Origin: Elusimicrobiota bacterium
GTDB lineage: Bacteria; Elusimicrobiota; Elusimicrobia; UBA1565; UBA9628
Length of the DNA: 64,000 nt
Reading direction: 5' to 3'
NCBI GenBank assembly: GCA_026388095.1
Contig: JAPLKL010000041.1
Coordinates: 36,016 to 100,015 of the forward strand
The translations under genes were made by a program, and so were the position numbers. Shown one piece after another: positions 1 through 64,000 of the stretch. The stretch's first letter is position 1; each line of letters opens with the position of its first letter. Under the pieces are notes generated by a model. The model ran no database searches, had not been told where the DNA came from, and was given only the letters and a program-made list of their open reading frames with translations.

Positions 1-237
1 TCAAGCCTATGATGCCGGCTTTGGTGGCCAGCAGGCCGCCGCTGATCCCCGCGCCCAGCAGGCCGCCCAGGCCCCCGGCTCCGCCGCCGCCGACCGCGCC
101 GAGTCCGGCCGCGCCGCCGCCGGCCTCGGTCCCGATGCCCAAGCGGAACAGGAGCGCCGCCAAGCCGCTGCGCTTCTTCTCTTCCCGGTTCACTTCCGGG
201 TTGATTTTAGGAAGATCGGTTTCTTGGCCCATAGCGT
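1..237 (-). CDS. Small glycine-zipper-like membrane protein. Only the N-terminal ~78 aa lie in the window; the gene continues past position 1.
   Basis: Translating the reverse complement from the ATG at 235-237 gives MGQETDLPKINPEVNREEKKRSGLAALLFRLGIGTEAGGGAAGLGAVGGGGAGGLGGLLGAGISGGLLATKAG... The run of GxxxG-type repeats is typical of glycine-zipper membrane proteins. This ORF is not in the supplied track because it runs off the window edge. Confidence 0.4.
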
Positions 238-247
238 TCTCCCATCG

Positions 248-1297
248 TCAGTGAATTGTCTGTTGACCGTGAGTCGGATCGATCTGGTTCGCCATTGCGG
301 CAGTAGTCGCGCTGTTCGCGGCCCCGCCCGCCACGCCGCCGAAAACGCTGCCGACGACTCCCGTGACCACCCCGCCCACCACCGCGCTGATGACCATCAT
401 CATGATGGCTTTGCGCATCTGCTCGCCTTCGTCAACGGCGGGAGCCGCGAATTTCCCGGGCACGGACTCCATCTTGTTTACGTTGGCGTTGGGATCATTG
501 GCCTTGAGGTTCGCGGGCACGGCGTCAAAGCCCGTGTAGGCCCCGCCCTGGGCCGTGCCCGGGCCGCCGCCGATGGCCGAGCCGCCGCGGCTGCCGTCGA
601 AGCTGGCGCCGGACATGGCCCGTGCCGCGTCGGCGCTCTTGGTCGTGAGCGCGGCCTGGCCCTGGGAGGCCGCCCCCTTCAAGGAGTTCATGATGGGCTT
701 GCCGCCCTGGCCGGCTCCGGAGTCGCCCGGGCCCAAGCCCCGAGTCTGGGCGAAGCCGGTCTTGGCCACGCTCGTGCCGAACGCTCCCGAGACGCTCGGG
801 CCGGAGCTGGCCCCGCTGCCGCCGGATCCCCCCATCCCGGAAAGCGAGCTGAAATTGCCCTTGGGGGGCGTGAAGGGGACCTGGGGCTTGGCGCCGCCCC
901 AGCTCGCCGAGGCTTCGGTCTTGCGGCTGACGTCTTTGAGTGCGTCGGCGAAGGACGCGGAGCCGGTCAGCGGCGCGCCCGGAGCCGCCGCCCCCGTCGC
1001 AGCTTCAGGGGGGGCCTGATAGAGAGAAGACATGGATTCGCCGTCCGCCTTCTTCTTTCCGTAGGCGTTGTCCATGGAGAGGTCCACCGCCTGGCCGGGA
1101 GCGCCGCTGGGGTTGGCCATGCTGTCGAGGCTCTGATTCTCGCTCTTGAGGCCGTGCGCGCGCACGGAGCCGGACCCTACGGAAGTGTCCATCAAAGGCA
1201 TGCAGACCCAGGCTCCGACGCCGGCGAAGCCAAGGAGGATGACCCACCAGTACTTCTTGAACGGGTCATTGCCCTGCTTGATCTTGATGATGTTCAT
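248..1297 (-). CDS. Gly/Ser/Ala-rich low-complexity membrane-anchored protein of unknown function. The track ORF extends to a GTG at 1342.
   Basis: The protein has an N-terminal TM segment (KYWWVILLGFAGVGAWVCM), about 250 aa of G/S/A-rich low-complexity sequence, and a C-terminal hydrophobic segment (MMMVISAVVGGVVTGVVGSVFGGVAGG). The ATG at 1297 (MNIIKIK...) is preferred as start because a sigma70-like promoter sits at 1347-1375 and the 1342 start is a GTG that abuts the -10 element. Confidence 0.45.
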   Translation of the reverse strand: MNIIKIKQGNDPFKKYWWVILLGFAGVGAWVCMPLMDTSVGSGSVRAHGLKSENQSLDSMANPSGAPGQAVDLSMDNAYGKKKADGESMSSLYQAPPEAATGAAAPGAPLTGSASFADALKDVSRKTEASASWGGAKPQVPFTPPKGNFSSLSGMGGSGGSGASSGPSVSGAFGTSVAKTGFAQTRGLGPGDSGAGQGGKPIMNSLKGAASQGQAALTTKSADAARAMSGASFDGSRGGSAIGGGPGTAQGGAYTGFDAVPANLKANDPNANVNKMESVPGKFAAPAVDEGEQMRKAIMMMVISAVVGGVVTGVVGSVFGGVAGGAANSATTAAMANQIDPTHGQQTIH

Positions 1298-1346
1298 AAC
1301 CACCACTGAAGGCGGCCCTGCAAGCGCGCTGAACTCCGACACGCTC

Positions 1347-1375
1347 AGTTTAGCCTCCGGCTATTGTTTTGTCAA
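1347..1375 (-). promoter_or_regulatory. Candidate sigma70-type promoter (TTGACA-N17-TAAACT) between ftsH and the low-complexity protein gene.
   Basis: On the minus strand, TTGACA lies at 1375-1370, followed by a 17-nt spacer and TAAACT at 1352-1347. This is an AT-rich island in a GC-rich background. The predicted TSS near 1340 gives a ~43-nt leader for the ATG at 1297. Confidence 0.3.
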
Positions 1376-1460
1376 GAGAAACCGTTTTCCTTACTCTATT
1401 TTTACCGATTGGCCCCCCCATGAATGGCGCCCGGAAGCCCGGTCCGTCCGGAAGGCGCGC

Positions 1461-3167
1461 TCAGGCGGGCGGCGCGCCCGGGGGGACAGGAAAGGAGGCC
1501 GGGCCTGCGAGCGGCTGAGAGCCGGGCGGCAGAGGGATGGGCCTGGGCGGTTTGCCGTATTCCATGAAAATGCTTACGATCTCGTCATAATCGAGCTCGT
1601 CGCGCCGCACCAGTTCGGCCGCGAAGCGGTCCAGGATGCGCGATTCGGTCCTCAGGACTTGATCGACTTCGACCAGGCACTCATGGAGGATGCGCTGGGT
1701 CTCGATGTTGAGCTTCGCCTTGAGATGCTCGGAGAGCTGGTCTCCCCGCATGCTCTGGCCCGAGGGGATGACGGAGAAGTCCCCGATGAAGCCGTCGCCG
1801 CCCATACCCAGGCTCCAGACCATGTCGTGGGCGAGCGTCATGGCGTTGGAGAAGTCGGCGGAGACCCCGCTGGTGGTCACGCCGTAGCGGATCTTCTCGG
1901 CGGCATAGCCGCCCAAAGAGGTCTTGATATGGCCCAGAATCCGGTTGCGGTCGGAGAGATGGAGCTCCTCGCGCGGGATATGGTGCACCACGCCCAGACT
2001 GCCCGCCCGCTGGATGATCGAGGCCTTGAACACATCGTCCGTGGGATGCAGGAGGTAGAGCACCATCAGGTGGCCGGCCTCGTGGTAGGCCACCATCTCC
2101 CGCTCCCGCGGCGACATGGTCAGGCGGTGGGCCACGCCGAGCTCGATGCGCTCGAGGGCAGTGGAGATATCCTTGTAGTTGATGAGCTCCCGCCGGTCGC
2201 GCAGGGCCACCAAGGCGCCCTCCTTGAGGATGTTCTCGATCTCGGCCGGGGTCTTGAAGACCGCCTTGCGCGCCAGCCGCCCCAGATCCACGGCCGGGTC
2301 GAGATGGACCTTCTTGGCGTAATAGGCGAAGATCTCTTCACGCTCCTGCAGGTTCGGCCGCCCGATGGCGATGGTGCGGTCGAAGCGGCCGGGCCGCATC
2401 AGGGCGGGGTCGAGGACCTCCTCCCGCGCGTTCATGGCGCCGAGGACCACGATGTGGCTCTCGTCGTCGGTGAGGCCGTCCATCTCCACGAGGAGCTGGT
2501 TGAGGGTGCTGTTGGACTCGGAGGAGCCGCCGAAGGCGTCCAGGAACGTGCGCTGCTTGCCCACGACCTCGAGCTCGTCTATGAAGATGAGGCAGGCGCC
2601 GTAAGCCTGGGCGTACTGCCGGGCCTGCTTGAAGAGCTTGCGCACGCGCGAGGCCCCCACGCCCACGAAGACCTCCACGAACTCCGAGCCGGCGGTGGAG
2701 AGGAACGGCACGCCGGCCTCGGTGGCGATGGCCTTGGCCAGCATGGTCTTGCCGCAGCCCGGGGGCCCGACCATGAGCATGCCGTGCAGGATCTTGCCGC
2801 CCACGCGCTTCAAGGCCGCGCGGTCCTTGATGAGCTGGACCATCTCCCAGGCCTCGCGCTTGGCCTCGATGAGGCCGATGACGTCCGTAAAGCGCACCTT
2901 GACCTGGGAGGCGTCGACCTTGGACTTCTTGAGCTGGGCGAAGCCTCCGCCGTACTGCAAGAGATACAGGAAGCCCACGAAGACCAAGGTCTGCAGGATG
3001 CCCCAGGGCAAAGAGGCCACGTTGATGCCCACGATATAGCGCCGGACGCTCTCCTCCATGCCGGACATGTACCAGACCGGGATGATGATGGCCACGATGA
3101 AGCCGACCACGATGGCGACCACCAGCCAGTTGCGCTGCATGAAAAGGCGGATCTTGGCCCAGAGCAT
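1461..3167 (-). CDS. ftsH: ATP-dependent zinc metalloprotease FtsH (AAA+ domain plus M41 peptidase domain).
   Basis: There are two N-terminal TM helices, a Walker A motif (GPPGCGKT), a Walker B motif (IFIDELE), a second region of homology, and the HEAGH zinc-binding motif. The start is MLWAKIRLFMQ at 3167. Confidence 0.9.
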   Translation of the reverse strand: MLWAKIRLFMQRNWLVVAIVVGFIVAIIIPVWYMSGMEESVRRYIVGINVASLPWGILQTLVFVGFLYLLQYGGGFAQLKKSKVDASQVKVRFTDVIGLIEAKREAWEMVQLIKDRAALKRVGGKILHGMLMVGPPGCGKTMLAKAIATEAGVPFLSTAGSEFVEVFVGVGASRVRKLFKQARQYAQAYGACLIFIDELEVVGKQRTFLDAFGGSSESNSTLNQLLVEMDGLTDDESHIVVLGAMNAREEVLDPALMRPGRFDRTIAIGRPNLQEREEIFAYYAKKVHLDPAVDLGRLARKAVFKTPAEIENILKEGALVALRDRRELINYKDISTALERIELGVAHRLTMSPREREMVAYHEAGHLMVLYLLHPTDDVFKASIIQRAGSLGVVHHIPREELHLSDRNRILGHIKTSLGGYAAEKIRYGVTTSGVSADFSNAMTLAHDMVWSLGMGGDGFIGDFSVIPSGQSMRGDQLSEHLKAKLNIETQRILHECLVEVDQVLRTESRILDRFAAELVRRDELDYDEIVSIFMEYGKPPRPIPLPPGSQPLAGPASFPVPPGAPPA

Positions 3168-3221
3168 AGGAATTTTAGTTTAGCATTTAGCGGGCCTGAG
3201 GCGTGGCTGCGGCGATGGCCA

Positions 3222-3698
3222 TCAAGGGCCCAGACCCGGCAGGATGAAGGCGATGGGCCGGTCGCGGTTGGGCACGTACTTCGTCACCTCGAAAGTGAAG
3301 CCCGAGCTCTTGTAGAACGGCATGTTGATGGGATGGGTCTTGACCGTGAGGGTCACCACCTGCCAGACCTGGGTGCGGTTGATGTCGACCTGGGCCGCCT
3401 GCCCCAGCAGGTCGAGGAACGAACCGGCCTTGGTGCCGTAGCCCAGGTACTGGCTGACCTTGGTCTGGATGTCCCCCATGAGCTGGTTGTCCGAACTCAC
3501 GTAGGCCGCGTTGCGGTGCGACTCGAGCTGCCAGCGCCGGGCCGCGTAGAAGGACGCGATCTCGATCTTCTGCACGAGGATGAGCAGGGCGTAGATCTTG
3601 GCGAAGGCGAAGAGGAAGAACATGAACAGGGGGAAGAGCAGGACCGTCTCGGTCATGGCCTGCCCGGGCCGGCGCCTGCGCCAAGGGAATCTGATCAT
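3222..3698 (-). CDS. TadE-like minor pilin (pseudopilin) of the Tad/Flp system.
   Basis: The N-terminus MIRFPWRRRRPGQAMTETVLLFPLFMFFLFAF matches the TadE-like N-terminal domain (basic residues, GQ, hydrophobic helix). It overlaps the stop of the upstream gene by 4 nt (ATGA). Confidence 0.75.
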   Translation of the reverse strand: MIRFPWRRRRPGQAMTETVLLFPLFMFFLFAFAKIYALLILVQKIEIASFYAARRWQLESHRNAAYVSSDNQLMGDIQTKVSQYLGYGTKAGSFLDLLGQAAQVDINRTQVWQVVTLTVKTHPINMPFYKSSGFTFEVTKYVPNRDRPIAFILPGLGP

Positions 3699-4927
3699 GG
3701 GTATGTCCGGACCTGGAACTTGGGCGTCGGGTTGGGCCAGACCGAGGCCTTGGTGCCGGTGCCGTAGCCGTCTATGGCCACGGAGACATGGATCGCGGGG
3801 CCCCCGCCGGGGAAGTCGGTCTGGAAGTCGTGGTTGAAGTAGTTCTTGGAGACGATGAAGTTGTCGCCCGCCCCGCCCCAGAACTGGTTGACCGGGACGC
3901 CCCGGCTCCCATACTGGCTCGAGCTCAGCGCCGCGTTGAGCTTGCCGTCATGGGCGGAGCTGCCGTGGTGCACGCCCGTGATGCCGTCGCTGACCGTCAG
4001 GATCTGGAAAAGGCCGTGGCAGCCGTTGATGGGGCTGGCCATCTGGACCGGGCCGCCGTCAGGCGAATAGACCTGCCAGGGCTGGAACGTGGTGCCCGTC
4101 GGCTTGTTCCCGTAGAAATTGACGTACTGGTAGCAATGGTACTGGAGACTGCTGCCCAGACCCCAGCTGCCCATGCCCGCCTCGAAGAGGTTGGAGGCGG
4201 CGGCCGCCCCGTTGACGTCGGAGCCGGTGTTGAGCCAATAGGATTTCCGGAGGAAGTTGTGCGCCGACGCCAGGCGGTTGAGCACCGAATACTGGGCGTC
4301 CTCGACGGAGCCGAGCAGCTGGTAGATCTGGACGTAGAGCTTGTAGATCTGGTTGGCGTCGTCCCAGTTGAGCCAGTAGGCGTTGGCGTCGTCGTCTTTC
4401 TCCAGGCCCGTCAGGATCGTGATGCAGGGCGACTTGCCGGTGGGCGGACAGGACTCCCCGTCGATGTTCGACGGATCGTCGTTCTTGTCGCGGCCGGGCG
4501 GGCCCCCGTACCTGATGTTCCAGGAACCGTCGCTGTTGCTGAACTTGTCGTCATGCCTCGGCACGCAGTCCCCGTTGCGCTGGGGGAACACGCCCCGCCT
4601 GCAGAGGATCGTCCAAAGCCTCTTGTCCTCGGCGCCCTTGCTGTCGCAGCCGCCCTTCATCGAGCAGTCGAGGGTGGTGTCATAGAACCCCTCGTCGAAG
4701 ATGCGCATGGGGAAAGCGCCGTTGACGTAGGCGGTCCGGTTGAGGAAGTCGGAGTAGTTGGTCATCTCCACGAATACGGCCGCGTCGATGGCGAACTGAT
4801 GGCGGATCTTCTCGCGGGAGAGCTTCGCCGTCTCGTAGATGAGATAGACGAAAAGCATGAGGGTGGGGAACAGGAACAGGGCGGGGATGATGACCTGCCC
4901 CAAACGGCCTCTGCGGCGGGATAGCAT
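3695..4927 (-). CDS. Large TadE/TadG-like pseudopilin (410 aa).
   Basis: From the ATG at 4927 the N-terminus MLSRRRGRLGQVIIPALFLFPTLMLFVYLIYE has the TadE-like signature. It is followed by a Cys-containing periplasmic domain. The arginine-rich upstream extension in the track ORF is spurious. Confidence 0.7.
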   Translation of the reverse strand: MLSRRRGRLGQVIIPALFLFPTLMLFVYLIYETAKLSREKIRHQFAIDAAVFVEMTNYSDFLNRTAYVNGAFPMRIFDEGFYDTTLDCSMKGGCDSKGAEDKRLWTILCRRGVFPQRNGDCVPRHDDKFSNSDGSWNIRYGGPPGRDKNDDPSNIDGESCPPTGKSPCITILTGLEKDDDANAYWLNWDDANQIYKLYVQIYQLLGSVEDAQYSVLNRLASAHNFLRKSYWLNTGSDVNGAAAASNLFEAGMGSWGLGSSLQYHCYQYVNFYGNKPTGTTFQPWQVYSPDGGPVQMASPINGCHGLFQILTVSDGITGVHHGSSAHDGKLNAALSSSQYGSRGVPVNQFWGGAGDNFIVSKNYFNHDFQTDFPGGGPAIHVSVAIDGYGTGTKASVWPNPTPKFQVRTYP

Positions 4928-4997
4928 CCCTAGAAGGTTAGCCCGAGGCCCGTGAAAAATCAAGGCCGGGACGGTAAAAAAGCGGTATCGGCGGGAC

Positions 4998-5987
4998 CTA
5001 GACGACCAGGAACTTGGCGGTCTCTTCGGTGTTGAAGCTGACCTGGGACGCCGCGAAGTCGATGGAGGTCGCGATGTGCTGCTGGAGCATCCCGTCCCTG
5101 CACCGGTTGATGCGCAGCTGGAAGGTCGTGGAGTAGAGCTCCCCGCGCACGCTCTCCACCTCGGCCCAAAGGCCCCGGTCGCCCCAGGGCTTGAGGGTCT
5201 CCGCCATGCCGGCCCGGTAGGCGGCGTAGTCCTCATCGTTCATGCGCCCGGTGGTGGCCATGTTGAAGACCAGCAGGCCCACGTCCTCGTCCGGCGGGAT
5301 GTTCTTGGCGATGAAGCGGGGGGCGTGCTCCGCCGGGCAGGCCACCAGCTGGAGGAAGCTGGCGTCCCGGGAGACCAGGTCCAGGACCACGTCTGCGGCC
5401 TGGTCCATCTCCTCGATGGCGCGCATGTTGTCCGGCGGCACGGCCGCGGTCAGCCAGCGCCTGTGGCTGATGTCCGAGAGCAGGAGCGGCTCAGGGTCCA
5501 GCCCGATGCGAGCCGCCACCAGGTCCGAGGCGAAGTTCTTCTCCGGCCGGACCATGTCCGCACAGAGGTCCAGGCCGGCGCCTGCGTTGACCTCAACCAG
5601 GTAGTACGGCAGCTTGCGGAAGCGCTGGAAGAACAGCAGGGCCGGGACCTTCCAGAGCCCGGTCCGCGCCGCCACGTAGGAGCGGCGGTGCCCGAGGCGC
5701 AGGCGGTGGTAGAACGAGTCCGGCGCGGCTGCCAGGAAACGGTCCAAGGCCGGAGCCGGGTCCGCCTCGGGAGTGCCGCCGCAGGAGGGGAAGTAGCGCA
5801 CCAGCGGGCAGTCCTCGTCGCTCAAAGCCTCGTAGTGCACCGCGCTCAGGAAGAGCTGCCAATCCTCGGTCCAGGCCACGAAGTTGCGCTTCTCCCAGGC
5901 CTTGAGGACCTTGGCCAGCCAAGGCGGGTCCCGCTTGACCGCCTCGGCCAGGTGGCGCACCATGGCGCCGGTCACGGGCAGCTTCAT
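4998..5987 (-). CDS. Hypothetical cytoplasmic protein, possibly with a SAM-methyltransferase-like fold or DUF2332-like; this assignment is weak.
   Basis: The protein has ordinary amino-acid composition from MKLPVTGAMVRHLAEAVKRD onward and contains LVEVNAGAGLDL, which resembles a Rossmann-type motif. The N-terminal ~190 aa of the track ORF are Arg/Gly-rich junk. Alternative TTG starts exist upstream as far as ~6040. Confidence 0.5.
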   Translation of the reverse strand: MKLPVTGAMVRHLAEAVKRDPPWLAKVLKAWEKRNFVAWTEDWQLFLSAVHYEALSDEDCPLVRYFPSCGGTPEADPAPALDRFLAAAPDSFYHRLRLGHRRSYVAARTGLWKVPALLFFQRFRKLPYYLVEVNAGAGLDLCADMVRPEKNFASDLVAARIGLDPEPLLLSDISHRRWLTAAVPPDNMRAIEEMDQAADVVLDLVSRDASFLQLVACPAEHAPRFIAKNIPPDEDVGLLVFNMATTGRMNDEDYAAYRAGMAETLKPWGDRGLWAEVESVRGELYSTTFQLRINRCRDGMLQQHIATSIDFAASQVSFNTEETAKFLVV

Positions 5988-6118
5988 CGTGACCAGGGTC
6001 GCGCGCTCCAACTGGGCGAGGAACTGCTCCTTGGTGATCAAACTTCGTCCCCCCGACGGAACGGCCGCCCCCCGCGGGGGGGCGGCCGGACTCGGCGCCT
6101 TCGGCGCCGAGTTCGAGT

Positions 6119-6790
6119 TCAAGTCTCTTGCGGCGAGATGAGCCCCATCTCGATGCCCTTGACCACGGCCTCCGTGCGGTTGGAGACCTCGAGCTTTTGG
6201 AACACGGCGTTCAAGTGGTTCTTGATGGTCTTGACCGAGCAGTCCATCTTGGCCGCGATCTCCTTGTTGGACATGCCCGAGCCCAGCAGCACCAGCACCC
6301 GGATCTCGGTCTTGGTCAGAGCCACCGGCGAGCCCTGCCCCTCGCCCGAGGCCATCTGGCGCAGCCCGGCGAGGAGCTTGCCCATGACCTGCTGGGGGAT
6401 CATCACGCCGTCGTTGGCGAAGGCCTTCAGGGCGTTGACCAGCTCGGAGGCGGGCAGCATCTTGGAGAGATAGCCGTTGGCGCCGGCCTGGATGGCCTCC
6501 ATCACGTGGGCCTCGTCCTCGTAGCTGGAGAGGATGAGGACGTTGGTGTCCGGGCATTCCTTGCGGATCACCCGCGTGGCCGCGATGCCGTCGATCTGGG
6601 GAAGCTTGATGTCCATGAGGATCACGTCGGGCTTGAGCTTCTTGGCCTGGCGGATGACGTCCTGGCCGTCAACGGCCTCGCCGACCACTTCGACGATCTT
6701 CTCGTTCTCCAGCAGGTCCTTGATCCCTTCGCGGAACAGCGTCTGGTCGTCGGCGATCAGCACTCTGACTCTTTTCTTCGGCGTGGGCAT
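6119..6790 (-). CDS. NarL/FixJ-family response regulator (REC domain plus LuxR-type HTH).
   Basis: From MPTPKKRVRVLIADDQ there is a receiver domain (DVILMDIKLP, conserved K) followed by the C-terminal LuxR helix-turn-helix (TKTEIRVLVLLGSGMSNKEIAAKMDCSVKTIKNHL). Confidence 0.85.
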   Translation of the reverse strand: MPTPKKRVRVLIADDQTLFREGIKDLLENEKIVEVVGEAVDGQDVIRQAKKLKPDVILMDIKLPQIDGIAATRVIRKECPDTNVLILSSYEDEAHVMEAIQAGANGYLSKMLPASELVNALKAFANDGVMIPQQVMGKLLAGLRQMASGEGQGSPVALTKTEIRVLVLLGSGMSNKEIAAKMDCSVKTIKNHLNAVFQKLEVSNRTEAVVKGIEMGLISPQET

Positions 6791-6831
6791 TTCTTTCCCC
6801 CTTGGTCGTGTGTGTGAGTATATCAAAAAAT

Positions 6832-7953
6832 TCAACCGCCGGATTTCGGTATGGGGATCGTGAAATAGAATGTGGACCCCTGGCCCAGGCCCGGGCTCTC
6901 GACCCAGATCCTGCCCTTATGGCTGCCGATGATCTCCTTGGCGATGGACAGGCCGAGCCCGAGACGGCCGCCGCCGGCCTGGCTCTTGGCCTGATTGAAG
7001 CTCTCGAAGATCGTGTCGAGGTTCTCCGGCGCGATGCCTTCGCCCGTGTCCCGGATGGCGAACTGCACGCAGTCGCCGGCCTGGCTCACCAGGACCGCCA
7101 CCTCACCGCCCTTCGTGGTATGCCGGATGGCGTTCTCCAGGAGGTTGTTGAGGACTTGCATGACCCGCCGCTTGTCGCCGCAGACCATAGGCAGTCCCGG
7201 CGAGATCTGCGCCTTCAGAGACAGGCCGCGCGCCGCGGCCCGCCCCTGGGGCCCGAGCAACCCCTCCTCCACCATGGCCCCGGGAGCGAAGAAGCTCATC
7301 TCCAGACGGAACTTGCCCTGCTCGATGCAGGCCCAATCCACCAGGTCTTCGATGAGCCGGGCGAGCTGGCCGATGCCGTTGGAGATATAGACCATGCGCT
7401 TCTTCTGGTCCGCGTCGGGAGTGATGGACTGGGTGAGCATCTCGAAGCTCACCTGCAGGGTCATGAGCGAATTGGAGAGGTCGTGGGAGGACATGGAGAG
7501 GAACTTCGACTTCATCGCATTGAGACGGGTCAGCTGGGCGTTGGTCTCCTTGAGGTCGGCCATGAGGCGGCGGTTCTCGACCTCCAGGCGCAGCTTCTCC
7601 ATGGCCTTGACGATGGAGTGCTTGAGCCGGTCGAAGTCCACGGGCTTGGCCATGAAGTCCGTGACCGATTCCTGGATGGCCTTGACCGCGGTGTCGAGGT
7701 TGGCGTGCGCGGTCAGCATCAGGATCTGGCTCTCGGTGTTCACGGTCCGGATGCGCTTGATGACGTCGATGCCGGTGGCGTCGCCGAGGTTGTAGTCCAT
7801 GAGTATGACGTCGAAGAAGCGCTTCTGCACCGCCGCCAGGGCCTCGGCCCCCGAGGCGGCCTGCGCCACCTCGTAGCCCTCGACCTCGAGGTTGTCGTTG
7901 ATGCTCTCGCGCATGTTCGCGTCGTCGTCCACGATCAGGATGGAACCTTTCAT
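6832..7953 (-). CDS. Hybrid response regulator and histidine kinase (N-terminal REC, then HisKA and HATPase_c).
   Basis: The N-terminus MKGSILIVDDD...DVILMDYNLGDATG is a receiver domain. A coiled-coil region and an H-box (FLSMSSHDLSNSL) follow, and then the N, G1 and G2 boxes (LLENAIRHT, RDTGEGI, GLGLSIAKEI). Confidence 0.85.
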   Translation of the reverse strand: MKGSILIVDDDANMRESINDNLEVEGYEVAQAASGAEALAAVQKRFFDVILMDYNLGDATGIDVIKRIRTVNTESQILMLTAHANLDTAVKAIQESVTDFMAKPVDFDRLKHSIVKAMEKLRLEVENRRLMADLKETNAQLTRLNAMKSKFLSMSSHDLSNSLMTLQVSFEMLTQSITPDADQKKRMVYISNGIGQLARLIEDLVDWACIEQGKFRLEMSFFAPGAMVEEGLLGPQGRAAARGLSLKAQISPGLPMVCGDKRRVMQVLNNLLENAIRHTTKGGEVAVLVSQAGDCVQFAIRDTGEGIAPENLDTIFESFNQAKSQAGGGRLGLGLSIAKEIIGSHKGRIWVESPGLGQGSTFYFTIPIPKSGG

Positions 7954-7965
7954 ATCTATGCCGCC

Positions 7966-9906
7966 TTAGGACATGTGTTGGGGGCCCGCCGCGCCTGCGG
8001 GAGCCCCGCTGGGCGGCGGCGTGCCCGGCTGCGCCACCGGGAGGGTGAGCTTGAAGACCGTGCCCTGGCCGACCACGGACTCGACCTCCACGCCCCCGTT
8101 GTGGCGGTCCAGGACCTTGCGCACGACGGCCAAGCCCAGGCCGGTGCCGCGCGCCTTGGTGGTGAAGAAGGGGGCGAAGATCTTGTCCAGCACGTCCGCC
8201 GGTATGCCGGGGCCCGTGTCGCCGATGAGGATCGCGACCGATTTGCCGTCTGCCGCCATGCGCGTGTGCAGGCTGACCGTGCCCTTCTGGGGCATGACCT
8301 CGATGCCGTTGTTCATCAAGTTGCGGATGGCCTGCTGCACCTCGGTGGTGTCGATGTCCACCAGGGGGTTGGCGGGGTCGAACTGCTTGTCCAAAGCGAT
8401 GTGCGGCGGGAAGGGGTAGACGGAGAGGAGCTCCTCGAGCCAGGCGTTGAGGAGGACCCGCTCGGGCTTGAGCTCGCGCGTGCGGGAGTAGGTCAGGATC
8501 TCGTTGATGATGCCGTTGGCCTGCTTGATCTCCGACTCGATGATCCGGATGTGTTTGTCGATCTTGGGGTCGGTCCCCGCCGGCGCGGTCCCGAGCTTGG
8601 TCTTGATGAAGTAGATGGAGTTGTTGATGACCGCCAGCGGGTTGCGGATCTCATGGCCGACGACGGAAGCCATCTGCCCTATCGCGGCCAGCCGCTCCTT
8701 CTTGATGAGCTCATCCTGGGCCGCCTTGAGCTCCCGGGTTCGCGCCTCGACGCGCTTCTCCAGGAACTTGGTGAACTTCTCCAGCTCCTGCTTGGCGTGG
8801 ATGAGTTCCCCCGTCTTCTCCTTCAAGGACTCGCTCATGGCCAGGAAGGTCTGGGCGAGGTCTCCGATCTCGTCGTTGGTGGTCGTCATCTCGGGCAGGT
8901 CCTCGAACTGCCCCCGGCCCAGCCGAGCCGCGGCCTCGCGCAGGAGGCGGATGGGCTGGGTGATGTGGCCGGCCACGGCCAAGGAGAGCAAGATCGTGAA
9001 GAGCACCACCCAGACCAAGACCCGGAAGATCTGGTTCTTCATCTCCGCCGCGGTCTGATAGGCGTATTCCACCGGCTGCTGCACGTAGACGACCCAGTCC
9101 AGGTCGCGCACGTCGGCGTAGGCCCCCAGCAGGCGCCGGCCGTCGCCCAGGGCCATCTCGCCGCCGCCCTTGGGGGCGGTCTGGGTGGTGATGATCTTGA
9201 GGACCTCGTCGCTCATGCGCGCGTCGGGCTTGAAGACCTCCTTGGGGCTCGAATGCGCGATGAGGAAGCCGTCGCGCTTGTCCACCACGGCCGCGGCGGA
9301 TTTCCCCGTGGCCGGGAACTCCATGCCCAGCATCGAGGAAAGGCCGTTGAGGCTGACCCGCGCCATCAGCACCCCCACGGCCTTGGCCGGCTGCGCCTTC
9401 TGATCGATGACGGCCACGGCGATGGTCGCCGTGGGATAGAGCCCCTGGAAGCGCTCGAGCTTGCCGATGTACTGCCCCCGGCGCATGGCCTCCACGAAGA
9501 ACTCCTCGCCCTCGAAGCTGCGCATCTCCGGCGCGGAGCCCAGGAACCGGCCCGTGCGCATCTGCTCCACGCCCAGGGTGCTGCTGACGGAGAGCTCCAG
9601 GACGGCGAGGTGCACCTGCATGATCCGGTTGAGGTACTGCTGCTGCTTGACGGGGTTCATGGAAGCGAACTCGTCGATGCCGGCGGTCTCGGCCAGGACG
9701 TTGCGGAAGGTGGTCACGTATTTGTAGACCGTGTCGGCGAAGCCCACGGCCAGCGACTCCTGCATGGCCAAGGTCTCCTTGCGCAGGGAGGCCTGGGAGA
9801 TGCCGACGAGGTGATAGCCCACCACCCCCATGGGCGCCAGGGAGATGAGCAGGAACCAGAAGAGGATCTTGTAGGCGAGCTTGCCGCGGCGCGCAGGAGG
9901 CGGCAT
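7966..9906 (-). CDS. Membrane sensor histidine kinase (periplasmic sensor domain, HAMP, HisKA, HATPase_c).
   Basis: TM1 is ILFWFLLISLAPMGVVGY. A periplasmic domain of about 250 aa follows, then TM2, a HAMP region, the H-box VVGHEIRNPLAV, and the ATPase motifs (LMNNGIEVM, GDTGPGI, GTGLGLAVV). Confidence 0.85.
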   Translation of the reverse strand: MPPPARRGKLAYKILFWFLLISLAPMGVVGYHLVGISQASLRKETLAMQESLAVGFADTVYKYVTTFRNVLAETAGIDEFASMNPVKQQQYLNRIMQVHLAVLELSVSSTLGVEQMRTGRFLGSAPEMRSFEGEEFFVEAMRRGQYIGKLERFQGLYPTATIAVAVIDQKAQPAKAVGVLMARVSLNGLSSMLGMEFPATGKSAAAVVDKRDGFLIAHSSPKEVFKPDARMSDEVLKIITTQTAPKGGGEMALGDGRRLLGAYADVRDLDWVVYVQQPVEYAYQTAAEMKNQIFRVLVWVVLFTILLSLAVAGHITQPIRLLREAAARLGRGQFEDLPEMTTTNDEIGDLAQTFLAMSESLKEKTGELIHAKQELEKFTKFLEKRVEARTRELKAAQDELIKKERLAAIGQMASVVGHEIRNPLAVINNSIYFIKTKLGTAPAGTDPKIDKHIRIIESEIKQANGIINEILTYSRTRELKPERVLLNAWLEELLSVYPFPPHIALDKQFDPANPLVDIDTTEVQQAIRNLMNNGIEVMPQKGTVSLHTRMAADGKSVAILIGDTGPGIPADVLDKIFAPFFTTKARGTGLGLAVVRKVLDRHNGGVEVESVVGQGTVFKLTLPVAQPGTPPPSGAPAGAAGPQHMS

Positions 9907-9993
9907 GTCAGATGTCCTCTCGGTTCGTCACGCTAAGGTCCCTCGGGATGTCCGGTCCCGGGCGGGTCCTGCCGCCGGCCACCCGCCCGCAGG

Positions 9994-10371
9994 TCAACCG
10001 CCAGGCGTCCGGCGCGACAGGAGCTGCTTGATGCGGATGGACAGCTCGGCCAAGTCGAAGGGCTTGGTGATGTACTCGTCGGCGCCCAGTTCGAAGCCCT
10101 GCTTCTTCTCCTCAGAGGAAAGGAAGCGTCCGGTCATCATGATGAGGATGGTCTGGCGCGAGCGCTTGCGCAGGGTCTGGCAGATCTGGAAGCCGCTGGA
10201 GTCCGGCAGCTGGATATCCATGATGACGACGTCAGGATCGACCTTCTTGGCCGCCTCGATGCCGGAGTGGGCCGCGCCCGCCTGGGTGCATTCGAATCCC
10301 TCCAGCTCCAGGACCTCGGCGAGGCTCTCGCGCAGGTGCGCGTCGTCGTCGATGATGAGCAGCTTGGCCAT
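9994..10371 (-). CDS. Single-domain CheY-like response regulator.
   Basis: The sequence MAKLLIIDDDAHLRE...DVVIMDIQLPDSSG...ITKPFDLAEL is a canonical receiver domain with no output domain. Confidence 0.85.
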   Translation of the reverse strand: MAKLLIIDDDAHLRESLAEVLELEGFECTQAGAAHSGIEAAKKVDPDVVIMDIQLPDSSGFQICQTLRKRSRQTILIMMTGRFLSSEEKKQGFELGADEYITKPFDLAELSIRIKQLLSRRTPGG

Positions 10372-10372
10372 G

Positions 10373-11173
10373 TTACCTCCGCAGTTCCGTGCCCGGCGGG
10401 ACCAGCTTGTAGCCGACGCAGGGGATGGTGGTGATGAAGCGCGCGGCCGATCCCAGCTTCTCGCGCAGCCGGCGGACGTGAACGTCCACCGTGCGCGGCG
10501 AACCGAAGTAGTTGTAGCCCCAGACGCGCTCGATCAGGTAAGGGCGCGAGAGCACCCGGTTCGACGAGCTCAAGAAGACGTAGAGCAGGTCGAGCTCCTT
10601 CGATGTCAGCGCCACGCGCTTGCCCGAGACGTGCAGGGTGTAGCTCGTCAGGTTGAGCTCGATGGGGCCCATCTTGATGATCTCTTCCGAGGCGTTGACC
10701 TGGGTGCGCCGCAGCACGGCCTTGATGCGAGCCACGCACTCCGCCGCGTCCCAGTTCTGGGACAGGCACTCGTCGGCCCCGGCCTGGAAGAACTCCAGGC
10801 GCAGGGAGGCGCCGCGGGTGCCCGGGGCCGCGATGGCCGGGGAAGGCTGGGACTTGGTGAAATAGCTGGCGTAGGCGGGCCGGACCACCGCAGCCGGCGT
10901 GGATGCGGGGGCGTCGGCGTGCTCCACCAGCGCGATGATGGGGAGCTGCTTCGTCGGCCCGCGGGAGCGCAGGGTCTTGACCATGGACACGCCGTCCTCG
11001 TCGACCAAGCGCTCCCCGATGAGGAGGAGCTCGCAGCTGCGGTTGGCCAGCAGGCCCAGGAGCTCCTTGGACTTCTGGGCCACGGTCACGGAGAGGCCGT
11101 TGGCCGCCATAGCCTCCAGGATGACCGCGGCCCGGTTGGGCTCGCGCGACGCGTAGACGACGTTCACCCGCAT
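10373..11173 (-). CDS. OmpR-family winged-helix regulator with a degenerate (pseudo-)receiver domain.
   Basis: The C-terminal trans_reg_C winged helix is clear (LTSKELDLLYVFLSSSNRVLSRPYLIERVWGYNYFGSPRTVDVHVRRLREKLG...ITTIPCVGYKL). The N-terminal REC-like region lacks the phospho-acceptor Asp (LLLIGERLVDEDG occupies the place of LLDxxMP) and carries a Pro/Ala-rich insertion. Confidence 0.75.
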   Translation of the reverse strand: MRVNVVYASREPNRAAVILEAMAANGLSVTVAQKSKELLGLLANRSCELLLIGERLVDEDGVSMVKTLRSRGPTKQLPIIALVEHADAPASTPAAVVRPAYASYFTKSQPSPAIAAPGTRGASLRLEFFQAGADECLSQNWDAAECVARIKAVLRRTQVNASEEIIKMGPIELNLTSYTLHVSGKRVALTSKELDLLYVFLSSSNRVLSRPYLIERVWGYNYFGSPRTVDVHVRRLREKLGSAARFITTIPCVGYKLVPPGTELRR

Positions 11174-11180
11174 GGTCTTC

Positions 11181-11615
11181 TTATTCCGCGGCGGGCTGGT
11201 CCTCGGCCGCCTCCAGTTCCAGGCGCACGGCGCTCATCCCGAAAGTATCCGAGAAGAGGTTGTAGAGCACGGACAAGACCAGGATGAGCGCGTCCATGAG
11301 GACCATGTAGAAGACCGCGAACATCAGCGTGGCCACCAGCTTGAGAGGCAGGGACATGCCGGCCGCGCTGAGGTTGGGCACGACCACGAAGCTGAGCAGC
11401 CCCCCGGCCAGGCCGAGGGTCCCCAGGACGGCGGAGAGGACCGGCCGGGCCGCGAAGAGGATCGCCAGGGCCGCCACGGCGCCCCCGACCACGGCCAAGA
11501 CGGTCGCCGCCTTGAGGTAGCCGATGAGGGCGAGGATGGCTCCGACCGCGACCCCGGTCGGGATCATCGGGTGGGTGTGCCAATACGGGTCGACGCGCTT
11601 CACTTGCTGGGTCAT
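11181..11615 (-). CDS. Small polytopic membrane protein (144 aa, about 4 TM) of unknown function.
   Basis: The ATG at 11615 is preceded by CAGGAGA 7 nt upstream. Four hydrophobic helices are present. The upstream portion of the track ORF is junk. Confidence 0.5.
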   Translation of the reverse strand: MTQQVKRVDPYWHTHPMIPTGVAVGAILALIGYLKAATVLAVVGGAVAALAILFAARPVLSAVLGTLGLAGGLLSFVVVPNLSAAGMSLPLKLVATLMFAVFYMVLMDALILVLSVLYNLFSDTFGMSAVRLELEAAEDQPAAE

Positions 11616-11709
11616 TTCGCTCTCCTGATAGTATCCTGCGTTAGGAAAGATTAACAATACTAATAAGAGAATACAAGCGGATTGCCGTTGGGGTGGCGAG
11701 CCAGCGCCT

Positions 11710-12822
11710 TCAACCGAAAGCCCGCATGCCGCCCGCCGGGCCGCCCTTGGGCTCGAAGAGGATGAGGGTCCGGCGCAGCTCGCCTTCCTCCTCCAGGTGC
11801 ACGGCCCGGACATGGCAGGATTCGCCGTGGAACATGGTGTCCGCCTCGACCAGCTGGTTGGGCCGGTCCAAGGCCACTCCCACCAGGCGCAGCACGTCCT
11901 GCTGCTGGCTGTCGATGACGTCGAGGAGGTGCATCTTGCCGTCCGCGCCGCCCGCCGCGGTCATGGGAAAATTCGTGAACAGGACCGAGTTGTCCTCGTC
12001 GACCACGATGGCCTTGTGGCTCTTGGCCACCACGGCGCTGAGGATGGACTGCCACCAGCGGGCCTCGGCCACCCCCCGCTGCTTCTCCTTGACCATGGTG
12101 TTGGCCACCTCGGCCTTCACCTTGGAGAGGAAGATGTTGATGACGTTGGCCAGTTCCCCGATCTCGTCGTGCCGCGGCGGGAATTTGAGCTCCAGGTTCT
12201 TGAACAGCGACAGCAGCGGGTTGAGGACGAAATGGTGGAGGAAGAAGTAGAGCGGGATGCCGAGCAGGAAGAGCACCCCCACCGCCCCGACCGCGTATTT
12301 GCTCATGGCCTTGTTGATGACCTTGACCACGCCCTCCCGGCTGATCTGCAGGTCGAGTATGCCCATGACCTCGCCGCGCAGCGCCAGGGGGATGGCGATG
12401 TCGTAGAGCGGCATCCCGGGCACGGCGCGCACCACCGGAGTCTTGGCCAGCGAGGCCTGCTCGATGGCGTCGGTGGGCAAGGACACCTCCTTGACGAACT
12501 GCTCGAAGGTGTAGGTGATCTTGCTGGGGTCGCGGAACCAGCGCACCTCGCCGAACTTATTGAGGTAGAGCAAAGAGGCCACCCGGTCGTCCTTGGAGAA
12601 GCGCATGACCACGTCGTGCTCGTCCATGGAGAGGGCGCTCTGGCTGCGGGCCAGGCCCGTGATCAAGGTGGGCGCGTAGAGGCGCACCATGTCGATGGCC
12701 TCCTGCTTGAGCTTCTCGTCGAAGGTCCACTTGAAGAGGTTGTAGTAGAAGATGCCGCCCAGGACCATGACGTAGATTCCGATCATGGTGAACCACATGA
12801 ACCACTTCGAGGAGAGTCTCAT
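11710..12822 (-). CDS. Membrane protein with a HAMP domain and an unknown C-terminal domain; a signal-transduction protein.
   Basis: The start is MRLSSKWFMWFTMIGIYVMVLGGIFYY (TM1). A periplasmic region follows, then TM2 (VGVLFLLGIPLYFFLHHF) and a HAMP-like amphipathic segment (PLLSLFKNLELKFPPRHDEIGELANVINIFL). No kinase or GGDEF output domain was recognised. Confidence 0.6.
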   Translation of the reverse strand: MRLSSKWFMWFTMIGIYVMVLGGIFYYNLFKWTFDEKLKQEAIDMVRLYAPTLITGLARSQSALSMDEHDVVMRFSKDDRVASLLYLNKFGEVRWFRDPSKITYTFEQFVKEVSLPTDAIEQASLAKTPVVRAVPGMPLYDIAIPLALRGEVMGILDLQISREGVVKVINKAMSKYAVGAVGVLFLLGIPLYFFLHHFVLNPLLSLFKNLELKFPPRHDEIGELANVINIFLSKVKAEVANTMVKEKQRGVAEARWWQSILSAVVAKSHKAIVVDEDNSVLFTNFPMTAAGGADGKMHLLDVIDSQQQDVLRLVGVALDRPNQLVEADTMFHGESCHVRAVHLEEEGELRRTLILFEPKGGPAGGMRAFG

Positions 12823-14171
12823 TGGGGGCTGCCGTAGAGGTTGTTGATGCGTTCCAGGCCAGCCTTGGCGTCGGGGTTGGCCGGGTCGAGCTGCAGGGCG
12901 TGCGTCCACTCGTTGCGCGCTTTCTCGAAGTCGCCCTTGTCGTAATAGATGATGCCGGAGAGGTAATATTGCTGAGACTGGCGCTTGTTCTCCTCGCTGG
13001 TCCCGAGCGCCGCGGCCGTCTGCGTGACATCGGTCTTGGCGGTGCCGGTGCTCGCCGAGATGTTGGTGGCCGCGGCCTTGGCGTCGGCTTCCGCCTTGGC
13101 CTTGGCCTCGGCCTCCACCTTGGCGACTTCCGCGGCCCGCTGCTTCTCCTCATCAGCTTTCAGCTTGGCGATGTCCGCGGCGCGCTTGCGGGCGGCGTCC
13201 TCGCGACGGACCTGCTCTTTGGCCCGGGCGATCAGTTGGTCGGCCGCCCTGGTGTCGTAGCCGTAGCCGACCGCCTTCTTCCATTCCCCCTGAGCCTCGT
13301 CGTATTTGCGCGACTCGTAGAGCTTGCGGCCCGCCACCAGGTGCTGGCTGGCCATCTCGGAGCGGATCTCGGCCTGCAGCTTCTGCGCCTTGGCGTTGCC
13401 CGGTCCCAGGGCCAGCACCTCGTCGAGCATCTTGATGGACTCGTCGATGAGGCCCTGGCTGTAAAGGTTGAGCGCGGTCTGGAGCTTCTCGTTGGCGTCG
13501 GCCTCGCGGGTCTCGGCCTCCACCTTGGCGATCGCCGGGACCAGGCGCGGGTAGCGCGGGTTGAGGACCAGGGCCGCGTACCACTGGTCCAGGCACTCGC
13601 GCAGACGGTGCTGCCGGTAGGCCTTCTGCCCGCGCCGGAAATGGTCGTCCGCCATCTCGCTGCGGGCCTTCTTGAGCCACCAGCGGGCCTTGAGGTTGCT
13701 GGGCGCGAGCTTGACCGCCTCCTCCCAGCGCCCGGTCGCCTCCACCAGGCGCCCCTGGCGGTAGAGCGCCATCCCCTCCTCGAAGCGGTCCTCGATGAGC
13801 TTTTGCTCCGAGGCGTACGGCTTGGGCGAGCCGTTGAGCTCTATGGTGGCGCGCTGCAGGATCGAGGCGTCCTCGTAGGCCGGGTCGATGGCCAGGATCT
13901 TGGAGGTGAGATCCCGCGCCCCGTTGAAGTCGCCCTTCCGATAGAGGTCGAAGGCGTTGTCGTAGACCCCGCCCAGGGTCTTGCGCATCATGCGCGCCTT
14001 CTCCAGCTGGATGGTGTAGATGTACTTCTTCTTGTCCTCCTCCGAGGTGATGGTGCCCAGATTGAGCTTGGCCATGTCCAGAAAGAGCCCGTCGGCGTCC
14101 TTGACCCGGGGGAGGTCCTGCCCCCAGGAAGCCGCCGCGAGCCCGAGCCACAACAGGAGTTGCCCGTGCAT
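12819..14171 (-). CDS. Secreted TPR-repeat protein, TadD-like.
   Basis: The ATG at 14171 overlaps the tadC stop (ATGA). The signal peptide is MHGQLLLWLGLAAASWGQ. Multiple TPR-like repeats follow (for example YRQGRLVEATGRWEEAVKLAPSN and YDKGDFEKARNEWTHALQLDPAN), and the C-terminus is Lys/Ala/Glu-rich coiled coil. The N-terminal ~300 aa of the track ORF are spurious. Confidence 0.75.
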   Translation of the reverse strand: MHGQLLLWLGLAAASWGQDLPRVKDADGLFLDMAKLNLGTITSEEDKKKYIYTIQLEKARMMRKTLGGVYDNAFDLYRKGDFNGARDLTSKILAIDPAYEDASILQRATIELNGSPKPYASEQKLIEDRFEEGMALYRQGRLVEATGRWEEAVKLAPSNLKARWWLKKARSEMADDHFRRGQKAYRQHRLRECLDQWYAALVLNPRYPRLVPAIAKVEAETREADANEKLQTALNLYSQGLIDESIKMLDEVLALGPGNAKAQKLQAEIRSEMASQHLVAGRKLYESRKYDEAQGEWKKAVGYGYDTRAADQLIARAKEQVRREDAARKRAADIAKLKADEEKQRAAEVAKVEAEAKAKAEADAKAAATNISASTGTAKTDVTQTAAALGTSEENKRQSQQYYLSGIIYYDKGDFEKARNEWTHALQLDPANPDAKAGLERINNLYGSPQ

Positions 14172-15082
14172 CAGAATCCCAGGCCTCCCGAGATGAGCGA
14201 CTTCATCATCGGCGCCAGCATCAGGATGAACACCGTGGGGAAGATGAAGATGAAGAGCGGGATGAGCATCTTGGTGGAGGCCTGGGCCGCGAGCTTCTCG
14301 GCCTTGTTGAGCCGGCGGAAGCGCATGTCCGTGGCGTAGTTGCGCAGGAGCTCCACCAGGCTGGTGCCCAGTTCGTCGGATTGGATGATGAGCCCCACGA
14401 AAGAGCGGATCTCCTGCACGCCCGTGCGCATGGCCAGGCGCTTGAGGGCGTCGCGGCGGGAGTAGCCCAGCGAGATCTCGTTGATCATCTTGCCCAGCTC
14501 GACTTCGAGCTCGGTCTTGGCCTTGGCGTTCTTGAGGATGCGGTCGATGGCGGTCATGTAGTCCAGGCCGGCCTCGATGGTGAGCGCGGTCAAGTCCACG
14601 AAGGTCGGGAAGTTGCGCATGATCTCGGTCTGCCGGGCCTTGATCTTTCCGTTGAACAGGGAGTCGGGGATGAAGAAGCCGACCAGGCCGAAGATCCCCA
14701 GGATCGGCGAGCCGGTCATGAAGTAGATGAAGCCGGTCAGTCCGGCGGCCAGCATCTCCTTGAGATGCAGCATATCCAGGGGAGAGGGCTTGTTGGGCCT
14801 GCCCATCATCATGTGCATCTCCTCGAGCTTGACGTCGAGGTGGAAGGTCCTGAGCAGGAAGAGGTCGATGCGGTCGAGCAGGCCGCCTTGCGGGTTGAGG
14901 CCCGAGAAGGCCGAGCTCATGCCCAGGTCCTTCTTGGCCAGCAGGGCCAGGTCGGACTTGTCCACATCGGGCGGCGGGGCCAGCAGCCGATGGATGGAGG
15001 TGTAGGCGGCCACCGACCCCAGCACCCCCACCACCAGGAGCAGGAAATGCACGAACTGGCCGCTCAGCAGGGTGTCGCTCAT
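14171..15082 (-). CDS. tadC: Flp pilus assembly protein TadC (T2SS F-domain inner-membrane platform protein).
   Basis: The protein has a T2SSF-type topology of about 300 aa, with one N-terminal TM and two C-terminal TMs (LIPLFIFIFPTVFILMLAPMM). It overlaps tadB by 4 nt. Confidence 0.85.
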   Translation of the reverse strand: MSDTLLSGQFVHFLLLVVGVLGSVAAYTSIHRLLAPPPDVDKSDLALLAKKDLGMSSAFSGLNPQGGLLDRIDLFLLRTFHLDVKLEEMHMMMGRPNKPSPLDMLHLKEMLAAGLTGFIYFMTGSPILGIFGLVGFFIPDSLFNGKIKARQTEIMRNFPTFVDLTALTIEAGLDYMTAIDRILKNAKAKTELEVELGKMINEISLGYSRRDALKRLAMRTGVQEIRSFVGLIIQSDELGTSLVELLRNYATDMRFRRLNKAEKLAAQASTKMLIPLFIFIFPTVFILMLAPMMKSLISGGLGF

Positions 15083-16590
15083 ACCTGGACATCCCCCAGC
15101 TTATTGACGATCTTCATGCCGATGGCGATCCACATCGTGCAGAACATGAGCACGCAGACCCCCAGCGGCGTGAAGTAGAAATCCTTCATCGGGCCCGGCT
15201 GGAAGGCGAACATGATGAAGAACATGACCCAGGGCATGACCCCCACCACGATGGCCTGGATGCGCTGCTGCGCGGTCATGGCCGCGGTCTTCTCGATGAG
15301 CTTGGTCTCCTCGCGGATGTTCTCCACGATGCGGTCGAAGATCTTGGTGAGGTTGCCCCCGACCTGGCGCTGGATGACCACGGCCTTGATCATGTAGGAG
15401 AGCAGCCGACTCTGCACGCGCTCCTCGACGCCCTCCAGCGCCTTCTCCAGGCTGGTGCCCAGTTGGTAGTTCTTGATGCAGAGCCCGAACTCCTCGGAGA
15501 TGGGCGGCTGCAGGTCCCGGTGCACCAATTCGAGGCATTGCACGAGGTCGATGCCGGATTTGAGGCCGTTGGACATCAGGATCATGGCGTCCATGAGCTG
15601 GGCCTCGCACTTCATGCCCCGCCGCCAGCGGATGTTGCGCAGCAGCCAGCCGGGAAGGATGAGCCCCCCGTATACGCCGAACCCGGTGAAGATCAGGAAG
15701 CCGAAAGGATCGAAGGTCAGCAGGCCGATGAGGACGCCCAGGGCCGCCGGCCCCCCCACCAGATAGTTGACCTTGATGGTGATGAACTGGCGTTCGTAGT
15801 CATGCGCCCACTCCTTGGCCTTGACCTTGTAATCCGCGACGTACTTGGCGATGCGCGGCTCGTTGAGCGAGCCCACGAACCAGAAGGCCGCGAAGAACAG
15901 GGCGATGCCGCCCAGCTTGAAGAGCGTGGCCAGCGCCAGCGCGGTCTTGCGGTCCCCCGGGGGCTCCGGAGGCGCGTAGCCCCGCGGCATGCGGTTGAGC
16001 ACGCGGAAGGCGTTGTCGGTCAGGCCCCCGACGGCCAGGACCGCTTCCCGGTAGCGGTCGGCGTCCGACGAAGTCAACGCGTCTATGACGCTGTCCATCT
16101 CCTTGAGGATGAGGTCGAAATCGGCCATCACCGCCCGGCCGCGGCCGCCCAGAGAGCTGCCCAGATGCGCGCGGTAGAGGCGGTCCAAGGACATCTGGAA
16201 CCGGATGCGGTTGTCGGCGTAGTCGCGGATGAGGGCCCCGGGCTGGAGCAGCTGGCCGCCGTCGGAGGGCAGGAAGGTCTTGCGGGTGAGCTCGAAGAAC
16301 TCGTAGAGCACCGAGACCGGGGCCTGCCAGAGCTGGGCCTCGTTGATGACCCCCTCCTCCGGGTCCTGCCAGACCGGCCTCTTGAGCATGGCATCGAGGG
16401 TCGAGTCGATCCAGGAGGGCACCGGCAGGCCGGGGTCGCGGTCCTTCTTGAAATAGTGATAGATGATCTGGCTCTTGGCCTCGGCCCCGTCGGTCTTGTC
16501 CACCAGGAACTTGACCTCCGCGGGCGAGAAGATCTGCGCGCCCGCGGGCGCGGCCATGAGCCACAGGATGATCCCGAGCCAGGCTCTCAT
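15079..16590 (-). CDS. tadB: TadB-like T2SSF platform protein fused to an N-terminal signal-peptide-bearing periplasmic domain of about 230 aa.
   Basis: The N-terminus [19 protein letters not shown] is a signal peptide and is followed by about 230 aa of unknown sequence. The C-terminal half has the TadB/T2SSF topology (LVGGPAALGVLIGLL..., IVVGVMPWVMFFIMFAF...). Confidence 0.8.
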   Translation of the reverse strand: MRAWLGIILWLMAAPAGAQIFSPAEVKFLVDKTDGAEAKSQIIYHYFKKDRDPGLPVPSWIDSTLDAMLKRPVWQDPEEGVINEAQLWQAPVSVLYEFFELTRKTFLPSDGGQLLQPGALIRDYADNRIRFQMSLDRLYRAHLGSSLGGRGRAVMADFDLILKEMDSVIDALTSSDADRYREAVLAVGGLTDNAFRVLNRMPRGYAPPEPPGDRKTALALATLFKLGGIALFFAAFWFVGSLNEPRIAKYVADYKVKAKEWAHDYERQFITIKVNYLVGGPAALGVLIGLLTFDPFGFLIFTGFGVYGGLILPGWLLRNIRWRRGMKCEAQLMDAMILMSNGLKSGIDLVQCLELVHRDLQPPISEEFGLCIKNYQLGTSLEKALEGVEERVQSRLLSYMIKAVVIQRQVGGNLTKIFDRIVENIREETKLIEKTAAMTAQQRIQAIVVGVMPWVMFFIMFAFQPGPMKDFYFTPLGVCVLMFCTMWIAIGMKIVNKLGDVQV

Positions 16591-18878
16591 TTGGGCGCCG
16601 TCCCCGGCGGCGGGGGGCCTCCGCCGGAACCCTTCTTCTTCTTGGTCTCGTCGCTCTCGTACATCTCGCGCGGCATCTTGATGCCCTTGAGTTTGAACTC
16701 CTCATGGAAGCTCGGGACGTAGTCCTGGCCCGTGTAGTAGCCGACGCTGCGGCCCTGCTCGTCCACGGACACCTGCTTGAACCGGAAGATGTCCTTGGTC
16801 TTGACCTGGTTGCCGTCCTTGCCCGTGATCTCCGTGATGTAGGTGACCCGGCGCTTGCCGTCCGAGAAGCGGGTGATCTGCACGATCATATGGACGGCGC
16901 TGGAGATCATGTCGACCAGGACGCTCATGGGCAGTTCGGTGCCCGAGAACAGGCACATGGCCGAGAGGCGCGAGACGGCGTCGTTGGGGGTGTTGGCGTG
17001 GATGGTGGCCAGCGACCCTTCGTGGCCGGTGTTCATGGCCTGGAGCATGTCCAAGGCCTCGCCGCCGCGGCACTCGCCGACCACGATGCGGTCGGGGCGC
17101 ATGCGCAGGCAGTTCTTGACCAGGTCGCGGATGGTGATCTCGCCCTTGCCCTCGATGTTGGGCGGCCGGCTCTCCAGGCGCACCCAGTGCTCCTGCATGA
17201 GCTTGAGCTCGGCCGTGTCTTCCACCGTGACGATGCGCTCGTCCTCCGGGATGAAGTTGGAGAGCATGTTGAGGAAGGTGGTCTTGCCGGTGCCGGTGCC
17301 CCCCGAGATGATGATGTTCTTGCGCAGCAGCACGCAGTCCTTGAGGAACTCGATCATGTCCGGGGAGACCGAGCCGAAGCCGATGAGCTGCTTGTAGGTG
17401 AAGGGCTTGGCCGAGAAGCGCCGGATGGTCAGGCTGGGCCCGGAGACGGCCAGGGGCGCGATGATGGCGTTGACGCGCGAGCCGTCCTTGAGGCGGGCGT
17501 CCACCAGCGGCACCGACTCGTCGATGCGCCGGCCGATGGGGGCCACGATGCGCTTGATGACCTGGATGACCTGCTCGTCGCTGCGGAAGCGGTTGGGCAG
17601 GAGCACCAGCTTGCCGGCCCGCTCGATGTAGATGTGGTCGAAGGAGTTGACCATGATCTCGTTGACGGTGGGGTCGCGCATGAGGGCCTGCAGGGGCCCC
17701 AGGCCCAGGATCTCGTCGACCAGCTCGCCGACGAACTGCTCGCGCTGCGCGCGCGAGAGCGGCAGGTTCGCCTCCCGCTGCAGGAGGTTCTCGATGATGG
17801 AGGAGACCTTCTTGTGGTTCTCGTCGTTCTGCCCCACGTCGTCCGAGATGCGGATGCGCTCGGTCTCCATGGCGGTCACGACCTGCTTGTGCATCTTGGT
17901 CTTGAGCTCGTCCCAGAACTCCGGGATCCCCGCGGCGGCCGCCGCCCCCGCCCCCGCGGTCTTGTTCGTCTCCGCCGCCGCGGTCTTCGCGGCGGTGCCG
18001 CCGCCCGCGCTGCCCTGGGGCTTCCAGAGGAAGTCGGCGCCCTCGCTGAACTCCTCGGCCGGCATGTAGCTCTCCCAGGACTTCGGGGTGGGCTTGAGCT
18101 CCATGGTCCGGCCCAGGATGATGCGCAGGGTCTTGACCCACTCGCTCTGCAGGTTCTCGACCACGAGGATCTTCTGGGTGTTGGCGTACTCGGGGAGCAG
18201 GTCCTCCCAGGGCATGTAGGCCAGGACCTTCTTCTGCATGGCGCTGAAGAACCGGTCGACCTCCTTGGGCGCCAGCGCCCCGGGGAGGTTCGCCGCGTTG
18301 ACGATGACCTCGAACTTCTCCAGGGGGAAGTGCAGGGCCTTGATCTCCTGGAACATGTTGTAGGTGGCCTCGAAATGGGCGCGTTGGGGCAGACAGACCC
18401 AGTAGATGAGGTCGGCCAAGTCGAAGGAGAAGATCTGCATCGGGAAGAAGGGGTCCACGTCCAGGAACAGGTCGTAGGCCTCGGCGAGCGAGCCCAGGAT
18501 CTGCACCACCAGCTGCGGGGAGAGGCTCAGAATCTCGGAGCGCTTGGCGGCCAGGGGCAGCAGGCCGACCCCCCACTGGGTCATGGGGATGCGGCCCTTG
18601 AGGAGCCTGCCCAGGCCGGTGGGGTTGTCCCCGACGAGCTGCGCCATGCTGGCCACGGTCGGCGGGTTGACCCCGAGCAGGTAGGAGATATCGTTGCGGC
18701 AGAGGGGGTCCATGTGGACGATGATGACCTTCCGGTTCTGGCTGCCGGCCCAGGCCAAGGCCAGGTTGAGGCACAAGGTGGTCTTGCCGACCCCTTCCTT
18801 GGGGCCGGTGAACACGAGCACCCGGCTCGGCTCCTTGGCGAGCCGCCCGGTCTCAGTCTCGGGCTTGACTTCTGCCAT
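16587..18878 (-). CDS. Fusion of a TadZ/CpaE-like ParA/MinD-type ATPase domain with the CpaF/TadA secretion ATPase (VirB11/PilB family).
   Basis: The N-terminal ~280 aa carry a deviant Walker A motif ([17 protein letters not shown]). An Ala/Gly-rich linker follows. The C-terminal half has the CpaF Walker A ([15 protein letters not shown]), Walker B ([12 protein letters not shown]), the Asp box and the His box ([12 protein letters not shown]). Confidence 0.85.
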
Positions 18879-18890
18879 GACGGCGCTCCC

Positions 18891-19643
18891 TTATTTGACG
18901 ATCTCCATGGTGATGAACAGGAACAGCGAGGACTGCGTCTCCACGACGCTCGAGCTGGTGAAGAGCAGTCCCAGAATCGGGATCCGGCCTATATAGGGTA
19001 CGCGCGTCTTGGTCACGTTCTTGGTGCTCGACTTCAGGCCCCCCAAGACCAGCGTCTCGCCGCTCTTGATCTCGACCGAGGTCTGGATCTGGCGGGTGAC
19101 GAAGGACGGCACCGTGGTGTTGCCCACCTGCACGGGCTTGGAGTAGTCCGGGTTGGAGACCTCCAGCTGCAGCTCCGCGCGGATGGTGTCCTTCTTGTTC
19201 GGGTTGATGACCGGCATGATGTTGAGGATGACCCCGTACTTCTTGAGCTCGACTCCCACGCTGCCCGTGGCCCCGGTCACCGGATAGGGCTGCTCGCCGC
19301 CGACCACGAAGTTGGCCTGCGATTGGGCCTGCACGATGACCTTGGGATTGGAGAGCAGCTGCGCCTTGCCTTCGGTCTCCAGCATCTTCAGCGAGGCCTG
19401 CAAGGCGGTCTGCCGGGCGAAGTCCCCGATCTTGTATATGCCGGGGATCTCCTTCTCCGCGAAGTTGATGCCGCTCTGCAAAGGTCCCCATGTGAAACCC
19501 GTGGACACATCCTTGGAGCCGGAAAGCTCCACGATATCCGCCGAGACCGCCACGAGGGAATCCTCGGGCTGGGCCCAGAGCTGCGCGCCGCCCAAAAGCA
19601 GCGCCAGCGAAAGCGACAGACGCCCTGACAGTTGTCTCAGCAT
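18891..19643 (-). CDS. cpaC: Secretin of the CpaC/RcpA family (outer-membrane channel of the Tad pilus); a short form.
   Basis: The signal peptide is MLRQLSGRLSLSLALLLGGAQLWAQP. The secretin C-domain carries hallmark motifs (VVGGEQPYPV, VSNPDYSKPVQVGNTTVPSFVTRQIQTSVEIKSGETLVLGGL, VPYIGRIPILGLLF). Confidence 0.8.
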   Translation of the reverse strand: MLRQLSGRLSLSLALLLGGAQLWAQPEDSLVAVSADIVELSGSKDVSTGFTWGPLQSGINFAEKEIPGIYKIGDFARQTALQASLKMLETEGKAQLLSNPKVIVQAQSQANFVVGGEQPYPVTGATGSVGVELKKYGVILNIMPVINPNKKDTIRAELQLEVSNPDYSKPVQVGNTTVPSFVTRQIQTSVEIKSGETLVLGGLKSSTKNVTKTRVPYIGRIPILGLLFTSSSVVETQSSLFLFITMEIVK

Positions 19644-19688
19644 GATGTCGTACCGTTGCGGCTCGAAACGCCTCTACGTCAGGTCCGG

Positions 19689-20444
19689 CTACTTGAACAG
19701 CTTGCGGAAACTCGCCATCTCCATCGGATGCATCTCCACGTCGCCCAGACCCCGCAGGACCACGGTCGTGTCGCCCTGCTTCATGGCCAAGGACAGGTAC
19801 TGCGCCTCGTTGGGGTTGAGCGCCAGCGCGATCATGGCCTTCTCCGAGAAGGCCGCGGTCTTGTCCTCCTTGTCCGTGGCGACCTTGGCCTGCTTGGCGT
19901 TCATCCCCTGGCCGAGGTTCGTCCCCACCGCGATGACCAGGACGTTCTGCAGGATGGTCGCCGTCACCCGCTCCTTGCGGCCGTCCGCCATCACGGCCTC
20001 GAAGGTCACCAGGACGTCCACGCGGTCGCCCGGCTTGATGAGGGGCTTGAGCTCGTTCTCGATGCCCAGGATGGCGCCGCGATAGCCCGGCGGGATCTTG
20101 ACGCTCAGGCCGGCCTCGGGAGACAGGGAGATCAGCGCCGACTGGCAGATCTGGTTGCCCTTGGGGACACGCACCCGGGTGACCAGGTTGGCGATGAGCT
20201 TGATGTCGGCCGGAGTCTTGACCTCGAAGGCGTCCTGCTCCATGAACTTGCGCGGGACCTGCATCGGCTCGGCCATCTCCTCCTTGAGCACGGTGCGCTC
20301 CGGGATGTCCACGCGGGCGACCAGGACCTGGCCGGTTTCATAGGCCGAGGAAAGCGCCCGCTCCTTGCTCGTGAGCACCATCAAGTAGAAGATGGCGGCC
20401 CCCATGGCCAGCACCATCGGCACCAATATCCCTTTCTTTTCCAT
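19689..20444 (-). CDS. cpaB: Flp pilus assembly protein CpaB/RcpC (SAF domain).
   Basis: There is an N-terminal TM (ILVPMVLAMGAAIFYLMVL), a SAF-like domain (LVARVDIPERTVLKEEM), and a C-terminal RcpC β-domain. Confidence 0.85.
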   Translation of the reverse strand: MEKKGILVPMVLAMGAAIFYLMVLTSKERALSSAYETGQVLVARVDIPERTVLKEEMAEPMQVPRKFMEQDAFEVKTPADIKLIANLVTRVRVPKGNQICQSALISLSPEAGLSVKIPPGYRGAILGIENELKPLIKPGDRVDVLVTFEAVMADGRKERVTATILQNVLVIAVGTNLGQGMNAKQAKVATDKEDKTAAFSEKAMIALALNPNEAQYLSLAMKQGDTTVVLRGLGDVEMHPMEMASFRKLFK

Positions 20445-20447
20445 AGT

Positions 20448-20915
20448 TCAGAAGGCCAGAGGCCTCTCGATGGGCATGCGCACCTCCGCCGAGATTGTGC
20501 ACCAGCCCCCGCCCGGCCCCTGCGGGCAGAGGATCGGCGACGACATCAGGATGCTGCTCAACGGGAAGACGAACTTGATCGGGTTGCTTCCCGTCACCAC
20601 GAGGTCTGCGTTGGTGACCTGCGCCTGAGTGTCCTGGAAGGAGTGGTAGTCCAAGGTGCAGGACACGGTCGCGGACTGGAGGATGCGTTTCATCAGAGGC
20701 ACCAAGCGGCCGCAGTCAGGCAACACCGTGCCGCTGGAGAGGCATTGGGTCATGGCCCCGATGCGGGCCACCTCGTAGGTGGCGTGGTTGAGCAGGATCA
20801 TCTGGAACGACATGTAGCCCATCTCCATGATCGTGAAGACGATGGTCAGGAAAATAGGCAGGACGAGGAGCATCTCCACGAGAACCTGCCCATGTTTCCA
20901 TCCCCTCTTCGACAC
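20448..20915 (-). CDS. TadE-like pseudopilin.
   Basis: The N-terminus MSKRGWKHGQVLVEMLLVLPIFLTIVFTIMEMG is a TadE-family N-terminal domain. Confidence 0.8.
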   Translation of the reverse strand: MSKRGWKHGQVLVEMLLVLPIFLTIVFTIMEMGYMSFQMILLNHATYEVARIGAMTQCLSSGTVLPDCGRLVPLMKRILQSATVSCTLDYHSFQDTQAQVTNADLVVTGSNPIKFVFPLSSILMSSPILCPQGPGGGWCTISAEVRMPIERPLAF

Positions 20916-20983
20916 GACCCCCCCTCGGGGCCCTCGCGGGCCCGCGTCTTTGCGTCAAACGGCGAGGCTGCAGCCTGCGGCTC

Positions 20984-21190
20984 TTAGTTGCCCTGCCCCA
21001 ACGACGTGGCGGCGCCTGAGATCATCTGCTGGATCGAGCTGAACAGACCCGGCATGAACCGCTTGAGCGCCACCCCGGCCACCAGCACGACGCCCACGAC
21101 CACCGTCAGCATCAGCAGATACTCTACGGTGTTCTGACCTTTCCGGCTCTTGAGCCACTTGCGCGCCGCTTCCACTCTCATCGTCATCAT
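20984..21190 (-). CDS. flp: Flp/Fap-family type IVb pilin (prepilin).
   Basis: The sequence MMTMRVEAARKWLKSRKGQNTVEYLLMLTVVVGVVLVAGVAL has a short basic leader, a G/xxxxEY processing motif and a hydrophobic helix. AGGAG lies 10 nt upstream of the ATG at 21190. In-frame ATGs also occur at 21187 and 21181. Confidence 0.75.
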   Translation of the reverse strand: MMTMRVEAARKWLKSRKGQNTVEYLLMLTVVVGVVLVAGVALKRFMPGLFSSIQQMISGAATSLGQGN

Positions 21191-21212
21191 ACGTTTCGCT
21201 CTCCTTGCACGA

Positions 21213-21380
21213 TCAGTAATAGGTCGAAAGAATCTTCTTGCCGGCCAGGATGAACAGCAGCTTCAACTGCCCCTGGATGAACCCGTACATGGCCGCGAAG
21301 CACGTCACCAAGACCATCGTGGTCAGGATGTACTCGACCGCAGCCTGTCCTTTCCGCCATCCCGGCATCTTCAGAGCCAT
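21213..21380 (-). CDS. flp: Second Flp-family pilin (55 aa), not in the ORF track because it is under 60 aa.
   Basis: Manual translation gives MALKMPGWRKGQAAVEYILTTMVLVTCFAAMYGFIQGQLKLLFILAGKKILSTYY*. It has the same leader-GQ-xxVEY-hydrophobic-helix architecture as the adjacent pilin. An alternative in-frame ATG at 21389 would give MTYMALK... Confidence 0.6.
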   Translation of the reverse strand: MALKMPGWRKGQAAVEYILTTMVLVTCFAAMYGFIQGQLKLLFILAGKKILSTYY

Positions 21381-21442
21381 GTACGTCATTGAGTGTATCA
21401 GCCACGGTTTTCCTTGTCAATAACCTTTCCATTAAAAATACA

Positions 21443-22417
21443 TTAAAACTTGACCTTAAAGGAGAATTGGTCGACGGTGCCGAGAGCTCCGTAAGGGACG
21501 TAGGCATAGTCCAGGGCGATGCCGTACCCGAAGGCCCGCGAGGTGAACAGCCCGAAACCGAAGGAAAGACCGGCGGTCCGGTCCATGCGCAGGTTCTTGA
21601 GCGTGCCGTCGAAGCTCTGGCCCAGGGTGTCCGCGTTGTAGTACCCCGCCCGGAACGTGACCTGCCCGACGTCGAGATACTGCTCGGGGAGCATGAATTC
21701 CCCGCCCACGCCGAAATGGGCTCCCGAGTCGGAGGCCTCATTGAGCTCCAGGCCGATATTGAAGAAGTCTCCCAGCCGCAGGGCCGCCCCGCCCCGCGTC
21801 GTGGCGGGGACGTTCTCCTTGTTGGTCCCGAAGTTCTGCACCGCGAATCCCAAGGTCAGCACGCTGTTGGGCTTGAGCAGGACGCCGAAATCGCCGACGA
21901 CCGTGTCGTGCACGCGGCTGGCGAGGTCCTCATGGACCAAGCGCACCGCGCCGCCCAGGAACAGCTTCTCGTACCAGAACGACCGCGCCATGCCGATGGA
22001 GCCGAATCCGTCGCGCACATTGATGTTCTCGCCGGTCTGGGGTACGCCGTTGGCGTCGCGCACGTCGAAGCCCGATACGCTCATGTAGGCGATGTTGGCG
22101 CCCCAGACCGTGCGGCCCATGGGATGGGCGTAGCCCAGATAGAGGGGCGAGTCCGTGTCCTGGACGTAGCGCAGGTAGGAGTAGACCAACTCCTTCTGCT
22201 GGGTCAGGGCCAAGCCGGCGGGGTTCCAGGTCAAGGCGTCGGCGCCCTCGGCCAAGGCCACGTAGGCCTTGCCCAGGGCCTGGGCCCGCGCCGAGCCCTG
22301 CTGGAGCTCCATGAACTGGGCGCCGCTGGTGCCGGCTTGATCGGAGATGGCCCAAGCCGCGGCCGGGCCGCCGAGCAGCCAGACGCATGCGAGCAGGGCC
22401 GTTATCCCGAGTCTCAT
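21443..22417 (-). CDS. Outer-membrane beta-barrel protein, PorV/PorQ/FadL-like.
   Basis: The signal peptide is MRLGITALLACVWLLGGPAAAWA. The conserved N-terminal motif GSARAQALGKAYVALAEGADALTWNPAGLA matches the PorV/PorQ/FadL-like barrel family. Alternating hydrophobic β-strands follow, and the C-terminus is an aromatic residue (FSFKVKF). The start abuts the stop of the giant upstream gene. Confidence 0.65.
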   Translation of the reverse strand: MRLGITALLACVWLLGGPAAAWAISDQAGTSGAQFMELQQGSARAQALGKAYVALAEGADALTWNPAGLALTQQKELVYSYLRYVQDTDSPLYLGYAHPMGRTVWGANIAYMSVSGFDVRDANGVPQTGENINVRDGFGSIGMARSFWYEKLFLGGAVRLVHEDLASRVHDTVVGDFGVLLKPNSVLTLGFAVQNFGTNKENVPATTRGGAALRLGDFFNIGLELNEASDSGAHFGVGGEFMLPEQYLDVGQVTFRAGYYNADTLGQSFDGTLKNLRMDRTAGLSFGFGLFTSRAFGYGIALDYAYVPYGALGTVDQFSFKVKF

Positions 22418-25400
22418 CGCACCAGGAATTTCTTCACCGTCTGCAGGATGTTCCTGCTGCCGTCCGTGGCTTCGGCCCGGAATACCGCGTAGTACAACCC
22501 GCGCGCCACCCGGCGGCCGGCGGAGTTGGAGCGGGTCCAGGCGAAGCACGGGACGCCGCCCGCCGTGGAGCCCCCGCTGACGTAGTTATTGGCCTGCTGC
22601 TCCCCGAAGTCCTTGTCCAGGACCAGCTCGCCGCTCATGGTGTAGAGCTTCATCTTGACGTCGGCCTGGAACGGCGAGAAGATGACGATGTTGGCGCTGT
22701 CGCCGTCCACGGGGTTGGGGTAGATGTAGGTGTTTCGCTCGAAATCCCCTTTGGGATCAGCGGACTGGTTGCGCACCACGGCGACCTCGTCGAGCGGCCG
22801 GTCCTCGGCCAGCTCCAGCGGGAAGATCACGTTGCCCGTCATATTGTCGATGGCGCTCATGTCCGTCGAAGCCACGATGCTGAATTTGTAATTCCCGTCG
22901 GGGGTCGCGCCCAGGCGCAGATCGGTGCCGTCCCAGGTCTCGGTGACCTCCGTGCGGCCCGGCCGCACGCCCACGATGCGCTTGACCAATGACACGGCCT
23001 CGGGCGGCGACGGGTTGCCGTTGCCGTCGAAGACGGTCCCTGGGCGGTAGATCTTGACCGACACCTTCATGGTCGCGGAGACCTGGTAGAGGATGCGCGC
23101 CCCCTCCGAGCCGTTGGTCAGCGGCGCGATGGCCACGTCGTAGATGCGCAGCGGGTCGTAGGCGATGGTCATCTGGGCCGTGGAGGGCTGGTTGAGCTGG
23201 GAGGCCACGTCCTGGGCCACGCCGCGCACCAGGTAGAAGCCGGACGGCGGGAAGTTGCCCTTGTCGTCCCGGCCGTCCCAGACGTCCTCCAGCAGCAGGC
23301 CGCCGTCGCGCACTCCCCCCAAGATGACCGAACGCACGACCTGGTTGGGGACGTTGTTGTTGAGGATCTGGATGGTGACCGAGGATTGGCGGGTGAGTGC
23401 GTAGCTGATGGTGAAGGGGTCCAAAGTGATGCTGGAGCTGGAGTTGAACATCTGCGGCACGGTCGGAGTCACGTTGAAGGTGGTGAAGATGATCGCGCCG
23501 CGGCTGACGGTCACGCTCCCGAAGACCCGGTCCGTGGCGTAGTACTGGGGAGTCGTCGTGGACTGCGCGACCAAGGTGAAGACGTAGCTGCCGTCCGGGA
23601 CCAGCAGTCCGTTGGCGTCCCGGCCGTCCCAGTATTCGGTGATGCGCATGCGGCCGGGCCGCATCCCGTGGTAGCTGATGAGGGGCCCGATCTTGCCGCC
23701 TTGGGAGTCCACGGTGTTGTCGCAGACGGTGGTGGACATGCCGCAGGGCGGCCAGGTGGAGGTGCTGTTCTTGATGACCGTGCCCGGGGAGTAGATGTTC
23801 CACACCACGTTCATGGGCTGGGAGAGTTGATAGTTGAGCGAGACCGAATCCGAGGTCCCGGCCATGAGCGGCGTGGTCACCACGTCCGTGATGCGGAACA
23901 GGTCAACCGGGAAAGACGACGACACCGTCGAGACCTTCATGGTGCACAAAGGGTCCGCGGCGGTCAGCTGGACGATGTAAGTGCCCGAAGTGACCCAACG
24001 GCCGGTGTTGTCCACCGCGTCGCCCCATATCTCCTGGTTGGCGAACAAGCCGGGCCGGACCACGTTTTCGGCGAGGGTCCTGACCAAAGTGGTCCCGTCG
24101 GCCTGGAAGATCTTCACGCTCGCGATGGCGTCGCGGCCGAGCTGATACCGGAACACGAAGGGATTGAGGCCGCTGATGGCCGGGCTGGAGCCGATGACGG
24201 TGGGGCTGGCGGCGATCTGGCTGAGGCCCACGTTGCCCCGCACCACCGGCATGAAGCCAGTCTGGGCCTTGGTCGTCCAGATGCGGCGGTCTTGCACGCT
24301 GCTGATGAAGGGGCTCCCGTTCTGCGAGGGCAGGGCGGCGTAGATCACGAAGACGTAGTCGCCGTCCGTGCAGACCGCGTTGCCGTTCATGTCCCGGCCG
24401 TCCCAGAAGGTCAACGCGGAGCCGCGGCCGGCCTTGATCTCCTCGAAATGGCGCACCAGGGGAGCCGGGGACGAGTTCGGGCCGGTGCAGGCGCCTATGT
24501 AGGGTTTGAAGTCCTTGGGTCCGTGCACCCACTCGAACCCGCCGGAGATGACTGGGCCCGCCCGGTCCAGGTTGACCGGGTCATTGACATTGTTGAGGTT
24601 GCCGCAGAACTGGGTGTTAGGAGGATAGATGTCTATATACACCGTCGCCGGCTCGGTGAGGGTGTAGCTCAAAGTCGCCAAAGACGTCGCTGAGCCCGCC
24701 AGAGGCGCGACCCTGAGGTCCGTGATCTGGAGGGGGTCCAAGCTGATCTGCCGCGTGGTCGGGTAGGACAGGTCGCCCCCGTACTGGTCAACGGCGAAGG
24801 CCTGCAAGGTCGCCAGGAACACCCCGGGGGGCAGGAGATCCCCGTTGTCTGCGCGGCCGTTCCAGGCATCGCCGTTGAGCAAGGTCCCGTTGGGCGTGCC
24901 CTCGCCCACGCGCGCCACGCCCGGCAGCACGGAGCGCAGCACCGCGCCGCTGTCCGGGTCGGTGACGGTGATGTACATCGAGGCGTCCTTGGAGAGCCGG
25001 TAAGTGATGTTGTAGGGCTCCACGTAGACCCCGGCGCTGCCCACCACCGTGGGAGAGGAGCGCACCACGTGCACGTTGGTGACGTCCACCTGCACGGGCT
25101 TCTGCAGGACGAAGAGCGCGTTGGCATCCATGGTGGCTCCCGCCGGATAGGCGCGCTGGGCCGTGATGGTGATGTTGCCGCTGGAGCCGGTCTGGTTGGT
25201 CTGGGCCGTGATGCGGAATCCGTACTGTCCGTTGGTCTTGCCCAACTCGCCCTGGATGCTGACTGCGCCGTCCCAGAGCACGCAGTAGGGTTTCACACCG
25301 CTCGTGGTGGAGTTGGTGTAGGGAGCCAGGACCCCGGGGGCGTCCACGAAGAAGGTGCGGATCGGCGGGGTGGAGCCCGCATCCAGGGGGTTGGCCCCGT

Positions 25401-25911
25401 CCTGGAACTTGAAAATCTCGAACTCCACCATGTCCAGGGCCACGGTGTCGGAGCCCGGGTTGTTGTAGCCGATCCCGGCGCAGAGGAAGACGTCGGAGTT
25501 GCAGATGTTGTTGCCGTTGACTGCGTCGCCGGCAGGGGAGTTGGCGGCGTCGCAGTTGGACAGCACCGTGGAGCTGCGCTGGTCGAACTCGATGTGGGGG
25601 TCGTTGGAGATGTTGCCATTCTGCGGCTGCAATCCCGAGACATCAGTGGGCGAAGTCGGGTTGATGTCCCCGCAATAAGTGGTGCCGCCCAGTTGGCAGT
25701 TGGACGAGCCGTCCAGACAGAAGAAGTGCTTCGTGAACGCATTATAATAGCAGTAGAAGCCGCTGTCCTTGACCACGAAGGACTGATCGATGAAGAGCTG
25801 GACCTGGCCCTGAGCGAAGAGGCGGGAGGGCAGGAGGAGGGACAGGAGGGCGGCGCCGTAGAAAGCCTGCGCCGCCCCCATGCCGCTTCGATGTCGGTTC
25901 ATAGAACGCAT
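22414..25911 (-). CDS. Giant secreted protein (~1165 aa) with six FlgD-Ig-like repeats and a T9SS-type (Por_Secre_tail-like) C-terminal sorting domain.
   Basis: The signal peptide is MRSMNRHRSGMGAAQAFYGAALLSLLLPSRLFAQG, followed by a Cys-rich N-terminal region. Six repeats carry the W(D/N)GRDxxGxxxPxGxYxF motif (TFWDGRDMNGNAVCTDGDYVFVIY, EYWDGRDANGLLVPDGSYVFTLVA, DVWDGRDDKGNFPPSGFYLVRGVA, ETWDGTDLRLGATPDGNYKFSIVA and others). The C-terminal ~90 aa (YIYPNPVDGDSANIVIF...VKMKLYTMSGELV...RGLYYAVFRAE...KKFLVR) match the T9SS sorting-domain consensus. The ATG at 25911 is chosen; a GTG lies at 25914. Confidence 0.8.
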   Translation of the reverse strand: MRSMNRHRSGMGAAQAFYGAALLSLLLPSRLFAQGQVQLFIDQSFVVKDSGFYCYYNAFTKHFFCLDGSSNCQLGGTTYCGDINPTSPTDVSGLQPQNGNISNDPHIEFDQRSSTVLSNCDAANSPAGDAVNGNNICNSDVFLCAGIGYNNPGSDTVALDMVEFEIFKFQDGANPLDAGSTPPIRTFFVDAPGVLAPYTNSTTSGVKPYCVLWDGAVSIQGELGKTNGQYGFRITAQTNQTGSSGNITITAQRAYPAGATMDANALFVLQKPVQVDVTNVHVVRSSPTVVGSAGVYVEPYNITYRLSKDASMYITVTDPDSGAVLRSVLPGVARVGEGTPNGTLLNGDAWNGRADNGDLLPPGVFLATLQAFAVDQYGGDLSYPTTRQISLDPLQITDLRVAPLAGSATSLATLSYTLTEPATVYIDIYPPNTQFCGNLNNVNDPVNLDRAGPVISGGFEWVHGPKDFKPYIGACTGPNSSPAPLVRHFEEIKAGRGSALTFWDGRDMNGNAVCTDGDYVFVIYAALPSQNGSPFISSVQDRRIWTTKAQTGFMPVVRGNVGLSQIAASPTVIGSSPAISGLNPFVFRYQLGRDAIASVKIFQADGTTLVRTLAENVVRPGLFANQEIWGDAVDNTGRWVTSGTYIVQLTAADPLCTMKVSTVSSSFPVDLFRITDVVTTPLMAGTSDSVSLNYQLSQPMNVVWNIYSPGTVIKNSTSTWPPCGMSTTVCDNTVDSQGGKIGPLISYHGMRPGRMRITEYWDGRDANGLLVPDGSYVFTLVAQSTTTPQYYATDRVFGSVTVSRGAIIFTTFNVTPTVPQMFNSSSSITLDPFTISYALTRQSSVTIQILNNNVPNQVVRSVILGGVRDGGLLLEDVWDGRDDKGNFPPSGFYLVRGVAQDVASQLNQPSTAQMTIAYDPLRIYDVAIAPLTNGSEGARILYQVSATMKVSVKIYRPGTVFDGNGNPSPPEAVSLVKRIVGVRPGRTEVTETWDGTDLRLGATPDGNYKFSIVASTDMSAIDNMTGNVIFPLELAEDRPLDEVAVVRNQSADPKGDFERNTYIYPNPVDGDSANIVIFSPFQADVKMKLYTMSGELVLDKDFGEQQANNYVSGGSTAGGVPCFAWTRSNSAGRRVARGLYYAVFRAEATDGSRNILQTVKKFLVR

Positions 25912-25965
25912 CACCCTAGCAGTGCCAAAATAGCCTAAATCTGTTTCCGGAGTATTACCGGCATG

Positions 25966-27975
25966 TTAAAAAATTGTGAAGAGGCGCCAGCCGACTCGGT
26001 AGCGCGCCAGCGCGAAGCCCTGCCGCCGCGCCGACGGCCCCGCGAGCACCAGGATATCCTCGGTCTTCGACCCGGCCCCTGCCCCGTCAGCCTGGGCCGC
26101 CGTCAAGCCGACGACGTTCTCATCCAACGCGACGGCCCAGGCCGGCGCGAAGGCTTCGTTGGCGAGGTCGAACGCCATGAGCCGCCGGCTGCGGGAATCC
26201 CAGAGCCAGAGGCGGCCCCCCAGCCACTGCATGGCGGCGGGCAGGACGTCGGCTTCCAGCGGATAGGCCTTGGCGTCGGTCTCCTCGGCTCCGTGCCGGT
26301 AGAGGCGCTTGTTGAAGGCGTCGTAGGACCACAGGGCCTGGCCGTCCCAGGCGAGCGCCGTGGGCGCGGGCCCGGGCGCCGGCTTGGCGTAGAGCACGGT
26401 CCCGGGGTCATCCGGCTGGTGGCGGACGATGCGGGCCTGGGCGGCGTCCAAGGTGTAGAACCGCTCTCCGCCCAAGGCCAGGGCCACGGGTCGGTAGGCG
26501 CCGATGCCTGAGACGCTCGCGCTGCTCACGGGCGCCCGGAGGTCCGCAGGGTCGAAAGCCTCCAGGGTCCCCTTCCAATCCGACACCCACAGGCGCTTCC
26601 CGTCGGACGCCAGCGCGGTCGGGTGGTCCAGAGCCAGGCCGCGGGTGGTCAGCGGCTTGAGGCTCCATGCGCTCAGCCAGCGTCCCAGAGGCCACGCCGC
26701 GGCCAGGAGCAGGCCCGCCGCGACCGCCGCCGGCCCGAGCCAGCGCCGCCGCGGCGCGGCGGCGCGCAAGGGCGCGCCGTCCCCGGAGGGCTGGCGTTCT
26801 CCGTTCCCGGAGGGGGCCGGGAGCTTGCGCTCCAGCTCGGCGACGCGTTCCATCACCGCGGCCAGCTTCTGGGAAGCGGCCGAAGCCTCGGGCAGGCTGC
26901 GCGCAAGCTGCTCCGCGGGCTTGACCGGGGCTTGGTCTTTGGCCGAAACCTCGGCGCGCGAGGCCTCGCGCTCCTTGCGCAGGCCCTCTTCCCAGGCCGA
27001 CCGTTCCTGGCGCAGGCTCTCATCCCGGGCGGCGAGCTCGAGGCGCCGGGCCTCCCAGGCCTCGCGCTCCTTGCGCAGGTTCTCCTCCCACGCGGCGAGC
27101 TCGAGGCGCCGGGCCTCCCAGGCCTCGCGCTCCTTGCGCAGGTTCTCCTCCCAGGAGGAGAGCTCGAGGCGCCGGGTCTCCCGGGCCGAGCGCTCCTGGT
27201 CCCAGAGCTCGCGCCACTGCCCGCGCTCCTTCTCCCAGACGCGGGAGAGATCCTCGCAGCGCCCTTCCACCTCCGCGATCCTCTTGACCGCCTGGGATTG
27301 CTCGCCTTCGGACTCCTGATGCGCGTGCCGCTCGCGCAGGAGCTCGGCCAGCGTCTTCTCCAGGGCCGCTTGGGTCTGCTCGAGGCCCGTCGAGAGGCGC
27401 GCCGCCGCGTCCTCGGCCCGCTGGGAATCCTCCTGGCGGCGGGCGGCCGCAGCCTGGAGCTCCTGCAGGTCCAGCAGATACTGCTGCTCTTTCTTCTCCC
27501 AGCGCCGCTGCTCCTCTCGCCAGCGGGCGCCTTCGGCTCCGGCCGATTCGCGCGCGGCGTCGACCAGGGCCTTGAGGTCCCGGCGCTCGGCCTCGTGCGC
27601 GGCGCGCTCGTCGGCGAGGGCCTTCTGCGCGGCCTCCAAGCGGGAGCCCACGTCGAGGACCTCGGCGACCACGAGCTCGTCGTCGGCGCGCACCTTCTGG
27701 CGCAGGGAACCCAGCTCGGTCTCCAGCAAGGCTTGGCGTTCCTTCAGGGCGCGCAGCGCCTTTTCCCGGGCCTCCAGGAGCTCGTGCCAGCGGGCTTCCT
27801 GGCGGCGGTACTGGCTCTTGAGCATGGCCACCGTCTCCCAGGCCACTTCGTTGGCCGTGGCCACGGATGCGGCAGGCGTCGGCGCGGGGTCGGCCGGGGC
27901 GGCGGAGGCCGCGCCGACCTTCTCCCAGAGCCGGCTGATCTCCTTGTGCAGGTCGTCCGGAGAGGCTTTTTCCAC
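25966..27975 (-). CDS. Bitopic membrane protein with a long cytoplasmic coiled coil (tandem 21-aa repeats) and a periplasmic beta-propeller-like C-terminal domain.
   Basis: The start is a GTG (MEKASPDDLHK...). The first ~400 aa are charged coiled coil with the repeated unit RRLELAAWEENLRKEREAWEA. A single TM (LGPAAVAAGLLLAAAWPLGRWL) follows. The C-terminal ~200 aa have W-rich repeat motifs (LWVSDW, LWSYDAFNKRLYRH, RLWLWDSRSRRLMAFDL). Confidence 0.65.
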   Translation of the reverse strand: MEKASPDDLHKEISRLWEKVGAASAAPADPAPTPAASVATANEVAWETVAMLKSQYRRQEARWHELLEAREKALRALKERQALLETELGSLRQKVRADDELVVAEVLDVGSRLEAAQKALADERAAHEAERRDLKALVDAARESAGAEGARWREEQRRWEKKEQQYLLDLQELQAAAARRQEDSQRAEDAAARLSTGLEQTQAALEKTLAELLRERHAHQESEGEQSQAVKRIAEVEGRCEDLSRVWEKERGQWRELWDQERSARETRRLELSSWEENLRKEREAWEARRLELAAWEENLRKEREAWEARRLELAARDESLRQERSAWEEGLRKEREASRAEVSAKDQAPVKPAEQLARSLPEASAASQKLAAVMERVAELERKLPAPSGNGERQPSGDGAPLRAAAPRRRWLGPAAVAAGLLLAAAWPLGRWLSAWSLKPLTTRGLALDHPTALASDGKRLWVSDWKGTLEAFDPADLRAPVSSASVSGIGAYRPVALALGGERFYTLDAAQARIVRHQPDDPGTVLYAKPAPGPAPTALAWDGQALWSYDAFNKRLYRHGAEETDAKAYPLEADVLPAAMQWLGGRLWLWDSRSRRLMAFDLANEAFAPAWAVALDENVVGLTAAQADGAGAGSKTEDILVLAGPSARRQGFALARYRVGWRLFTIF
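27034..27222. repeat. In-frame 63-bp tandem repeat array inside the coiled-coil gene: two perfect copies at 27034-27096 and 27097-27159, with degenerate flanking copies.
   Basis: The unit GAGCTCGAGGCGCCGGGCCTCCCAGGCCTCGCGCTCCTTGCGCAGGTTCTCCTCCCACGCGGC repeats exactly twice. Diverged copies lie at about 26971-27033 and 27160-27222. The array encodes the 21-aa unit of the coiled coil. Confidence 0.85.
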
Positions 27976-27997
27976 AGCGCGAACCAGTTTAGCAGAC

Positions 27998-28023
27998 CGG
28001 AATTGGAAGTGGTGTCGGAATTG
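27998..28023. promoter_or_regulatory. Direct repeat CGGAATTG-N10-CGGAATTG in the divergent intergenic region between the coiled-coil gene and the GT-C gene.
   Basis: CGGAATTG occurs at 27998-28005 and again at 28016-28023. The 94-bp intergenic region has divergent starts at 27975 (minus) and 28070 (plus). This is a candidate two-half-site operator for a winged-helix or LuxR-type regulator. Confidence 0.3.
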
Positions 28024-28069
28024 TTAAGCAGAGCCGGGCCTGCGGGCCATTACGGCTCCCTGGGGCGTT

Positions 28070-30004
28070 ATGATATCATGGCCGCTGATGGACCGCGAAG
28101 AATCCTCCCCCTGGAGTTGTCTCATCGCGGCCGCCCTCCTGGCCCAGATGCTCTGGCTCGGGGCCAACACGGCCTACGATCCGGACACTTGGTGGCACCT
28201 CAAGACCGGGCAGCTGGTCTTCCAGACCCATTCCATCCCCACGCGCGACCCCTACTCCTACGTCCTGGCGGGCCGGCCCTGGACCACCTTCGAGTGGCTC
28301 TTCCAGGTCGTCATCTACCTCGCCTACGCCGGGGCCGGCGCGGCCGGCGTGGCCGCGCTGCGCGTGGGCCTGCTGGCCGGAGCATTCCTGCTCCTCCTGC
28401 GCTTGGCGGGCGGCGGGTTCTGGGCCGGCATCCTGACTTCTTTGGCCGCGCTGGCGGCCAGGGATTTCTTCGTGACCAGACCGCAGGTCTTCGACTACCT
28501 CCTGCTCGTATTCTATCTCTCGGTGGTCGACCGCTGCCGCGGCCGGCCGGGCCGCCTGGCCTGGCTGCTGCCCGGCCTGCAGGTCCTCTGGGTCAACCTC
28601 CACGGAGGGGCGGCGCTTCTGGGAGTGGGGTTAGTGGGACTCAGAGCGGCGGTCGCCGCCCTGCCGGGACAGAGGCAAGACAGAGCCCTGGGGCCCTGGC
28701 TGACCCTGACCGGAGCCTGCCTGGCAGCCATGCTCGTCAATCCCCACGGGCCCGGGATATTCACCCATGCCTACGCGACCCTCTTCTTCCCCGGCCAGGA
28801 GCTGATCAACGAATGGCGGCCGGTGGCCTCTCTGCTGAGTTGGCAGGGGGCGTGCCTCGCCGTGGGGGCCGTGGCCGCGGTCTGGTCCTGGGAGTCCGAA
28901 CCGCACCTGGCTCTGACCGCTTTGGTCCTGGGCGTCATGGGCTGCCTCCAGGTGCGGCATGTGTCTTTGGCCATGCTGGCCGCGGCGCCCCTGGCCGCCC
29001 GGCTGCTCGCGCGCCTGCGGCCCGTGCCCATCGGCCGACGCTCGGCCCTGGGCGCCGTCGTGGTGATGGCCGCCTGGTCGGCCCTCTTCATCCATCAGCG
29101 CGTCGGGTACCTGGAGAACGTCGGCGCGGGCCTGGAGGAGCTGCCGGACCGGGCCATCCGGTATCTCGACGACAACGACGTCTCGGGCCGGATGTTCCAC
29201 ACCTACAACATGGGCGGGTATCTCATCTGGAAGACCTGGCCGCGCCGGCAGGTCTTCGTGGACGGCCGCAACGTGGAGTATGGCCCGGACTTCATCGCGC
29301 AGGCTCTGAACTGGACTCGCCCGGAGGTCTGGCCGCGGCTCGACGCCCAGTGGCGGTTCGACTACGCCGTCATCGGGAACTCCCCGGGCTACGTGGCTGA
29401 GGTCCTGGACGACTCGCCGCAATGGGCCCTGGTCTTCTGGGACGACGCGGCCCTGGTGTACCTGAGGCGCACGCCGGCCAACGCCGCCCTCATCCGGCGC
29501 GACGCCTACCGCCTGCTCAAGCCCAACCAACTCACCTTCGCCTATCTCGCCGAGGACCTGCGCGACCGCCGCAAGGCCGCGGCCGTGCTGGCCGAACTCG
29601 ACCGCTCCGTGCGATCTTCGGACCGCAACGTGGACGCCTGCCAGATGCGGGCCTACGTCCTCTCCGAGCTGGGCCGCCCCGCGGACGCCGTCCGGGACCT
29701 GCAGGGCGTCATCCGACGCTTCCCGCGCAAGCCCGGCCCGTACATGTCTCTGGGCTGGTTCCATGAGCGGGCGGGACGTCTTTTGGCGGCGCGGCAGGTC
29801 TACGAGGAAGGGGTGCGCATGGCGAAGTGGAACTCGGACCGGACCTCGCGGGCCTTTCTGGAGAATAACCTCGGATCCATCGAGCTGCGGCTCGGCAACC
29901 GCGAACGCGCCCGCGAGCTGTTCGAGGACTGCTTGGCGCTGGAGCCCAGCCATCCCCAGGCTCGGCGCAACCTCCAGATCTTGGATCAGTCCGCTAAGAA
30001 GTAG
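28070..30004 (+). CDS. Polytopic GT-C-type membrane protein (glycosyltransferase-like) with C-terminal TPR repeats.
   Basis: About 10 predicted TM helices span the first ~330 aa. A periplasmic domain follows (YNMGGYLIWKTWPRRQVFVDGRNVEYGPDF). The C-terminus carries TPR repeats (DACQMRAYVLSELGRPADAVRDLQ..., LENNLGSIELRLGNRERARELFEDCLALEPSHP). Confidence 0.65.
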   Translation: MISWPLMDREESSPWSCLIAAALLAQMLWLGANTAYDPDTWWHLKTGQLVFQTHSIPTRDPYSYVLAGRPWTTFEWLFQVVIYLAYAGAGAAGVAALRVGLLAGAFLLLLRLAGGGFWAGILTSLAALAARDFFVTRPQVFDYLLLVFYLSVVDRCRGRPGRLAWLLPGLQVLWVNLHGGAALLGVGLVGLRAAVAALPGQRQDRALGPWLTLTGACLAAMLVNPHGPGIFTHAYATLFFPGQELINEWRPVASLLSWQGACLAVGAVAAVWSWESEPHLALTALVLGVMGCLQVRHVSLAMLAAAPLAARLLARLRPVPIGRRSALGAVVVMAAWSALFIHQRVGYLENVGAGLEELPDRAIRYLDDNDVSGRMFHTYNMGGYLIWKTWPRRQVFVDGRNVEYGPDFIAQALNWTRPEVWPRLDAQWRFDYAVIGNSPGYVAEVLDDSPQWALVFWDDAALVYLRRTPANAALIRRDAYRLLKPNQLTFAYLAEDLRDRRKAAAVLAELDRSVRSSDRNVDACQMRAYVLSELGRPADAVRDLQGVIRRFPRKPGPYMSLGWFHERAGRLLAARQVYEEGVRMAKWNSDRTSRAFLENNLGSIELRLGNRERARELFEDCLALEPSHPQARRNLQILDQSAKK

Positions 30005-31564
30005 TCAGGGCGCAGGCTCGACCTGGAGACGGTAGTCCTCGGGGTCCAATGCCGCGGCTGTGACATAGTCCCTTTGCGCGCCGGGGTCGCGGCGGGCGTC
30101 GCGCAGCGTCCCGTCGAGGTAATGGGCGAAGGCGTAGCTGAGCAGGATGTCGCGCACGTAGCTCTCCTCCCGTTGCAAGGCCTGGCCGCGCCTGAGCGCG
30201 GAGAATTCCCAGGCCGGGCCTTGGGGCTCGGCGCTCTGGACCAAGCCGGCCGGGTGCAGGCTCTCCTGGCTCATGCCCATGGCCGCCAGGTTGGCCAGAG
30301 AGAGTCCCAGGACGAAGCGCGGCCGGACGCCCGGTTGCGCGTCCTTGTAGAAGACCAGCCTGCGGCCTTGGCCGTCCGGATGCGCCAGGTCGAGGTAGCG
30401 CGAGGCGTAGAGGGCTGTGTCGCCTCCGACCACGGCCGTGCTGCCCGGAGGCAGGGCCCGGCGCAGGTCCTTGGCGTAGTCGTAGGCCGAGAAGTCGTCG
30501 CGGTGGCAGCAGTCGGCCGCGTTCTGCCACAACGAGCCGGCCACGGCGGCCGCGCCCAGCAGCAACCCGGCCGCCTGCTTGCGCCGCATGAGCCACGCCA
30601 GGCCGAAGCCCGAGCAGAGGCAGACCACGACCGCGGGCGCGACCAGGGCCGATTCCATGACGGTGCGCGCCACCCAGCCGCTGAGGTCGAAGCGTGTGGC
30701 CAGGAAGAAGGCCGGGCCGAAGCCCAGGAAGACGAGGAGCAGGCCGGCCGCGAAGCGCCGGCTGATGCGCCAGGCCTGCCAGGCTCCCAGCGCGGCCAGG
30801 CCCAGGACCACGGGGGACATGCCCTGCCAAAGGGCTTTGCAGAAATATCCCAGCAGGCTCGCTGCCAGGGGCAGGCTGAGGGGGCGGCTCAAGCCCGCGG
30901 AGAGCTGGAAGGTCCCGTATTCCTGCCTCGTGAACATGGCCCAGGCGCGGCCCAGGCTGCCCAGGTTCGCCCACAGGAACAGATACGGGGAGAGGCCCAG
31001 CAGGAAGAGCGGCAGGCAGGCCTTGACCAGGAACCGGCGGTTATCAGCGGCGGAAAGTTCCCCCCACCACAGCACGGCCAGGCCGGGCACGGCAAGGACG
31101 AAGGCCTGGTGGTTGGCCAGACCCAGACCGAGGAGCAAGGCGCTTGCGGCCAGGCGCCGCCACCTGGTCGCATCCTCCTGCCCGGGCCCCGGGGCCAGGA
31201 GCAGCAGGAGCGCGAGGCACAAGCCATGCAGAGAGTACATCTCGCAGAGCAGGCTGAACTTCCACAAGGGGGCGCTGAAGGCCAGGGCCAAGGCCGCGGC
31301 CAGGGCGGGCAGGAGGCCGCAGGACCGGGACAGGAGCAGGAACACGGTCGTGGCGCAGCCGGCCCCGGCAGCGGCGGACATGAGGTTGAGCCTGTAGGCC
31401 GGGTCGCCCCAGGGCATAAGGAAGAGCCACGCCTTGCCCAGCAGGACGTAGAGCGGATAGCCGGGAGGATGCGCGGGCATGAAGGCCAGCACCGCGCTGG
31501 CCAGGTCGCCGCTGTCGCGGGGCGCGACGGTGGGATAGGCCGTGTACGCGTAAGTCGCGAACAC
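30005..31564 (-). CDS. DUF2723/TMEM260-like membrane protein (putative protein O-mannosyltransferase-like GT-C enzyme).
   Basis: The N-terminal signature AYPTVAPRDSGDL...AHPPGYPLY is characteristic of DUF2723, and multiple TM helices follow. The track start at 31564 is a GTG. The upstream in-frame sequence (TTAALVFLGVF) looks like a TM segment, so the true start may be an upstream non-ATG codon. Confidence 0.65.
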   Translation of the reverse strand: MFATYAYTAYPTVAPRDSGDLASAVLAFMPAHPPGYPLYVLLGKAWLFLMPWGDPAYRLNLMSAAAGAGCATTVFLLLSRSCGLLPALAAALALAFSAPLWKFSLLCEMYSLHGLCLALLLLLAPGPGQEDATRWRRLAASALLLGLGLANHQAFVLAVPGLAVLWWGELSAADNRRFLVKACLPLFLLGLSPYLFLWANLGSLGRAWAMFTRQEYGTFQLSAGLSRPLSLPLAASLLGYFCKALWQGMSPVVLGLAALGAWQAWRISRRFAAGLLLVFLGFGPAFFLATRFDLSGWVARTVMESALVAPAVVVCLCSGFGLAWLMRRKQAAGLLLGAAAVAGSLWQNAADCCHRDDFSAYDYAKDLRRALPPGSTAVVGGDTALYASRYLDLAHPDGQGRRLVFYKDAQPGVRPRFVLGLSLANLAAMGMSQESLHPAGLVQSAEPQGPAWEFSALRRGQALQREESYVRDILLSYAFAHYLDGTLRDARRDPGAQRDYVTAAALDPEDYRLQVEPAP

Positions 31565-31912
31565 GCCCAGGAAGACCAGCGCCGCCGTCGTCCGGTTAGT
31601 CGTATGAGGAATAACCCCTCTTCACGTTTGCCGGCCCCGAGGGGGCCGGCAAACGGTATGATACAACACACGGAGCCGGGAAAACCGCCGATGCGGCAGC
31701 TTGGAAGCGCGTCTAGGCAGCGCCTGCCCTATGCCGGCTTATCGTGGCCAGGGGGATTGCCCGGCCGGTCGGGCCCGGGACGGGCACGGCGCGGGCCTCC
31801 AGGCCTAGCAAGAGCAACGACAGGACCAGCGCGCCGCGGCAGCTTCGTGTTCTCATGGCGCTCTCCAGGGACGCAGTTCCGGCTATGATATCATAGGCGG
31901 AGAGGTGGGAGA

Positions 31913-34006
31913 TTGAAGGCCGGCGCCTGCAGACTGATCCTCCTGACCGCGGTCTTGGCCGTGGGCGCCGTCGTCCGTCTCGGCGCCGCGGAAGGCGACC
32001 GCCTGATCCCGCTGGGCGAGATCCCGCCGAGCGGAGGGCCGGGCCTGAGCGAGCACGAGCCGGGCCCGGAGGAGCTCAAGGCCCGCGACCAAAGGCTCGA
32101 CGCCTTCGCCCGAATCCTGCGCGCGGCGGTCCAGGTCGCGCACCGCGAGGCGGGGCGTCGCTACGTCGACATCGCGGAACTGCTCCTCGACCCTGCGCCG
32201 CGGGCCGGCCAGGAGTTGGCCACGATCGGTCTGGCCGCTTTCCCCTATTACGGCGGCGATCTGAGCCTGGGTCATGACCTGTCCGGCGCGATCTCGCTGC
32301 CGGTGCTCGTCTCCGAGATGCCGCCCGCGCAGCGCGCCCGGATCGCTGACCTGAGGCGCCGCCAGAACCCGCCGCCCGACGATATCATGCCGTCGGTGTC
32401 CCATCCGCCGCATGTCCTCTCCGTTCGCGGCCGGCTGGCCGGCGACGCCCAGAGCGGGTACCACCTCCAGGCGACCGGATTCCGCGATCTCGGCGCCGTG
32501 CCCCCGAACGGGCACCACTGCCTGAGCGACCTGGTCCTCGGCAGCAAGGCCATGTACCCGGACGACCTCCTGTCCATGCGCGAGAAGCTCCTAAGCGCCC
32601 TGGACGAGCTGAAGAGAGCGGGGACCCATGCGTTCGTGCCGTTCGCAGACCTTATGCTCGACAGCGAGCGCTACCTCGGGCGGGACGTGGCGACCTTCGG
32701 CGCGCCGCAAGGCGTGGAGGCCAATGCCCAGAATTCCTATTTCAGCCTGCGCGACAGCCTCGGCTATCGGTACAGCCTGAAGGTCGTGATGTCGGGCCTG
32801 CCATTGCAGGAGCGCGCCCTGGTGCTGCGATCGGGGTGGTCCAGTCTGCTGATGGTCCAGGGCCGTTTCGCCCGGACGCCGGACGGCGTCTACTATCTCT
32901 CGGCATCCAGCTGCGCCGGCATGGGCGACTCCGACTACCGGAGCTCGACCGAGATCCTGGCGCCGGAGTTGGAGCCCTTGGTGCCTTTCGACGGCAGCAT
33001 CAGAGGCTTCCGGCGCAAGGCCTCGCGGTCCGTGGTGCCCGAGTCCGAGCTCCGCGCCCGGCTCGACGAGTTCGCCGAGAGCCTGCGCGCCTCGGTCGAG
33101 AGCATCAAGAACGACCCGGCGCACGTCTTCGCCGAAGTGGGCGACATCGGTTTCGATCCGCGCGCCTACATGGACCGGCGCCTGGCCGTCCTGGGCGCCC
33201 CCACGGAGGTGGCAGCCCTGGACCCGCGAGCCAATCTCAAGCTGGGCAGCCACGTCATGGGCGGGCTGCGCCTCCCGGTCTCGATCGCGAGGTTCCCGCC
33301 GGAGATGCGCAAGGGGGTCCTGAGAGCCGAAGATCGCCATGTGCTGGTCATCCGAGGCTATCTGCGGCGCAGCGAGGATGGGAGGCATTTCCTCGACGCC
33401 ACGGGCTACGCGGATCTGGGAGGCCCCCCCGCCGGCCTGCTGAAGAAACTGTCGGTGGCGGACCTCATGCGGGGGAGCGCGGCGTTGGTCCTCCCGACCC
33501 TGTCCGCCGCGCGCCAGAAGGTGGCCGAGGCCAAGGTGGAGCTGGAACGGGACCAGGCGCGTCCTTTCGTCGACCTCCTCCGCCTGGCGCAGGAGCCGGC
33601 GGCGCATCTCGACCGCGACGTGGCCACGATCGGCGTCCCCGGGCAGGTCGTGGCCAACACGCGCGGCGCCTACGCCGATGCCTGGTCGACCTTGGATCCG
33701 GACTATGAGAAAACCCTCATCCTCTGCATCTCCCCTCTGCCGCTGCAGGACAAGAAGGAGCTCCTGCGCCTGGCGTCGCCGTGGCACGCGCTCGTGCTCA
33801 GGGGCAAGGTCCGGGCCATGGAGAAAGGGCACTGCCTGGAGCTGACGGGCTATGAGGACATCGGTCCCTTCCCTCGGGTCGTGACGCCTACGGGGAGCCC
33901 CTTCATGCCATGGAAGTCCACGGCCGCATGCCCTCCGGGGAAGACCGCGATCCTCTGCAACTGGCCGTTCCTCGGCGACATGTACTGCGCCGAGCCGAAG
34001 CGCTAG
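31913..34006 (+). CDS. Secreted protein built from four ~150-aa repeats of an uncharacterised domain.
   Basis: The signal peptide is MKAGACRLILLTAVLAVGAVVRLGAAEG. Four repeats share the pattern ...(F/Y)VD(I/L)...L(D/G)RDVAT(F/I)G(A/V)PxxV...LV(L/I)RGxxxRxxDGxxYL(S/D)ATGYxDxGxxP. No known domain was recognised. Confidence 0.6.
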   Translation: MKAGACRLILLTAVLAVGAVVRLGAAEGDRLIPLGEIPPSGGPGLSEHEPGPEELKARDQRLDAFARILRAAVQVAHREAGRRYVDIAELLLDPAPRAGQELATIGLAAFPYYGGDLSLGHDLSGAISLPVLVSEMPPAQRARIADLRRRQNPPPDDIMPSVSHPPHVLSVRGRLAGDAQSGYHLQATGFRDLGAVPPNGHHCLSDLVLGSKAMYPDDLLSMREKLLSALDELKRAGTHAFVPFADLMLDSERYLGRDVATFGAPQGVEANAQNSYFSLRDSLGYRYSLKVVMSGLPLQERALVLRSGWSSLLMVQGRFARTPDGVYYLSASSCAGMGDSDYRSSTEILAPELEPLVPFDGSIRGFRRKASRSVVPESELRARLDEFAESLRASVESIKNDPAHVFAEVGDIGFDPRAYMDRRLAVLGAPTEVAALDPRANLKLGSHVMGGLRLPVSIARFPPEMRKGVLRAEDRHVLVIRGYLRRSEDGRHFLDATGYADLGGPPAGLLKKLSVADLMRGSAALVLPTLSAARQKVAEAKVELERDQARPFVDLLRLAQEPAAHLDRDVATIGVPGQVVANTRGAYADAWSTLDPDYEKTLILCISPLPLQDKKELLRLASPWHALVLRGKVRAMEKGHCLELTGYEDIGPFPRVVTPTGSPFMPWKSTAACPPGKTAILCNWPFLGDMYCAEPKR

Positions 34007-34588
34007 CTAGCGGCTGGAGCAGCAGCTCCAGGATGCCGGAGCATTGCCCATGTCGTCGGGACCCTGGACCGAGACCAGGACGGCCTGGTGCGCCGTCCAG
34101 GTGCGCTTACCGCCCGTCCCGAAGTCCTTGGCCAGGCCGGCCGGCAGGCTTCCCATCCTGGCGCCGCCGCCCAGCCTGCGTCCCCAGTCCGTCCGGTCCC
34201 CGCAGACCTGGCAGCCGCCCGGCGCCATGACGAGCGCAAGGGCGTCCCGCGGGACATCGTTGAACTCAACGGCCGGGACCTCCCGCGACGGAGCCGGCGC
34301 GAGGGGGACCTCTGTTGCGGCCTGCGCCGAAGGCGCAGGTGCCGAAGGCTCAGGTGCGGACGGCCGGGCTGCGGCGGCCGGACGCGCGACCGGGACTGGG
34401 GGCGTCGGCGGCCGGCCGGGTCCGATCCTGAAGGCCACGGCCAGGGCCAAGGCTCCGGCGACGACGATGATGGCCGGCCCCAGCCATCTCCGAACTGAGC
34501 CGGCGTCCGGCTCCCGCCGTATGGGCGCCAGCATCGGCTGCGGGGATGGACGGGACTCCTGGGGGTCGGTTCGCGGGTCAGAGGACAT
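34007..34588 (-). CDS. Small membrane-anchored protein with a Pro/Ala-rich linker and a Cys-containing C-terminal domain; hypothetical.
   Basis: There is an N-terminal TM (LGPAIIVVAGALALAVAF), a proline-rich linker, and a C-terminal CQVCGDRTDWG...CCSS segment. It is convergent with the preceding gene and their stops abut. Coding status is moderately uncertain in this GC-rich DNA. Confidence 0.4.
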   Translation of the reverse strand: MSSDPRTDPQESRPSPQPMLAPIRREPDAGSVRRWLGPAIIVVAGALALAVAFRIGPGRPPTPPVPVARPAAAARPSAPEPSAPAPSAQAATEVPLAPAPSREVPAVEFNDVPRDALALVMAPGGCQVCGDRTDWGRRLGGGARMGSLPAGLAKDFGTGGKRTWTAHQAVLVSVQGPDDMGNAPASWSCCSSR

Positions 34589-34777
34589 TGCGGTAGGGCC
34601 TATGCCGGCCTTGTCTGTGATATTATAGCCGACAGTCGGCTATGAGCGGAGCCCTCTTTACCCTGCTTTCGTCCATAATTCGTATATTTTTTTTCTGTCG
34701 GCAATGGGTCCATACCACCTTCTTGGTAGCATATCACTAGAGCCGGGCCCGGAGAGCCGTATGAGCCCAGAACCGCG

Positions 34778-36361
34778 ATGGGAACAGAGCCGATGCCAAC
34801 GACGACGACCTTGAATCAGGTCGACCCTGGCCCTGACGATCGGGTCCCCCTCGGACCTCGCCGCCTCATGCTCGCGCTGGTCCTGGCCGCCGGAGCCCTC
34901 GCCTGGGGCCTGATGATCCTGCATCGCGGCTACACCTATGATGAGGTCCTGCGGACCCACTCGGTCTGGATGACGTCGCAAGGCCTGCGGCCGTACCACG
35001 ACTTCTTCGAGTGCCATCCGCCCTACTTCGCGCTTCTGGCCCCGCTGGCGCGGGGCCTCAAGGACCCCGCCGCGCTGCTCGTCGCGCTGAGGCTGGTCGC
35101 GCTGGCGGGAAATCTCCTGTTCCTCGCCGGCCTCGCGGCCGCGCTGGCCGGGCCCCCGGGGGTGCTCGCCGCGATCCTGGGGACGGCGCTGGTCGCCTTC
35201 CACCCCGCGGTGCTCGCATTCCTCGCAGAGTTCCGGATCGACGGATGGGGGTACGCGCTGGCCATCTGGAGCATCGTGTGGTTCCTGCGTTCGCGCCGAT
35301 CCTGGCGTGGCGCGGGGCTCGGCGCCGGGACCGGGATCGCGACCCTATTTCTCTGCCCAAAGGTCGCGCTGCTGCCGCCGCTGGTCCTCGCGTTCGAACG
35401 ACTCCGGGCGCGCAGCTCCTGGAGAGACGCGCTATGGGCTGGCGCGACGTACGGAATCGGCATCGCCGCCGCCGGAGGGCTCTTTTGGGTCTGGCTGGCG
35501 GCGAACAGGCTCGGCGCCGGCCAGGTCTTCGCCCTTCTCGTAAGCTACAACTCGCTGAGCAACTTCCATTCGTCCTACGGCCACGGGCTGTGGCGGGAGA
35601 TAGGGGGGTGGCCGACGCTGGGCGTGCCGATCCTGGCCGCCGCCGCGGCCGGCGCGGTCAGCTGCATCCGCGCCAGGACGCTGCCCGCCGCCTATCCGGC
35701 GGCTCTGGCTCTTTGGCTCGCCGCGCAAGCCGCGCTGGTCTCCTTCCCCCACGCGCAGTACTACGGGCCATGGTTCCTCTTCGCCTCGGGCCTCTTCCCC
35801 TTCCTCTATCCTTGGCTGAAGACCTTCCCGGGACGCGCGGCAGCCAGGATGTTCTTCGGGGTGTGCGCTCTGTCGGTAGCGGTGTCCCTCGTCAACGCGC
35901 CCTGGATGGACTCGCGTGAGTCTCGGGATGACGGGGCCATCCGCCGGACCATCAACGAGGTCACGGACCCAGACGACTATATCGTGGCGATGCCGCCATT
36001 CCATCCCATCGACCGCCGTGACACGTTCTTTGCATGGTTCGACACTTTCGACCCGGCCGGGCACGAGACCGAGGAGATCCTGCAAGGGCTGCCGCTGGTC
36101 CGCGGCCTGGTGTCCGAGCAACGGTACCGTGATGAACTGCAGGCGCATCCTCCCGCGCTCGTCGTCCTTTGGTCCGACTCCGCAGGCCGCAAGTATCCTC
36201 GCCGCCAGCAAGCGTTGCTCGAGCAGTTCCTTCAGGAACGCAGATATGTCGTCTTCGAGATCGGCGACGTGCCGGTCGCGGTGCGTCCGGACCGTTTCGA
36301 GCGCTTAGCCCGCCTGCGCCCGCAACTGCTGTATTTGGGCAATTTCCGGCCCCGCGGTTAG
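34778..36361 (+). CDS. GT-C-family membrane glycosyltransferase-like protein (ArnT/PMT-like N-terminal motif).
   Basis: The N-terminal loop motif YTYDEVLRTHSVWMTSQGLRPYHDFFECHPPYFALLAPL resembles the catalytic loop 1 of GT39/GT83 enzymes (DE/YDE...HPP). About 10 TMs follow, and the C-terminus is a soluble domain. It is a paralog of the 56561-58120 gene. Confidence 0.6.
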   Translation: MGTEPMPTTTTLNQVDPGPDDRVPLGPRRLMLALVLAAGALAWGLMILHRGYTYDEVLRTHSVWMTSQGLRPYHDFFECHPPYFALLAPLARGLKDPAALLVALRLVALAGNLLFLAGLAAALAGPPGVLAAILGTALVAFHPAVLAFLAEFRIDGWGYALAIWSIVWFLRSRRSWRGAGLGAGTGIATLFLCPKVALLPPLVLAFERLRARSSWRDALWAGATYGIGIAAAGGLFWVWLAANRLGAGQVFALLVSYNSLSNFHSSYGHGLWREIGGWPTLGVPILAAAAAGAVSCIRARTLPAAYPAALALWLAAQAALVSFPHAQYYGPWFLFASGLFPFLYPWLKTFPGRAAARMFFGVCALSVAVSLVNAPWMDSRESRDDGAIRRTINEVTDPDDYIVAMPPFHPIDRRDTFFAWFDTFDPAGHETEEILQGLPLVRGLVSEQRYRDELQAHPPALVVLWSDSAGRKYPRRQQALLEQFLQERRYVVFEIGDVPVAVRPDRFERLARLRPQLLYLGNFRPRG

Positions 36362-37347
36362 CCGCCCCAATTCTCGAAGCCGAGCCCAGGGTCGCAGCGC
36401 AAAGACCGGCCCACGCGGCGTCTGCGCAGCCGGTGGCTGGCCGCCTGGGCGAGCATGGCCCCGTTATCCGTGCACAGGATCGGCGGCGGGATGCTCACGC
36501 GCAGGCCGCGGCTTGCGGCCGCCTCTGCGAAAGCCTCGCGCAGCCGGGCGTTGGCCGCGACCCCGCCTCCCACCACCACCTGCTTGACCCGGTGGCTCAG
36601 CGCGGCGGCGACGGTCTTCCTGACCAAGGTCTCCACCACAGCCTCCTGGAAGGAGGCGCACAGGTCGGCGGTCTCCTTGCGCGTGGGCTTGCGCTCGAGG
36701 TCCCGCAGGTGGTAGAGCATGGCCGTCTTGATCCCAGCGAAGGAGAAATCCCAAGTCCCGGGCAGGAGCGGCCGGGCGAAAGCCACGGCTTGCGGGTCGC
36801 CTCGACGCGCCAGCCGGTCGATCGCGGGCCCGCCCGGGTAGCCCAGGCCCAGCATGCGCGCCACCTTGTCGTAAGCCTCTCCCGCGGCGTCGTCGCGCGT
36901 GCGGCCCAGGACGCGGTAGCGGCCCGGGGCCCGGCACAGGAGGAGGTCCGTGTGCCCGCCCGAGACGATGAGCGTGACCAGCGGGAAGCGGATCCGGCCG
37001 CTGAGCTCGGCCGCGAAGACATGCCCTTCGAGGTGGTTCACCGCCACGACCGGGCAGCCCAGGGTCTCAGCCGCGGCCAGAGCCGCCATCTTCCCGACCA
37101 AAAGCGGCCCCATGAGCCCCGGACCGCGGGCGAAGGCTACGGCATCCACCTTCCGCCCCGCCAAGGCGGTCTCCACCACCTCGCCGATGCGCTGCAGGTG
37201 CGCGCGCGCTGCCAGCTCCGGCACCACGCCGTGGAAGCGCCGGTGCAGGCGTATCTGGGACGAGACGACATTGGAGAGGATATGGCCGTCCTCGACCACG
37301 GCGGCGGCCGTCTCGTCGCAGGAGGTCTCGATGCCCAGGACTCTCAT
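36358..37347 (-). CDS. tsaD: tRNA N6-adenosine threonylcarbamoyltransferase TsaD (Kae1/YgjD family).
   Basis: The N-terminus MRVLGIETSCDETAAAVV is canonical. The metal-binding motif region (HLEGH) and the C-terminus (GGGVAANARLRE...PPPILCTDNGAM) are present. Confidence 0.9.
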   Translation of the reverse strand: MRVLGIETSCDETAAAVVEDGHILSNVVSSQIRLHRRFHGVVPELAARAHLQRIGEVVETALAGRKVDAVAFARGPGLMGPLLVGKMAALAAAETLGCPVVAVNHLEGHVFAAELSGRIRFPLVTLIVSGGHTDLLLCRAPGRYRVLGRTRDDAAGEAYDKVARMLGLGYPGGPAIDRLARRGDPQAVAFARPLLPGTWDFSFAGIKTAMLYHLRDLERKPTRKETADLCASFQEAVVETLVRKTVAAALSHRVKQVVVGGGVAANARLREAFAEAAASRGLRVSIPPPILCTDNGAMLAQAASHRLRRRRVGRSLRCDPGLGFENWGG

Positions 37348-37356
37348 ATGAGTTCG

Positions 37357-37421
37357 GGGACACAATACTTAATTCCCGTCCTACTGCGCATAGGTATCCC
37401 TTGAATTAAGTATTGTGTCCC
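37357..37421. other. Perfect 19-bp inverted repeat (GGGACACAATACTTAATTC ... GAATTAAGTATTGTGTCCC) with a 27-nt loop, lying between the ctpA stop and the tsaD start.
   Basis: The arms are at 37357-37375 and 37403-37421. It is AT-rich within GC-rich DNA. It begins 7 nt after the ctpA stop and ends 9 nt before the tsaD ATG on the transcribed (minus) strand. There is no U-tract, so it is not a classical intrinsic terminator. It is either an RNA structure or a protein-binding palindrome. Confidence 0.6.
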
Positions 37422-37427
37422 TCAATT

Positions 37428-38816
37428 CTATTTCTCCTTGCCTTTGAGACGCCCCAGCACATCCCCAGACTTGACGATGGCCGCGGCGCGGTCCAGGACC
37501 TCGTCGCGCACGGTCTCGTCCTTCTTGACCGCGGAACGAGGCTTCTTGCCCGGCTCGTAGATCATCTCCCACTGGGAGAAGATCTTCTCCTCCACGTCGC
37601 GGGCGACCGGGACCACGATGTCCGGCGTGATGCCGCCCGTCTTCTTCTTCTCGTCGCGGTGGATCGAGCGGCCGTTGGGCGTGTAGTAGCGCGCGATGGT
37701 CAGTCGCAAGCCGCAGTTGTTCGGCAGGGGGATGACGGACTGCACGCTCGCCTTGCCGTAGGTGCGCTCACCCATGAGCAGGGCGCGGCGATGGTCCTGC
37801 AGGGCTCCGGCGATGATCTCGGAGCCGGAAGCGGAGGCTTCGTTGACCAGGACCACCAAAGGCAGGTCCTGGTACGGCGCCTGGGTCCCGCCGCGGAATT
37901 CCTGATGGCTGTCGGGACGCCGGCCCTGGGTGTAGACGATGAGCTTCCCGTCGCCCAGGAAACTCGCGGCCACATCCACCGCCGAGGCCAGCAGCCCCCC
38001 CGGATTGAAGCGCAGGTCCAGGATGAGGCCGGCGAGCCCATCCTTGGATAGGGCGCGCAGGGCGGCGCGGAAATCATCCGTGGTGCGGGCGCTGAACTCG
38101 GAGATGCGCACATAACCGACCTGGCCGTCGAGCTTGCGGTATTGGACGCTCTCGATCTTGATGTTCTCGCGAGTGAGCCAGAACTCCTTCTCGACCCCGT
38201 CCTCATCGGAGGGCGCCTGGACGACCGTCCCGGAACTGGCCTTGGTCCCGGAGCCGGCGGCGGACTCGGGCCAGCGCATGACGGTGAGCTTGACCTTGGA
38301 GCCCGGCGCGCCGCGCAATTTCTCCATGGCGTCGGCCACTTGGAGCTCCTTGGTGCTCTCGCCGTCGATCTCGATGATGCGGTCGTTGGGCAGGATGCCC
38401 GCGCGGAAGGCCGGGGTGCCGGGCAGAGGAGTCAGAACGGCGAGCCAGTCATCCTTCACGATCATGCGGATGCCGATTCCGCCGAAGGCGCCTTCGGTCT
38501 CCGCCTTGATCTCGCGATGCGCCTGCGGCTCCATGAATTGGGAGAATGGGTCGAGCGCGCGGACCATGCCCGCGGCCGCGCCGTAGACGAGCTTCTGAGT
38601 GTCGGTCGGGTCGACGTAGTTCTCCTGGATGTAGTTGATGACGTCTACAAGGAAGGAGAGTTGCTCGTAGGTCTTGTCGTCGCCCTCCGGGCGGGCCGGG
38701 GCAGAGGCTTTCTTGGGGTCGGCGGCGACCGCCGGCCCGGCCGGGCCCCCCCAGGCCGACGCTCCGAGAGCAGCCAACGACAGGCCGATGAGAGCCAGAC
38801 GCAGAGTGATCCTCAT
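37428..38816 (-). CDS. ctpA: Carboxyl-terminal processing (tail-specific) peptidase, S41 family, with a PDZ domain.
   Basis: The signal peptide is MRITLRLALIGLSLAALGASAWG. A PDZ domain is present (GIGIRMIVKDDWLAVLTPLPGTPAFRAGILPNDRIIEIDG). The S41 catalytic region includes LILDLRFNPGG, the conserved Ser in GASASGSEI, and a Lys in the TYGKAS region. Confidence 0.9.
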   Translation of the reverse strand: MRITLRLALIGLSLAALGASAWGGPAGPAVAADPKKASAPARPEGDDKTYEQLSFLVDVINYIQENYVDPTDTQKLVYGAAAGMVRALDPFSQFMEPQAHREIKAETEGAFGGIGIRMIVKDDWLAVLTPLPGTPAFRAGILPNDRIIEIDGESTKELQVADAMEKLRGAPGSKVKLTVMRWPESAAGSGTKASSGTVVQAPSDEDGVEKEFWLTRENIKIESVQYRKLDGQVGYVRISEFSARTTDDFRAALRALSKDGLAGLILDLRFNPGGLLASAVDVAASFLGDGKLIVYTQGRRPDSHQEFRGGTQAPYQDLPLVVLVNEASASGSEIIAGALQDHRRALLMGERTYGKASVQSVIPLPNNCGLRLTIARYYTPNGRSIHRDEKKKTGGITPDIVVPVARDVEEKIFSQWEMIYEPGKKPRSAVKKDETVRDEVLDRAAAIVKSGDVLGRLKGKEK

Positions 38817-38826
38817 GAGCGATCTC

Positions 38827-39960
38827 CTATGATTTCTTCTGGAGCCAGGACATGGGGTCCAGGGCCTCGGTCCCGCGACGCAGTTCCAGATAGACCACGC
38901 CCTTGCCCGCCTCCCCGCCGGCCGTGCCGACGGCCTCGCCGACTTCGACCGGCGCGCCCTTGGCTTTCTGGATGTCGCCCAGTTCGCCGTAGATGCTGAA
39001 GAACCCGCCGCCATGGTCGACGATGACCACTTTGCCGTAGGACCGGAAGGGCCCGGAGTAGATCACCCGGCCGGCTCCGACCGCGCCCACGGGGGCCCCG
39101 GGCTTCGTCGCGAAGGTGACTCCCTGGCGGATGACCCAGGTGTTGAGTTCCGCATTGCGCTGCCGGCCGAAAGGCCGCGCCACGGTGCCGTCCACCGGCC
39201 AGGGCAGGGAATTGCGGGGCAGCTCCAGGCGGGTGGGGCCCTGCCGGTCATAGCGCTTGGCCGCGCCGAGGCGGGAGAGCAGCTCGGTCAGGGCGCGCTT
39301 GGTCTCCTCGAGCTCCCGGGCGCGCTTCTCGGCCGCCTGCACCTGGCCCCGAGCCGCGGCCACGGCCGCCTGCTTGCGTCCGTACTCCTCCCGGACTTGA
39401 GCGGCCTCCGCCTCGGCCCGGCGGCTACGGCCCCGGAGCTCCACCGCCGAGTGCCGCGCGGCTTCGACGGCGGCCTCGGTCTTGTGGCGGTAGCCCAGGA
39501 GACTGGAGACGATGCGGGCCTTGTCCAGGAGCACCGCGCGACGGAAGGCCTCGGCCCACAGGTCCGCGCCCCCCCAGGCCTCCTCACGGGCGGCCAAGGC
39601 CACGACGTAAGCGCGCAGCTCGCGGTCTCGCGCCGCCGTCCAGAATCCCGAAGCGAGGTTCAGGGCGCCGAGGTGCGATCTGAGCCCCACCCGCCTCTGC
39701 TCGGCTTCGTGGATGTTCCTCCGGATGCCGCCGATGCGGCGGCGGGTGTCCGCGTCGTGGCTCTCCAGCTTATGCAGGTCGCGGTTGAGCGCAGATTCCT
39801 GGCGGCGATACTCATCCAGGTCGGATTTCACCTTCTCATACTCCTTCTGGATGCGGATGAGGTCCCGACGCTTCTCTTCCAGCTGGCCCGACGCGACGCC
39901 CGGGAAAGTCCAGAGCAAGGCCGCGGCCAGGCCCAGGCGCGCCAGAACGATGCGGTCCAT
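38827..39960 (-). CDS. envC: EnvC-like murein hydrolase activator (coiled coil plus degenerate M23/LytM domain).
   Basis: The signal peptide is MDRIVLARLGLAAALLWTFPGVASG. A long coiled coil follows. The C-terminal LytM domain (VIVDHGGGFFSIYGELG) lacks the second HxH metal-binding motif, as in the non-catalytic EnvC. Confidence 0.75.
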   Translation of the reverse strand: MDRIVLARLGLAAALLWTFPGVASGQLEEKRRDLIRIQKEYEKVKSDLDEYRRQESALNRDLHKLESHDADTRRRIGGIRRNIHEAEQRRVGLRSHLGALNLASGFWTAARDRELRAYVVALAAREEAWGGADLWAEAFRRAVLLDKARIVSSLLGYRHKTEAAVEAARHSAVELRGRSRRAEAEAAQVREEYGRKQAAVAAARGQVQAAEKRARELEETKRALTELLSRLGAAKRYDRQGPTRLELPRNSLPWPVDGTVARPFGRQRNAELNTWVIRQGVTFATKPGAPVGAVGAGRVIYSGPFRSYGKVVIVDHGGGFFSIYGELGDIQKAKGAPVEVGEAVGTAGGEAGKGVVYLELRRGTEALDPMSWLQKKS

Positions 39961-39968
39961 GAGCTCGT

Positions 39969-40700
39969 CTAGGGTGGGGAGAAAAGCCCGGCCGCCAGCG
40001 CGGCCGCGGCCCATACGGCGAACTGGGATCCGGCTGCCGGCATCTCCCACCAGGGCAGGTACTGGCGCGCGGGCCAGGCCGCAGCCAGGGCCAAGGCCAA
40101 GCCGACCGCAGCCCCGACTCCGGCCGGAGCCACGGCCGCCGCCGGCCGAGCAGCACCGGGCCAACGCGCCCACCAGAGGACCGCGGCCAGGGCCGCGCAG
40201 GCCAGGCAGAGCAAAGAACTCAAGATGAGGCTCAGGTAATGGCCGTAGAGCTGGGCCTGCAGGATGGCGCGGACTTGGCCCGACCGGTAGCGCAGATCCG
40301 CCCAGTCGGCGACGCCGCGGACGCTCGCCAGCCATTCCTCGAACCGCCCCAAGGCCGCGGGGGCGGGACGCACCTCGAAAGCGGGGCGCAGGGGATTGTC
40401 CCCCATCCAGGTGACGGAGTCCACCAATTCCGGGTCATCCCGGCGCAGGTCCGCCAGAGCGGCGTCGCGGGAGACGAAGCGCGCCTCGCTGACCTCGGAC
40501 AGGCCCAGGAGCTTGTCCTCCAGGATCTTCGCCTGGCTCTCCGGCAAGTCATTCTTAAGGAACATCAAGACCCGGAAATCCTCCCGCAAAAGGTTCTCGA
40601 ATCGGAAGACCTGAGTGCGCACCAGGAGCAGGCTCTCGCCGGCCAGGCCGGCCATGGCCGCGAGGGCGAAGGTCAAAGACCGGCGCAGGGCGGGGTTCAT
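39969..40700 (-). CDS. ftsX: FtsX-like permease-family membrane protein (short form).
   Basis: The order is TM1 (LTFALAAMAGLAGESLLLV), a periplasmic domain of about 100 aa (FENLLREDFRVLMFLKNDLPESQAKILEDKLLGLSEVSEARFVSRDAALADL), then three C-terminal TMs. This matches FtsX topology, and the gene sits next to the envC-like gene. Confidence 0.5.
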   Translation of the reverse strand: MNPALRRSLTFALAAMAGLAGESLLLVRTQVFRFENLLREDFRVLMFLKNDLPESQAKILEDKLLGLSEVSEARFVSRDAALADLRRDDPELVDSVTWMGDNPLRPAFEVRPAPAALGRFEEWLASVRGVADWADLRYRSGQVRAILQAQLYGHYLSLILSSLLCLACAALAAVLWWARWPGAARPAAAVAPAGVGAAVGLALALAAAWPARQYLPWWEMPAAGSQFAVWAAAALAAGLFSPP

Positions 40701-40723
40701 GCAGGAGAAGTATAGTAAAACCG

Positions 40724-41998
40724 TCAGCGGTAAGGCACGAAGACGCGGACCGCGGCGGCCACGCGCGAGCCGACCCAAGGCAGAAGCATGAGCAAAGTCA
40801 GGACCAGCAGCATCGGGTATTGGCCCGCAACGAAAGCCAGGAAGCCGCGCAGCTCGCCCGCGACCCGGCGCTTGGGGTGCTGCGGCGCCGGCGGCGCGGG
40901 CGGGGCCGGCATCATCTTGACCACGTCGCGAAGCGCCATGACCCGCGGCAGGACGCTGATGGGGACCGAGGCCTCGACTACGAGCACGGTCTCGGCGGTC
41001 CCGGGGACCGTCTGGGTGCCGATCGTCCGCCGCACGCGCAGGCCTGGCGTGGCGGGATTGCGCTCCAGGTCGGCTACGACCTCGGCCAAGCTGCGGCCCG
41101 GAGGCACGCGCACGCCCATGAGCATGTCCGTGGCCGTTTGCGGAGCCGGCTGGCGCGCCGCGGGATTGATCTGCAGGCGCGCGACGGTCGGGACCTGCAA
41201 GGCCGCGCCAACGCGGTTGGAAGGAAGCCAGCCCCACAGGGAGATCTGGTCCGGCCCCGCGCCGACCGCGGCGGGCTCGAAGCGGGGATCCTGCCGGAAT
41301 CCCGCCAGGCGGGAGAGGTCCGCGACCGCGTCCTTCAGGGTCGCGTCCGGATGCTTCTTCAGATCGATGTTCAAGGTGACGAACACCTCGGGAGCCTTGC
41401 CGGCCGTAAGGATATCCGTCCGGCCGGCAACTGCGGGACCTGCCGCGACCGCCCCTTGTGCGCGCAGCTGCGCAGGGGGAGCGCCGGCATCTTTCTGACC
41501 GAGGATGTGGGACTCATAGTCCCTGCGTCCCAAGGTGGCCGCTTGGTCTTCGCTGACGCCGTTGATCTTCTGCGCGGAGAGCTCCATGGGCGCCGCCAGC
41601 CCTTCCCAAAGCGAATAGCGGCGCCGGTCGCCGTCCGCCGGGGCGGAAGACTCGGTGCCGGCCGCGTCGGTCCGCGGGCGAGTCACGGCCGGACGCGGGC
41701 GAGTCAGGGCGGGGTGTATCGGCAGAGGCTCCGAGGGACGACCATCGGGGACGGGGACGAGGTCATGATGCGGGAGGGGTCTCGGGACCGGTTGCGCAGT
41801 TGCGCCCGAGGCCCCGCTCTGCTGGGCCCCGGTCTCCATCGCGTCGCTGGCGTCAGGCGGCAGTTGGTTGTAGCCGCCGCCTTCGCCGACGAACTTGAGC
41901 TTGAAGGGCGAGCTTGCGGAAGGGCTCTTAGGCTGGGCGCAGAAGGCGGGGGCTGAAGCGAAACTGAAGATACTCGCCAATATGACAAGGATTCCCAT
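40724..41998 (-). CDS. Hypothetical secreted protein with a signal peptide and a C-terminal membrane anchor.
   Basis: The signal peptide is MGILVILASIFSFASAPAFCAQP. A Pro/Ala-rich periplasmic region follows, and the C-terminus is hydrophobic (FLAFVAGQYPMLLVLTLLMLLPWV). No domain was recognised. Confidence 0.45.
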   Translation of the reverse strand: MGILVILASIFSFASAPAFCAQPKSPSASSPFKLKFVGEGGGYNQLPPDASDAMETGAQQSGASGATAQPVPRPLPHHDLVPVPDGRPSEPLPIHPALTRPRPAVTRPRTDAAGTESSAPADGDRRRYSLWEGLAAPMELSAQKINGVSEDQAATLGRRDYESHILGQKDAGAPPAQLRAQGAVAAGPAVAGRTDILTAGKAPEVFVTLNIDLKKHPDATLKDAVADLSRLAGFRQDPRFEPAAVGAGPDQISLWGWLPSNRVGAALQVPTVARLQINPAARQPAPQTATDMLMGVRVPPGRSLAEVVADLERNPATPGLRVRRTIGTQTVPGTAETVLVVEASVPISVLPRVMALRDVVKMMPAPPAPPAPQHPKRRVAGELRGFLAFVAGQYPMLLVLTLLMLLPWVGSRVAAAVRVFVPYR

Positions 41999-42030
41999 AA
42001 GGCTTGCGCCTCGGCCGACAGCCTATCTTA

Positions 42031-43653
42031 TCACAGTTCCGGTTCTGGGTCAATAGTCCCAGAAGCCGTAGGCCTTTGGGCCCAGCTCTCCCATGCCGCA
42101 TGAGCGATCAGGGCGGCCCCGCCGACGACCAAGCCCGCGGCCAGAACAGCCGCGGTCTGTCCCAAGATCTGCCAAGGAGCGGCCTCGGGCCGGCCCAGCG
42201 CCGCGATGGTCCCGATCGGGAAGAGCAGGCTCAGCCAGAACCAGGGGCGGGGGTCGTCGACCCGGCAATGCGCGGCCTGCGTCCCCTTGGCGTCGAGTTG
42301 ACGCCCGACCAAGTAGAGAGCATGCATCAGCGCGGGCACCCCGACCAGGAACTCGCGCCAGCGCCAGGGCCACCACCAGAGGGACTCGGAAGCGTCCGCA
42401 GCCGCCTGCAGTTGCGGCCATAGCGACGTGCCCGCCAGCACGAGCCGCGGCCGGAACAGCAACGCCGCGCCCAACACCGCAGCCGCGCCCAACAGCAAGT
42501 CCAGGTAGGTCGGCGAGCGGGCCAGCCCCCGGCCCAGCGCCCGCGCCGAGAGCGGATACAAGGCGAATCCGCCGATGACCAGGGGCCAGGCCATGGTCGA
42601 GAAAGCCAGGCTCTCGGGAAGCGCCGCGGCGTCGCCGCCGGCGAGGAGCAATCCGACGATCAGCCCCACAGCGGCGGCCGCGGCCGCGGCGGTCACGACG
42701 CCCAGGACGATCTCGGCGACGGGCGAAGCGAGGGGCCGCCGCGCCTGCACCTGGCCGTGGAAGTGCTTGAAGCCCTTGACGCCGAAGCGCACCGCCGCGA
42801 TCGGGCCGAGGACGGCCAGGCCCCAAGCCAGGAGGTTGCGCCAGGGCGGCGACGAGCCGCGTCGCGAAGCCTCCAGTCCCGTAGCGTCCGAGCCGATGAG
42901 CCCGCGTTCGCGCAAGGGCCGCAGCGCGGCGCGCACACTCGCCAGGTTCTCTTCGGCGTCCGCGGCCGGGTCCAGCCGCAGCAGCAGGACCCGGCCGGGC
43001 TGGCTGTGGATGGCGCGCAGCAAGGTGGGCAGGGGCGCCGGCGCCGGGATGCTGCGCGGCGTACGCAGGGCGACGGGTCCCCGAGCCCCGCTGATCCAGG
43101 CTTGGCCGGAGGGGTCCAGATGGAAAGGGACGAGCTTGAGCGCCGCGGCGAGGGCAAGGTCTTCCGAGGCCACGCCGACCTTCAAGCCCGGGTCCGGCTC
43201 GCGGGTCAACTCGATGGAGCCATGGCCGCCGACCGTCGAGGTGCTGAACACCAGGTTCTGTCCGCGCAGCGTCTCGGCCACGCGGGCGAAGAGCTTGGGG
43301 TCGTTGACCCAGACCAGGTTCGCCTTGAGCGGCGCGTTGGCCGCGATGAGGCCGACGCCCTTCCACTTGGAGATCTCAGACCGGGAGAACACCAAGGCCT
43401 GGCCGGAATCGGCGAGCTCGCCCAAGGTCTGGGTCCGCAGGACCATGGCGCCCACCCCCATGGCCTGCGCCCGGGTCCAGAAGTCGGACAGCGCGGTCCC
43501 GGAGCCCGCGCACGCGGCCGCCGCCTCGCCGGCATCGAGGGCAGCCAGGGACCGGGGGGAGGGCTTCTCCACCGTGCCGGCGGCCCAGGCCAGCAGCAGG
43601 AATCCGGCGGCCGCGAGCCACGGCCTCGCGTTGGATCCGGAAGCGGCAGCCAT
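42031..43653 (-). CDS. Hypothetical membrane protein with an N-terminal periplasmic domain and a C-terminal polytopic region; co-operonic with glgA.
   Basis: The ATG at 43653 overlaps the glgA stop (ATGA). The signal or anchor segment is MAAASGSNARPWLAAAGFLLLAWAAG. A periplasmic domain of about 300 aa follows, and then at least six TM helices. The upstream ~190 aa of the track ORF are spurious. Confidence 0.55.
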   Translation of the reverse strand: MAAASGSNARPWLAAAGFLLLAWAAGTVEKPSPRSLAALDAGEAAAACAGSGTALSDFWTRAQAMGVGAMVLRTQTLGELADSGQALVFSRSEISKWKGVGLIAANAPLKANLVWVNDPKLFARVAETLRGQNLVFSTSTVGGHGSIELTREPDPGLKVGVASEDLALAAALKLVPFHLDPSGQAWISGARGPVALRTPRSIPAPAPLPTLLRAIHSQPGRVLLLRLDPAADAEENLASVRAALRPLRERGLIGSDATGLEASRRGSSPPWRNLLAWGLAVLGPIAAVRFGVKGFKHFHGQVQARRPLASPVAEIVLGVVTAAAAAAAVGLIVGLLLAGGDAAALPESLAFSTMAWPLVIGGFALYPLSARALGRGLARSPTYLDLLLGAAAVLGAALLFRPRLVLAGTSLWPQLQAAADASESLWWWPWRWREFLVGVPALMHALYLVGRQLDAKGTQAAHCRVDDPRPWFWLSLLFPIGTIAALGRPEAAPWQILGQTAAVLAAGLVVGGAALIAHAAWESWAQRPTASGTIDPEPEL

Positions 43654-45086
43654 CACGGCGCCTCCGGCGCGCGGCGCTCCGCCGTGGCACGCTTGAAGAG
43701 ATCCAAGTAACTGCGCACGGAGCGGTTCCAGGAGAAGTCGCCGCTCATCCCCGCTTGCGTGAGCTCGGCCCAGGACGGGCCCGCGCAGGCGTCCAAGGCG
43801 CGGCCCAAGGCCCGGCCGAAGTCCCGCGCATCGCCCGGCTTGGCCGTGAAGCCGTTGAGTCCCTCGGTGACGGTGTCGCGCAGGCCGCCCGTGCGCGTGA
43901 CCACCGGCACGCAGCCGTAGCGCATGGCGATGAGCTGCCCCAGCCCGCAAGGTTCGAAGCGCGAAGGCATGAGCAGGATGTCCGCCGCGGCGTAGAGACG
44001 GTGCGCCAGATCCTCGTCGTAGCCGCAGCGAAAGCGGGCCGCGCCGCTGTGGCGGCGCGCCCAGCCGGCCACGGTCTTGACCAAGGAGGGCTCGCCCTCC
44101 CCCACGCCCACGAAGCGGCACCGCCGCAGACGCGGCGCCAGGGCTTGCAGGGCGATGTCCCAGCCTTTCTGGCGGTCGAGCCGGGCGACCATCCCCACGA
44201 GGGGGACGCCCGCCGCAGCCTTCAGGCCGCAATCGGCCAGGAACCAGTTCTTGCAGGCCGCCTTTCCCTTCCGGTCTCCCAGGGAATAGCGCTGGGCCAG
44301 GCAGGAGTCCCGCTCCGGATTCCAGCAGTCGAGGTCAAGGCCGTTGAGTATGCCGACCAGCCGGTCCCGGCGGCGGCGCAGCAGGCCCTGCAGGCCGTGG
44401 CCTCCGGACGGGGTCTGCAGCTCGCGGGCGTAGGTGGGGCTGACCGTGGTCAGCCAGTCCGCGTCGGCCAGACCGGCTTTGAGGAAGCTGTAGCCCTTCG
44501 CGGTCTTGGCTTTCCGGATGTCCGTCCTCGCGAAGCCAGCCTGGATGAAGCTCCGGGCCGGGAACACGCCTTGGTAGGCGATGTTGTGGATGGTGAGGAC
44601 CGTGGCGGCGGCGGAGAAGAAGGGGTCTTGGGCGTAGAGGGTCTTGAGGTAGGGGGCGATCAGGGCCGTCTGCCAATCGTGGAGGTGGATGACATCCGGC
44701 TTGAAGCCCATGGCTTTGGCGCCTTCGAGCACGGCCCGGCAGAACACGGCGTAGCGCAGGTCGTTGTCCGGGTGGTCGCGGCCGTCCACGCCGTAGAGGC
44801 CGTCGCGGTCGTACAGGGACGGAGAGTCGATGAACTGCACGGAGACCGAGCGCCACTGCATGAAGCGCAGCGCGACCGCCACGGAACTGGCGCCGAAGGG
44901 GACGTCCAGGGGATGAGACATGCCGCCCTGCAGCGCCGCGGACTCCACGACCCGGTACTTGGGCAGGAAGAGCACGACGTCGTGCCCGGCGGCGCCGAGC
45001 TTCTGGCTCAAGGCGCCGACCACGTCCGCCAGCCCGCCGGTCTTGCAGAAGGGGAAGGCCTCGCTGGCGGCCAGGAGTATCTTCAT
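43653..45086 (-). CDS. glgA: Glycogen/starch synthase-like GT5 glycosyltransferase (GlgA family).
   Basis: The N-terminus MKILLAASEAFPFCKTGGLADVV carries the KTGGL motif. The GT-B C-terminal domain (ARLDRQKGWD..., FLMPSRFEPCGLGQLIAMRYGCVPVV) is present. Confidence 0.85.
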   Translation of the reverse strand: MKILLAASEAFPFCKTGGLADVVGALSQKLGAAGHDVVLFLPKYRVVESAALQGGMSHPLDVPFGASSVAVALRFMQWRSVSVQFIDSPSLYDRDGLYGVDGRDHPDNDLRYAVFCRAVLEGAKAMGFKPDVIHLHDWQTALIAPYLKTLYAQDPFFSAAATVLTIHNIAYQGVFPARSFIQAGFARTDIRKAKTAKGYSFLKAGLADADWLTTVSPTYARELQTPSGGHGLQGLLRRRRDRLVGILNGLDLDCWNPERDSCLAQRYSLGDRKGKAACKNWFLADCGLKAAAGVPLVGMVARLDRQKGWDIALQALAPRLRRCRFVGVGEGEPSLVKTVAGWARRHSGAARFRCGYDEDLAHRLYAAADILLMPSRFEPCGLGQLIAMRYGCVPVVTRTGGLRDTVTEGLNGFTAKPGDARDFGRALGRALDACAGPSWAELTQAGMSGDFSWNRSVRSYLDLFKRATAERRAPEAP

Positions 45087-45093
45087 CCCAGGC

Positions 45094-45834
45094 TCACGGC
45101 TCCGGAGCCTTCTCCTGGGGAGGTTCCGACGACGCATCATCCGCAGGCCAGATGGGGGCGGCGGGCTCAGCGGGCGCTTCCGGCTCCGGCTCGGCGACCG
45201 GTTCGGCGGGCTGCGGCTCGGGAGCGGGCTCGCCGGCCTGCGGCTCCGGCACGGGAGCCGCGGCGACCTCGGGGGGAGCAGGATTCTCCGGGGCCTGGAA
45301 ATCGTCGATGGACGGCAGGTCCTCAAGGCTGCGCAAGCCGAAGTGGCGCATGAAGTCGGCCGTGGTCCCGTAGAGCAGCGGCCGCCCCACGCTCTCCTTG
45401 CGTCCCACGACCTTGATGAGGCGCTTCTCCAGGAGCGTCTCCAAGGCCGCGATGACCTCCACCCCGCGGATCTCCTCGATCTCGGCGCGGGTGAGGGGCT
45501 GCTTGTAGGCGATGATGGCCAAGGTCTCGTGCGCCGCGGTGGAAAGGCGCATGGTCATCCTCTCGGCGAAGAGCTTGCGCACCAGGTCGCCGTGGGTCGG
45601 CCGGGTGGCCATCTGGAAGCCTCCGGCGACTTCCAGGACCTGGAGGGCGGACTTCCGGTCCTCCAGGTTCTGACGGATAGCCCCCACCAAAGCGCCCAGG
45701 CGGGCGGTATCCTTGACCTTGGTGAGCTTGCGCAGCTCGTCGAGACTCAGCGGGTGGTCGGTGATGAAGAGCAGGGTCTCGAGCTGGCCCTTGAGCTCAT
45801 CATCCGGCAGGGGCGATGCTGGCGTCTGGGACAT
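45094..45834 (-). CDS. scpB: Segregation and condensation protein B.
   Basis: The protein from MSQTPASPLPDDELKGQLETLLFITDHPLSLDEL onward has the two winged-helix ScpB domains, followed by a Pro/Glu-rich acidic tail. Confidence 0.85.
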   Translation of the reverse strand: MSQTPASPLPDDELKGQLETLLFITDHPLSLDELRKLTKVKDTARLGALVGAIRQNLEDRKSALQVLEVAGGFQMATRPTHGDLVRKLFAERMTMRLSTAAHETLAIIAYKQPLTRAEIEEIRGVEVIAALETLLEKRLIKVVGRKESVGRPLLYGTTADFMRHFGLRSLEDLPSIDDFQAPENPAPPEVAAAPVPEPQAGEPAPEPQPAEPVAEPEPEAPAEPAAPIWPADDASSEPPQEKAPEP

Positions 45835-46537
45835 CGACGCGGACCTCCTTTTTGTAGACCATGATGGGGCCGAGATTCCCCTCTTGGCGCACGAAGACCT
45901 TCTCCATCTTGACGAGTTCGAGCATGGCCAGGAAGCAGGCGAGTATGCCCCGCCGCTTGCGCTCGTCGGAGAAGATCTCCACCCAGCTGAGCGCGGGCCG
46001 GCTCTCGAGGAGGAACATGATCTTGGCCATCTTCTCCTCGATGGGGAACTCCTCGCCGACCACCTCGCGGGTCTCATGCTTGGCGCGCTCGAGGATCTCG
46101 CGGAGGCTGCCGAGCAGGTCGAAGAGGTTCAGGTCCAGATTCTTCTGCGACTCGTCGAAAGTGGGCACGCCCCGGTAGAAGACGTCCTTGAACTCGTCGG
46201 CGCGCTTCTCCAGGAACTTGGCCGCCTCCTTGAACTTCTGGTACTCCAGGAGCTTGGCCTTGAGCTCGGCGGTCGGATCCGGGCCGGTCTCCTCCTCCTC
46301 GCCGGGATGGCTGGGCAGGAGGGCCCGCGCCTTGATGCCGATCAAGGTCGCGGCCATGACCAGGAACTCGCCGGCCAAGTCGAGGTTGAGTTCCTTCATC
46401 AGGTCGATATAGGCCAGGTACTCGTGCGTGATGTGGGCAAGGGGGATGTTGTTGATGTCGAGGTCGTCCCGCTTGACCAGGAACAGGAGCAGGTCGAGCG
46501 GCCCCTCGAACATCTCCAGATGGACTTGGTGGCTCAT
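45800..46537 (-). CDS. scpA: Segregation and condensation protein A (kleisin).
   Basis: The N-terminus MSHQVHLEMFEGPLDLLLFLVKRDDLDINNIPLAHITHEYLAYI is the canonical ScpA N-terminus. The gene overlaps the scpB start by 35 nt. Confidence 0.85.
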   Translation of the reverse strand: MSHQVHLEMFEGPLDLLLFLVKRDDLDINNIPLAHITHEYLAYIDLMKELNLDLAGEFLVMAATLIGIKARALLPSHPGEEEETGPDPTAELKAKLLEYQKFKEAAKFLEKRADEFKDVFYRGVPTFDESQKNLDLNLFDLLGSLREILERAKHETREVVGEEFPIEEKMAKIMFLLESRPALSWVEIFSDERKRRGILACFLAMLELVKMEKVFVRQEGNLGPIMVYKKEVRVDVPDASIAPAG

Positions 46538-47607
46538 CTCAGCCTCATGGCGCGGCGGACCTGCTCCAAAGTGGACTTGGCGACGGCCGAGGCTTTGCGG
46601 GCGCCCTCGGCCAGTATCTCGTCGACTTTCTCGGGCTTGGCGGCGTAGCCTTCCCGGGCCTTGCGGAACTCGGCGAAGGGGCCGTCCAGGGACTGAAGCA
46701 GGCTCTTCTTGTCGGCCACGCAGCCCAAGCGGCCGGCGCGGCATTCCTCGCCAATCTTCTCCCAGTCCTGGGTGTAGAGCTTGTGCAGAGCGTAGACCGC
46801 GCAGCCGGGAGGGTTCTCGGGGCAAGGATCGGGATGGCCGGGAGTGTCCTTGCGGAGCTTCTGCGGGTCCGTGTACATGGACATGACCTTGGCTTTGAGC
46901 GAGTCCGCGGTCTCGTAGATGTTCACGGCGTTGCCGTAGGACTTGGACATCTTGCGGCCGTCGCAGCCAGGGACCTTGGGAGTCTGGGTCAGCAAGGGCT
47001 GGGGCTCGGAGAGCACGGGACCGTAGATGTGGTTGAATTTGCGCGCGATCTCGCGGGAGAGCTCGACATGCGGGAGTTGGTCCTGGCCGACCGGCACGCG
47101 ACCGCCCTTGTAGAGCAGGATGTCCGCGGCCTGCAGGACCGGATAGCCCAAGAAACCGAAGGTGCGGATCTCGGACTTGGCGGCCGCCTCGCCCTCAGAC
47201 GCCTTGTGGTCCTCCCCGTCGGCCGCCTTGCTCAGCTTGGTCTTGGACAGCTCCTGGAGCTGTTCCTTCCATGTGGGATTATTCTCCAGCCAGGACAACG
47301 GGGTCACCATGCCGAGCAGGACCGCGAGCTCCGCGTGCTCGGACACGTCGGACTGCTTGAAGATGACGCATTTGGCGGGATCGAGGCCGGCGGCCAGCCA
47401 ATCGAGCACCATCTCGCGAATATTATCTTGAAGGGCCGAGGTGTCCGAGTAGCCAGTGGTGAGCATGTGCCAGTCCGCCACGAAGAAGTAGCAGTCGTAG
47501 CGGTCTTGCAGGGAGACCCAGTTCTTGAGCGCGCCCCAAGAGTGGCCGATGTGCAGACGGCCGGTGGGCCGCATCCCGGAGACCACGACTTCCCGGCGGT
47601 CTGGCAT
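46534..47607 (-). CDS. trpS: Tryptophan--tRNA ligase.
   Basis: The HIGH-region variant (PTGRLHIGH), the KMSKS motif and an overall class I TrpRS layout are present. The start is MPDRREVVVSGMRPTG. Confidence 0.9.
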   Translation of the reverse strand: MPDRREVVVSGMRPTGRLHIGHSWGALKNWVSLQDRYDCYFFVADWHMLTTGYSDTSALQDNIREMVLDWLAAGLDPAKCVIFKQSDVSEHAELAVLLGMVTPLSWLENNPTWKEQLQELSKTKLSKAADGEDHKASEGEAAAKSEIRTFGFLGYPVLQAADILLYKGGRVPVGQDQLPHVELSREIARKFNHIYGPVLSEPQPLLTQTPKVPGCDGRKMSKSYGNAVNIYETADSLKAKVMSMYTDPQKLRKDTPGHPDPCPENPPGCAVYALHKLYTQDWEKIGEECRAGRLGCVADKKSLLQSLDGPFAEFRKAREGYAAKPEKVDEILAEGARKASAVAKSTLEQVRRAMRLR

Positions 47608-47648
47608 GGGGTGTATCTTAGCGAATTGCCCAGGGGGACACAAGAAAA

Positions 47649-48056
47649 TTAAGCGCCGGGGACCATCCGGAATCCGGCTTTGGCGAAATCCTCGTCAAAA
47701 GCGAAGACCGCGTCCGCTTTGAGCTCCGCCATGAGGGCCATGGAAACGCAGTCCGTGAAGCTCAGCCTCTTGTCCTTGTATCTGCTCATGACCTGGAGCG
47801 CGGCGCGCTCCAGGTCCGCGTCCACATAAGAGATGGAGCAGAGGCGGCTCTTGAGGATGATGTCGGCGAAGGCCAGGGCCGCCTCGCAGCCGACGCAGTA
47901 GCGCAGCCTGGTGATGGTCTCGTCTACCACGTAGTTGCTGGTCAAAAGCCGGTCCGCCGAAGTCAGGGTCTCGTAGAAGCGTTTGGCCCGCGGGTGCAGG
48001 ACGTCCGAGCGGTCTTCCAGGGCGATGAAGGCGCTGGTGTCTACGAAAATCTTCAC
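47649..48056 (-). CDS. vapC: PIN-domain ribonuclease toxin (VapC family).
   Basis: The sequence MKIFVDTSAFIALED...VVDETITRL...FTDCVSMA carries the conserved PIN acidic residues. It overlaps the upstream antitoxin gene by 4 nt. Confidence 0.85.
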   Translation of the reverse strand: MKIFVDTSAFIALEDRSDVLHPRAKRFYETLTSADRLLTSNYVVDETITRLRYCVGCEAALAFADIILKSRLCSISYVDADLERAALQVMSRYKDKRLSFTDCVSMALMAELKADAVFAFDEDFAKAGFRMVPGA

Positions 48057-48307
48057 GCGGCGTCGCCGTAGATGTCCCGGTCATGGCGCACGGCGCCGTC
48101 GGTCAGGCCGCTCTCGCATGCGCCGATCAGCCGTTGGAAGGGGTCCTTTTTGGGGTCCACGGTCTTTTCATCGCACCCGATGTGGTAGGCCAATTCAATG
48201 GCGTCGCGGACCAGCTGGGCCAGGCTCTTGCGCTCCTTGGCGGCCCTGATCTTTAGCGCCTCCAAAGTCTTCTCAGGAAGGCGGATGTTAGTGGCTGTGT
48301 ATTTCAC
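48053..48307 (-). CDS. vapB: Antitoxin of the VapBC pair (ribbon-helix-helix, CopG-like).
   Basis: The sequence MKYTATNIRLPEKTLEALKIRAAKERKSLAQLVRDAIE is an RHH fold (β-strand, helix, helix). The start codon is a GTG at 48307. Confidence 0.7.
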   Translation of the reverse strand: MKYTATNIRLPEKTLEALKIRAAKERKSLAQLVRDAIELAYHIGCDEKTVDPKKDPFQRLIGACESGLTDGAVRHDRDIYGDAA

Positions 48308-48330
48308 GATATCATGATACCATGATATCG
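48307..48330. promoter_or_regulatory. 24-bp near-perfect palindrome (CGATATCATGATACCATGATATCG) overlapping the vapB start; a candidate autoregulatory operator.
   Basis: The 10-bp arms CGATATCATG and CATGATATCG flank a 4-bp centre. The palindrome sits at the 5' end of vapB inside an AT-rich promoter region (48300-48370). Confidence 0.5.
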
Positions 48331-48370
48331 CATGGATTTCAAGCCTTGCAATGAGCTCTTCAGAAGAAAG

Positions 48371-49483
48371 TCAAAGCCTGACACCCAACCAGGCCAGGGC
48401 TTCCGCGCGCGAGCGGATGCGGCCCGTCCATTGCGCGCGCGCGGCCTCATCGAGCATGGCGCGGAACTCCGGGCCCGGCTTCAAGCCTGCGGCCTGAAGG
48501 TCCGAACCTCCCAAGAACAATGGCTGCAAGGCGGTCTTGGGCAGGCGCGGCAAGACCAAAGCCACGAGACGTGCGGCCTCGGGAGAAAGCGCGACCCGGG
48601 GAGACGCCTTCTCCCGGCAAACGCGCAGCGCCTCCTTGATGCGCCGCGCCAAGGAATGCTCCACGGGCAGCCCGGCCAGGAACTCCTCGGCCTTGCCGCC
48701 CAAGGCAAAAGACAACGCGCCTAGCCGCTCCTCGACCGTATCTCCCTTGGCCTTCGCGGGCAGGTCGGGATAGACCAGATCGAGGTAACCCCACTCCCGC
48801 AAGCGCCGCAATGGCGCCTGAGGATTCTCCTCAGCCAGCACGCGCAGGAGCTCCTGCGCGATGCGGTGGCGGGAGAGCCGCCCCGCGATGCAGCCGTAGA
48901 GCGACTGGCGGACCATGATCCCGAAGCCGGGGGCGGGCTGAAGATTCAGGCGGCACAGGAAGCGCGCGGCGCGGAAGACCCGCGTGGGGTCGTCGCGGAA
49001 GCTGGCCTCATGCAGGACGCGCAGCACCCCGGCCTTGAGGTCGCGCAGTCCTCCGTAGGGGTCCACCAGAGCCCCCGCGCCGTCGGGCTCCACGCGCACG
49101 GCCATGGCGTTGATGGTGAAGTCCCGGCGGAACAGGTCGCGCTCCAAGGGCGCGGGCTTGACCTTGGGCAGGCAGGCCGGCTCCGGATACTCCTCCTGCC
49201 GCGAGGCCGCGAAATCGACGCGCAAGTCAGCCCCCTTGACCCGCAGGGTCCCGAAAGCGCCGAAGGCCTCCGCCTTGCCGCCCAACTGCCGGGCGCAGAG
49301 CTTGGCCAGGCCGCCGGGGTCCCCCTCGGTCACGAGGTCAAGGTCCTTGACGTCCTTGCGCCCCAGGATCCAGTCCCGGACGCAGCCGCCCACAGCGTAG
49401 AGGGGCAGGCCTTGGCGGCGGGCGCTCTGCGCGAGCGGGCGCAGGAGCTTCAGCGTTCGAGCCGGGATGCGCGGTCCGGTCAT
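48371..49483 (-). CDS. cca: tRNA nucleotidyltransferase (CCA-adding enzyme) / poly(A) polymerase family protein; head domain only, with no HD domain detected.
   Basis: The Pol-beta-type nucleotidyltransferase motif LYAVGGCVRDWILGRKDVKDLDLV is present, followed by an RNA-binding neck region. Confidence 0.75.
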   Translation of the reverse strand: MTGPRIPARTLKLLRPLAQSARRQGLPLYAVGGCVRDWILGRKDVKDLDLVTEGDPGGLAKLCARQLGGKAEAFGAFGTLRVKGADLRVDFAASRQEEYPEPACLPKVKPAPLERDLFRRDFTINAMAVRVEPDGAGALVDPYGGLRDLKAGVLRVLHEASFRDDPTRVFRAARFLCRLNLQPAPGFGIMVRQSLYGCIAGRLSRHRIAQELLRVLAEENPQAPLRRLREWGYLDLVYPDLPAKAKGDTVEERLGALSFALGGKAEEFLAGLPVEHSLARRIKEALRVCREKASPRVALSPEAARLVALVLPRLPKTALQPLFLGGSDLQAAGLKPGPEFRAMLDEAARAQWTGRIRSRAEALAWLGVRL

Positions 49484-50139
49484 CAGCGTAGGGCCGGAGG
49501 CAGCGCGCCGTCGGCCGCGGTGCGCAAGACGCCGAGATAGGATTGGTAGGCGGTCAGGCGGTCGTTGGCCGCGAGCAGCGTCTCCAGGCCGGCGATCATG
49601 TTGGCGCGGGTGATCCCTGCGCCCTTCCTGGCGGGAGCGTAGGGCAAGGACGCGGGGATGCCCAATCTCCGGGCCAGGCCGGGCCGCACATGATAGAGGG
49701 AGAGGCCCAGTTCCCGCGCCACGAACTCCATCACCTCGACCTCCTCGCCGCGGTAGTCGTCCTCGCTGAGGAGCGCGCCCAAGGTCTCCGGCCCGAAGCA
49801 GATCTCCGGCTCCAGGTCCAACGGCAGCTTATCGCCCATAGCCTTCTTGAACTCCTTGAAATCCTCCGCCATCTTGAGCCGCCAGCGGCTCTCCTCGGCC
49901 TGGAAGGACGCCGGGAAGACGAAGAACAGGATGTCGGCCGCGGGTGCGAAGAAGATGTAGGGCGCGTCCGCGAAGAAGGCGGCGCCGCAGGCGGGGCAGA
50001 TGAGCAGGTTCATCTCCTTGGCCGCCACGGCCTCGCGCAGCTCCGGGCTGCGGTCGCCGTTTATGAAGCTCCAGACCTCGGCCTCGAAGGGCTCGCAGCC
50101 CTGGGGACAGCGCGCCTCGATGACGCCCTTGATCGACAT
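49483..50139 (-). CDS. CpXC-domain protein (zinc-ribbon-like).
   Basis: The motifs CPQGC...CPACG (IEARCPQGCEPFEAEVWSF...LLICPACGAAFFADAPYIFF) match the CpXC domain. Confidence 0.65.
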   Translation of the reverse strand: MSIKGVIEARCPQGCEPFEAEVWSFINGDRSPELREAVAAKEMNLLICPACGAAFFADAPYIFFAPAADILFFVFPASFQAEESRWRLKMAEDFKEFKKAMGDKLPLDLEPEICFGPETLGALLSEDDYRGEEVEVMEFVARELGLSLYHVRPGLARRLGIPASLPYAPARKGAGITRANMIAGLETLLAANDRLTAYQSYLGVLRTAADGALPPALR

Positions 50140-50183
50140 GGCGGCTACATTATAGCTCTTCGCGTCCGGCCCGATGACGCCTC

Positions 50184-51734
50184 TCAGGGCAGACCGGCCT
50201 TGATCTGGGCCGAGAGGCCGAGGACCTTGTCCACGTATTGCTGGGAGTGGTTGTAGCCGTAGATGGAGCGGGACACGTCGCCGGCGTAGCCGTGGCGGTT
50301 GAGGTAGTTGGCCACGGAGAGCACGGAGTCGGGGAAGCTGAAGGGGTCGCGGCCGCCGCCGTCGGCGTCGCGGGCGTAGGCCTCCCAGCTGGTGGGGAGG
50401 AACTGCGGCACGCCCATGGCGCCGGCCCAGGAGCCGCGGACCTGCGTCGGCTTCAAGTCCCCAAGATCCCCTTGGGCCGTCAGCCGCGTCAGGGCGGCCA
50501 GATCGCGCTGGGCTTGGAGGGCGCGGCTGGTGGGGCGCCCGTTGGAACCGAGCTGGCCGGACAGCGTGAGCAAGGTGTCGCGCAGGGGGTGGCCTCCCGT
50601 GTTGTGGCCGAAGCTGGTCTCCACGCCGAGGATGCCCAGGATATGCTGGGGCTGGACGCCGTATTCCTTCAGCGCGCGGTCGAAGACCGTGCGGTTCTTC
50701 TGATAGGCGTCCAGGGCCCCGCGGGGCGGCGGCGCGCGCGGCGCGGGCCGCGGTTCGTCTACGTGCTTGAGGATCTCGGCGCGGGTCGCCGGGTCGGGAG
50801 GATTGGCCACGACCTGCTGCGCGGCCGCGGCGTAGGCGGCGGGCGCGACGGCCGCAGCGGGCGGGATGTCGGCGCGCGCCAAGGCCAGGTCCGCGTCCTC
50901 GTCCTGCGCGCTGCGGCCGCTGGCCTCGAGCACCGCAGCCGCGGCCCGCTGGCGCTCCAGCGGCGTCACCGGCCGGCCGGAGGCCTGCAGCTGCGCCAGC
51001 GCACCGCGCACGCCCTCGTCCACCTTTCGGTCGGCGTCGATCTGCTGCAGGATCGCGGCGGCGAGATGCGGCTCGTCCTGCATGACCTGACCGGAGTCTC
51101 CGACGATCTTCAGGTCCCGCGCCGCGGCCAGCACGCCGGCGACCTTGGCAGACAAACGTTCGTCCTTGGAGAGCCCGGCTGTCTCCGCCTCCAAGGCCAG
51201 ACGCTCGCGGCGGCTGTCCCCCTCACGCGGGGGCTCGCCGGCGTCCCGGGCCGGGGCGGCGGCGCCCCGCGGCACGACGGCGCCTCGTGGGGCGGCGGTT
51301 GGCGCACCCGGGGAAGCTTGGGCCGAGGGTCCCGCCGGGAGATAACGGGCGGAGGAGCCGGCGGTGAAGCCGGAGTCCAAGCCCGCGAGACGAAACGCCG
51401 GAGTTCGGAGGCCGGCCCGGAACGGCCGCCCTTCTCCAGGAGGCGGGGGCTCCAAGGCAGGCGCGTCGACGGCCTCGGGATATCCGACGCGCGGGTCTTC
51501 CCCTGAGGGCGGCACGCTCACGGCGGCGGCCGACGCGCCCGCGCTCCGCGGCTGCGGCCGGCCCTGCGCGACCAACACCGCGCCGATGCCGGGCGGTCCC
51601 AGCCTCCTGGGGCCGCGCTGGGAGTACCAGGCGAGAGCGCTCAAGCCTGCGGCGGCCGCGACCAAGAGCAGGGCCTTGGGGCCCGATCCGGACTCCATGC
51701 CAGTGAGTTTAAGCTGAAAGGCCCCCAGCGTCAA
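50184..51734 (-). CDS. Membrane-anchored lytic murein transglycosylase (MltB/SLT_2-like C-terminal domain) with a long disordered Pro/Ala-rich N-terminal region.
   Basis: The C-terminal region has ILGVETSFG (with the catalytic Glu context), GAMGVPQFLPTSW and DPFSFPDSVLSVANYL. An N-terminal TM (ALLLVAAAAGLSALAWY) is present. The start may be at MESGS (51698) rather than 51734. Confidence 0.75.
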   Translation of the reverse strand: MTLGAFQLKLTGMESGSGPKALLLVAAAAGLSALAWYSQRGPRRLGPPGIGAVLVAQGRPQPRSAGASAAAVSVPPSGEDPRVGYPEAVDAPALEPPPPGEGRPFRAGLRTPAFRLAGLDSGFTAGSSARYLPAGPSAQASPGAPTAAPRGAVVPRGAAAPARDAGEPPREGDSRRERLALEAETAGLSKDERLSAKVAGVLAAARDLKIVGDSGQVMQDEPHLAAAILQQIDADRKVDEGVRGALAQLQASGRPVTPLERQRAAAAVLEASGRSAQDEDADLALARADIPPAAAVAPAAYAAAAQQVVANPPDPATRAEILKHVDEPRPAPRAPPPRGALDAYQKNRTVFDRALKEYGVQPQHILGILGVETSFGHNTGGHPLRDTLLTLSGQLGSNGRPTSRALQAQRDLAALTRLTAQGDLGDLKPTQVRGSWAGAMGVPQFLPTSWEAYARDADGGGRDPFSFPDSVLSVANYLNRHGYAGDVSRSIYGYNHSQQYVDKVLGLSAQIKAGLP

Positions 51735-51740
51735 GGCCGT

Positions 51741-54700
51741 TCACTGCGAGATGCGCTTGAAATACTCCTTGATGACCTCGTCGTAGGAGGCGGGCCGCTT
51801 CTCGCGCAAGGAGCGTTCCAGCTCCTCGCGCAGCTCCTTGGGCGGCAGGTAGTCCTTGGCCTTGGGCAAGGGCACGAACTCGACGCGCGCGCCCATGCCC
51901 CCCCCGCCCGACATCGAGCGCACTCCGCCGGCCGGCTGGGAGAAACCCGCGTTGATGCCGATCTCGATCTGCTTCTGGGCCGCGGCCGAGCGCTGCAGGT
52001 CCTGGCCGCCCTGCTCCAGCAGCTGCAGGGCCTTCTCCTGATGGCTCAGCGCCGAGGCCGAATCGCCCCCGCCCAGGTCTTTCTCGGCTGAGCCTTGCTC
52101 GCCTTGAGCGGCTTCCAGCTTGGCCGCGGCCTCGGGCGGGGCCGCGCCGAGGTCCTCGACCAGGGATTCCAGCTCGTGCTGCAGCCCGGCGGTCTGGCTC
52201 CTCACTTCGGCCTGCCGCCGCGCCGCGGCCGCGGTCTCGTCGTCCGGCCCCGACGGCGGAGGGGAAGCCGGGGCTTCGTCGAGGCGGCGGCCGATCTCCT
52301 CCTGCGCGGAGGCGAAGCTCTGCATGGCCGCGCCGTGGCCGGCCCGGCCCGAGGGCAGCCGTGCCGAGGCGCGCAGCGAGAAGACGGCGGCAGCCACGAG
52401 GCTACCGGCCCGGCTGACGCGTCCGGAAGCGAACTCATCGCGCAGGGCCTTCATCATGGGCGGGACCTCGGCCGGAAAAGCCTCCCCGTAAGCCGCGGCC
52501 GACGAGAGGAGCACGGATTCATCGGCCGCGAGCTTGGCCAGCAGGTCCTTCTGCGCGGCCACGAAACGCTGCCGCCGGCGTTCTTCCAGGCTTTGGCTCT
52601 TCTCCGCCAGGCGGGTCTGGCCCTCGACCACTTCGGACCACCGGGCTTGCAGCCTCTCCAGGCGCGCCGAGCCCTGCCGCGGCGCAGCGCCCGCCGCCCC
52701 CGCGGCGGCCGCCGCCGTGACCGCGTTCTCGATGGCCGCGAGCTGCGCCGCCAGTTCCTTGGCGATGGCCGCGGCCGCGGCGTAGTCGCCCGCGCGCAGG
52801 GCCGCCTGCAATGCGTCGGCCGAAGTCTGGGCCGCCAGCAGGGGCATGCTATAGCTGCGCCGGGACTTGTCTTCGGCTCCGCCGGGCTGGGCCTGGGGCA
52901 GGGCCGCGATGGATTTCTGGAGCCGGTCCATGCGCTCCTGCAGGCTCTTGAGAGCCTCCTGGACCTGCCGCAAGGCCTCCGCCGAGGGCCGCCCCTTGCG
53001 GCTGCCGGACAGCGATTCCAGCTCCGCGGCGAGTTGCTCGCCGTCCTGGCTCATCCGGCCGGCCTGCATGTAGAAATCCTGCAGGTCCTGGAGCGGACGG
53101 CCGTTCTTGAGGAGCCTCTCCGCGCGCCGCGCCGCGGCCGCCAGCCGCGCGTGGCGGGCGCGCGCCGCGGCGGCGTCCGAGACCCGGTCCGCGGCCAAGG
53201 CCGCGGGCAGGTCCCGGCCCGCGCTGTCTTTAAGCCGGTCGGCCAATCCAGACACTTCCTCCCGCAGCCCGGGGTTGGCATAGGCGTCGCGGTCCATGGC
53301 CCGCGCCAGCTCCTCGGCCGCCGCCGCGGCGTCCTTCCAGGCCTCGGGCAGGCCGGAGAGCCTCTGGCGGGCCCCCTCGAATTCGCCGGCCGCATAAAGG
53401 TCGCGCAGCGTCTCCTCTCGGCTGGCCAGCGCGCCGAGGGCCGCCTCGGCTCTGCGCCAGCTCCGCTGGGCCGCCAGGTGCCCGGCCGCGAAGTCGACGA
53501 TCTCCACCAGTCCGGGCTCGGAGAGCCCGGTCTGCGGCGGGACCGCATCGTCATAGGCCTTGATCTGGAAGGCGATCTTGGCCCCGACCGGCAGTCCGGA
53601 GAGCGGCCAGGGGTAGTCCCCGATGGACTCCTTGGGCGCTTCGCGGCCGAAACGCCGCAGGGCCAGCTCCTTGGGCGGCTGCCCCGGGACGCGCACCAGC
53701 AGAGCCACGCGGCTGAGGGCCGAGTCGTCGCGCGCGGCGTACGCGACCGGCAGAGAGTCCGACGGGTCCGCTTGGACCGGCTGGATGGGCGAGAGCAGCT
53801 GCGCGACGGGCGGCTCGTCCGGGACCACCCTGAGAGAATAGACGATCGGCGCCGGGTCCCGGCGGCCGTCCGCGGTCTCCAGATCGAACTGGAAGCTCCC
53901 GTCGTCCTGGGCCGTGAAGCCCGCCTCGCAGGCCGCGGCCGGCGGGCAGTTCATCGGCGCCGGGGCAGGGAGGAAGGCGGCGCGCAAGACCGCCTTGGCC
54001 AGAGGCTGATTGGGCCGGCCGGAGATCCGTACCCAGGTCCCCCGGCGCGCAGCCAGGGGCTCGGCCCCGCTCAAGGGCACGACCGCGGCCAGGCCCGCGA
54101 GCCGGGCCTGCAGCGACTCCAGCTGCGGGACGGACTCGGGCGAAAGCCGGTACACGCGGCTCTCCAGGCCCCGCCAGGTCAGCCGGTACTGCAGGGGCTC
54201 GGCCACGGAGGCCACGGTGAAGGAAGCTCCTTGCGGGAACTGGCGCTCCCAAGGGACCAGGCTCCAGGGGCCCACGGTCCTCAGCCAAAGCCTCGTCTCC
54301 GCGGCGCGGCGCGGCCCTCCGGCCGTCCCCAAGAGGCGCACTGAGACCTCTGCCGGCTGGCCGAGGCTCCAGACCGAATCTCCGGGCTGGACCGAAAGGA
54401 ATGCCTCCAAGGCCACGTCGCGCCACGGCGCCAGGACGCGCGGCCAGGACGCCTTCGCCAGCCAGGGCCAAGTGAGCACGCCCAGCAGGGCGGCAGCGGC
54501 GACGCGGCGCAGGTGCGTAGACGGCCTCCATTGGAAAGCGGGCCGGTCGGGGAGGGCTGCGAGCAGCCTTTCCGTGGCCTCGACGTGGGCCCGGGTGAGT
54601 TGTGGAGAGGTATGGGCCGGAGGCGTTCGCCGCAGCTCCCAGGCCGGGATGAGGTGCTGCCGCAATCCCGGGAACTCCAACGCGGCTCCGTCGAGCACCG

Positions 54701-54944
54701 TCAGCCAGAGATTCAGGCGCCAAGGCCGCCAGAGCAGGACCCAGGCTCCGGCGAGCACGGCCGCGAGGCCCGCCAGCCAGACCACGGCGCGCGCGGCCTG
54801 GGGCAGGAGGATGATCTGGTCGAGCCAGAGCGCCGCGCTCAGGGCCGCCAGGCTCCAGGCCAGCAGCCTGCCGCCGCCTTCGCAGAGCAAGGCCCGGGCG
54901 CGTTGGCCGCGCCAGGCCCGGGCGCGCTCGAGCAGGAGGGACAT
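51741..54944 (-). CDS. Large (~1067 aa) membrane protein with an N-terminal TM pair, a periplasmic region and an extensive Ala/Glu/Arg-rich coiled coil; function unknown.
   Basis: The protein begins at MSLLLERARAWRGQRARALL, and TMs follow (LLAWSLAALSAALWL, AVVWLAGLAAVLAGAWVLLW). The remainder is a long low-complexity coiled coil. The C-terminus reads KELREELERSLREKRPASYDEVIKEYFKRISQ. Confidence 0.55.
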   Translation of the reverse strand: MSLLLERARAWRGQRARALLCEGGGRLLAWSLAALSAALWLDQIILLPQAARAVVWLAGLAAVLAGAWVLLWRPWRLNLWLTVLDGAALEFPGLRQHLIPAWELRRTPPAHTSPQLTRAHVEATERLLAALPDRPAFQWRPSTHLRRVAAAALLGVLTWPWLAKASWPRVLAPWRDVALEAFLSVQPGDSVWSLGQPAEVSVRLLGTAGGPRRAAETRLWLRTVGPWSLVPWERQFPQGASFTVASVAEPLQYRLTWRGLESRVYRLSPESVPQLESLQARLAGLAAVVPLSGAEPLAARRGTWVRISGRPNQPLAKAVLRAAFLPAPAPMNCPPAAACEAGFTAQDDGSFQFDLETADGRRDPAPIVYSLRVVPDEPPVAQLLSPIQPVQADPSDSLPVAYAARDDSALSRVALLVRVPGQPPKELALRRFGREAPKESIGDYPWPLSGLPVGAKIAFQIKAYDDAVPPQTGLSEPGLVEIVDFAAGHLAAQRSWRRAEAALGALASREETLRDLYAAGEFEGARQRLSGLPEAWKDAAAAAEELARAMDRDAYANPGLREEVSGLADRLKDSAGRDLPAALAADRVSDAAAARARHARLAAAARRAERLLKNGRPLQDLQDFYMQAGRMSQDGEQLAAELESLSGSRKGRPSAEALRQVQEALKSLQERMDRLQKSIAALPQAQPGGAEDKSRRSYSMPLLAAQTSADALQAALRAGDYAAAAAIAKELAAQLAAIENAVTAAAAAGAAGAAPRQGSARLERLQARWSEVVEGQTRLAEKSQSLEERRRQRFVAAQKDLLAKLAADESVLLSSAAAYGEAFPAEVPPMMKALRDEFASGRVSRAGSLVAAAVFSLRASARLPSGRAGHGAAMQSFASAQEEIGRRLDEAPASPPPSGPDDETAAAARRQAEVRSQTAGLQHELESLVEDLGAAPPEAAAKLEAAQGEQGSAEKDLGGGDSASALSHQEKALQLLEQGGQDLQRSAAAQKQIEIGINAGFSQPAGGVRSMSGGGGMGARVEFVPLPKAKDYLPPKELREELERSLREKRPASYDEVIKEYFKRISQ

Positions 54945-54963
54945 GCGGGCATTATACAAGAAT

Positions 54964-55050
54964 GGACTTGCCGCGTCGCAGACGCGGCAAGTCCGAGCGA
55001 GTCGCCATAGGCGACTCGCAACCGCCGCCCCCATAGGAGGGGGGCGGCGG
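54964..55050. repeat. Cluster of three consecutive GC-rich hairpins (REP-like) in the intergenic region.
   Basis: Hairpin 1 spans 54964-54994 (GGACTTGCCGCGTC-gca-GACGCGGCAAGTCC). Hairpin 2 spans 54997-55019 (GCGAGTCGCC-ata-GGCGACTCGC). Hairpin 3 spans 55022-55050 (CCGCCGCCCCC-ataggag-GGGGGCGGCGG). Two of the loops contain ATAG. Confidence 0.6.
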
Positions 55051-55077
55051 TTCCGTCGGGGGTGGTTAGACTTGCCC

Positions 55078-55431
55078 TTAGCTGGGCACGATGTCCGATT
55101 CCGTGATCGCGTTGGCCGGGCGGGCCATGGACAACTGGGTCTCTATGGCGTCGAGCTCCCGGAACTGGCGCCGGCGGAAGTCCACGATGCGGCTATTGAA
55201 ATCCGGAGCGTTCTGCTTCTCGGCCTCGAGCATGATGTCTTCGGCGCGGACGTTCTCCACGAGCCCGCCCTTGCCTGAGCAGCTCACCATGACGCGCTGC
55301 GAGATATCATTGAAGGCGTCCCACTCCTCGAAGATGGTCTCCAGGAGCACCTTCATCACGGCTCCCAGTCCGATGAGGCCGAAGGCCAAGGTGCTGATGA
55401 ACCTCACGTAGAGTTCCATGATCGTCTCCAC
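55078..55431 (-). CDS. Small hypothetical membrane protein (117 aa).
   Basis: One TM is present (FISTLAFGLIGLGAVMKVLL), followed by a charged C-terminal domain. Composition is ordinary and there is no database-type signature. Confidence 0.45.
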   Translation of the reverse strand: METIMELYVRFISTLAFGLIGLGAVMKVLLETIFEEWDAFNDISQRVMVSCSGKGGLVENVRAEDIMLEAEKQNAPDFNSRIVDFRRRQFRELDAIETQLSMARPANAITESDIVPS

Positions 55432-55479
55432 TTCTATTTTAGGCCGCGCCGGCCGCGATATGCAGGGCCCCTTGGGCCC

Positions 55480-56487
55480 CTACAATTGGACAAAGGTCCC
55501 AGGCGTTGATAGGCCTTTGGGCCCAGGAGCCCGCGAGCACAAAATCGAGGCCTGGTCGATGAACCCCAAGGACTTGGGCGAGAGGGTCTTGAGCGCGAGG
55601 TCTTCACGGAGCTGCATGAGGCTGCTGGCGCCCACGACCGCGGCGGCGATGCCGGGCCGGGAGAGCACCCAAGACAGGGCCGCGGCCGAAGGCGTCGTCG
55701 CCTCCTGCTTGGCCACGGTGATGAGCACCCGGACCACGCCGCCGTATCGTTTCTCGTCCAAGGGCGGGAAGGCCTTGGACGGATCCTGCCTGCGGCCCTT
55801 GGGACGTTGGCCCGGCTCAAGATACTTGCCGGTGAGGTAGCCGCCGGCCAAGGGGCTCCAAGCGATGACCGAGACTTTCTCGGCCCCGGCCACGGGCAGG
55901 ACGTCGCCGTCGGCTGAGCGCGCCACGAGACTGTACTCCACTTGATCGCATTCGCAACGCGGCCAAGCCTTGGCCGCGGAAGCGGCCAGGGCTTGGCGCC
56001 ACTGGGCGCCGGGGAAATTCGAGCAGCCCAGGACTTTGACCTTGCCGGCCTTGACCGCGGCGGCCAAGGCTCCCAAGGTCTCCTCCAACGGCACCCTGTT
56101 GTCCGGGGCATGGGGCATGTAGATGTCCAGATAGTCGGTCTTGAGGCGCTTGAGGCTGGCGTCGAGGGCGGCTCTGATGCGCCTCTTGGAAAGGCCTCCG
56201 GAGGCGGGGTTGTCCGGATCCATCTGCCAGCGGACCTTGGTCGCCAGGAGGACTCTCTGGCGCCTCTTGCCGAGGATGCGGCCGAGCATGGTCTCGGCCG
56301 CGCCGTAGCCGTAGATGTCCGCGGTGTCGATGAGGTTGACGCCGGAGTCGAGCGCGAAGTCGAGCAGGCTGCGCGCGGTCTTCTCATCTACGGGGGTGGA
56401 GCCCATCCAGTCCGAGCCCCAGCCCATGGTGCCCAAGGCCAGCACGCCGATTTCAAGACCCGAGCTGCCTAAAGCCCGCTTCTCCAT
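55480..56487 (-). CDS. Aldo/keto reductase family oxidoreductase.
   Basis: The N-terminus MEKRALGSSGLEIGVLALGTMGWG and motifs such as LIDTADIYGYGAAETMLG and YLDIYMPHAPD, together with the AKR (α/β)8 pattern, support the call. Confidence 0.85.
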   Translation of the reverse strand: MEKRALGSSGLEIGVLALGTMGWGSDWMGSTPVDEKTARSLLDFALDSGVNLIDTADIYGYGAAETMLGRILGKRRQRVLLATKVRWQMDPDNPASGGLSKRRIRAALDASLKRLKTDYLDIYMPHAPDNRVPLEETLGALAAAVKAGKVKVLGCSNFPGAQWRQALAASAAKAWPRCECDQVEYSLVARSADGDVLPVAGAEKVSVIAWSPLAGGYLTGKYLEPGQRPKGRRQDPSKAFPPLDEKRYGGVVRVLITVAKQEATTPSAAALSWVLSRPGIAAAVVGASSLMQLREDLALKTLSPKSLGFIDQASILCSRAPGPKGLSTPGTFVQL

Positions 56488-56560
56488 GCCCAAATCTTAT
56501 ATCTTTTTGGACTCCGAATTAAGTATGGTGTCCCCGCATTCTTTTCTACAATATGGCCGG

Positions 56561-58120
56561 ATGAAAAAGCAGGACTGGCTAGCCCTGGCCGCCGTCCTCC
56601 TCCTGGGCCTGGGCCTGCGCGCTCCCATCGCGGGCATCTTCCTGGAGCGCGACGAGGGCGAATACGCCTACATCGCCCAACGCTGGCTCAAAGGCGAAGT
56701 CCCCTACCGGGACAGCTTCGACCAGAAGCCCCCGGGCGTCTTCGCCGCCTACGCCGCCATCGAGCGCCTGTCCAGCGGGAGTCCGGCGGCCATCCACTGG
56801 GGCGCGCAGCTCTACACGCTCCTGACCCTCTGCCTGGTCTTCCTCATCGGCCGCCGCCTCTTCGGCCCGGAGGCCGGCTGCGCGGCCGGAGCCTTGGCCG
56901 CCTTCATGACCGTGGACCACAGTCTCCTGGGCAACGCGGCCCACTGCGAACTCTTCATGCTCCTGCCTCTGGCCGCCGCTTTCCTGGCCGCGCTGCTGGC
57001 CGCGGAGCGCGACTCCTGGCGCTGGGCCCTGGTCAGCGGAGCCTGCGCGGGCGCAAGCCTGCTCTTCAAGCAGGTCGCCGCGACCGATGCCGCTTTCTAC
57101 CTGGTCTTCCTGCTCTGCGCCCCCCGCATCAGCCGCAAGGTCCTCACGGCCGCGGCCTTCGCCGCGGGAGCGGTCGCGGTCTGGATCCCGGTGGCGCTCT
57201 ACTTCGCGGCGACGGGCGCCTGGGCCCCGTTCTACGACTGCGTGCTGGGCTACAACCTCTCCTACGCCGGAGGCATCCCGCTCTCCGATTACGTAAGGAA
57301 CTTCTGGACCACCTTCTCGCGGACTCTCCCCGGCCTCCTGCCGATCTACCTCCTGGCCCTGGCCGGCGCCATCTGGCAGGCCGGGCCCGCGGCGCCCTGG
57401 GTCATCGGCTGGCTGGCCTGCTCTTTGCTGGGCGTCTGCGCCGGCGGCTTCTTCCGGGCGCACTACTACCAGCAGGCCGTCCCGGCCCTGGCCGTCCTGG
57501 CCGGCTCCGCGCTCTCGGGCTTGTCCCAGCGCTGGCGCCTGCCGCGTCCGGCGCCCTACGCGGCCGCGGCCGCGGTGCTCCTCTTCGGCGTGCTCAGCGC
57601 CGCATGGTACTATGGGCCGGGCTCGGCCGTGGTGAAATGCCGACGGCTCTACCAGGACAACCCCTTCCCCGAAGCCACGGGCGTGGCGCACGTCATCGAC
57701 GAGCGCACCACGGAACAGGACCGCATCTTCGTCTTCGGCTCCGAGCCGGAGATTCTCTACTATGCCAGCCGAAAGAGCGCCACGCGCTATATCTTCCTTT
57801 ATCCCCTCTTCCTGGCTTCCCCGGACGCGGCCGCGCGCCAGCAGGAGGTGCTCGCCGAGGTGCGCAGCGTCAAGCCCAAGACCATCGTCACGGTCTTCGT
57901 GCGCAAATCCTTCCTGCCGTCCAGCGCCTCTCCGCTGGAGATATTCGGGGAGGTCAAGAGCCTTCTGAAGGACTATCACATCCAGGCCGTGGTGCTGTCC
58001 AATCCCAAGAACCCGACCGAACTGTTCGTGGACCAGGCGGCGCGGAAGCTTTGGCAGAAGTACCCCATGTGGTACGACCGGCCGTTCTGGGGGACCTTGG
58101 CGGTCTGGGAACGCGACTGA
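56561..58120 (+). CDS. GT-C-family glycosyltransferase (ArnT/PMT-like, PMT_2-type).
   Basis: The N-terminus is MKKQDWLALAAVLLLGLGL. The extracytoplasmic catalytic loop ERDEGEYAYIAQRWLKGEVPYRDSFDQKPPG matches the GT39/GT83 DE-motif loop. About 11 TMs follow, and then a C-terminal soluble domain. Confidence 0.75.
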   Translation: MKKQDWLALAAVLLLGLGLRAPIAGIFLERDEGEYAYIAQRWLKGEVPYRDSFDQKPPGVFAAYAAIERLSSGSPAAIHWGAQLYTLLTLCLVFLIGRRLFGPEAGCAAGALAAFMTVDHSLLGNAAHCELFMLLPLAAAFLAALLAAERDSWRWALVSGACAGASLLFKQVAATDAAFYLVFLLCAPRISRKVLTAAAFAAGAVAVWIPVALYFAATGAWAPFYDCVLGYNLSYAGGIPLSDYVRNFWTTFSRTLPGLLPIYLLALAGAIWQAGPAAPWVIGWLACSLLGVCAGGFFRAHYYQQAVPALAVLAGSALSGLSQRWRLPRPAPYAAAAAVLLFGVLSAAWYYGPGSAVVKCRRLYQDNPFPEATGVAHVIDERTTEQDRIFVFGSEPEILYYASRKSATRYIFLYPLFLASPDAAARQQEVLAEVRSVKPKTIVTVFVRKSFLPSSASPLEIFGEVKSLLKDYHIQAVVLSNPKNPTELFVDQAARKLWQKYPMWYDRPFWGTLAVWERD

Positions 58121-59721
58121 TGAGGAAGCCCGACCGCTGGGCGTTGGCCGTGGCCGCGGCCGTGTTCATCGCGTTCGTGTGCGTGCTCAGGCACCAGTTC
58201 GTGAGCTGGGACGACGACGGCTTCCTCTACCTCAACTTCCACTTCAGAGGCCTAGGCTGGACCCAGTTGCGCTGGATGTTCACGACCTTCCTAAAAGGTC
58301 CCTATCAGCCCATCGTTTGGATGAGCTACGCGCTGGACTATCTCCTCTGGGGAATGGACCCCGCCGGGTTCCATCTGACCAACCTGCTCTGGCACTGCGC
58401 CAACGCCGCCTTGCTCTTCGTGTTCTCCCGCAGGCTTTTCCAGGCCGCGGCGCCGGGGACCGCGGAGGCGCCCCGCTGCTGGGCCGCGGCCGGCGCGGCT
58501 CTGATCTTCGCCCTGCATCCCCTGCGCGTGGAGCCCGTGGCCTGGGCTGCGGCGCGGCGCGACCTCATGTGCGGTTTCTTCTTCCTCTGCGCATTGCTCT
58601 GCCACCTCAAGGGGCGCGAGGAGCCGGCCCGAGAGAGGTTCTGGCGCGGCGCCACCGTGGCCTGCTACTGCCTCTGCCTCCTGTCCAAAGCCATGGGCAT
58701 CGGCCTGCCCTTGGTCCTGGCCGTCCTGGATTCGACGATTCTTAGGCGGCGCGTGCGCTGGTCGGACCTGCTCCCTTACGCGGTCCCGGCCGCGCTGGCC
58801 GCTGCCCTGGCCTGGTACGGCCAGGCTGTGACCGGCGCGCTGGCCGCGGGCGCGGGCTTCGGGTGGCAACGGCGTCTCGCCCAGGCCTGCTACGGGCACG
58901 CCTTCTACTTGGTCCGGACCCTCTGGCCTTCGGGGCTGGCGCCCATGTACGGAACGGCCCTGAACATCGACCCGCTCGCCCCGAGGTTCTTGGCGAGCGC
59001 GGCTCTGGACTTGGCTGTGGCCGGCTCGGCCTTCGCCCTGCGCCGGCGCTGGCCGGCCCTGTGGGCGGCCTGGCTCTGCTACCTCTTGCTCCTGGCCCCG
59101 GTGCTGGGCGCGGTCAAGTTCGGCCTGCAGCTCGTGGCCGACCGCTACTCCTACCTGCCCTGCCTGTCTGTGAGCCTCCTGGCCGCGGCCGGGCTCCTGG
59201 AACTGGCTCGCCGCAGACCGGGCCAAGGGCGTCCGCTGATCCTCTGCGGCACGGCCTTGGTCTCTTTGCTCTGGGGCCTGTGCGCCCAGCAGCTCTACTA
59301 TTGGCGGGACTCGGAGACCCTCTACTTCCGCATACTCGACGTCGACCCCGGCCAAGCCATGGCCCGCAACAACCTGGGCTTGGTCTACGCAGGCCAGGGC
59401 CGCGGAGCGGATGCCGTGGAGCAGTTCCACTTGGCGCTCAAGCTGAGGCCGCGCTTCGCCGCCGCGCACAACAACCTGGGCTCCGCCATGCTCAAGCTGG
59501 GGCGCCTGCAGGAGGCCGAGGCCGAGTTCCGCGCGGCCATGGCCAGCGACCCGGGCCTGGCGGAGAGCTACAACAACATCGGCCTGCTCCTGGCTCATCG
59601 CAAGCGCTACGACGAGGCCCTGGCCATGTTCGACACCGCGCTGAGCCTCAACCCGGATTCCGGCCTGACCGCGCAGAACCGCGCGCTCTGCCTGCGCCAG
59701 AAGCAGGCCATGGCCCGCTGA
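58121..59721 (+). CDS. TMTC-like GT-C protein (DUF1736-type polytopic domain plus C-terminal TPR repeats); putative protein O-mannosyltransferase.
   Basis: The ATG follows the upstream stop immediately (TGATG). The HLTNLLWHCANAALLF motif and about 10 TMs are present. The C-terminal TPRs include ARNNLGLVYAGQGRGADAVEQFHLALKLRPRFAAAHNNLGSAMLKLGRLQEAEAEFRAAMASDPG. Confidence 0.75.
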
Positions 59722-59728
59722 GCTTCCC

Positions 59729-61759
<2,031 letters not shown>

Positions 61760-61777
61760 TCAGGAGTGGCGCGCTCG

Positions 61778-62401
61778 CTATCGCCGAAGAGGCTGCGCCG
61801 CCGCAGTGGTGAACGGCCGGTCCTTGGTGAGCGGCAGGCGCCCGGTCAGGGCCGCGGCCGCGGTCAGCAGCGTGGGCAGGCAGGTGATGACGGCCAGCGC
61901 TTGCACATGCTCCTCGTCCATGGGCAGCCCGCAGAAGATCACGATGATGCTGACCAGGGCGTATGCGAAGAGGGCGTAACAGACGGCGGCAACGCCCTTG
62001 CGGATGAGGTTGGCGGTCTGGATCTGGGAGCCGATGAGGGAATGGTAGGCGAAGGCGGCGCGCGTCGCCTGGACGGCGCAGACCGCCACCAACAAAGAGG
62101 GCGTCAGAGCGGCCATGTTCCGCATGCCGGCTTCGGGCGAGGTCATCATGACGATGAAGAAGGAGCCTGATGCTTCCCAGAACAGGGCTATGGCTGCGGC
62201 GCGGCTGCGGTAGCGTCCCAGGCCGTAGCCGAGGAAGATGTGGGCCATCCCGCTGAAGAGCCCTGGGAATCCAAGGCAGCCAAGGATGAATTCCAGGGCG
62301 CCGATGAAGTAGCAGATGCCGGATGTGAGAGTCAGGATGGTTGCGGCCTGCTCGACTGAGCGGGGCGATGAGAAGTAGTCCTCCCAGGAACTTTCCTTCA
62401 T
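61778..62401 (-). CDS. Hypothetical polytopic membrane protein (about 6 TM).
   Basis: The sequence is hydrophobic throughout and has no recognisable motif. Confidence 0.45.
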   Translation of the reverse strand: MKESSWEDYFSSPRSVEQAATILTLTSGICYFIGALEFILGCLGFPGLFSGMAHIFLGYGLGRYRSRAAAIALFWEASGSFFIVMMTSPEAGMRNMAALTPSLLVAVCAVQATRAAFAYHSLIGSQIQTANLIRKGVAAVCYALFAYALVSIIVIFCGLPMDEEHVQALAVITCLPTLLTAAAALTGRLPLTKDRPFTTAAAQPLRR

Positions 62402-62497
62402 GCAGGGATTATAGAGAGGTATCCACGATATTGCAATGGCCGGCGGGGTATGGGTACAATACCGCGGCTGTCAGGCAGCTGCCAGGAGGGTCCAATA

Positions 62498-63298
62498 ATG
62501 AAGAACTTCATCTGCGCCTCGGTCGCGCTGCTGTTGCAGGTTCCGGCCTCGGCGGCCGGCGCTGCCGGCTCGGCCAAGGCGGCGCGTCCGGCGTCGGATG
62601 CCGCCATTCTGCAGGAGGCTCGCAAGAATGTGGTGGCGGCCTTCGCCCGCATCGACTCCGCGCTCTCGCAGGCGGTGCCCAAGGTCTCCTCCGATCCCGC
62701 CGGGACGCTGGAAGGACTCTGCAAGACCCTCTCCGTCGCCAGCTGCGCGGTCATAGACAAGCAGGGGAAGATCACCGCGATGGCCCCGAAGGAGAACGAG
62801 CGCTTCGTGGGGATGGACATCTCGAAACAGGACCATGCGGCCAAGCTGCTCAAACACCACCAGCCGGTCATGGGGGACGTCTTCACCGCGCTTGAGGGTT
62901 ATTCGGGCGTGGGCATCTACCACCCCCTCTTCTCGGACAAAGGGCAGTTCTCCGGCGGCGTCGGAGTGCTGGTCAAGCCGGAAGAGCTGCTGGCAGGCGC
63001 GCTGACCCCGCTGGAGGGGAAGGACGGGCCGCAGTTCTCGGTGATCGATACCTACGGGAGGCTGCTCTATGACTCCGACAAGTCGCAAGTCGGCAAGATG
63101 CTTTTCAGCGATCCCCTCTACAGCCCGCATGAGGATCTGCTGGCGTTGGGCAGGCGCATCGTCGCCCGCACCAAGGGCAAAGGCGAGTACAAGTTCTTCA
63201 GAAATGGCAGCAAGGAACTGGTGACCAAGTCAGCGCTCTGGGACACCGCAGGTCTTCATGGAGCGCGCTGGCGGCTGGTGCTGGTGCAGCCGAAATAG
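62498..63298 (+). CDS. Secreted periplasmic protein with a Cache-like (PAS-fold) ligand-binding domain; it has no transmembrane or output domain.
   Basis: AGGAGG lies 8 nt upstream of the ATG. The signal peptide is MKNFICASVALLLQVPASAAGA. The domain pattern ...VIDKQGKITAMAPKENERFVGMDIS...GDVFTALEGYSGVGIYHPLFSDKGQFSGGVGVLV... resembles Cache domains. Confidence 0.5.
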   Translation: MKNFICASVALLLQVPASAAGAAGSAKAARPASDAAILQEARKNVVAAFARIDSALSQAVPKVSSDPAGTLEGLCKTLSVASCAVIDKQGKITAMAPKENERFVGMDISKQDHAAKLLKHHQPVMGDVFTALEGYSGVGIYHPLFSDKGQFSGGVGVLVKPEELLAGALTPLEGKDGPQFSVIDTYGRLLYDSDKSQVGKMLFSDPLYSPHEDLLALGRRIVARTKGKGEYKFFRNGSKELVTKSALWDTAGLHGARWRLVLVQPK

Positions 63299-63369
63299 CC
63301 TGTAAGCCGATCCACGGCCAAGCGTCCGGTCGTTTTGCTACCATCTCGGGCGTCACGCAGGAGGACCAT

Positions 63370-64000
63370 GTCCGATAACACCTTCATGCAGGTCACGCCC
63401 GAAGGGGCCCTGCGCCGCTGCTCCGGAGCCGCGGAGGCCCTGGCCGCACCGGGCGGCGGCTACGTCTGGCTCGACTACATCGACCCGTCGCGCGCCGACC
63501 TGGAGGCGCTGGTCTCCCCTCTGGGCATCCATCCCCTCTCGGTCGAGGACTGCCTGGACGAGCAGCAGATCCCCAAGATCGAGGACTTCCCCGGCAGCTC
63601 ATTCCTGCTCCTCAACACCTTCACTTTGGAGGAACGGCAGGCCCGCATCGACGAGGTGGATTTTATCATCGGGCCCCGCTTTTTGGTCAGCGTGAGCGGG
63701 CACACGGGCCACAGCCCGCGCTTCACGGAGGCCCTGGAGAGATCGCTGCGCCTGGACTCGGGCAGCATCCGCCAGGGACCGGACTTCCTCCTACACGTGC
63801 TGCTCGACTTCGTGGTGGACGGCAAGGCCAAGGCCATCGACGCCGTGCAGTCCGAGATCGAGTCAGCGGAGGAGACGATCCTCAAGAACCTCTCCGGGTT
63901 CAGCCTCGCCGGACTGGCGCGCCAGCGCCGACAGCTCCTGGCCCTGCGCAAGAGCCTGTTCCACGAGCGGGAGGTCCTGGTCAAGATCTGCCGGCGCGAC
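63370..64000 (+). CDS. corA: Magnesium/cobalt transporter CorA; N-terminal cytoplasmic domain only, truncated by the window end.
   Basis: AGGAGG lies upstream. The translation MSDNTFMQVTPEGAL...YVWLDYIDPSRADLEALVSPLGIHPLSVEDCLDEQQIPKIEDF matches the CorA N-terminus. The ORF is not in the track because it has no stop codon inside the window. Confidence 0.8.

What the first reader, a model, noticed from the sequence alone, without database searches (positions are those of the whole stretch)
3222..27975. Composite Tad/Flp pilus locus with an embedded multi-component signalling module, all in one co-directional gene array
Twenty-odd genes on one strand are separated by gaps of 0-100 bp, and many start/stop codons overlap by 4 nt. 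The array combines a full Tad apparatus with a sensor kinase, a hybrid REC-kinase, three response regulators (LuxR-type, CheY-like and Asp-less OmpR-like) and a HAMP membrane protein. The Tad parts are two Flp pilins, three TadE-like pseudopilins, a larger TadG-like pseudopilin, CpaB, a CpaC secretin, a TadZ-TadA fusion, TadB, TadC and a TadD-like TPR protein. The signalling genes sit between the tadD-like gene and the distal pseudopilin genes. This placement suggests a dedicated phosphorelay that controls or is coupled to pilus assembly, rather than a chance neighbour. No prepilin peptidase (TadV/CpaA) is encoded anywhere in the window.
Basis: partly seen in the sequence, partly recalled or inferred. 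Interest (0 to 1): 0.75.

Follow-up and report, generated by a model that had tools for sequence, protein, structure and literature searches.

The report
Elusimicrobial Tad pilus locus with sensors
This is a real Tad/Flp pilus gene cluster from an uncultured Elusimicrobiota bacterium; its seven signalling genes are inherited together with the pilus genes across the whole clade, making it an elaborate variant of the Tad-plus-two-component arrangement already known in Pseudomonas.

Summary
Window 3222-25914 (minus strand) encodes a Tad/Flp system: two Flp pilins, TadE, CpaB, a short secretin, a MinD/FleN-like–CpaF fusion, TadB, TadC and a TPR protein. Signalling genes follow: a kinase-less WalK-like sensor, a 4-TM protein, an Asp-less OmpR-type regulator, a CheY-like receiver, a dCache-HAMP kinase, a REC-kinase and a NarL-type regulator. 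DUF2332, a TadG-like pilin and a second TadE-like gene come last.

Corrections:
- There are three pseudopilins, not four.
- The 669-aa gene at 25966-27975 is not conserved.
- A FlgD-Ig/T9SS-tail protein and a PorV/PorQ-like porin upstream do belong to the conserved block.

Gene order is kept in 14 of 16 informative species genomes found through TadC. It is also kept in all 36 metagenome loci of at least 6 kb found through the OmpR-like gene, so the signalling genes are not a chance neighbour. However, the array is not one operon. Two conserved promoters (before flp1 and before the 4-TM gene) and terminators after the NarL-type gene define a separate signalling operon. No Hpt domain was found, so a strict phosphorelay is not shown. 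No prepilin peptidase lies in the window or in 1.1 Mb of related loci.

P. aeruginosa PprAB is a direct precedent. I rate this a new variant of a known kind, of moderate interest.

The parts
22414..25914 (-). 1166-aa secreted protein with FlgD-Ig-like repeats and a T9SS type-A C-terminal sorting domain. It is the first gene of the conserved block.
   Evidence: Pfam FlgD_ig 9.5e-21. TIGR04183 Por_Secre_tail scores 28.4 bits against a cutoff of 23. Present upstream of PorVQ and flp in every locus that reaches this far.
21443..22417 (-). PorV/PorQ-family outer-membrane beta-barrel (324 aa). Its start overlaps the previous gene's stop by 4 nt.
   Evidence: NF033709 PorV_fam scores 94.7 bits against a cutoff of 90; PorQ 3e-16. 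Conserved position.
21392..21420 (-). P_flp1: a near-consensus sigma-70 promoter, TTGACA-N17-TACACT with an extended -10 TG.
   Evidence: Present in 15 of 15 related loci that contain this junction. The strict pattern matches 12 of 14 flp1 upstream regions and none upstream of eight other genes.
21213..21389 (-). flp1, an Flp-type prepilin. The likely true start is the ATG at 21380, because the ATG at 21389 lies only 2 nt after the -10 element.
   Evidence: The motif G|QAAVEY followed by a hydrophobic helix is conserved in orthologues. No Pfam hit.
20984..21190 (-). flp2, an Flp-type prepilin (68 aa).
   Evidence: The motif RGQNTVEY is near-invariant in orthologues. Flp1_like 1.3e-4 and Class_IIIsignal 5e-5, both below the gathering score.
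20448..20915 (-). tadE1 pseudopilin (155 aa).
   Evidence: Pfam TadE 3e-11.
19689..20444 (-). CpaB/RcpC periplasmic ring protein.
   Evidence: Pfam RcpC 7.8e-17. TIGR03177 scores 98.7 bits against a cutoff of 71.
18891..19643 (-). Short secretin (250 aa). It has a signal peptide and a secretin domain only, with no N0/N1 domains.
   Evidence: Pfam Secretin 8.3e-40 over residues 88-250. It matches only the C-terminal parts of the PilQ and GspD models.
16587..18878 (-). Fusion of a MinD/FleN/TadZ-class P-loop domain (residues 16-227), a low-complexity linker, and a CpaF/TadA ATPase (residues 357-734).
   Evidence: T2SSE 3.6e-63 and CbiA 2.9e-9. CpaF structure 8rjf at 8e-113 and FleN 5j1j at 2e-6. 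TadZ structure 3fkq, ATPase domain only, at E=0.022. The 120 best homologues are nearly all 729-882 aa (three shorter) and almost all source names say Elusimicrobia.
15079..16590 (-). TadB platform protein with a roughly 220-aa N-terminal periplasmic extension (503 aa).
   Evidence: T2SSF 9e-18 at residues 338-461.
14171..15082 (-). TadC platform protein (303 aa).
   Evidence: T2SSF 1.7e-17.
12819..14171 (-). 450-aa TPR protein in the TadD position. It has a signal peptide without a lipobox cysteine.
   Evidence: The reading frame was established by GC3 analysis. TPR_2 1.3e-21.
11710..12822 (-). Kinase-less sensor (370 aa): TM, periplasmic PAS/Cache-like domain, TM, HAMP, cytoplasmic PAS. It is the last gene of the flp1 transcription unit and overlaps the TPR gene by 4 nt.
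   Evidence: No Pfam or NCBIfam hit. The 120 best of 264 homologues are nearly all 358-393 aa (one 560-aa outlier), and every source name given says Elusimicrobia. AF2 pLDDT 82. Best PDB fold match is the sensing half of WalK, 9a5d_A, at 2.4e-14.
11648..11676 (-). P_memb: the second conserved promoter, TTGTAT-N17-TAATCT with an extended -10 TG, ahead of the signalling operon.
   Evidence: It is one of only two matches to the pattern on the minus strand of window 1-28100. The pattern matches 42 of 54 related upstream regions, and most of the rest are close variants.
11181..11615 (-). 144-aa protein read as four transmembrane segments from its hydrophobic sequence. First gene of the signalling unit.
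   Evidence: Translation. No family hit. Conserved position.
10373..11173 (-). OmpR/PhoB-type winged-helix regulator with a pseudo-receiver. The acidic pocket, phospho-Asp, Thr and Lys are all missing, and there is a variable insertion.
   Evidence: Trans_reg_C 6e-24 and Response_reg 9e-8, partial. Residue mapping. The same substitutions occur in 18 orthologues.
9994..10371 (-). Stand-alone receiver (125 aa) with the complete DD/D/T/K set, 1 nt after the OmpR-like gene.
   Evidence: Response_reg 8.8e-27. Residue alignment. Its best NCBIfam hits are receivers of OmpR/PhoB-family regulators. It is 76-98% identical across the clade.
7966..9906 (-). Membrane sensor histidine kinase: dCache_1, HAMP, HisKA, HATPase_c (646 aa).
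   Evidence: The H-box HEIRNPL is seen in the translation.
6832..7953 (-). Soluble REC-HisKA-HATPase_c kinase (373 aa).
   Evidence: The receiver residues are intact.
6119..6790 (-). NarL/LuxR-type response regulator (REC plus GerE).
   Evidence: Response_reg 9e-30 and GerE 9.5e-18. NarL and MadR models at about 1e-41. GC-rich hairpins follow in the window, and canonical terminators follow in other clades.
4998..6041 (-). DUF2332 protein (347 aa), present only in the near and middle clades.
   Evidence: PF10094 5.9e-23. No PDB relative, even with a profile. Absent in L023, L026 and the far clade.
3695..4927 (-). TadG-like large minor pilin (410 aa).
3222..3698 (-). tadE2 pseudopilin (158 aa), overlapping the TadG-like gene by 4 nt.
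   Evidence: Pfam TadE 0.006, below threshold. Motif PGQAMTETVLLFP. It always follows the TadG-like gene.
1461..3167 (-). FtsH-like AAA+/M41 protease paralogue (568 aa). It travels with the TadG-like and tadE2 genes.
   Evidence: AAA 1.7e-35 and Peptidase_M41 4.7e-35. It is adjacent to TadG-like and TadE2 in L022, L024, L027, L028 and many metagenome loci.

Best explanation
This is a clade-specific Tad (type IVc) pilus locus of high-GC Elusimicrobiota, with its own co-inherited two-component network. It is organised as several transcription units.

**Unit 1: surface pair (inferred).** The FlgD-Ig protein with a T9SS-type tail and the PorV/PorQ-like barrel probably form a surface-protein-and-anchor pair.

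**Unit 2: pilus machine (components shown, roles inferred).** The strong conserved promoter P_flp1 drives flp1, flp2, tadE1, cpaB, the secretin, the TadZ-like–CpaF fusion, tadB, tadC, the TPR gene and the kinase-less sensor.
- The Flp prepilins are cut at G|Q by an unlinked A24 peptidase.
- They are polymerised on the TadB/TadC platform by the CpaF domain.
- The fused MinD/FleN-class domain takes the place of a separate TadZ.
- The fibre leaves through a CpaB ring and a short secretin.

**Unit 3: signalling operon (genes shown, wiring inferred).** P_memb drives the 4-TM protein, the pseudo-receiver OmpR-type regulator, the CheY-like receiver, the dCache-HAMP kinase, the REC-kinase and the NarL-type regulator.
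- The dCache kinase senses an extracytoplasmic cue.
- The WalK-like sensor, which is made together with the machine, reports envelope or pilus status.
- Signals are integrated at the REC-kinase.
- Phosphate goes to the NarL-type regulator, which activates tad promoters as PprB does in P. aeruginosa.
- Phosphate also goes to the stand-alone receiver, which may pair with the Asp-less OmpR-type protein as a split response regulator.

**Unit 4: minor pilins.** A TadG-like, TadE2 and FtsH-like module supplies the minor pilins.
For: - **Tad components** are identified by profiles and solved-structure homologues. The Flp cleavage motif is conserved.
- **Synteny from two independent entry points.** From TadC, 21 species genomes were found and 14 of the 16 informative ones are collinear. 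From the OmpR-like gene, all 36 metagenome loci of at least 6 kb are collinear.
- **Gene tables with Pfam annotation** for relatives show the same order.
- **The flanks differ** between relatives.
- **Conservation.** The signalling proteins are the most conserved in the block.
- **Promoters.** The promoter pattern occurs only twice on the minus strand of 28 kb, and both sites are intergenic. Both sites are conserved in relatives and absent upstream of eight other genes.
- **Terminators** follow the NarL-type gene in nine loci.
- **Pseudo-receiver.** The substitutions are conserved in 18 orthologues.
- **Stand-alone receiver.** It sits 1 nt downstream of the OmpR-like gene and resembles OmpR/PhoB-family receivers most closely.
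- **Kinase-less sensor.** Its fold matches the sensing half of WalK.
- **Precedents.** pprA and pprB lie interleaved with tadF, fppA and tadG, and PprB (NarL/LuxR family) activates all the tad units (PMC3510237). A flanking OmpR-type two-component system activates flp/tad in Pectobacterium (PMC3767616). Prepilin peptidases can be encoded apart from the locus and are promiscuous (PMC6668835; PMC8460266).
Against: - There are no expression, binding or phosphotransfer data, and the organism is uncultured.
- No regulator binding site was identified. The AT-rich direct repeat TTTTAAYG-N3-TTTTAAYG at about -39 to -60 of P_flp1 occurs only in the nearer clade, overlaps the PorVQ stop codon, and could simply be an UP element.
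- The signalling genes have their own promoter and terminator, so they could serve a wider regulon.
- The junction between the HAMP-like gene and the 4-TM gene tolerates insertions of up to 8.4 kb.
- No prepilin peptidase was found in the window or in 1.11 Mb of related loci, so pilin maturation rests on an unseen gene.
- Both Flp genes score below Pfam gathering thresholds.
Confidence: 0.7

Rival explanations
1. The signalling operon is a general regulator set that is merely parked next to the tad genes. It has its own promoter and terminator and controls other targets, such as envelope or metabolic genes. The linkage would then reflect clade-wide synteny inertia rather than function.
For: - The operon has an independent conserved promoter, P_memb, and terminators after the NarL-type gene.
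- Insertions of 0.3-8.4 kb are tolerated between the HAMP-like gene and the 4-TM gene.
- PprB itself also controls genes outside the tad locus.
Against: - Linkage persists down to about 50% OmpR-like identity and about 55% TadC identity, while the genes outside the block differ between relatives.
- In the near and far clades the operon is bracketed by pilin genes on both sides.
- One sensor gene lies inside the structural operon and overlaps its neighbour by 4 nt.
Confidence: 0.15
2. The machine is not primarily an adhesive pilus. It would be a Tad-derived contact-dependent or secretion device, like the Myxococcus Kil system. It might export or present the adjacent FlgD-Ig protein with its T9SS-type tail, with the sensors triggering assembly on contact.
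For: - The secretin is short and lacks N0, and the ATPase has an extra N-terminal domain. Both are features noted for Kil (PMC8460266).
- The giant tailed protein and the PorV/PorQ-like barrel are always directly upstream.
- No T9SS core genes occur in the window.
- The sensory input is unusually rich.
Against: - There are two canonical Flp pilins behind a very strong promoter, plus CpaB, TadB, TadC and TadE. That is the standard pilus set.
- The ATPase fusion partner is MinD/FleN-like, not FHA.
- No toxin or effector genes were recognised.
- Whether the genome has a T9SS elsewhere could not be checked.
Confidence: 0.1
3. The stand-alone receiver and the pseudo-receiver protein act mainly after translation on the motor. 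For example, they could bind the MinD/FleN-like domain of the ATPase fusion to switch or localise assembly, as CheY-type proteins do for other type IV filament machines. In that case they would not act at promoters.
For: - The stand-alone receiver is the most conserved protein in the locus.
- The ATPase carries a fused MinD/FleN-class domain, a domain class that serves as an interaction hub in TadZ (PMC6668835).
Against: - The receiver resembles receivers of OmpR/PhoB transcription factors, not CheY.
- It is translationally coupled to a winged-helix DNA-binding protein.
- No interaction data exist.
Confidence: 0.05

Closest known systems
Pseudomonas aeruginosa flp-rcp-tad locus with PprA/PprB
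   Same: A Tad/Flp locus in several transcription units, with the sensor kinase and a NarL/LuxR-family response regulator encoded inside it, next to the tadD, tadG and tadF genes. The regulator activates the pilus genes (PMC3510237).
   Different: - Here there are seven signalling genes rather than two: two kinases, a kinase-less sensor, a 4-TM protein and three receiver proteins, one of them a pseudo-receiver.
- The prepilin peptidase (FppA in Pseudomonas) is not in the locus.
- TadZ is fused to TadA, and the secretin is much shorter.
- No regulatory experiment exists for this locus.
Canonical tad/cpa loci (Aggregatibacter flp-tadV-rcpCAB-tadZABCDEFG; Caulobacter cpaA-F)
   Same: Flp pilins with the G/XXXXEY motif, TadE-type pseudopilins, CpaB/RcpC, a secretin, a CpaF/TadA ATPase, the TadB and TadC pair, and a TPR protein in the TadD position.
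   Different: - No tadV/cpaA and no rcpB.
- TadZ exists only as a MinD/FleN-like domain fused to TadA, without the atypical receiver domain.
- TadB has a long periplasmic N-terminal extension.
- The TPR protein has no lipobox.
- The locus includes embedded signalling genes and an upstream pair with a T9SS-type tail.
Pectobacterium flp/tad with a flanking OmpR-type two-component system
   Same: A two-component system next to the tad genes, with an OmpR-family regulator shown to raise flp/tad transcription (PMC3767616).
   Different: That regulator has a normal receiver and a single partner kinase. Here the OmpR-type protein is Asp-less and is paired with a separate receiver.
Myxococcus xanthus Kil (Tad-like) system
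   Same: A short secretin without N0, and an ATPase with an extra N-terminal domain (PMC8460266).
   Different: The Kil ATPase carries an FHA domain, not a MinD/FleN domain. Kil is split over two clusters and includes a prepilin peptidase. No predation-related genes were recognised here.
WalK-type sensor kinases
   Same: The 370-aa sensor has the same domain order as the sensing half of WalK: TM, extracytoplasmic PAS/Cache, TM, HAMP, cytoplasmic PAS (Foldseek E=2.4e-14).
   Different: It ends after the PAS domain and has no DHp or catalytic domain. The family was found only in Elusimicrobia.

Membership tests
Tad/Flp (type IVc) pilus system | CpaF/TadA-family secretion ATPase | tested here: met
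   T2SSE 3.6e-63. CpaF structures 8rjf and 9e24 at about 1e-112 over residues 357-734. TIGR03819 at 323 bits, below its equivalog cutoff of 373.
Tad/Flp (type IVc) pilus system | Two single-domain platform proteins, TadB and TadC | tested here: met
   Two adjacent genes, each with one T2SSF domain, at 9e-18 and 1.7e-17.
Tad/Flp (type IVc) pilus system | Flp-type prepilin with a G/XXXXEY processing motif | tested here: met
   GQAAVEY and GQNTVEY, each followed by a hydrophobic helix and conserved in orthologues. The Pfam Flp1_like and Class_IIIsignal scores are below the gathering cutoffs.
Tad/Flp (type IVc) pilus system | TadZ/CpaE localisation ATPase | tested here: inconclusive
   There is no separate gene. 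A MinD/FleN-class P-loop domain is fused to TadA (FleN 6.6e-7; TadZ 3fkq ATPase domain E=0.022). The atypical receiver domain of TadZ is absent.
Tad/Flp (type IVc) pilus system | CpaB/RcpC and a secretin (in diderms) | tested here: met
   TIGR03177 at 98.7 bits against a cutoff of 71. Secretin 8.3e-40. The secretin is only 250 aa.
Tad/Flp (type IVc) pilus system | Dedicated A24 prepilin peptidase (TadV/CpaA) | tested here: not met
   No Peptidase_A24 hit in 47 window ORFs. No GxGDxK motif in the window or in 1.11 Mb of 108 related loci. Published models allow the gene to lie elsewhere in the genome. The rest of the genome could not be searched.
Tad/Flp (type IVc) pilus system | TadE/TadF/TadG pseudopilins | tested here: met
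   tadE1 matches Pfam TadE at 3e-11. tadE2 is weak at 0.006. The TadG-like protein has no profile hit but has the N-terminal motif and a pilin-like helix.
Tad/Flp (type IVc) pilus system | TadD: an outer-membrane TPR lipoprotein | tested here: inconclusive
   A TPR protein sits in the right position, but its signal peptide has no lipobox cysteine.
Two-component signal transduction | Histidine kinase with an H-box and a catalytic domain; receiver with the acidic pocket, Asp, Thr/Ser and Lys | tested here: met
   Two kinases have HisKA and HATPase_c. Three receivers have the full residue set. The fourth receiver is a conserved pseudo-receiver.
Multi-step phosphorelay (His-Asp-His-Asp) | An Hpt domain or an equivalent second histidine carrier | tested here: not met
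   No Hpt family appears among the Pfam or NCBIfam hits of any protein in the locus. The REC-kinase has its receiver at the N-terminus, which is the layout of a receiver-regulated kinase.
PprAB-type Tad-linked regulation | A regulator encoded in the locus binds and activates flp/tad promoters | not testable with these tools
   Only the gene arrangement and the NarL/LuxR family membership were tested, and both are met.
Type IX secretion cargo and PorV/PorQ | Type-A C-terminal sorting domain on the cargo, a PorV/PorQ-family barrel, and a T9SS translocon (SprA, PorKLMN) | tested here: inconclusive
   The sorting domain and the barrel both pass NCBIfam cutoffs. No translocon genes occur in the window.
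Myxococcus Kil system | FHA domain on the ATPase and FHA partner proteins | tested here: not met
   The N-terminal domain is MinD/FleN-like, and there are no FHA hits.

The most novel reading that the evidence does not exclude
The locus would be a self-contained sensory pilus organelle rather than a pilus with a transcriptional switch. Three elements make up this reading:
- The kinase-less WalK-like sensor, which is made inside the structural operon, and the soluble REC-kinase would form a split kinase that reads pilus or envelope load.
- The phosphorylated stand-alone receiver would complete the Asp-less OmpR-type protein as a two-polypeptide response regulator, or would act on the MinD/FleN-like domain of the ATPase fusion.
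- The FtsH-like protease that always accompanies the TadG-like and TadE2 pilins would take part in pilin processing or turnover, in a lineage whose Tad loci never carry a prepilin peptidase.
Probability: 0.12. Interest if true: 0.8.

Novelty: new variant of a known kind. Interest (0 to 1): 0.45.

Why it matters
Tad pili drive adhesion, surface sensing and, in some bacteria, contact killing. How they are regulated is known for only a few Proteobacteria.

This locus shows a whole clade of an uncultured phylum keeping a seven-gene sensory set physically tied to its Tad machine. That set includes a kinase-less sensor and an apparently split response regulator, and it is conserved more strongly than the machine itself. 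The locus also has a TadZ–TadA fusion, a minimal secretin and no linked peptidase.

It yields concrete, testable parts: two promoters, three receivers and two kinases. These could be used for heterologous work on how type IV filament machines are coupled to signalling. The locus is also a marker for Tad-bearing Elusimicrobiota in metagenomes.

It does not overturn current understanding, because embedded two-component control of Tad loci is already established.

Tried and rejected
- **Exact-sequence look-up** of the window's ATPase fusion found nothing on record. The source MAG was instead recognised through a 100%-identical TadG-like protein, NTY77_09475.
- **Single-operon hypothesis.** I adopted it after finding only P_flp1 with a strict TTGAC pattern. 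I dropped it when a relaxed pattern and comparison of the gap between the HAMP-like gene and the 4-TM gene exposed P_memb and terminators after the NarL-type gene.
- **Apparent loss of the module.** L006 and L017 seemed to lack the signalling module after the HAMP-like gene. I now read them as probable insertions, because L068, L040, L053, L095 and L076 carry 3.8-8.5 kb inserts at the same junction with the module intact beyond it.
- **The 419-aa gene after the NarL-type gene in L023** is not TadG-like.
- **The 669-aa coiled-coil/TM protein at 25966-27975** has no significant family hit and is not conserved upstream.
- **Rfam** found no RNA family in the window at gathering thresholds, so no riboswitch such as c-di-GMP.
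- **The simple terminator scan** found nothing convincing in minus-strand intergenic regions of the window.
- **TadG-like protein:** no PDB sequence match or fold match. The AFDB library was unavailable.
- **DUF2332:** no PDB relative, even with a nine-sequence profile, and no paper mentions it. Its motif VEVNAGAGL resembles a Rossmann-type SAM-binding loop, but that is only my reading of the sequence.
- **Literature:** I found no description of this locus or of T9SS in Elusimicrobia.
- **Regulator binding site at P_flp1:** none could be established.

Full report
**Source and gene calling**

The window has 62-74% GC. In the region of the finding all real genes lie on the minus strand. Third-codon-position GC singles out one frame per gene and shows that the many plus-strand ORFs are antisense shadows. 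One gene had to be re-framed. The segment 12819-14171 encodes a 450-aa TPR protein in a frame that the raw ORF list merges with another ORF.

The 120 best homologues of the ATPase fusion are 63-92% identical. Almost every name given by a source says Elusimicrobia or Elusimicrobiota; one entry is labelled Proteobacteria. A 100%-identical TadG-like protein is NTY77_09475 of an Elusimicrobia MAG.

**Checking the observation**

Profile searches confirm the Tad core:
- TadE (3e-11).
- CpaB/RcpC (7.8e-17, and TIGR03177 above its cutoff).
- Secretin (8e-40).
- CpaF/TadA (T2SSE 3.6e-63; solved CpaF structures at 1e-112).
- Two single-domain T2SSF proteins.
- A TPR protein.

The two Flp genes fall below Pfam thresholds. 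They carry G|QAAVEY and G|QNTVEY followed by a hydrophobic helix, and the motif is conserved in all orthologues.

The ATPase is indeed a fusion. Residues 16-227 are a MinD/FleN-class P-loop domain (FleN 6.6e-7). The ATPase domain of the TadZ structure 3fkq matches at E=0.022, and the atypical receiver domain of TadZ is missing.

- a dCache-HAMP-HisKA-HATPase kinase;
- a REC-HisKA-HATPase kinase;
- a REC-GerE regulator;
- a stand-alone receiver;
- an OmpR-type protein.

The OmpR-type receiver has lost the acidic pair, the phospho-Asp (now Gly), the Thr and the Lys. The same losses occur in 18 orthologues.

The 'HAMP membrane protein' has no family hit. A confident AF2 model (pLDDT 82) shows TM, periplasmic PAS/Cache, TM, HAMP and cytoplasmic PAS, with no kinase core. 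Its best structural match is the sensing half of WalK at E=2.4e-14.

Gaps between genes run from -4 to 94 nt, with five 4-nt overlaps.

No A24 prepilin peptidase is present. There is no Pfam hit in 47 window ORFs, and no GxGDxK motif in any frame of the window or of 1.11 Mb of related loci.

- Only three proteins have the pseudopilin N-terminus (tadE1, tadE2 and the TadG-like protein), not four.

**Is the signalling module a chance neighbour?**

Two independent scans say no.

From the TadC side I found 21 species-level Elusimicrobia genomes with 59-93% TadC identity. A tblastn map shows one gene order: FlgD-Ig, PorVQ, flp1, flp2, tadE1, cpaB, secretin, tadZA, tadB, tadC, TPR, HAMP-like, 4-TM, OmpR-like, CheY, HK, REC-HK, LuxR, then DUF2332 and TadG-like. 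This order holds in 14 of the 16 loci that extend far enough.

From the OmpR-like side I found 80 metagenome loci with 49-95% identity. All 36 loci of at least 6 kb show the same neighbours in the same order.

Gene tables with precomputed Pfam hits agree.

The genes outside the block differ between relatives. The 669-aa coiled-coil gene at 25966-27975 is replaced by a 316-aa gene, a 108-aa gene or a TPR gene. The distal end also varies.

The signalling proteins are the most conserved in the block. CheY is 76-98% identical and the NarL-type regulator 73-97%, against 58-94% for the ATPase fusion.

The two apparent exceptions, L006 and L017, break right after the HAMP-like gene. That junction is an insertion hot spot, with gaps from 85 nt to 8.4 kb and the module intact beyond the insert in L068, L040, L053, L095 and L076.

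**Transcription architecture**

A near-consensus promoter sits directly before flp1, at window 21420-21392: TTGACA-N17-TACACT with an extended -10 TG. It is present in all 15 related loci that contain the junction. It leaves flp1 with little or no leader.

A second promoter sits before the 4-TM gene, at 11676-11648: TTGTAT-N17-TAATCT with TG. The pattern TTGNNN-N14-16-TGnTAnnnT occurs only twice on the minus strand of the first 28 kb, and both sites are intergenic.

Across relatives the pattern matches:
- 12 of 14 flp1 upstream regions;
- 42 of 54 upstream regions of the 4-TM gene, with most of the rest being close variants;
- none of the 13-74 regions upstream of each of eight other genes.

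Canonical intrinsic terminators follow the NarL-type gene in nine loci of other clades. The window has two GC-rich hairpins there with a weak T tract.

The array is therefore several units:
- FlgD-Ig and PorVQ;
- flp1 through the kinase-less sensor;
- the 4-TM gene through the NarL-type regulator;
- DUF2332 and the TadG-like module.

The kinase-less sensor belongs to the structural unit, not to the signalling unit.

**The distal module**

The TadG-like gene, tadE2 and an FtsH-like AAA+/M41 protease with an intact HEAGH motif travel together. Gly/Ala/Ser-rich membrane proteins follow them.
- They follow the NarL-type gene (with or without DUF2332) in the window, L022, L028 and many metagenome loci.
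- In the farthest clade an extra flp-like gene precedes them.
- In L027 the module lies elsewhere in the genome.
- In L023 the tad core ends at the NarL-type gene.

The TadG-like model (pLDDT 84, pTM 0.81) has a long pilin-like N-terminal helix and a globular domain with no solved relative.

**Most likely mechanism**

- **Shown:** the component identities, their conserved linkage, the conserved promoters and terminators, and the pseudo-receiver state.
- **Inferred:**
  - The Flp pilins are matured by an unlinked peptidase. Published Tad models allow the gene to lie elsewhere, and such peptidases are promiscuous.
  - The fibre is assembled by TadB/TadC and the CpaF domain.
  - The fused MinD/FleN-like domain stands in for TadZ.
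  - The dCache kinase and the WalK-like sensor feed a network whose NarL-type output activates tad promoters as PprB does.
  - The stand-alone receiver starts 1 nt after the Asp-less OmpR-type gene and most resembles OmpR/PhoB-family receivers. It may complete that protein as a split regulator.
- **Not found:** no Hpt domain was found, so 'phosphorelay' in the strict sense is not supported.

**Comparison with known systems and novelty**

In P. aeruginosa, pprA and pprB lie among tadF, fppA, tadG and tadD. PprB is a NarL/LuxR-family regulator that activates all the tad transcription units. Pectobacterium has a flanking OmpR-type system that activates flp/tad. The Myxococcus Kil system shares the short secretin and an N-terminally extended ATPase, but that extension is an FHA domain.

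I found no paper describing this Elusimicrobial locus.

I rate the locus a new variant of a known kind. The principle is known. The following features are not described:
- the size and composition of the sensory set;
- the kinase-less sensor;
- the conserved pseudo-receiver paired with a stand-alone receiver;
- the TadZ–TadA fusion;
- the absent peptidase;
- the attached pair with a T9SS-type tail.

Interest is moderate, at 0.45.

Noticed in passing
window 21443-25914 (-): A 1166-aa FlgD-Ig-repeat protein with a T9SS type-A sorting tail sits with a PorV/PorQ-family barrel, overlapping it by 4 nt. The pair lies directly upstream of flp1 in every relative that reaches this far. No T9SS translocon gene occurs in the window. 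The pair recalls PorZ anchored on PorQ. How the protein crosses the outer membrane in this phylum is unexplained.
   Followed up: partly
window 1461-3167 (-); L022, L024, L027, L028: An FtsH-like AAA+/M41 protease paralogue (HEAGH intact, 568 aa) always follows the TadG-like and TadE2 pilin genes. This holds even where that module has moved away from the tad core (L027). No reason for the linkage is known. None of the 108 related loci carries an A24 peptidase motif.
   Followed up: partly
window 248-1342 (-) and beyond the window start; L024 4782-6545, L027 11625-15992, L028 9857-15430: A series of Gly/Ala/Ser-rich low-complexity membrane proteins follows the FtsH-like gene. They have no family hits and are weakly similar to each other across relatives. 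The first has its own TTGACA-N17-TAAACT promoter at 1375-1347.
   Followed up: partly
window 11616-11709 (-); L068, L040, L053, L095, L076, L061, L016: The short gap between the kinase-less sensor gene and P_memb is a recurrent insertion site. It holds 1.2-8.5 kb of unrelated genes in several relatives. In L017 and L063 the adjacent DNA carries opposite-strand kinase-like or receiver-like genes.
   Followed up: partly
window 21421-21445 (-): An AT-rich direct repeat, TTTTAATG-TAT-TTTTAATG, with an 11-nt period lies just upstream of the -35 of P_flp1. In L011 both copies read TTTTAACG. The first copy overlaps the PorVQ stop codon. It could be an UP element or an OmpR-type tandem site. It is absent in the more distant clade.
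   Followed up: partly
window 25966-27975 (-): A 669-aa protein with a long Arg/Glu-rich coiled coil containing a near-repeat (WEENLRKEREAWEARRLEL twice), one TM segment and a C-terminal periplasmic domain. Local GC is 73.5% against about 65% in the tad block. It has no significant family hit and is not conserved at this position in relatives.
   Followed up: partly
window 4998-6041 (-): A DUF2332 protein is inserted between the NarL-type regulator and the TadG-like gene, in the near and middle clades only. It contains an invariant VEVNAGAGL stretch that resembles a Rossmann-type nucleotide or SAM-binding loop. It has no solved relative and no literature.
   Followed up: partly
window 3000-26000 versus 26000-64000: The tad block has a lower GC content (0.62-0.67) than the rest of the window (mostly 0.67-0.74).
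   Followed up: no
window 15079-16590 (-): TadB is 503 aa. It has a signal-peptide-like N-terminus and a roughly 220-aa extra domain with no family hit ahead of the T2SSF domain. This length is kept in relatives (496-511 aa).
   Followed up: no
window 28070-31564 and 56315-58120: The neighbours include a TMEM260-like O-mannosyltransferase and a PMT_2 glycosyltransferase. These could glycosylate surface proteins.
   Followed up: no

Follow-up and report, generated by a model that had tools for sequence, protein, structure and literature searches.

The window, i.e., the whole 64,000-nucleotide stretch of DNA that was analyzed, belongs to a high-GC lineage of Elusimicrobiota, a phylum with very few cultured members. 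The segment 6119–11676 is a self-contained regulatory operon located inside a Tad/Flp pilus cluster. The seven genes of the signaling module, namely the six genes of this operon and the adjacent sensor gene, were found on the minus strand at the positions given in the original prediction, in which the pilus setting was not mentioned. The locus contains the following features:

6119–6790 (ORF 6119–6835), minus strand: NarL/LuxR-type response regulator with REC and GerE HTH domains (Pfam, NCBIfam)
6832–7953, minus strand: soluble REC-first kinase with REC (5–114), HisKA (147–213) and HATPase_c (259–369) domains (Pfam)
7966–9906, minus strand: membrane sensor histidine kinase, in the order TM, dCache, TM, HAMP, HisKA, HATPase (Pfam, hydropathy)
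9994–10371, minus strand: stand-alone receiver of the OmpR/PhoB subfamily, 125 aa, no output domain (Pfam REC, 8.8e-27)
10373–11173, minus strand: pseudo-receiver OmpR/PhoB-type DNA-binding regulator, 266 aa (Pfam, alignments, conservation)
11181–11615, minus strand: small 144-aa protein with roughly four membrane-spanning helices, encoded at the head of the regulatory operon (hydropathy, spacing, conserved position)
11648–11676, minus strand: conserved promoter of the sigma-70 type driving the regulatory operon, with TTGTAT as -35 and TGTTAATCT as extended -10 (aligned by eye in about 55 loci)
11710–12822, minus strand: sensor module of 370 aa lacking a kinase part, encoded at the end of the tad operon (homologues, AF2, Foldseek)
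12819–20915, minus strand: Tad assembly genes encoding a TadE-like protein, RcpC/CpaB, secretin, a fused TadZ-TadA ATPase, TadB, TadC and a TPR protein (Pfam, synteny)
20985–21380, minus strand: pair of small pilin genes of the Flp type, encoding 55 and 68 aa and showing the motif G-x-x-x-V-E-Y (sequence)
21420–21392, minus strand: flp promoter TTGACA-17-TACACT with TG (promoter scan, 10/12 match)
21448–21430, minus strand: direct repeat TTTTAATG in two copies 11 bp apart, immediately 5' of the flp promoter

The set of Tad/Flp (type IVc) components includes the Flp pilin, TadE-type pseudopilin, RcpC/CpaB, secretin, TadZ, TadA, TadB and TadC; a prepilin peptidase (TadV/CpaA) was not seen among the ORFs scanned. 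The matches of the pilins to Class_IIIsignal and Flp1_like were weak and under the Pfam cut-offs, and Flp1_like was called in locus L002. The gene order from flp to the NarL-type regulator was the same in those 64 species loci from GTDB that were long enough to show it, as well as in the loci L001 and L002; all named species among the 64 are uncultured Elusimicrobiota. The signaling module is embedded in a conserved Tad/Flp locus and the pilus is therefore its likely output; a functional link between the regulatory operon and the pilus is suggested by the conserved neighborhood only. Tad systems in Elusimicrobiota have been noted but not studied (PMC6668835).

The order of genes in the regulatory operon, starting from its promoter, is the four-helix membrane protein, pseudo-receiver regulator, stand-alone receiver, dCache membrane kinase, REC-first kinase and NarL-type regulator. 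The distance from the end of the first gene to the start codon of the pseudo-receiver regulator is mostly between -4 and +7 nt. The promoter 5' of the first gene persists in the few species where insertions of 4–8 kb part the regulatory operon from the tad genes; the existence of a separate promoter and such insertions counts against the pilus link. As for the flp promoter, it is conserved in 28 loci, 18 of which also contain the tandem TWAAY-N6-TWAAY. The tandem TTTTAATG repeat was found once against 0.01 expected. It is the sole repeated motif (21430–21448) and lies at the position expected of an RNA-polymerase UP element; its first copy shares bases with a stop codon, and the more distant loci lack the motif.

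The kinase-less sensor module is part of the upstream tad operon and not of the regulatory operon, and its ATG overlaps the stop codon of the TPR gene at 12819–12822. It comprises a transmembrane helix, a periplasmic alpha/beta domain, a second transmembrane helix, a putative HAMP domain and a cytoplasmic PAS-like domain. The Pfam search with the window copy gave no match at all, even at E ≤ 10, while the HAMP profile was matched in 35 of 56 homologues (best 7.6e-6) and the family profile matched the AF1503 HAMP weakly (E 0.1). The description "HAMP-only" is partly right at best, and it leaves out the periplasmic and PAS-like domains. Foldseek analysis of the AF2 model (pLDDT 78.8) revealed the full-length WalK model 9a5d_A as the best fold match (E 2.6e-14), and the protein is predicted to resemble the N-terminal two thirds of WalK. 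Like WalK-type kinases, it has a transmembrane helix, an extracellular PAS/Cache-like domain, a second transmembrane helix, a putative HAMP domain and a cytoplasmic PAS domain in this order. Unlike them, it stops after the PAS-like domain without DHp or catalytic domains, and the window copy carries a unique deletion of eight residues in HAMP helix 1.

The other proteins of the module were mostly as originally described. The membrane kinase is canonical: it contains two TM segments (11–36 and 293–311), HAMP, HisKA and HATPase_c domains, the H-box HEIRN and conserved N, G1 and G2 boxes; its dCache_1 match was weak and under the Pfam cut-off. The REC-HisKA-HATPase order of the second kinase, an uncommon but not rare arrangement, was verified, and both its His and Asp sites are intact (receiver DD, D, T and K present; H-box HDLSN; N, G1 and G2 boxes conserved). 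The REC and GerE domains of the LuxR-type regulator were recovered by Pfam; its true start is probably at 6790, and across species it shows 74–96% identity and a column conservation of 0.90. This regulator and the stand-alone receiver show the highest conservation among the module proteins. The stand-alone receiver had been called CheY-like, and it is indeed a true receiver without an output domain and with an intact active site (DD 8–9, D52, T80, K103). However, it belongs to the OmpR/PhoB subfamily and is not a chemotaxis-type CheY: it scored 75 bits against the PhoB receiver and 32 bits against E. coli CheY, and its top matches in NCBIfam and the PDB are receivers of the OmpR family (RpaB/RpaA, PhoB, MtrA, YycF, RegX3). 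No Pfam match to a known domain was found for the four-helix membrane protein.

The pseudo-receiver regulator consists of a receiver-like domain (approximately residues 1–160) and a winged helix (approximately residues 167–258). The latter is complete, with Trans_reg_C (PF00486) matched over the full profile (1–77/77; 84.4 bits, 6e-24). The match to the REC profile (PF00072) was weak, scoring 32.7 bits where the cut-off is 30.2, and covered profile positions 15–86 (beta1–beta4), and alpha4-beta5-alpha5 was aligned by full-length PhoB/OmpR models from NCBIfam. The phmmer search revealed matches to 79 PDB chains of the OmpR/PhoB family, and 8hig and 8hih ("OmpR family regulator") were among the best ones, via alpha4–alpha5 and the winged helix. 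The phospho-acceptor position is occupied by Gly53 according to three alignment methods, namely MAFFT with PhoB, OmpR, CheY and the three local receivers, the Pfam REC profile, and phmmer against RegX3 and PrrA. Gly was found at this site in all 121 database homologues and in 51 of 53 species orthologues, the other two having Ser; neither Asp nor Glu occurred in any of the 53, so the missing Asp is not due to a mis-registered alignment.

None of the five catalytic residues is retained. The acidic pair DD is replaced by Ala/Ser in the window copy (A/G and S/M/A across orthologues), and the receiver Thr by Val (V/L/I across orthologues). The receiver Lys is Gln in the window copy and Leu in most orthologues (range L/Q/I/M). 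In addition, the aromatic switch residue at K-3 is changed to Cys and the Pro at D+4 is gone. With the whole Asp, Thr and Lys triad lost, canonical Asp phosphorylation chemistry is beyond the capacity of this protein. Taken together, the OmpR-type protein at 10373–11173 is a true pseudo-receiver, being a receiver by profile in which the residues for phosphotransfer are absent. The proposed Pro/Ala-rich insertion is also present, between beta4 and alpha4; it amounts to 32 residues relative to PhoB in the MAFFT alignment of the window copy and to 35–51 residues across orthologues (26% Ala, 13% Pro). The insertion has a low-complexity look.

Column conservation was highest in the winged helix (0.94) and in the alpha4-beta5-alpha5 dimer face (0.92), followed by beta1–beta4 (0.79) and the insertion (0.55). 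This pattern indicates that the regulator is under purifying selection and is selectively maintained, with no sign of decay. The residues of the KdpE/PhoB dimer interface were tabulated previously (PMC4773095), and the KdpE positions I88, L91, D92, D96, D97, E107, A110, R111, R113, V114 and R118 were used as a signature. In the pseudo-receiver, 10 of these 11 positions are kept in type and are nearly identical to those of PhoB, and the interface residues are mostly invariant within the family. The signature is also mostly kept in the stand-alone receiver, but not in the NarL-type or kinase receivers. Modeling of the regulator using AF2 was poor (pLDDT 55); therefore, its fold and dimer interface are deduced from the sequence only.

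All these characteristics allow us to assume, with somewhat more confidence than doubt, that the protein is a maintained pseudo-receiver that acts as a phosphorylation-free DNA-binding dimer, takes part in the control of pilus promoters and receives its input indirectly, via expression of the operon and/or pairing of receivers. Dimers of the unphosphorylated regulator would most likely bind DNA and may help to control promoters of the pilus locus. Competent partners are present at the locus, as both kinases and the stand-alone, kinase and NarL-type receivers have kept their catalytic motifs (DD, D, T/S and K in all three receivers). The two kinases would phosphorylate these three true receivers, in pairings that can be assigned only presumptively. 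The state of the receivers could reach the pseudo-receiver through the amount of regulator made from the operon promoter and/or through phosphorylation-dependent pairing with the stand-alone receiver. The insertion, which lies just before alpha4, could change the dimer face or hide it.

A tentative alternative, to which we give a minor but appreciable chance, is that the two adjacent genes encode a split OmpR/PhoB response regulator, with the stand-alone receiver as the phosphorylatable half, the pseudo-receiver/winged-helix protein as the output half and the heterodimer as the state that is read out. Phosphorylation of the receiver would then drive formation of an alpha4-beta5-alpha5 heterodimer and switch DNA binding on or off; the separate co-translated halves would assemble only once the live half is phosphorylated and would act on the pilus promoters. 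This is consistent with the OmpR/PhoB-type sequence of the stand-alone receiver and with its retention of most dimer-interface residues, for which a protein without output would have no evident need. It also agrees with the dimer interface being the most conserved receiver part of the pseudo-receiver, and with the position of the two genes, which are adjacent in every locus holding both, the receiver gene lying 1–25 nt 3' of the pseudo-receiver gene in nearly all loci. Precedents are the CmrR-CmrT heterodimers that have been detected and the known BldM-WhiI heterodimers. On the other hand, constitutive homodimers are commoner among known OmpR-type pseudo-receivers, and stand-alone receivers often serve as phosphate sinks or kinase modulators. 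In addition, a score of 15.8 bits between the two proteins argues that they are not recent duplicates.

The branched phosphorelay with the pseudo-receiver as a partner-switch, which was put forward in the original prediction, is unlikely. One operon does indeed encode two kinases and three true receivers together with one pseudo-receiver, and the membrane kinase could control the REC-first kinase. However, no HPt domain was found in the seven module proteins using Pfam and NCBIfam, or in the flanking genes scanned. A strict relay is unsupported because a His-Asp-His-Asp chain would be without its carrier, and the locus seems instead to fit a multi-kinase, multi-receiver two-component network. 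A partner-switch in the anti-sigma sense finds no component here, as no STAS, anti-sigma or PP2C proteins were present among the genes scanned. The broader proposal of a phosphorylation-independent or partner-dependent regulator is nevertheless the right class of explanation, since the canonical Asp chemistry is lost.

Direct sensing of the redox state or of a small ligand by the receiver-like domain through its cysteines, as in RitR and JadR1, is improbable. Such mechanisms are used by known pseudo-receivers (PMC4395418, PMC12632262), and four cysteines do not vary in any of the 53 species, namely Cys47, Cys136 at the K-3 switch site of beta5, Cys146 in alpha5, and Cys252; however, this invariance may reflect core packing alone, and the quality of the AF2 model does not allow one to judge whether any cysteine pair is close. 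Finally, an alignment or sequencing artefact, or a decaying relic, might be suspected from the weak REC score and the low-complexity look of the insertion, but this has practically no chance of being correct, as the same substitutions recur across the 121 homologues and 53 species, the insertion is flanked by strong conservation and the three alignment methods concur; such an origin of the missing Asp was ruled out by the homologue counts and the domain-wise conservation.

A comparison with known systems was made for both the pilus and the pseudo-receiver. PprB of P. aeruginosa is a regulator of the LuxR/NarL type. The two-component system PprAB flanks the Tad locus of this species (PMC3510237), and in Pectobacterium the OmpR-type two-component system ECA0785/0786 lies beside flp/tad and activates it (PMC3767616). 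Each of these consists of one kinase and one regulator with canonical receivers, whereas six signaling proteins, including a pseudo-receiver, are encoded here. The locus would provide the first regulatory handle on the Tad pili of Elusimicrobiota.

Pseudo-receivers account for about 6% of the receiver domains in bacteria, and their switching was called "a mystery" in a 2025 review (PMC12632262). The locus is a clean natural case of this problem, combining a pseudo-receiver without catalytic residues, a retained dimer face and an output-less receiver of the same subfamily within 25 nt. If the split regulator is true, it would directly answer how a pseudo-receiver inside a two-component operon gets its signal; if the protein is another constitutive dimer, a known class gains one more routine member.

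The closest analogues of the regulator are CmrRST of C. difficile, ChxR and HP1043. Atypical OmpR-family proteins that form constitutive dimers include Chlamydia ChxR, Helicobacter HP1043/HsrA and actinomycete GlnR (PMC3960148, PMC8345958, PMC12632262). They share with the regulator the OmpR/PhoB architecture and a degenerate receiver, and their dimerisation and DNA binding are independent of phosphorylation. However, they are orphans or global regulators, while the protein described here is located inside a complete two-component operon within a pilus locus and has the beta4–alpha4 insertion and Cys at K-3. The BldM-WhiI pair of Streptomyces is similar in that the atypical WhiI depends on heterodimerisation with another regulator for its function, but both proteins are of the NarL family, both have DNA-binding domains and their genes lie apart.

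In C. difficile, the pseudo-receiver CmrT is co-encoded with CmrR and CmrS; the CmrRST system controls surface behavior and motility, homo- and heterodimers were reported, and the mechanism of CmrT is still open (PMC12548384, PMC12632262). As in CmrRST, an OmpR-family pseudo-receiver regulator, a phosphorylatable OmpR-type partner and a kinase share one operon. The locus differs from CmrRST in having two kinases (one of them REC-first) and a NarL-type regulator, in the loss of all five catalytic residues and the 35–51-residue insertion of the regulator, and in belonging to the phylum Elusimicrobiota with no detectable orthology. The partner in the window also has no DNA-binding domain, and the likeness to CmrRST is therefore one of organization and not of orthology. 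The regulator is a fresh example of the known pseudo-receiver class, and the kind of system that it represents is not new.

The signalling genes lie between positions 6119 and 12822. Their proteins were scanned against Pfam and NCBIfam, and the coordinates and domain calls of the original prediction were found to be correct for the module genes, apart from the protein described as "HAMP-only", whose copy in the window has no Pfam match.

Genes of the signalling module and of the region downstream of it
11710–12822, minus strand: 370-aa membrane protein without a Pfam match (370-aa sensor)
11181–11615, minus strand: 144-aa protein with about four hydrophobic helices and without a domain (4-TM gene)
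10373–11173, minus strand: OmpR-type protein (pseudo-receiver regulator); Trans_reg_C over the full profile (6e-24), REC at only 32.7 bits
9994–10371, minus strand: single-domain protein of 125 aa, REC (stand-alone receiver)
7966–9906, minus strand: membrane kinase, dCache-HAMP-HisKA-HATPase
6832–7953, minus strand: soluble kinase, REC-HisKA-HATPase
6119–6790, minus strand: NarL-type regulator, REC-GerE
1461–5930, minus strand: FtsH-like AAA+/M41 protease, weak TadE-like protein (3222–3698), 409-aa single-TM protein and DUF2332 protein

The H-box with its E/D-x-x-N motif and the N, G1 and G2 boxes are intact in both kinases. The Pfam and NCBIfam scans revealed no HPt domain in the module proteins, and the phosphorelay that had been proposed is therefore unsupported as a strict relay. 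An Rfam scan of the window found no riboswitches, such as those for c-di-GMP.

The receiver-like domain of the OmpR-type regulator was aligned using MAFFT with E. coli PhoB, OmpR and CheY and with the three local receivers, and the position of the acceptor aspartate was found to be occupied by Gly53. In the same alignment, the acidic pair is replaced by Ala/Ser, Thr by Val and Lys by Gln, and an insertion of 32 residues relative to PhoB separates beta4 from alpha4. The register of Gly53 was the same in HMMER alignments with the solved RegX3 and PrrA structures and with the Pfam REC profile. Substitutions were then counted in the 120 closest database homologues plus the query (121 sequences) and, separately, in 53 species-level orthologues.

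Residues at the receiver active-site and switch positions (homologues plus query; species-level orthologues)
Acceptor D: Gly in 121 of 121; Gly in 51 and Ser in 2 of 53, never Asp or Glu
DD2: Ser in 119; Ser, Met or Ala
T: Val in 120; Val, Leu or Ile
K: Leu, Met or Gln; Leu, Gln, Ile or Met
K-3 aromatic: Cys in 121 of 121; Cys in 53 of 53

The pseudo-receiver assignment stands, since Gly53 falls at the Asp site in three alignments and the site is Gly or Ser throughout the orthologues; a conserved, mis-registered Asp was found at the acceptor site in neither set. Glu54 (D+1) was ruled out as a conserved phosphomimetic because this residue is Gln in 50 of the 53 species.

Column conservation of the regulator over the 53 orthologues was 0.79 for beta1–beta4, 0.55 for the insertion, 0.92 for alpha4-beta5-alpha5 and 0.94 for the winged helix. 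The protein is not decaying: its dimer face and its DNA-binding domain are intact, and purifying selection maintains it. The receiver-dimer residues of KdpE, a dimer of the OmpR/PhoB type, are I88, L91, D92, D96, D97, E107, A110, R111, R113, V114 and R118 (PMC4773095). The pseudo-receiver regulator carries L126, F129, Q130, D134, E135, E145, A148, R149, K151, A152 and R156 at these positions, which is nearly the same set as in PhoB, and most of the positions are invariant in the family. By its residue set, the regulator thus retains precisely the surface that canonical OmpR/PhoB members use to dimerise after phosphorylation. Four cysteines (Cys47, Cys136, Cys146 and Cys252) are also invariant in 53 of 53 species orthologues; in beta5 one of them occupies the K-3 switch position, and another lies in alpha5.

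The insertion varies from 35 to 51 residues across the orthologues and contains 26% Ala and 13% Pro. The AlphaFold2 model of the regulator, built with 50 homologues, was set aside (mean pLDDT 54.9) because the alignment was too shallow, with all sequences at least 63% identical; it was kept out of the fold search and of inter-cysteine distances. The pLDDT of the insertion, approximately 30–45 in this otherwise poor model, suggests that it is probably a disordered loop.

The stand-alone receiver, previously called "CheY-like", is indeed a single-domain receiver with an intact active site according to the MAFFT alignment, but it is not a chemotaxis CheY: its score is 75 bits with the PhoB receiver, compared with 32 bits for E. 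coli CheY. In NCBIfam and the PDB, nearly all of its top matches are receivers of the OmpR/PhoB family (RpaB/RpaA, PhoB, MtrA, YycF, RegX3, CtrA and ArcA). Most of the dimer-interface residues are present in it, but not in the receivers of the NarL-type regulator or the REC-first kinase. In nearly all loci its gene starts 1–25 nt past the pseudo-receiver gene, and it is, together with the NarL-type regulator, the best-conserved protein of the module (78–98% identity for the stand-alone receiver). A recent duplication giving rise to the two neighbours was ruled out, as they score 15.8 bits against each other versus 24.8 bits for the pseudo-receiver against PhoB.

For the 370-aa sensor, no Pfam match was obtained for the window copy even at E ≤ 10, and a HAMP match was found in 35 of 56 homologues. 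The window copy lacks a match because of an in-frame loss of 24 nt (eight residues, RDAIEGIS) in HAMP helix 1, at approximately position 12205 on the minus strand. This segment is present in all 48 other readable loci, including two that are 93–94% identical (L004 and L005), and its loss is either a strain-specific lesion or an assembly error. In the AlphaFold2 model (pLDDT 78.8), a periplasmic alpha/beta domain lies between TM1 and TM2, followed by a helical segment resembling HAMP and, at the C-terminus, by a PAS-like domain. The top-ranking fold match of the model, at E = 2.6e-14, is the full-length WalK model 9a5d_A; the extracellular domain of WalK matches as well (target-normalised TM-score 0.53). 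This layout and the fold match suggest that the protein is the input module of a sensor kinase without the kinase. The description "HAMP-only membrane protein" fits the membrane location and the HAMP matches of part of the homologues, and omits the predicted periplasmic and PAS-like domains.

Upstream of the module are genes for two Flp-type pilins, a TadE-like protein, RcpC/CpaB, a secretin, a fused TadZ-TadA ATPase, TadB, TadC and a TPR protein, a Tad context that the original prediction had not mentioned. TadZ (CbiA/ParA-like) and TadA (T2SSE ATPase) form one 763-aa protein (16587–18878, minus strand). The fusion was also found in the related locus L002 (743 aa); in L001 the two parts are separate, probably because of a frameshift. 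In the complete 3.8-Mb Elusimicrobiota genome CP096137.1 (L001/L064), the gene calls for TadZ-TadA, the REC-first kinase and the membrane kinase are fragmentary, probably owing to indel errors of long-read assembly; in the database entry P0132, likewise, the 4-TM protein is fused to the pseudo-receiver regulator through a frameshift. Directly upstream of flp, within 21443–25914 (minus strand), a 368-aa protein with faint similarity to outer-membrane barrels (PorV, FadL, UPF0164) is encoded, its position next to flp being conserved in related loci. The same interval encodes a 1166-aa protein with FlgD Ig-like domains, and both are possibly surface proteins associated with the pilus.

Downstream of the NarL-type gene, a DUF2332 protein, two TadE/TadG-like membrane proteins and the FtsH-like protease are encoded. 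This end is syntenic in the closer species and absent in a distant group (L043–L052, L059 and L063), in which the tad genes and the complete set of six signalling genes are retained. The protease would represent an FtsH paralogue dedicated to a pilus locus. The gene order of the locus is preserved, wherever the contig is long enough, in related genomes and in 64 GTDB species representatives found by a search with the 370-aa protein (55–94% identity; all named ones are Elusimicrobiota). A full HMMER scan of 1.84 billion representative proteins with the receiver-like domain yielded just some ten clusters of the family, many being fragments, ahead of the ordinary receivers (which start at E ~ 1e-12), and no Asp-bearing intermediate between the two. 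Judging from these sequences, the pseudo-receiver family is specific to the lineage.

A sigma-70-type promoter with an extended -10 (11676–11648, minus strand) was found upstream of the 4-TM gene and is conserved in about 55 loci. Insertions of approximately 1 to 8 kb separate the 370-aa sensor gene from the 4-TM gene in L013, L023 and L046, and also in L015 and L032, and the promoter is kept even where 4–8 kb part the 4-TM gene from the tad genes. The signalling genes therefore form an operon of their own. The ATG of the 370-aa sensor gene and the TPR stop codon share bases (12819–12822), which places the sensor gene in the upstream operon.

The best promoter match in the locus is that of flp (TTGACA-17-TACACT with TG; 21420–21392, minus strand), conserved in 28 loci. 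Immediately upstream of its -35 element (21448–21430, minus strand) are two TTTTAATG direct repeats 11 bp apart, with 0.01 expected by chance; a tandem repeat of the TTTTAATG type was found in 18 of the 28 loci. The spacing suits an OmpR-type tandem site, which the repeats could represent, although the first copy shares bases with the stop codon of the outer-membrane-like gene that lies upstream. They could equally be an UP element, in agreement with their position (about -40 to -65) and A+T richness. A search of the whole window for the repeat pattern with three mismatches, as for a shared operator, returned the flp site and one poor coding-region match only, so no regulon can be inferred. 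The second promoter named in the original prediction (25915–25965) is visible as a sigma-70-like promoter and has no repeat related to that of flp.

The pseudo-receiver regulator would bind DNA as a dimer without phosphorylation and act on promoters of the pilus locus, while the kinases would feed the NarL-type regulator, the stand-alone receiver and the kinase-borne receiver. The same operon, conserved inside the Tad locus, encodes three true receivers and two kinases with conserved motifs. Two routes by which a signal could reach the pseudo-receiver are best supported: its amount may be set by the operon promoter, or it may form a phosphorylation-dependent heterodimer with the adjacent OmpR-type receiver. 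The heterodimer is a tentative and rather doubtful proposal; it is favoured by the complementarity of the pair, one partner having a live receiver but no output and the other an output but a dead receiver, and by the interface signature common to both proteins. A redox, metal or ligand role of the four invariant cysteines is possible as a weaker alternative.

Approximately 6% of bacterial receivers are pseudo-receivers, and pseudo-receiver regulators of the OmpR family are a known class (PMC12632262). ChxR, HP1043 and GlnR dimerise and bind DNA without phosphorylation (PMC3960148, PMC8345958, PMC12632262), resembling the phosphorylation-free DNA binding as a dimer that we infer here. The C. 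difficile operon CmrRST likewise has a pseudo-receiver inside a two-component operon (PMC12548384), and both signal routes have been discussed for it in a 2025 review (PMC12632262). Two-component genes also stand beside Tad loci in the case of PprAB (PMC3510237) and in Pectobacterium (PMC3767616). A literature search found no paper on the present pseudo-receiver family. The locus joins these known features in a lineage-specific family that is undescribed; its additional traits are the total loss of catalytic residues, a long beta4–alpha4 insertion, a switch-position Cys, two kinases and a partner receiver that lacks an output domain. It is useful mainly as a compact system in which to test the wiring of pseudo-receivers in two-component signalling.

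Follow-up and report, generated by a model that had tools for sequence, protein, structure and literature searches.

The window, that is, the whole 64,000-nt stretch of Elusimicrobiota DNA that was analysed, contains a gene that in our judgement encodes, with a probability of about 0.8, a TadZA-type fusion ATPase of the Elusimicrobiota Tad (Flp) pilus machine. This gene consists of one open reading frame that begins with ATG, ends with TGA and contains no internal stops (763 aa), and a Shine-Dalgarno-like sequence (AAGGGAG) is present 8 nt upstream of the start codon. Pfam analysis of the protein detected both CbiA/MinD/ParA (PF01656; residues 22–233, E 2.9e-9, 37.4 bits with a cut-off of 25.4) and T2SSE (PF00437; residues 392–675, E 3.6e-63). 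This bears out the union of ParA and CpaF modules in a single polypeptide that had been proposed in the original prediction.

The N-terminal part carries the predicted MinD/ParA-like P-loop at residues 25–34. In the AF2 model of the full protein the pLDDT was ~90 over the ParA/MinD-fold domain, with residues 1–14 disordered, and the N-terminal domain (N-domain) model had a pLDDT of 80 and a pTM of 0.84. Because the ParA domain already starts near residue 19, there is no space for a receiver-like domain, the absence of which had also been predicted. The domain is followed by a short acidic motif, in which K266, W268, E276, F277, A281, D282, L284, W285 and K286 are conserved among 121 sequences and a helix (274–285) is predicted with low confidence. 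An Ala/Gly-rich linker had been placed at ~17950–18050 and was found at 17928–18017 (residues 288–317); the pLDDT falls below 50 for residues 282–315, the linker sequence is weakly conserved and the segment 265–325 ranges from 49 to 69 aa among orthologues. Behind this disordered stretch, an NTD1-like domain opens with a conserved P319-x-F-W-D-x-L-K and contains three predicted helices (322–340, 348–368 and 376–391). The TadA part matched Caulobacter CpaF (8rjf) over residues 358–734 with an E value of 1.8e-113, and the Walker A, Asp box, Walker B and His box of the predicted complete CpaF module were all located. The C-terminal half of the fusion is a full TadA/CpaF protein, including NTD1, NTD2 and the catalytic CTD. 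The fusion gene, for which the original prediction gave no strand, lies on the minus strand (Table 1).

Table 1. Features of the fusion gene and of the surrounding tad operon, with positions counted from the first nucleotide of the window. L001 is a locus from a 3.1-Mb Elusimicrobiota contig.
Feature	Position	Strand	Basis
Flp-type pilin candidate, 58 aa (..KGQAAVEYIL..)	21213–21389	minus	ORF and G/xxxxEY-type motif in translation
Flp-type pilin candidate, 68 aa (..KGQNTVEYLL..)	20984–21190	minus	translation; syntenic small ORFs in L001
TadE-like pseudopilin	20448–20915	minus	Pfam TadE, E 3e-11
RcpC/CpaB	19689–20444	minus	Pfam RcpC, E 7.8e-17
Short secretin, 250 aa, Secretin domain residues 88–250	18891–19643	minus	Pfam Secretin, E 8.3e-40; 248-aa L001 orthologue
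tadZA-type fusion gene: TadZ-like ParA/MinD domain, linker and TadA/CpaF, 763 aa	16587–18878	minus	single ATG-to-TGA ORF, Pfam CbiA and T2SSE, >120 orthologue clusters, GC3
TadZ/CpaE-like ParA/MinD-fold domain, without receiver-like domain, residues 19–262	18093–18824	minus	PF01656, AF2 pLDDT ~90, Foldseek, TadZ HMM
Deviant Walker A (P-loop) of N-domain, residues 25–34	18777–18806	minus	alignment to FleN
Short conserved motif 3' of ParA domain, residues 266–286	18021–18083	minus	column counts over 121 sequences, AF2 secondary structure
Disordered Ala/Gly/Pro/Lys-rich linker, residues 288–317, ~30 aa	17928–18017	minus	AF2 pLDDT, alignment
TadA N-terminal three-helix domain, NTD1-like, residues 319–391	17706–17924	minus	AF2 helices, correspondence to CpaF NTD1 (PMC11300603)
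TadA/CpaF NTD2 and catalytic CTD, residues 392–735	16674–17705	minus	Pfam T2SSE, Caulobacter CpaF 8rjf match
TadA Walker A, residues 526–534	17277–17303	minus	translated motif
TadA Asp box, residues 547–558	17205–17240	minus	translated motif
TadA Walker B, residues 594–607	17058–17099	minus	translated motif
TadA His box, residues 618–629	16992–17027	minus	translated motif
TadB-like platform protein, 503 aa	15079–16590	minus	Pfam T2SSF, residues 338–461 only; 502-aa L001 orthologue
TadC-like platform protein, 303 aa	14171–15082	minus	Pfam T2SSF, E 1.7e-17
TPR protein at TadD position, start approximate	12819–14153	minus	Pfam TPR families; 449-aa TPR orthologue in L001

The operon around the fusion gene is complete, with the order flp, flp, tadE, rcpC, secretin, tadZA, tadB, tadC and TPR. 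The TadB-like protein has a long N-terminal extension ahead of T2SSF, and its start overlaps the stop of the fusion gene by 4 nt. A syntenic 775-aa fusion gene with identical gene order is present in L001, where the position of the pilin candidates is taken by small ORFs (59 and 70 aa). Neither a second ParA/MinD gene, nor a second T2SSE gene, nor a separate tadZ was found in the 64-kb window. REC-domain proteins are encoded downstream, and nothing ties them to the fusion.

One important question is whether the long ORF is an artefact, in which a stop codon that went missing, or a frameshift within the linker region, merged adjacent tadZ-like and tadA genes during sequencing or assembly. One error could suffice, since canonical tadZ and tadA are only a few nt apart (the fusion query matched them as neighbouring ORFs at this spacing in about 57 of 80 GTDB loci), and the junction is GC-rich and of low complexity. 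Against this, the search for the same fusion in related genomes retrieved more than 120 Elusimicrobia orthologue clusters. The 120 that were listed (63–92% identity), from independent NCBI, JGI, ENA and Logan assemblies, all had both domains in the same single ORF; nearly all covered 93–100% of the query with lengths of 709–882 aa, three being shorter fragments. The syntenic gene of L001 also argues against the artefact. The GC3 was 0.93–1.00 in one frame from start to stop, linker included, and reached 1.0 in a single frame over codons 241–360, which span the linker. Moreover, the ARD expected of a canonical tadZ is absent upstream, where only 12 nt separate the end of the secretin gene from the fusion ATG. 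Since the GC3 is steady across the linker and the orthologue clusters are two-domain, the false read-through that would have undone the original prediction is excluded, and we regard the probability of an artefact as negligible. The N-domain is as conserved among orthologues as the TadA part, and purifying selection maintains the fusion architecture throughout the phylum.

The identity of the N-domain was assessed by sequence, profile and structure comparison. Its proposed kinship with TadZ/CpaE agreed with its nearest unfused relatives, its HMM scores and its slot in the operon, although the domain is divergent. It scored 88.5 bits against an HMM built on 67 unfused TadZ ATPase domains, but 25.5 bits against NCBIfam MinD (cut-off 212.9) and 24.2 bits against NCBIfam ParA; by blastp, up to 75.9 bits were obtained to unfused TadZ versus 33.9 bits to E. 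coli MinD. When 1.84 billion representatives were searched with phmmer, the PKEG forms, fused or stand-alone, came first, and next were proteins of ~340–470 aa with an N-terminal extension of more than 100 aa ahead of ParA (58 of the top 150), whereas canonical MinD-type proteins (SGKGGVGKTT, ~265 aa) were essentially missing from that top 150. Response_reg plus ParA was detected by Pfam in three of the four N-extended relatives tested. In Tad loci the nearest unfused relatives sit immediately 5' of tadA; one of them (P0176) is found in the order RcpC, P0176, T2SSE, T2SSF, T2SSF, and another (P0173) directly 3' of an RcpC gene. As for MinD itself, the P-loop of the N-domain is PKEGVGKT and not GKGGVGKT, the segment behind the domain is acidic, and the neighbours are tad genes and not minC or minE.

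An alternative is that the N-domain does not derive from TadZ, and that a MinD/FlhG/FleN-type or other ParA domain was recruited independently for another role, such as direct allosteric control of the motor. Among solved structures the best sequence matches of the N-domain were indeed FleN and archaeal MinD, with TadZ 3fkq weaker (single-sequence E 0.024, profile E 4.5e-5). The N-domain model did not separate the families in Foldseek: the top match was 3ea0 (E 3.4e-11, TM 0.75), followed by FleN, MinD and TadZ 3fkq, and these as well as NifH all had E values of 1e-9 to 1e-11. In addition, E. coli MinD reached 115.5 bits on the TadZ HMM, more than the N-domain, and PKEG-type domains also occur outside Tad loci. 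The FleN matches are no argument against TadZ, because TadZ has been classed as FleN-related (PMC6668835). The dominance of REC plus ParA proteins in the phmmer search, the preference for TadZ over MinD in pairwise and HMM scores, and the position of the N-domain in the tadZ slot of an operon otherwise lacking that gene all speak against independent recruitment, which we consider distinctly improbable. With E. coli MinD at 115.5 bits on the TadZ HMM, the N-domain has to be seen as a divergent member. On these comparisons it belongs with TadZ/CpaE as a divergent relative that has no receiver-like domain, and no other fused TadZ-like domain that was examined diverges as far.

Alignment to FleN (TGGKGGVGKT) revealed that the P-loop of the N-domain has PKEG in place of GKGG, so that Pro and Glu stand on either side of the signature Lys where FleN has Gly. 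The TadZ Walker A consensus (K/RGGxGxS/T) is not matched by the K-E-G-V-G-K-T of the N-domain, in which the signature Lys is retained. The tetrad P[KR]EG was present in 118 of the 120 listed orthologues, and 114 of these retain the Walker Lys. The invariant PKEG P-loop is a distinctive trait of the Elusimicrobiota fusion.

A bulky residue at the Gly after the signature Lys (Soj G12V) prevents dimerisation, and Glu28, which replaces this Gly, is invariant in the clade. The N-domain might hence be a catalytically dead pseudo-ATPase, a structural collar only, in which Glu28 blocks the ATP-sandwich dimer and there is no ParA-like nucleotide switch. The loss of the Walker Lys in five orthologues with 76–92% identity (GVGTST, GVGSST, GVGNST and, twice, GAGAST) points in the same direction. 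Nevertheless, in about 95% of the orthologues the signature Lys/Arg, Walker Lys and Ser/Thr are all retained, and the switch-I Asp57 and the Walker-B D140/D142 of the N-domain are invariant, which points to continued selection for nucleotide binding. At the Glu28 position another fused clade (ARDG) also has an acidic residue, suggesting a functional variant and not decay. A dead domain is therefore a minority possibility that we consider rather unlikely. Because the catalytic Asp residues are kept, yet Glu invariably stands in for the Gly beside the signature Lys and the Walker Lys is lost in some very close orthologues, the N-domain is probably a nucleotide-binding adaptor and not a cycling enzyme.

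A more radical reading, which we hold to be doubtful, is that the PKEG N-domain is a mechanistically distinct TadZ offshoot that forms no ATP-sandwich dimer and acts in cis on its own TadA hexamer instead of being a positioning ATPase. If so, the invariant Glu, together with a Walker Lys that can be dispensed with, would preclude the classical ATP-sandwich dimer, and the domain could, for example, gate extension versus retraction or dock onto the long N-terminal extension of TadB. In other Elusimicrobia the PKEG module occurs in tandem and fused to a Ser/Thr kinase, and under the same reading it may have been reused as a general adaptor. Relatedly, the ParA-TadA and FHA-TadA (KilF) motors may belong to a single ancient TadA lineage that is "N-terminally decorated" and has short secretins, which would tie the Elusimicrobiota system to the contact-dependent Kil/Bdellovibrio class.

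Under the TadZA-type interpretation that we favour, the fusion may have originated by loss of the tadZ stop codon, which would have joined tadZ and tadA, adjacent and a few nt apart in canonical loci. The disordered N-terminal tail of CpaF (NTD0 in Caulobacter) would have become the linker, and the receiver-like domain would have been lost. The TadA part is predicted to be a hexameric motor that drives the TadB/TadC platform, so that Flp pilin would be polymerised and possibly retracted. By analogy, six tethered TadZ-like domains would replace the ring of CpaE dimers around Caulobacter CpaF. They would serve as an in-built scaffold or as a module for recruitment, linking the motor with the platform or with a putative landmark protein, in the manner of Bdellovibrio TadZA and RomR.

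Among known proteins, the best structural match to the N-domain is the ParA-family ATPase of Chlorobium tepidum (PDB 3ea0), which we take to be a TadZ homologue. It has 245 aa, no receiver domain and an atypical P-loop of the TadZ type (KGGDGGS), but it is a stand-alone protein with 17–18% identity to the N-domain. The canonical TadZ/CpaE and TadA/CpaF of A. actinomycetemcomitans and Caulobacter crescentus (3fkq, 8rjf, 9e24) comprise the same two modules in the same order and operon context; they are two proteins, whereas the Elusimicrobiota modules are covalently joined. In the in situ model of Caulobacter, six CpaE dimers surround the CpaF hexamer and the atypical receiver domain links adjacent dimers (PMC13170226). 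The fusion lacks that domain and would be fixed at 6:6, in contrast to the modelled 12 CpaE to 6 CpaF. It also lacks the basic C-terminal amphipathic helix, having instead the conserved acidic motif before the linker. CpaF NTD0 is disordered and dispensable (PMC11300603).

KilF of Myxococcus xanthus, a component of a system for contact-dependent prey killing, is likewise a TadA motor with an extra N-terminal domain, which is FHA and not ParA/MinD (PMC8460266). The Kil-like Tad systems and the Elusimicrobiota system have in common a short secretin that lacks N0: KilC is described as "uniquely short" (eLife 2021, PMC8460266), and the Elusimicrobiota secretin has 250 aa. The TadA parts of the ParA-TadA fusions and of FHA-TadA proteins, in which the FHA domain was confirmed, fell on the same side of an NJ tree, with weak bootstrap support (29–35%). 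There is no sign of a prey-killing function in the Elusimicrobiota system.

The closest parallel is the tad locus 1 of Bdellovibrio bacteriovorus, in which an ARD-less TadZ, a flexible linker and TadA are encoded in a single ORF, and the TadZ region plus linker binds the polar hub RomR (bioRxiv 10.64898/2026.07.08.737194, July 2026). The original prediction, in which the TadZ and TadA of characterised systems were separate proteins, is thus outdated on this point, and the architecture is widespread, single-ORF ParA-TadA fusions being present also in Omnitrophota, Myxococcota, Oligoflexia and WOR-3. The Bdellovibrio tadZA likewise has the secretin gene on one side and tadB on the other. The sequence compared here, from Bdellovibrio sp. 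HCB288, is a 740-aa fusion that is collinear with our protein over both domains, with 36% identity over 745 columns (E 9e-156, one HSP, query residues 33–763); its gene, like ours, follows RcpC and the secretin gene and precedes T2SSF. In NJ trees the Elusimicrobiota and Bdellovibrio fusions formed one clan, but bootstrap values of 22% for the N-domain and 29–35% for the TadA part give no robust support to a common origin. The two differ in host phylum, in the P-loop (PKEGVGKT versus GKGGVGKS), in the secretin (250 aa in Elusimicrobiota; 507 aa, BON domain included, in Bdellovibrio) and in the score on the unfused-TadZ HMM (88.5 versus 173 bits; Bdellovibrio and Omnitrophota fused N-domains gave 173–189 bits). 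The TadZA architecture was already known, and the Elusimicrobiota fusion adds another instance of it.

The fusion gene lies on the minus strand (16587-18878) as one ORF of 763 codons running from ATG to TGA, with a ribosome-binding site (AAGGGAG) 8 nt 5' of the ATG and 12 nt between the end of the secretin gene and its start. Third-position GC in this frame was 0.93-1.00 along the entire ORF and 1.00 over the linker. The search for the same fusion in relatives, which the original prediction had proposed as a check, was performed against 5.8 billion proteins and returned at least 120 clusters of orthologues (63-92% identity). Both domains were present in all the clusters listed, nearly all of which were 709-882 aa long with 93-100% query coverage (three were shorter fragments), and nearly all the named ones came from Elusimicrobia/Elusimicrobiota MAGs (NCBI, JGI, ENA and Logan). 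An exact look-up of the window protein in the assembly index gave no record. Across these orthologues the N-terminal domain (N-domain, residues 19-262) is conserved as well as the TadA part, with identities to the query, taken in blocks of 30 residues, of 0.68-0.86 versus 0.7-0.98 among the orthologues listed; the junction segment between the domains varies in both sequence and length. The fusion ORF is not an artefact: its uninterrupted reading frame, the steady third-position GC across the linker and the two-domain orthologues bear out the single fused ORF that had been predicted.

The P-loop of the N-domain and the Walker A, Asp box, Walker B and His box of the TadA half, all named in that prediction, were located in the protein (see table). 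The best NCBIfam match of the fusion was a TadA-type model (residues 359-682), and the MinD and ParA models matched its N-terminus weakly. The TadA part matched Caulobacter CpaF (8rjf, 9e24) with an E-value of 1.8e-113. A full-length AlphaFold2 model was obtained from a 57-sequence alignment (mean pLDDT 81.5, pTM 0.61). In CpaF, the three-helix NTD1 (residues 80-149) follows a disordered NTD0 (residues 1-79) that can be dispensed with (PMC11300603); hence, the extra domain of the fusion joins the end of a pre-existing TadA tail.

Coordinates of domains, motifs and segments of the fusion (residues of the 763-aa protein) and of neighbouring genes (window positions)
Feature	Position	Strand	Basis or remarks
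Disordered segments	residues 1-14, 282-315, 752-763		AlphaFold2
Alpha/beta domain, well folded	residues 20-260		AlphaFold2
CbiA/MinD/ParA domain	residues 22-233		Pfam, 37.4 bits (cut-off 25.4)
N-domain P-loop	residues 25-34
Conserved motif directly after the ParA domain	K266, W268, E276, F277, A281, D282, L284, W285, K286		column counts
Helix, low confidence	residues 274-285		AlphaFold2
Variable Ala/Gly/Pro/Lys stretch	residues 288-317		column counts over orthologues
Sharply conserved restart after the linker	P319-x-F-W-D-x-L-K		column counts
Three helices (ahead of the two-lobed ATPase)	residues 322-391		AlphaFold2
T2SSE domain	residues 392-675		Pfam, E 3.6e-63
TadA Walker A	residues 526-534
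TadA Asp box	residues 547-558
TadA Walker B	residues 594-607
TadA His box	residues 618-629
Two-component cluster	6119-11173	-	downstream of the Tad operon, syntenic in L001
TadB-like platform protein, 503 aa	15079-16590	-	single T2SSF domain, residues 338-461
Secretin, 250 aa	18891-19643	-	Secretin domain, residues 88-250; no room for N0/N1-type domains
PorV/UPF0164-like outer-membrane protein	21443-22549	-	weak Pfam matches; upstream of pilin genes
1166-aa protein with FlgD Ig-like repeats	22414-25914	-	upstream of pilin genes
Glu/Arg/Ala-rich, apparently coiled-coil protein, 669 aa	25966-27975	-	no Pfam match

Among solved structures, the best match of the N-domain by sequence was FleN (E 7e-7 with the single sequence, 5.5e-10 with a profile), archaeal MinD was also among the best, and TadZ (3fkq) was a weaker match (0.024 and 4.5e-5, respectively). 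A model of the N-domain (pLDDT 80, pTM 0.84) gave 3ea0 as best structural match (E 3.4e-11, TM 0.75), followed with comparable scores by NifH, FleN, MinD and TadZ. The modelled fold places the N-domain in the ParA/MinD family, and no finer. The 3ea0 protein (245 aa, no receiver domain) has a TadZ-type P-loop, KGGDGGS, and is probably a TadZ homologue; no connection between 3EA0 and TadZ was found in the literature searched.

The evidence that discriminates for kinship with TadZ is that of the relatives and the gene context. Searched exhaustively with phmmer, 1.84 billion representatives yielded 585 matches. Beyond the Elusimicrobia forms, these included more distant proteins of ~700-745 aa with the same two domains (Pfam) and, within the top 150, 58 proteins, 340-470 aa long, with at least 100 residues ahead of the matching part; canonical MinD-type sequences were essentially absent from the top 150. 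Pfam identified Response_reg plus ParA in three of the four shorter proteins tested. One of the shorter proteins, P0176, is found in the order RcpC, P0176, T2SSE, T2SSF, T2SSF and another, P0173, directly follows RcpC; proteins of this type are TadZ/CpaE by architecture and position. With an HMM made from the ATPase domains of 67 unfused TadZ proteins, the N-domain scored 88.5 bits, versus 25.5 bits with the NCBIfam MinD model, and blastp gave at most 75.9 bits to unfused TadZ versus 33.9 bits to E. coli MinD. With the same TadZ HMM, E. coli MinD reached 115.5 bits and the fused domains of Bdellovibrio and Omnitrophota 173-189 bits, and since the N-domain lies below all of them, it is a strongly diverged TadZ relative. 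No further ParA/MinD or T2SSE gene was found within the 64-kb window. The original prediction was right in interpreting the protein as a TadZ relative of ParA/MinD fold joined to a CpaF-matching TadA.

Alignment with FleN (TGGKGGVGKT) revealed Pro and Glu in place of both glycines flanking the signature lysine of the N-domain. This tetrad, PKEG in the window protein and GKGG in canonical forms, occurs as P[KR]EG in 118 of the 120 orthologues listed, and the Walker Lys is also kept in 114 of them; Glu28, D57 (switch I) and D140/D142 (Walker B) are invariant in a diverse alignment of 18 N-domains. The Walker-A lysine (residue 32) has been lost in five orthologues (P0004, P0013, P0017, P0020 and P0029; 76-92% identity), one of them 92% identical to the window protein, and their P-loops read GVGTST, GVGSST, GAGAST (twice) and GVGNST, with the remaining domain retained. 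Another fused clade has ARDG at the tetrad position, and the Omnitrophota fusions retain TKGGVGKT. In Soj, a bulky residue at the glycine that Glu28 replaces (G12V) reportedly prevents formation of the ATP-sandwich dimer; ATP is bound by TadZ proteins, but poorly hydrolysed. Taken with this background, the P-loop variants suggest that the N-domain may be an adaptor whose nucleotide switch is modified or missing. The PKEG variant, with its occasional loss of the Walker Lys, could serve as a natural probe of whether turnover of ATP by TadZ is important.

The fusion belongs to a complete Tad operon, in which the sole TadZ-like element is tethered to the motor. Gene order is identical around a 775-aa orthologue on a 3.1-Mb Elusimicrobiota contig (locus L001): FlgD_ig protein, outer-membrane protein, two small ORFs, TadE, RcpC, a 248-aa secretin, the fusion, two T2SSF genes, TPR and the two-component cluster. 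The outer-membrane/FlgD-Ig pair also precedes the Tad genes of L001, where the large protein adds faint CHU_C matches. The start codon of the TadB-like gene overlaps the fusion stop (ATGA); its product has an N-terminal extension of ~330 aa lacking a Pfam match, which is conserved in L001 (502 aa). The window's short secretin recalls KilC, the 'uniquely short' secretin of the Myxococcus Kil system, which lacks N0 (PMC8460266). The two-component cluster encodes a dCache-HAMP histidine kinase and a hybrid kinase, together with a LuxR-type regulator, an OmpR-type regulator of 266 aa whose receiver match is weak and partial, and a receiver that stands alone (125 aa). The 669-aa protein carries internal repeats that are nearly identical (..RRLEL..W/REENLRKEREAWEA..). 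A non-exhaustive scan of ORFs in the window, including the operon (12819-21389) and its surroundings, found no gene for an A24 prepilin peptidase (TadV/CpaA), and this enzyme is likewise absent from the Bdellovibrio tad loci (10.64898/2026.07.08.737194).

GTDB species representatives were scanned with a profile made from distant fusions, and the 80 loci obtained were sorted by ORF analysis. Single-ORF fusions were present at 13-14 loci (Omnitrophota, a Deltaproteobacteria MAG, Pseudobdellovibrionaceae, Oligoflexia, Bdellovibrionales, Bdellovibrio sp. HCB288, Elusimicrobia and WOR-3), canonical tadZ (atypical receiver domain, ARD, plus ParA) followed by tadA within a few nt at ~57 loci of other phyla, and FHA-TadA (KilF type) at 8 loci of Myxococcota and others. 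Most of the ~70 loci with 'full-length' GTDB matches, from Acidobacteriota, Actinomycetota, Firmicutes and others, were rejected as fusions, being adjacent tadZ and tadA ORFs. Further fused proteins were named from Candidatus Omnitrophica, Myxococcota and a second Elusimicrobia clade of ~712 aa, with the JGI labels 'pilus assembly protein CpaF', 'septum site-determining protein MinD' or both. Since fusions occur in several phyla and at least one member, the Bdellovibrio TadZA, has been studied experimentally, the architecture is widespread and already known, and the novelty implied by the original prediction does not stand.

Neighbour-joining (NJ) bootstrap support was 95-100% for the Elusimicrobia PKEG clade, 98-99% for that of Bdellovibrionota and 96% for that of Omnitrophota. 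A clan uniting all fusions received 22% in the N-domain tree, in which the Omnitrophota domains nest within Firmicutes-like unfused TadZ. This nesting hints at polyphyly of the fusions through repeated stop-codon loss, which the tight tadZ-tadA spacing of canonical loci would make easy. In the TadA tree, fusions and FHA-TadA proteins lie on one side with a weak bootstrap of 29-35%, a grouping that hints at a TadA lineage prone to acquire N-terminal domains. TadA with an N-terminal FHA (KilF type) and no adjacent tadZ was observed at L048, L051, L054, L059, L073, L075 and L077, the domain being confirmed by Pfam in L048, L059 and L073. Two candidate pre-fusion genes were discarded: the stand-alone PKEG-type P0124, probably a disrupted copy, whose neighbour on its 2.3-kb contig is an IS110 transposase, and P0123, an unrelated 2xParA + Pkinase protein. 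Two ParA-like domains of the PKEG/PKQG type stand in tandem in P0123 (L005, 8001-11045, 1014 aa) and P0122 (822 aa), both from other Elusimicrobia; P0123, which is not encoded in a Tad locus, also has a Ser/Thr protein kinase domain fused to the pair.

Of the core parts of the Tad pilus, TadZ/CpaE is the one least understood, and its engagement with the motor was modelled in situ only in 2026. In that Caulobacter model, CpaF is ringed by six CpaE dimers, with receiver domains bridging adjacent dimers (PMC13170226). In a TadA hexamer that would drive Flp pilin assembly through TadB/TadC, six tethered TadZ-like domains could stand in for this ring; the covalent tether would make a bridging receiver domain superfluous, with a stoichiometry of 6:6 versus 12:6. 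Natural TadZ-TadA fusions set the stoichiometry and are proof of physical proximity, and they imply that the receiver-like domain may be dispensable once TadZ is tethered.

No report of Elusimicrobia pili with CpaF was found in the literature searched. Tad locus 1 of Bdellovibrio bacteriovorus encodes what a preprint of July 2026 calls an 'atypical TadZA fusion ATPase', with an ARD-less ParA/MinD-like TadZ region, a flexible linker and a C-terminal TadA; its localisation is dynamic and biased towards the invasive pole, its TadZ region plus linker are necessary and sufficient for binding the polar hub RomR, and RomR is proposed to supply the missing receiver domain in trans (10.64898/2026.07.08.737194). 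By analogy, a putative landmark or platform partner may dock on the N-domain together with the linker and the conserved motif at residues 266-286. The fusion of Bdellovibrio sp. HCB288 aligned with the window protein in one HSP (q33-763/s28-734, 36% identity, E 9e-156), in a locus ordered RcpC, secretin, fusion, T2SSF. The window fusion is an Elusimicrobiota member of the TadZA kind, and its system is distinguished by the clade-specific P-loop variant and the 250-aa secretin. Such fused genes are better named tadZA than 'CpaF' or 'MinD', and the 'atypical' TadZA of Bdellovibrio is no oddity, fused forms being common in Elusimicrobiota, Omnitrophota, Myxococcota, Oligoflexia and WOR-3.
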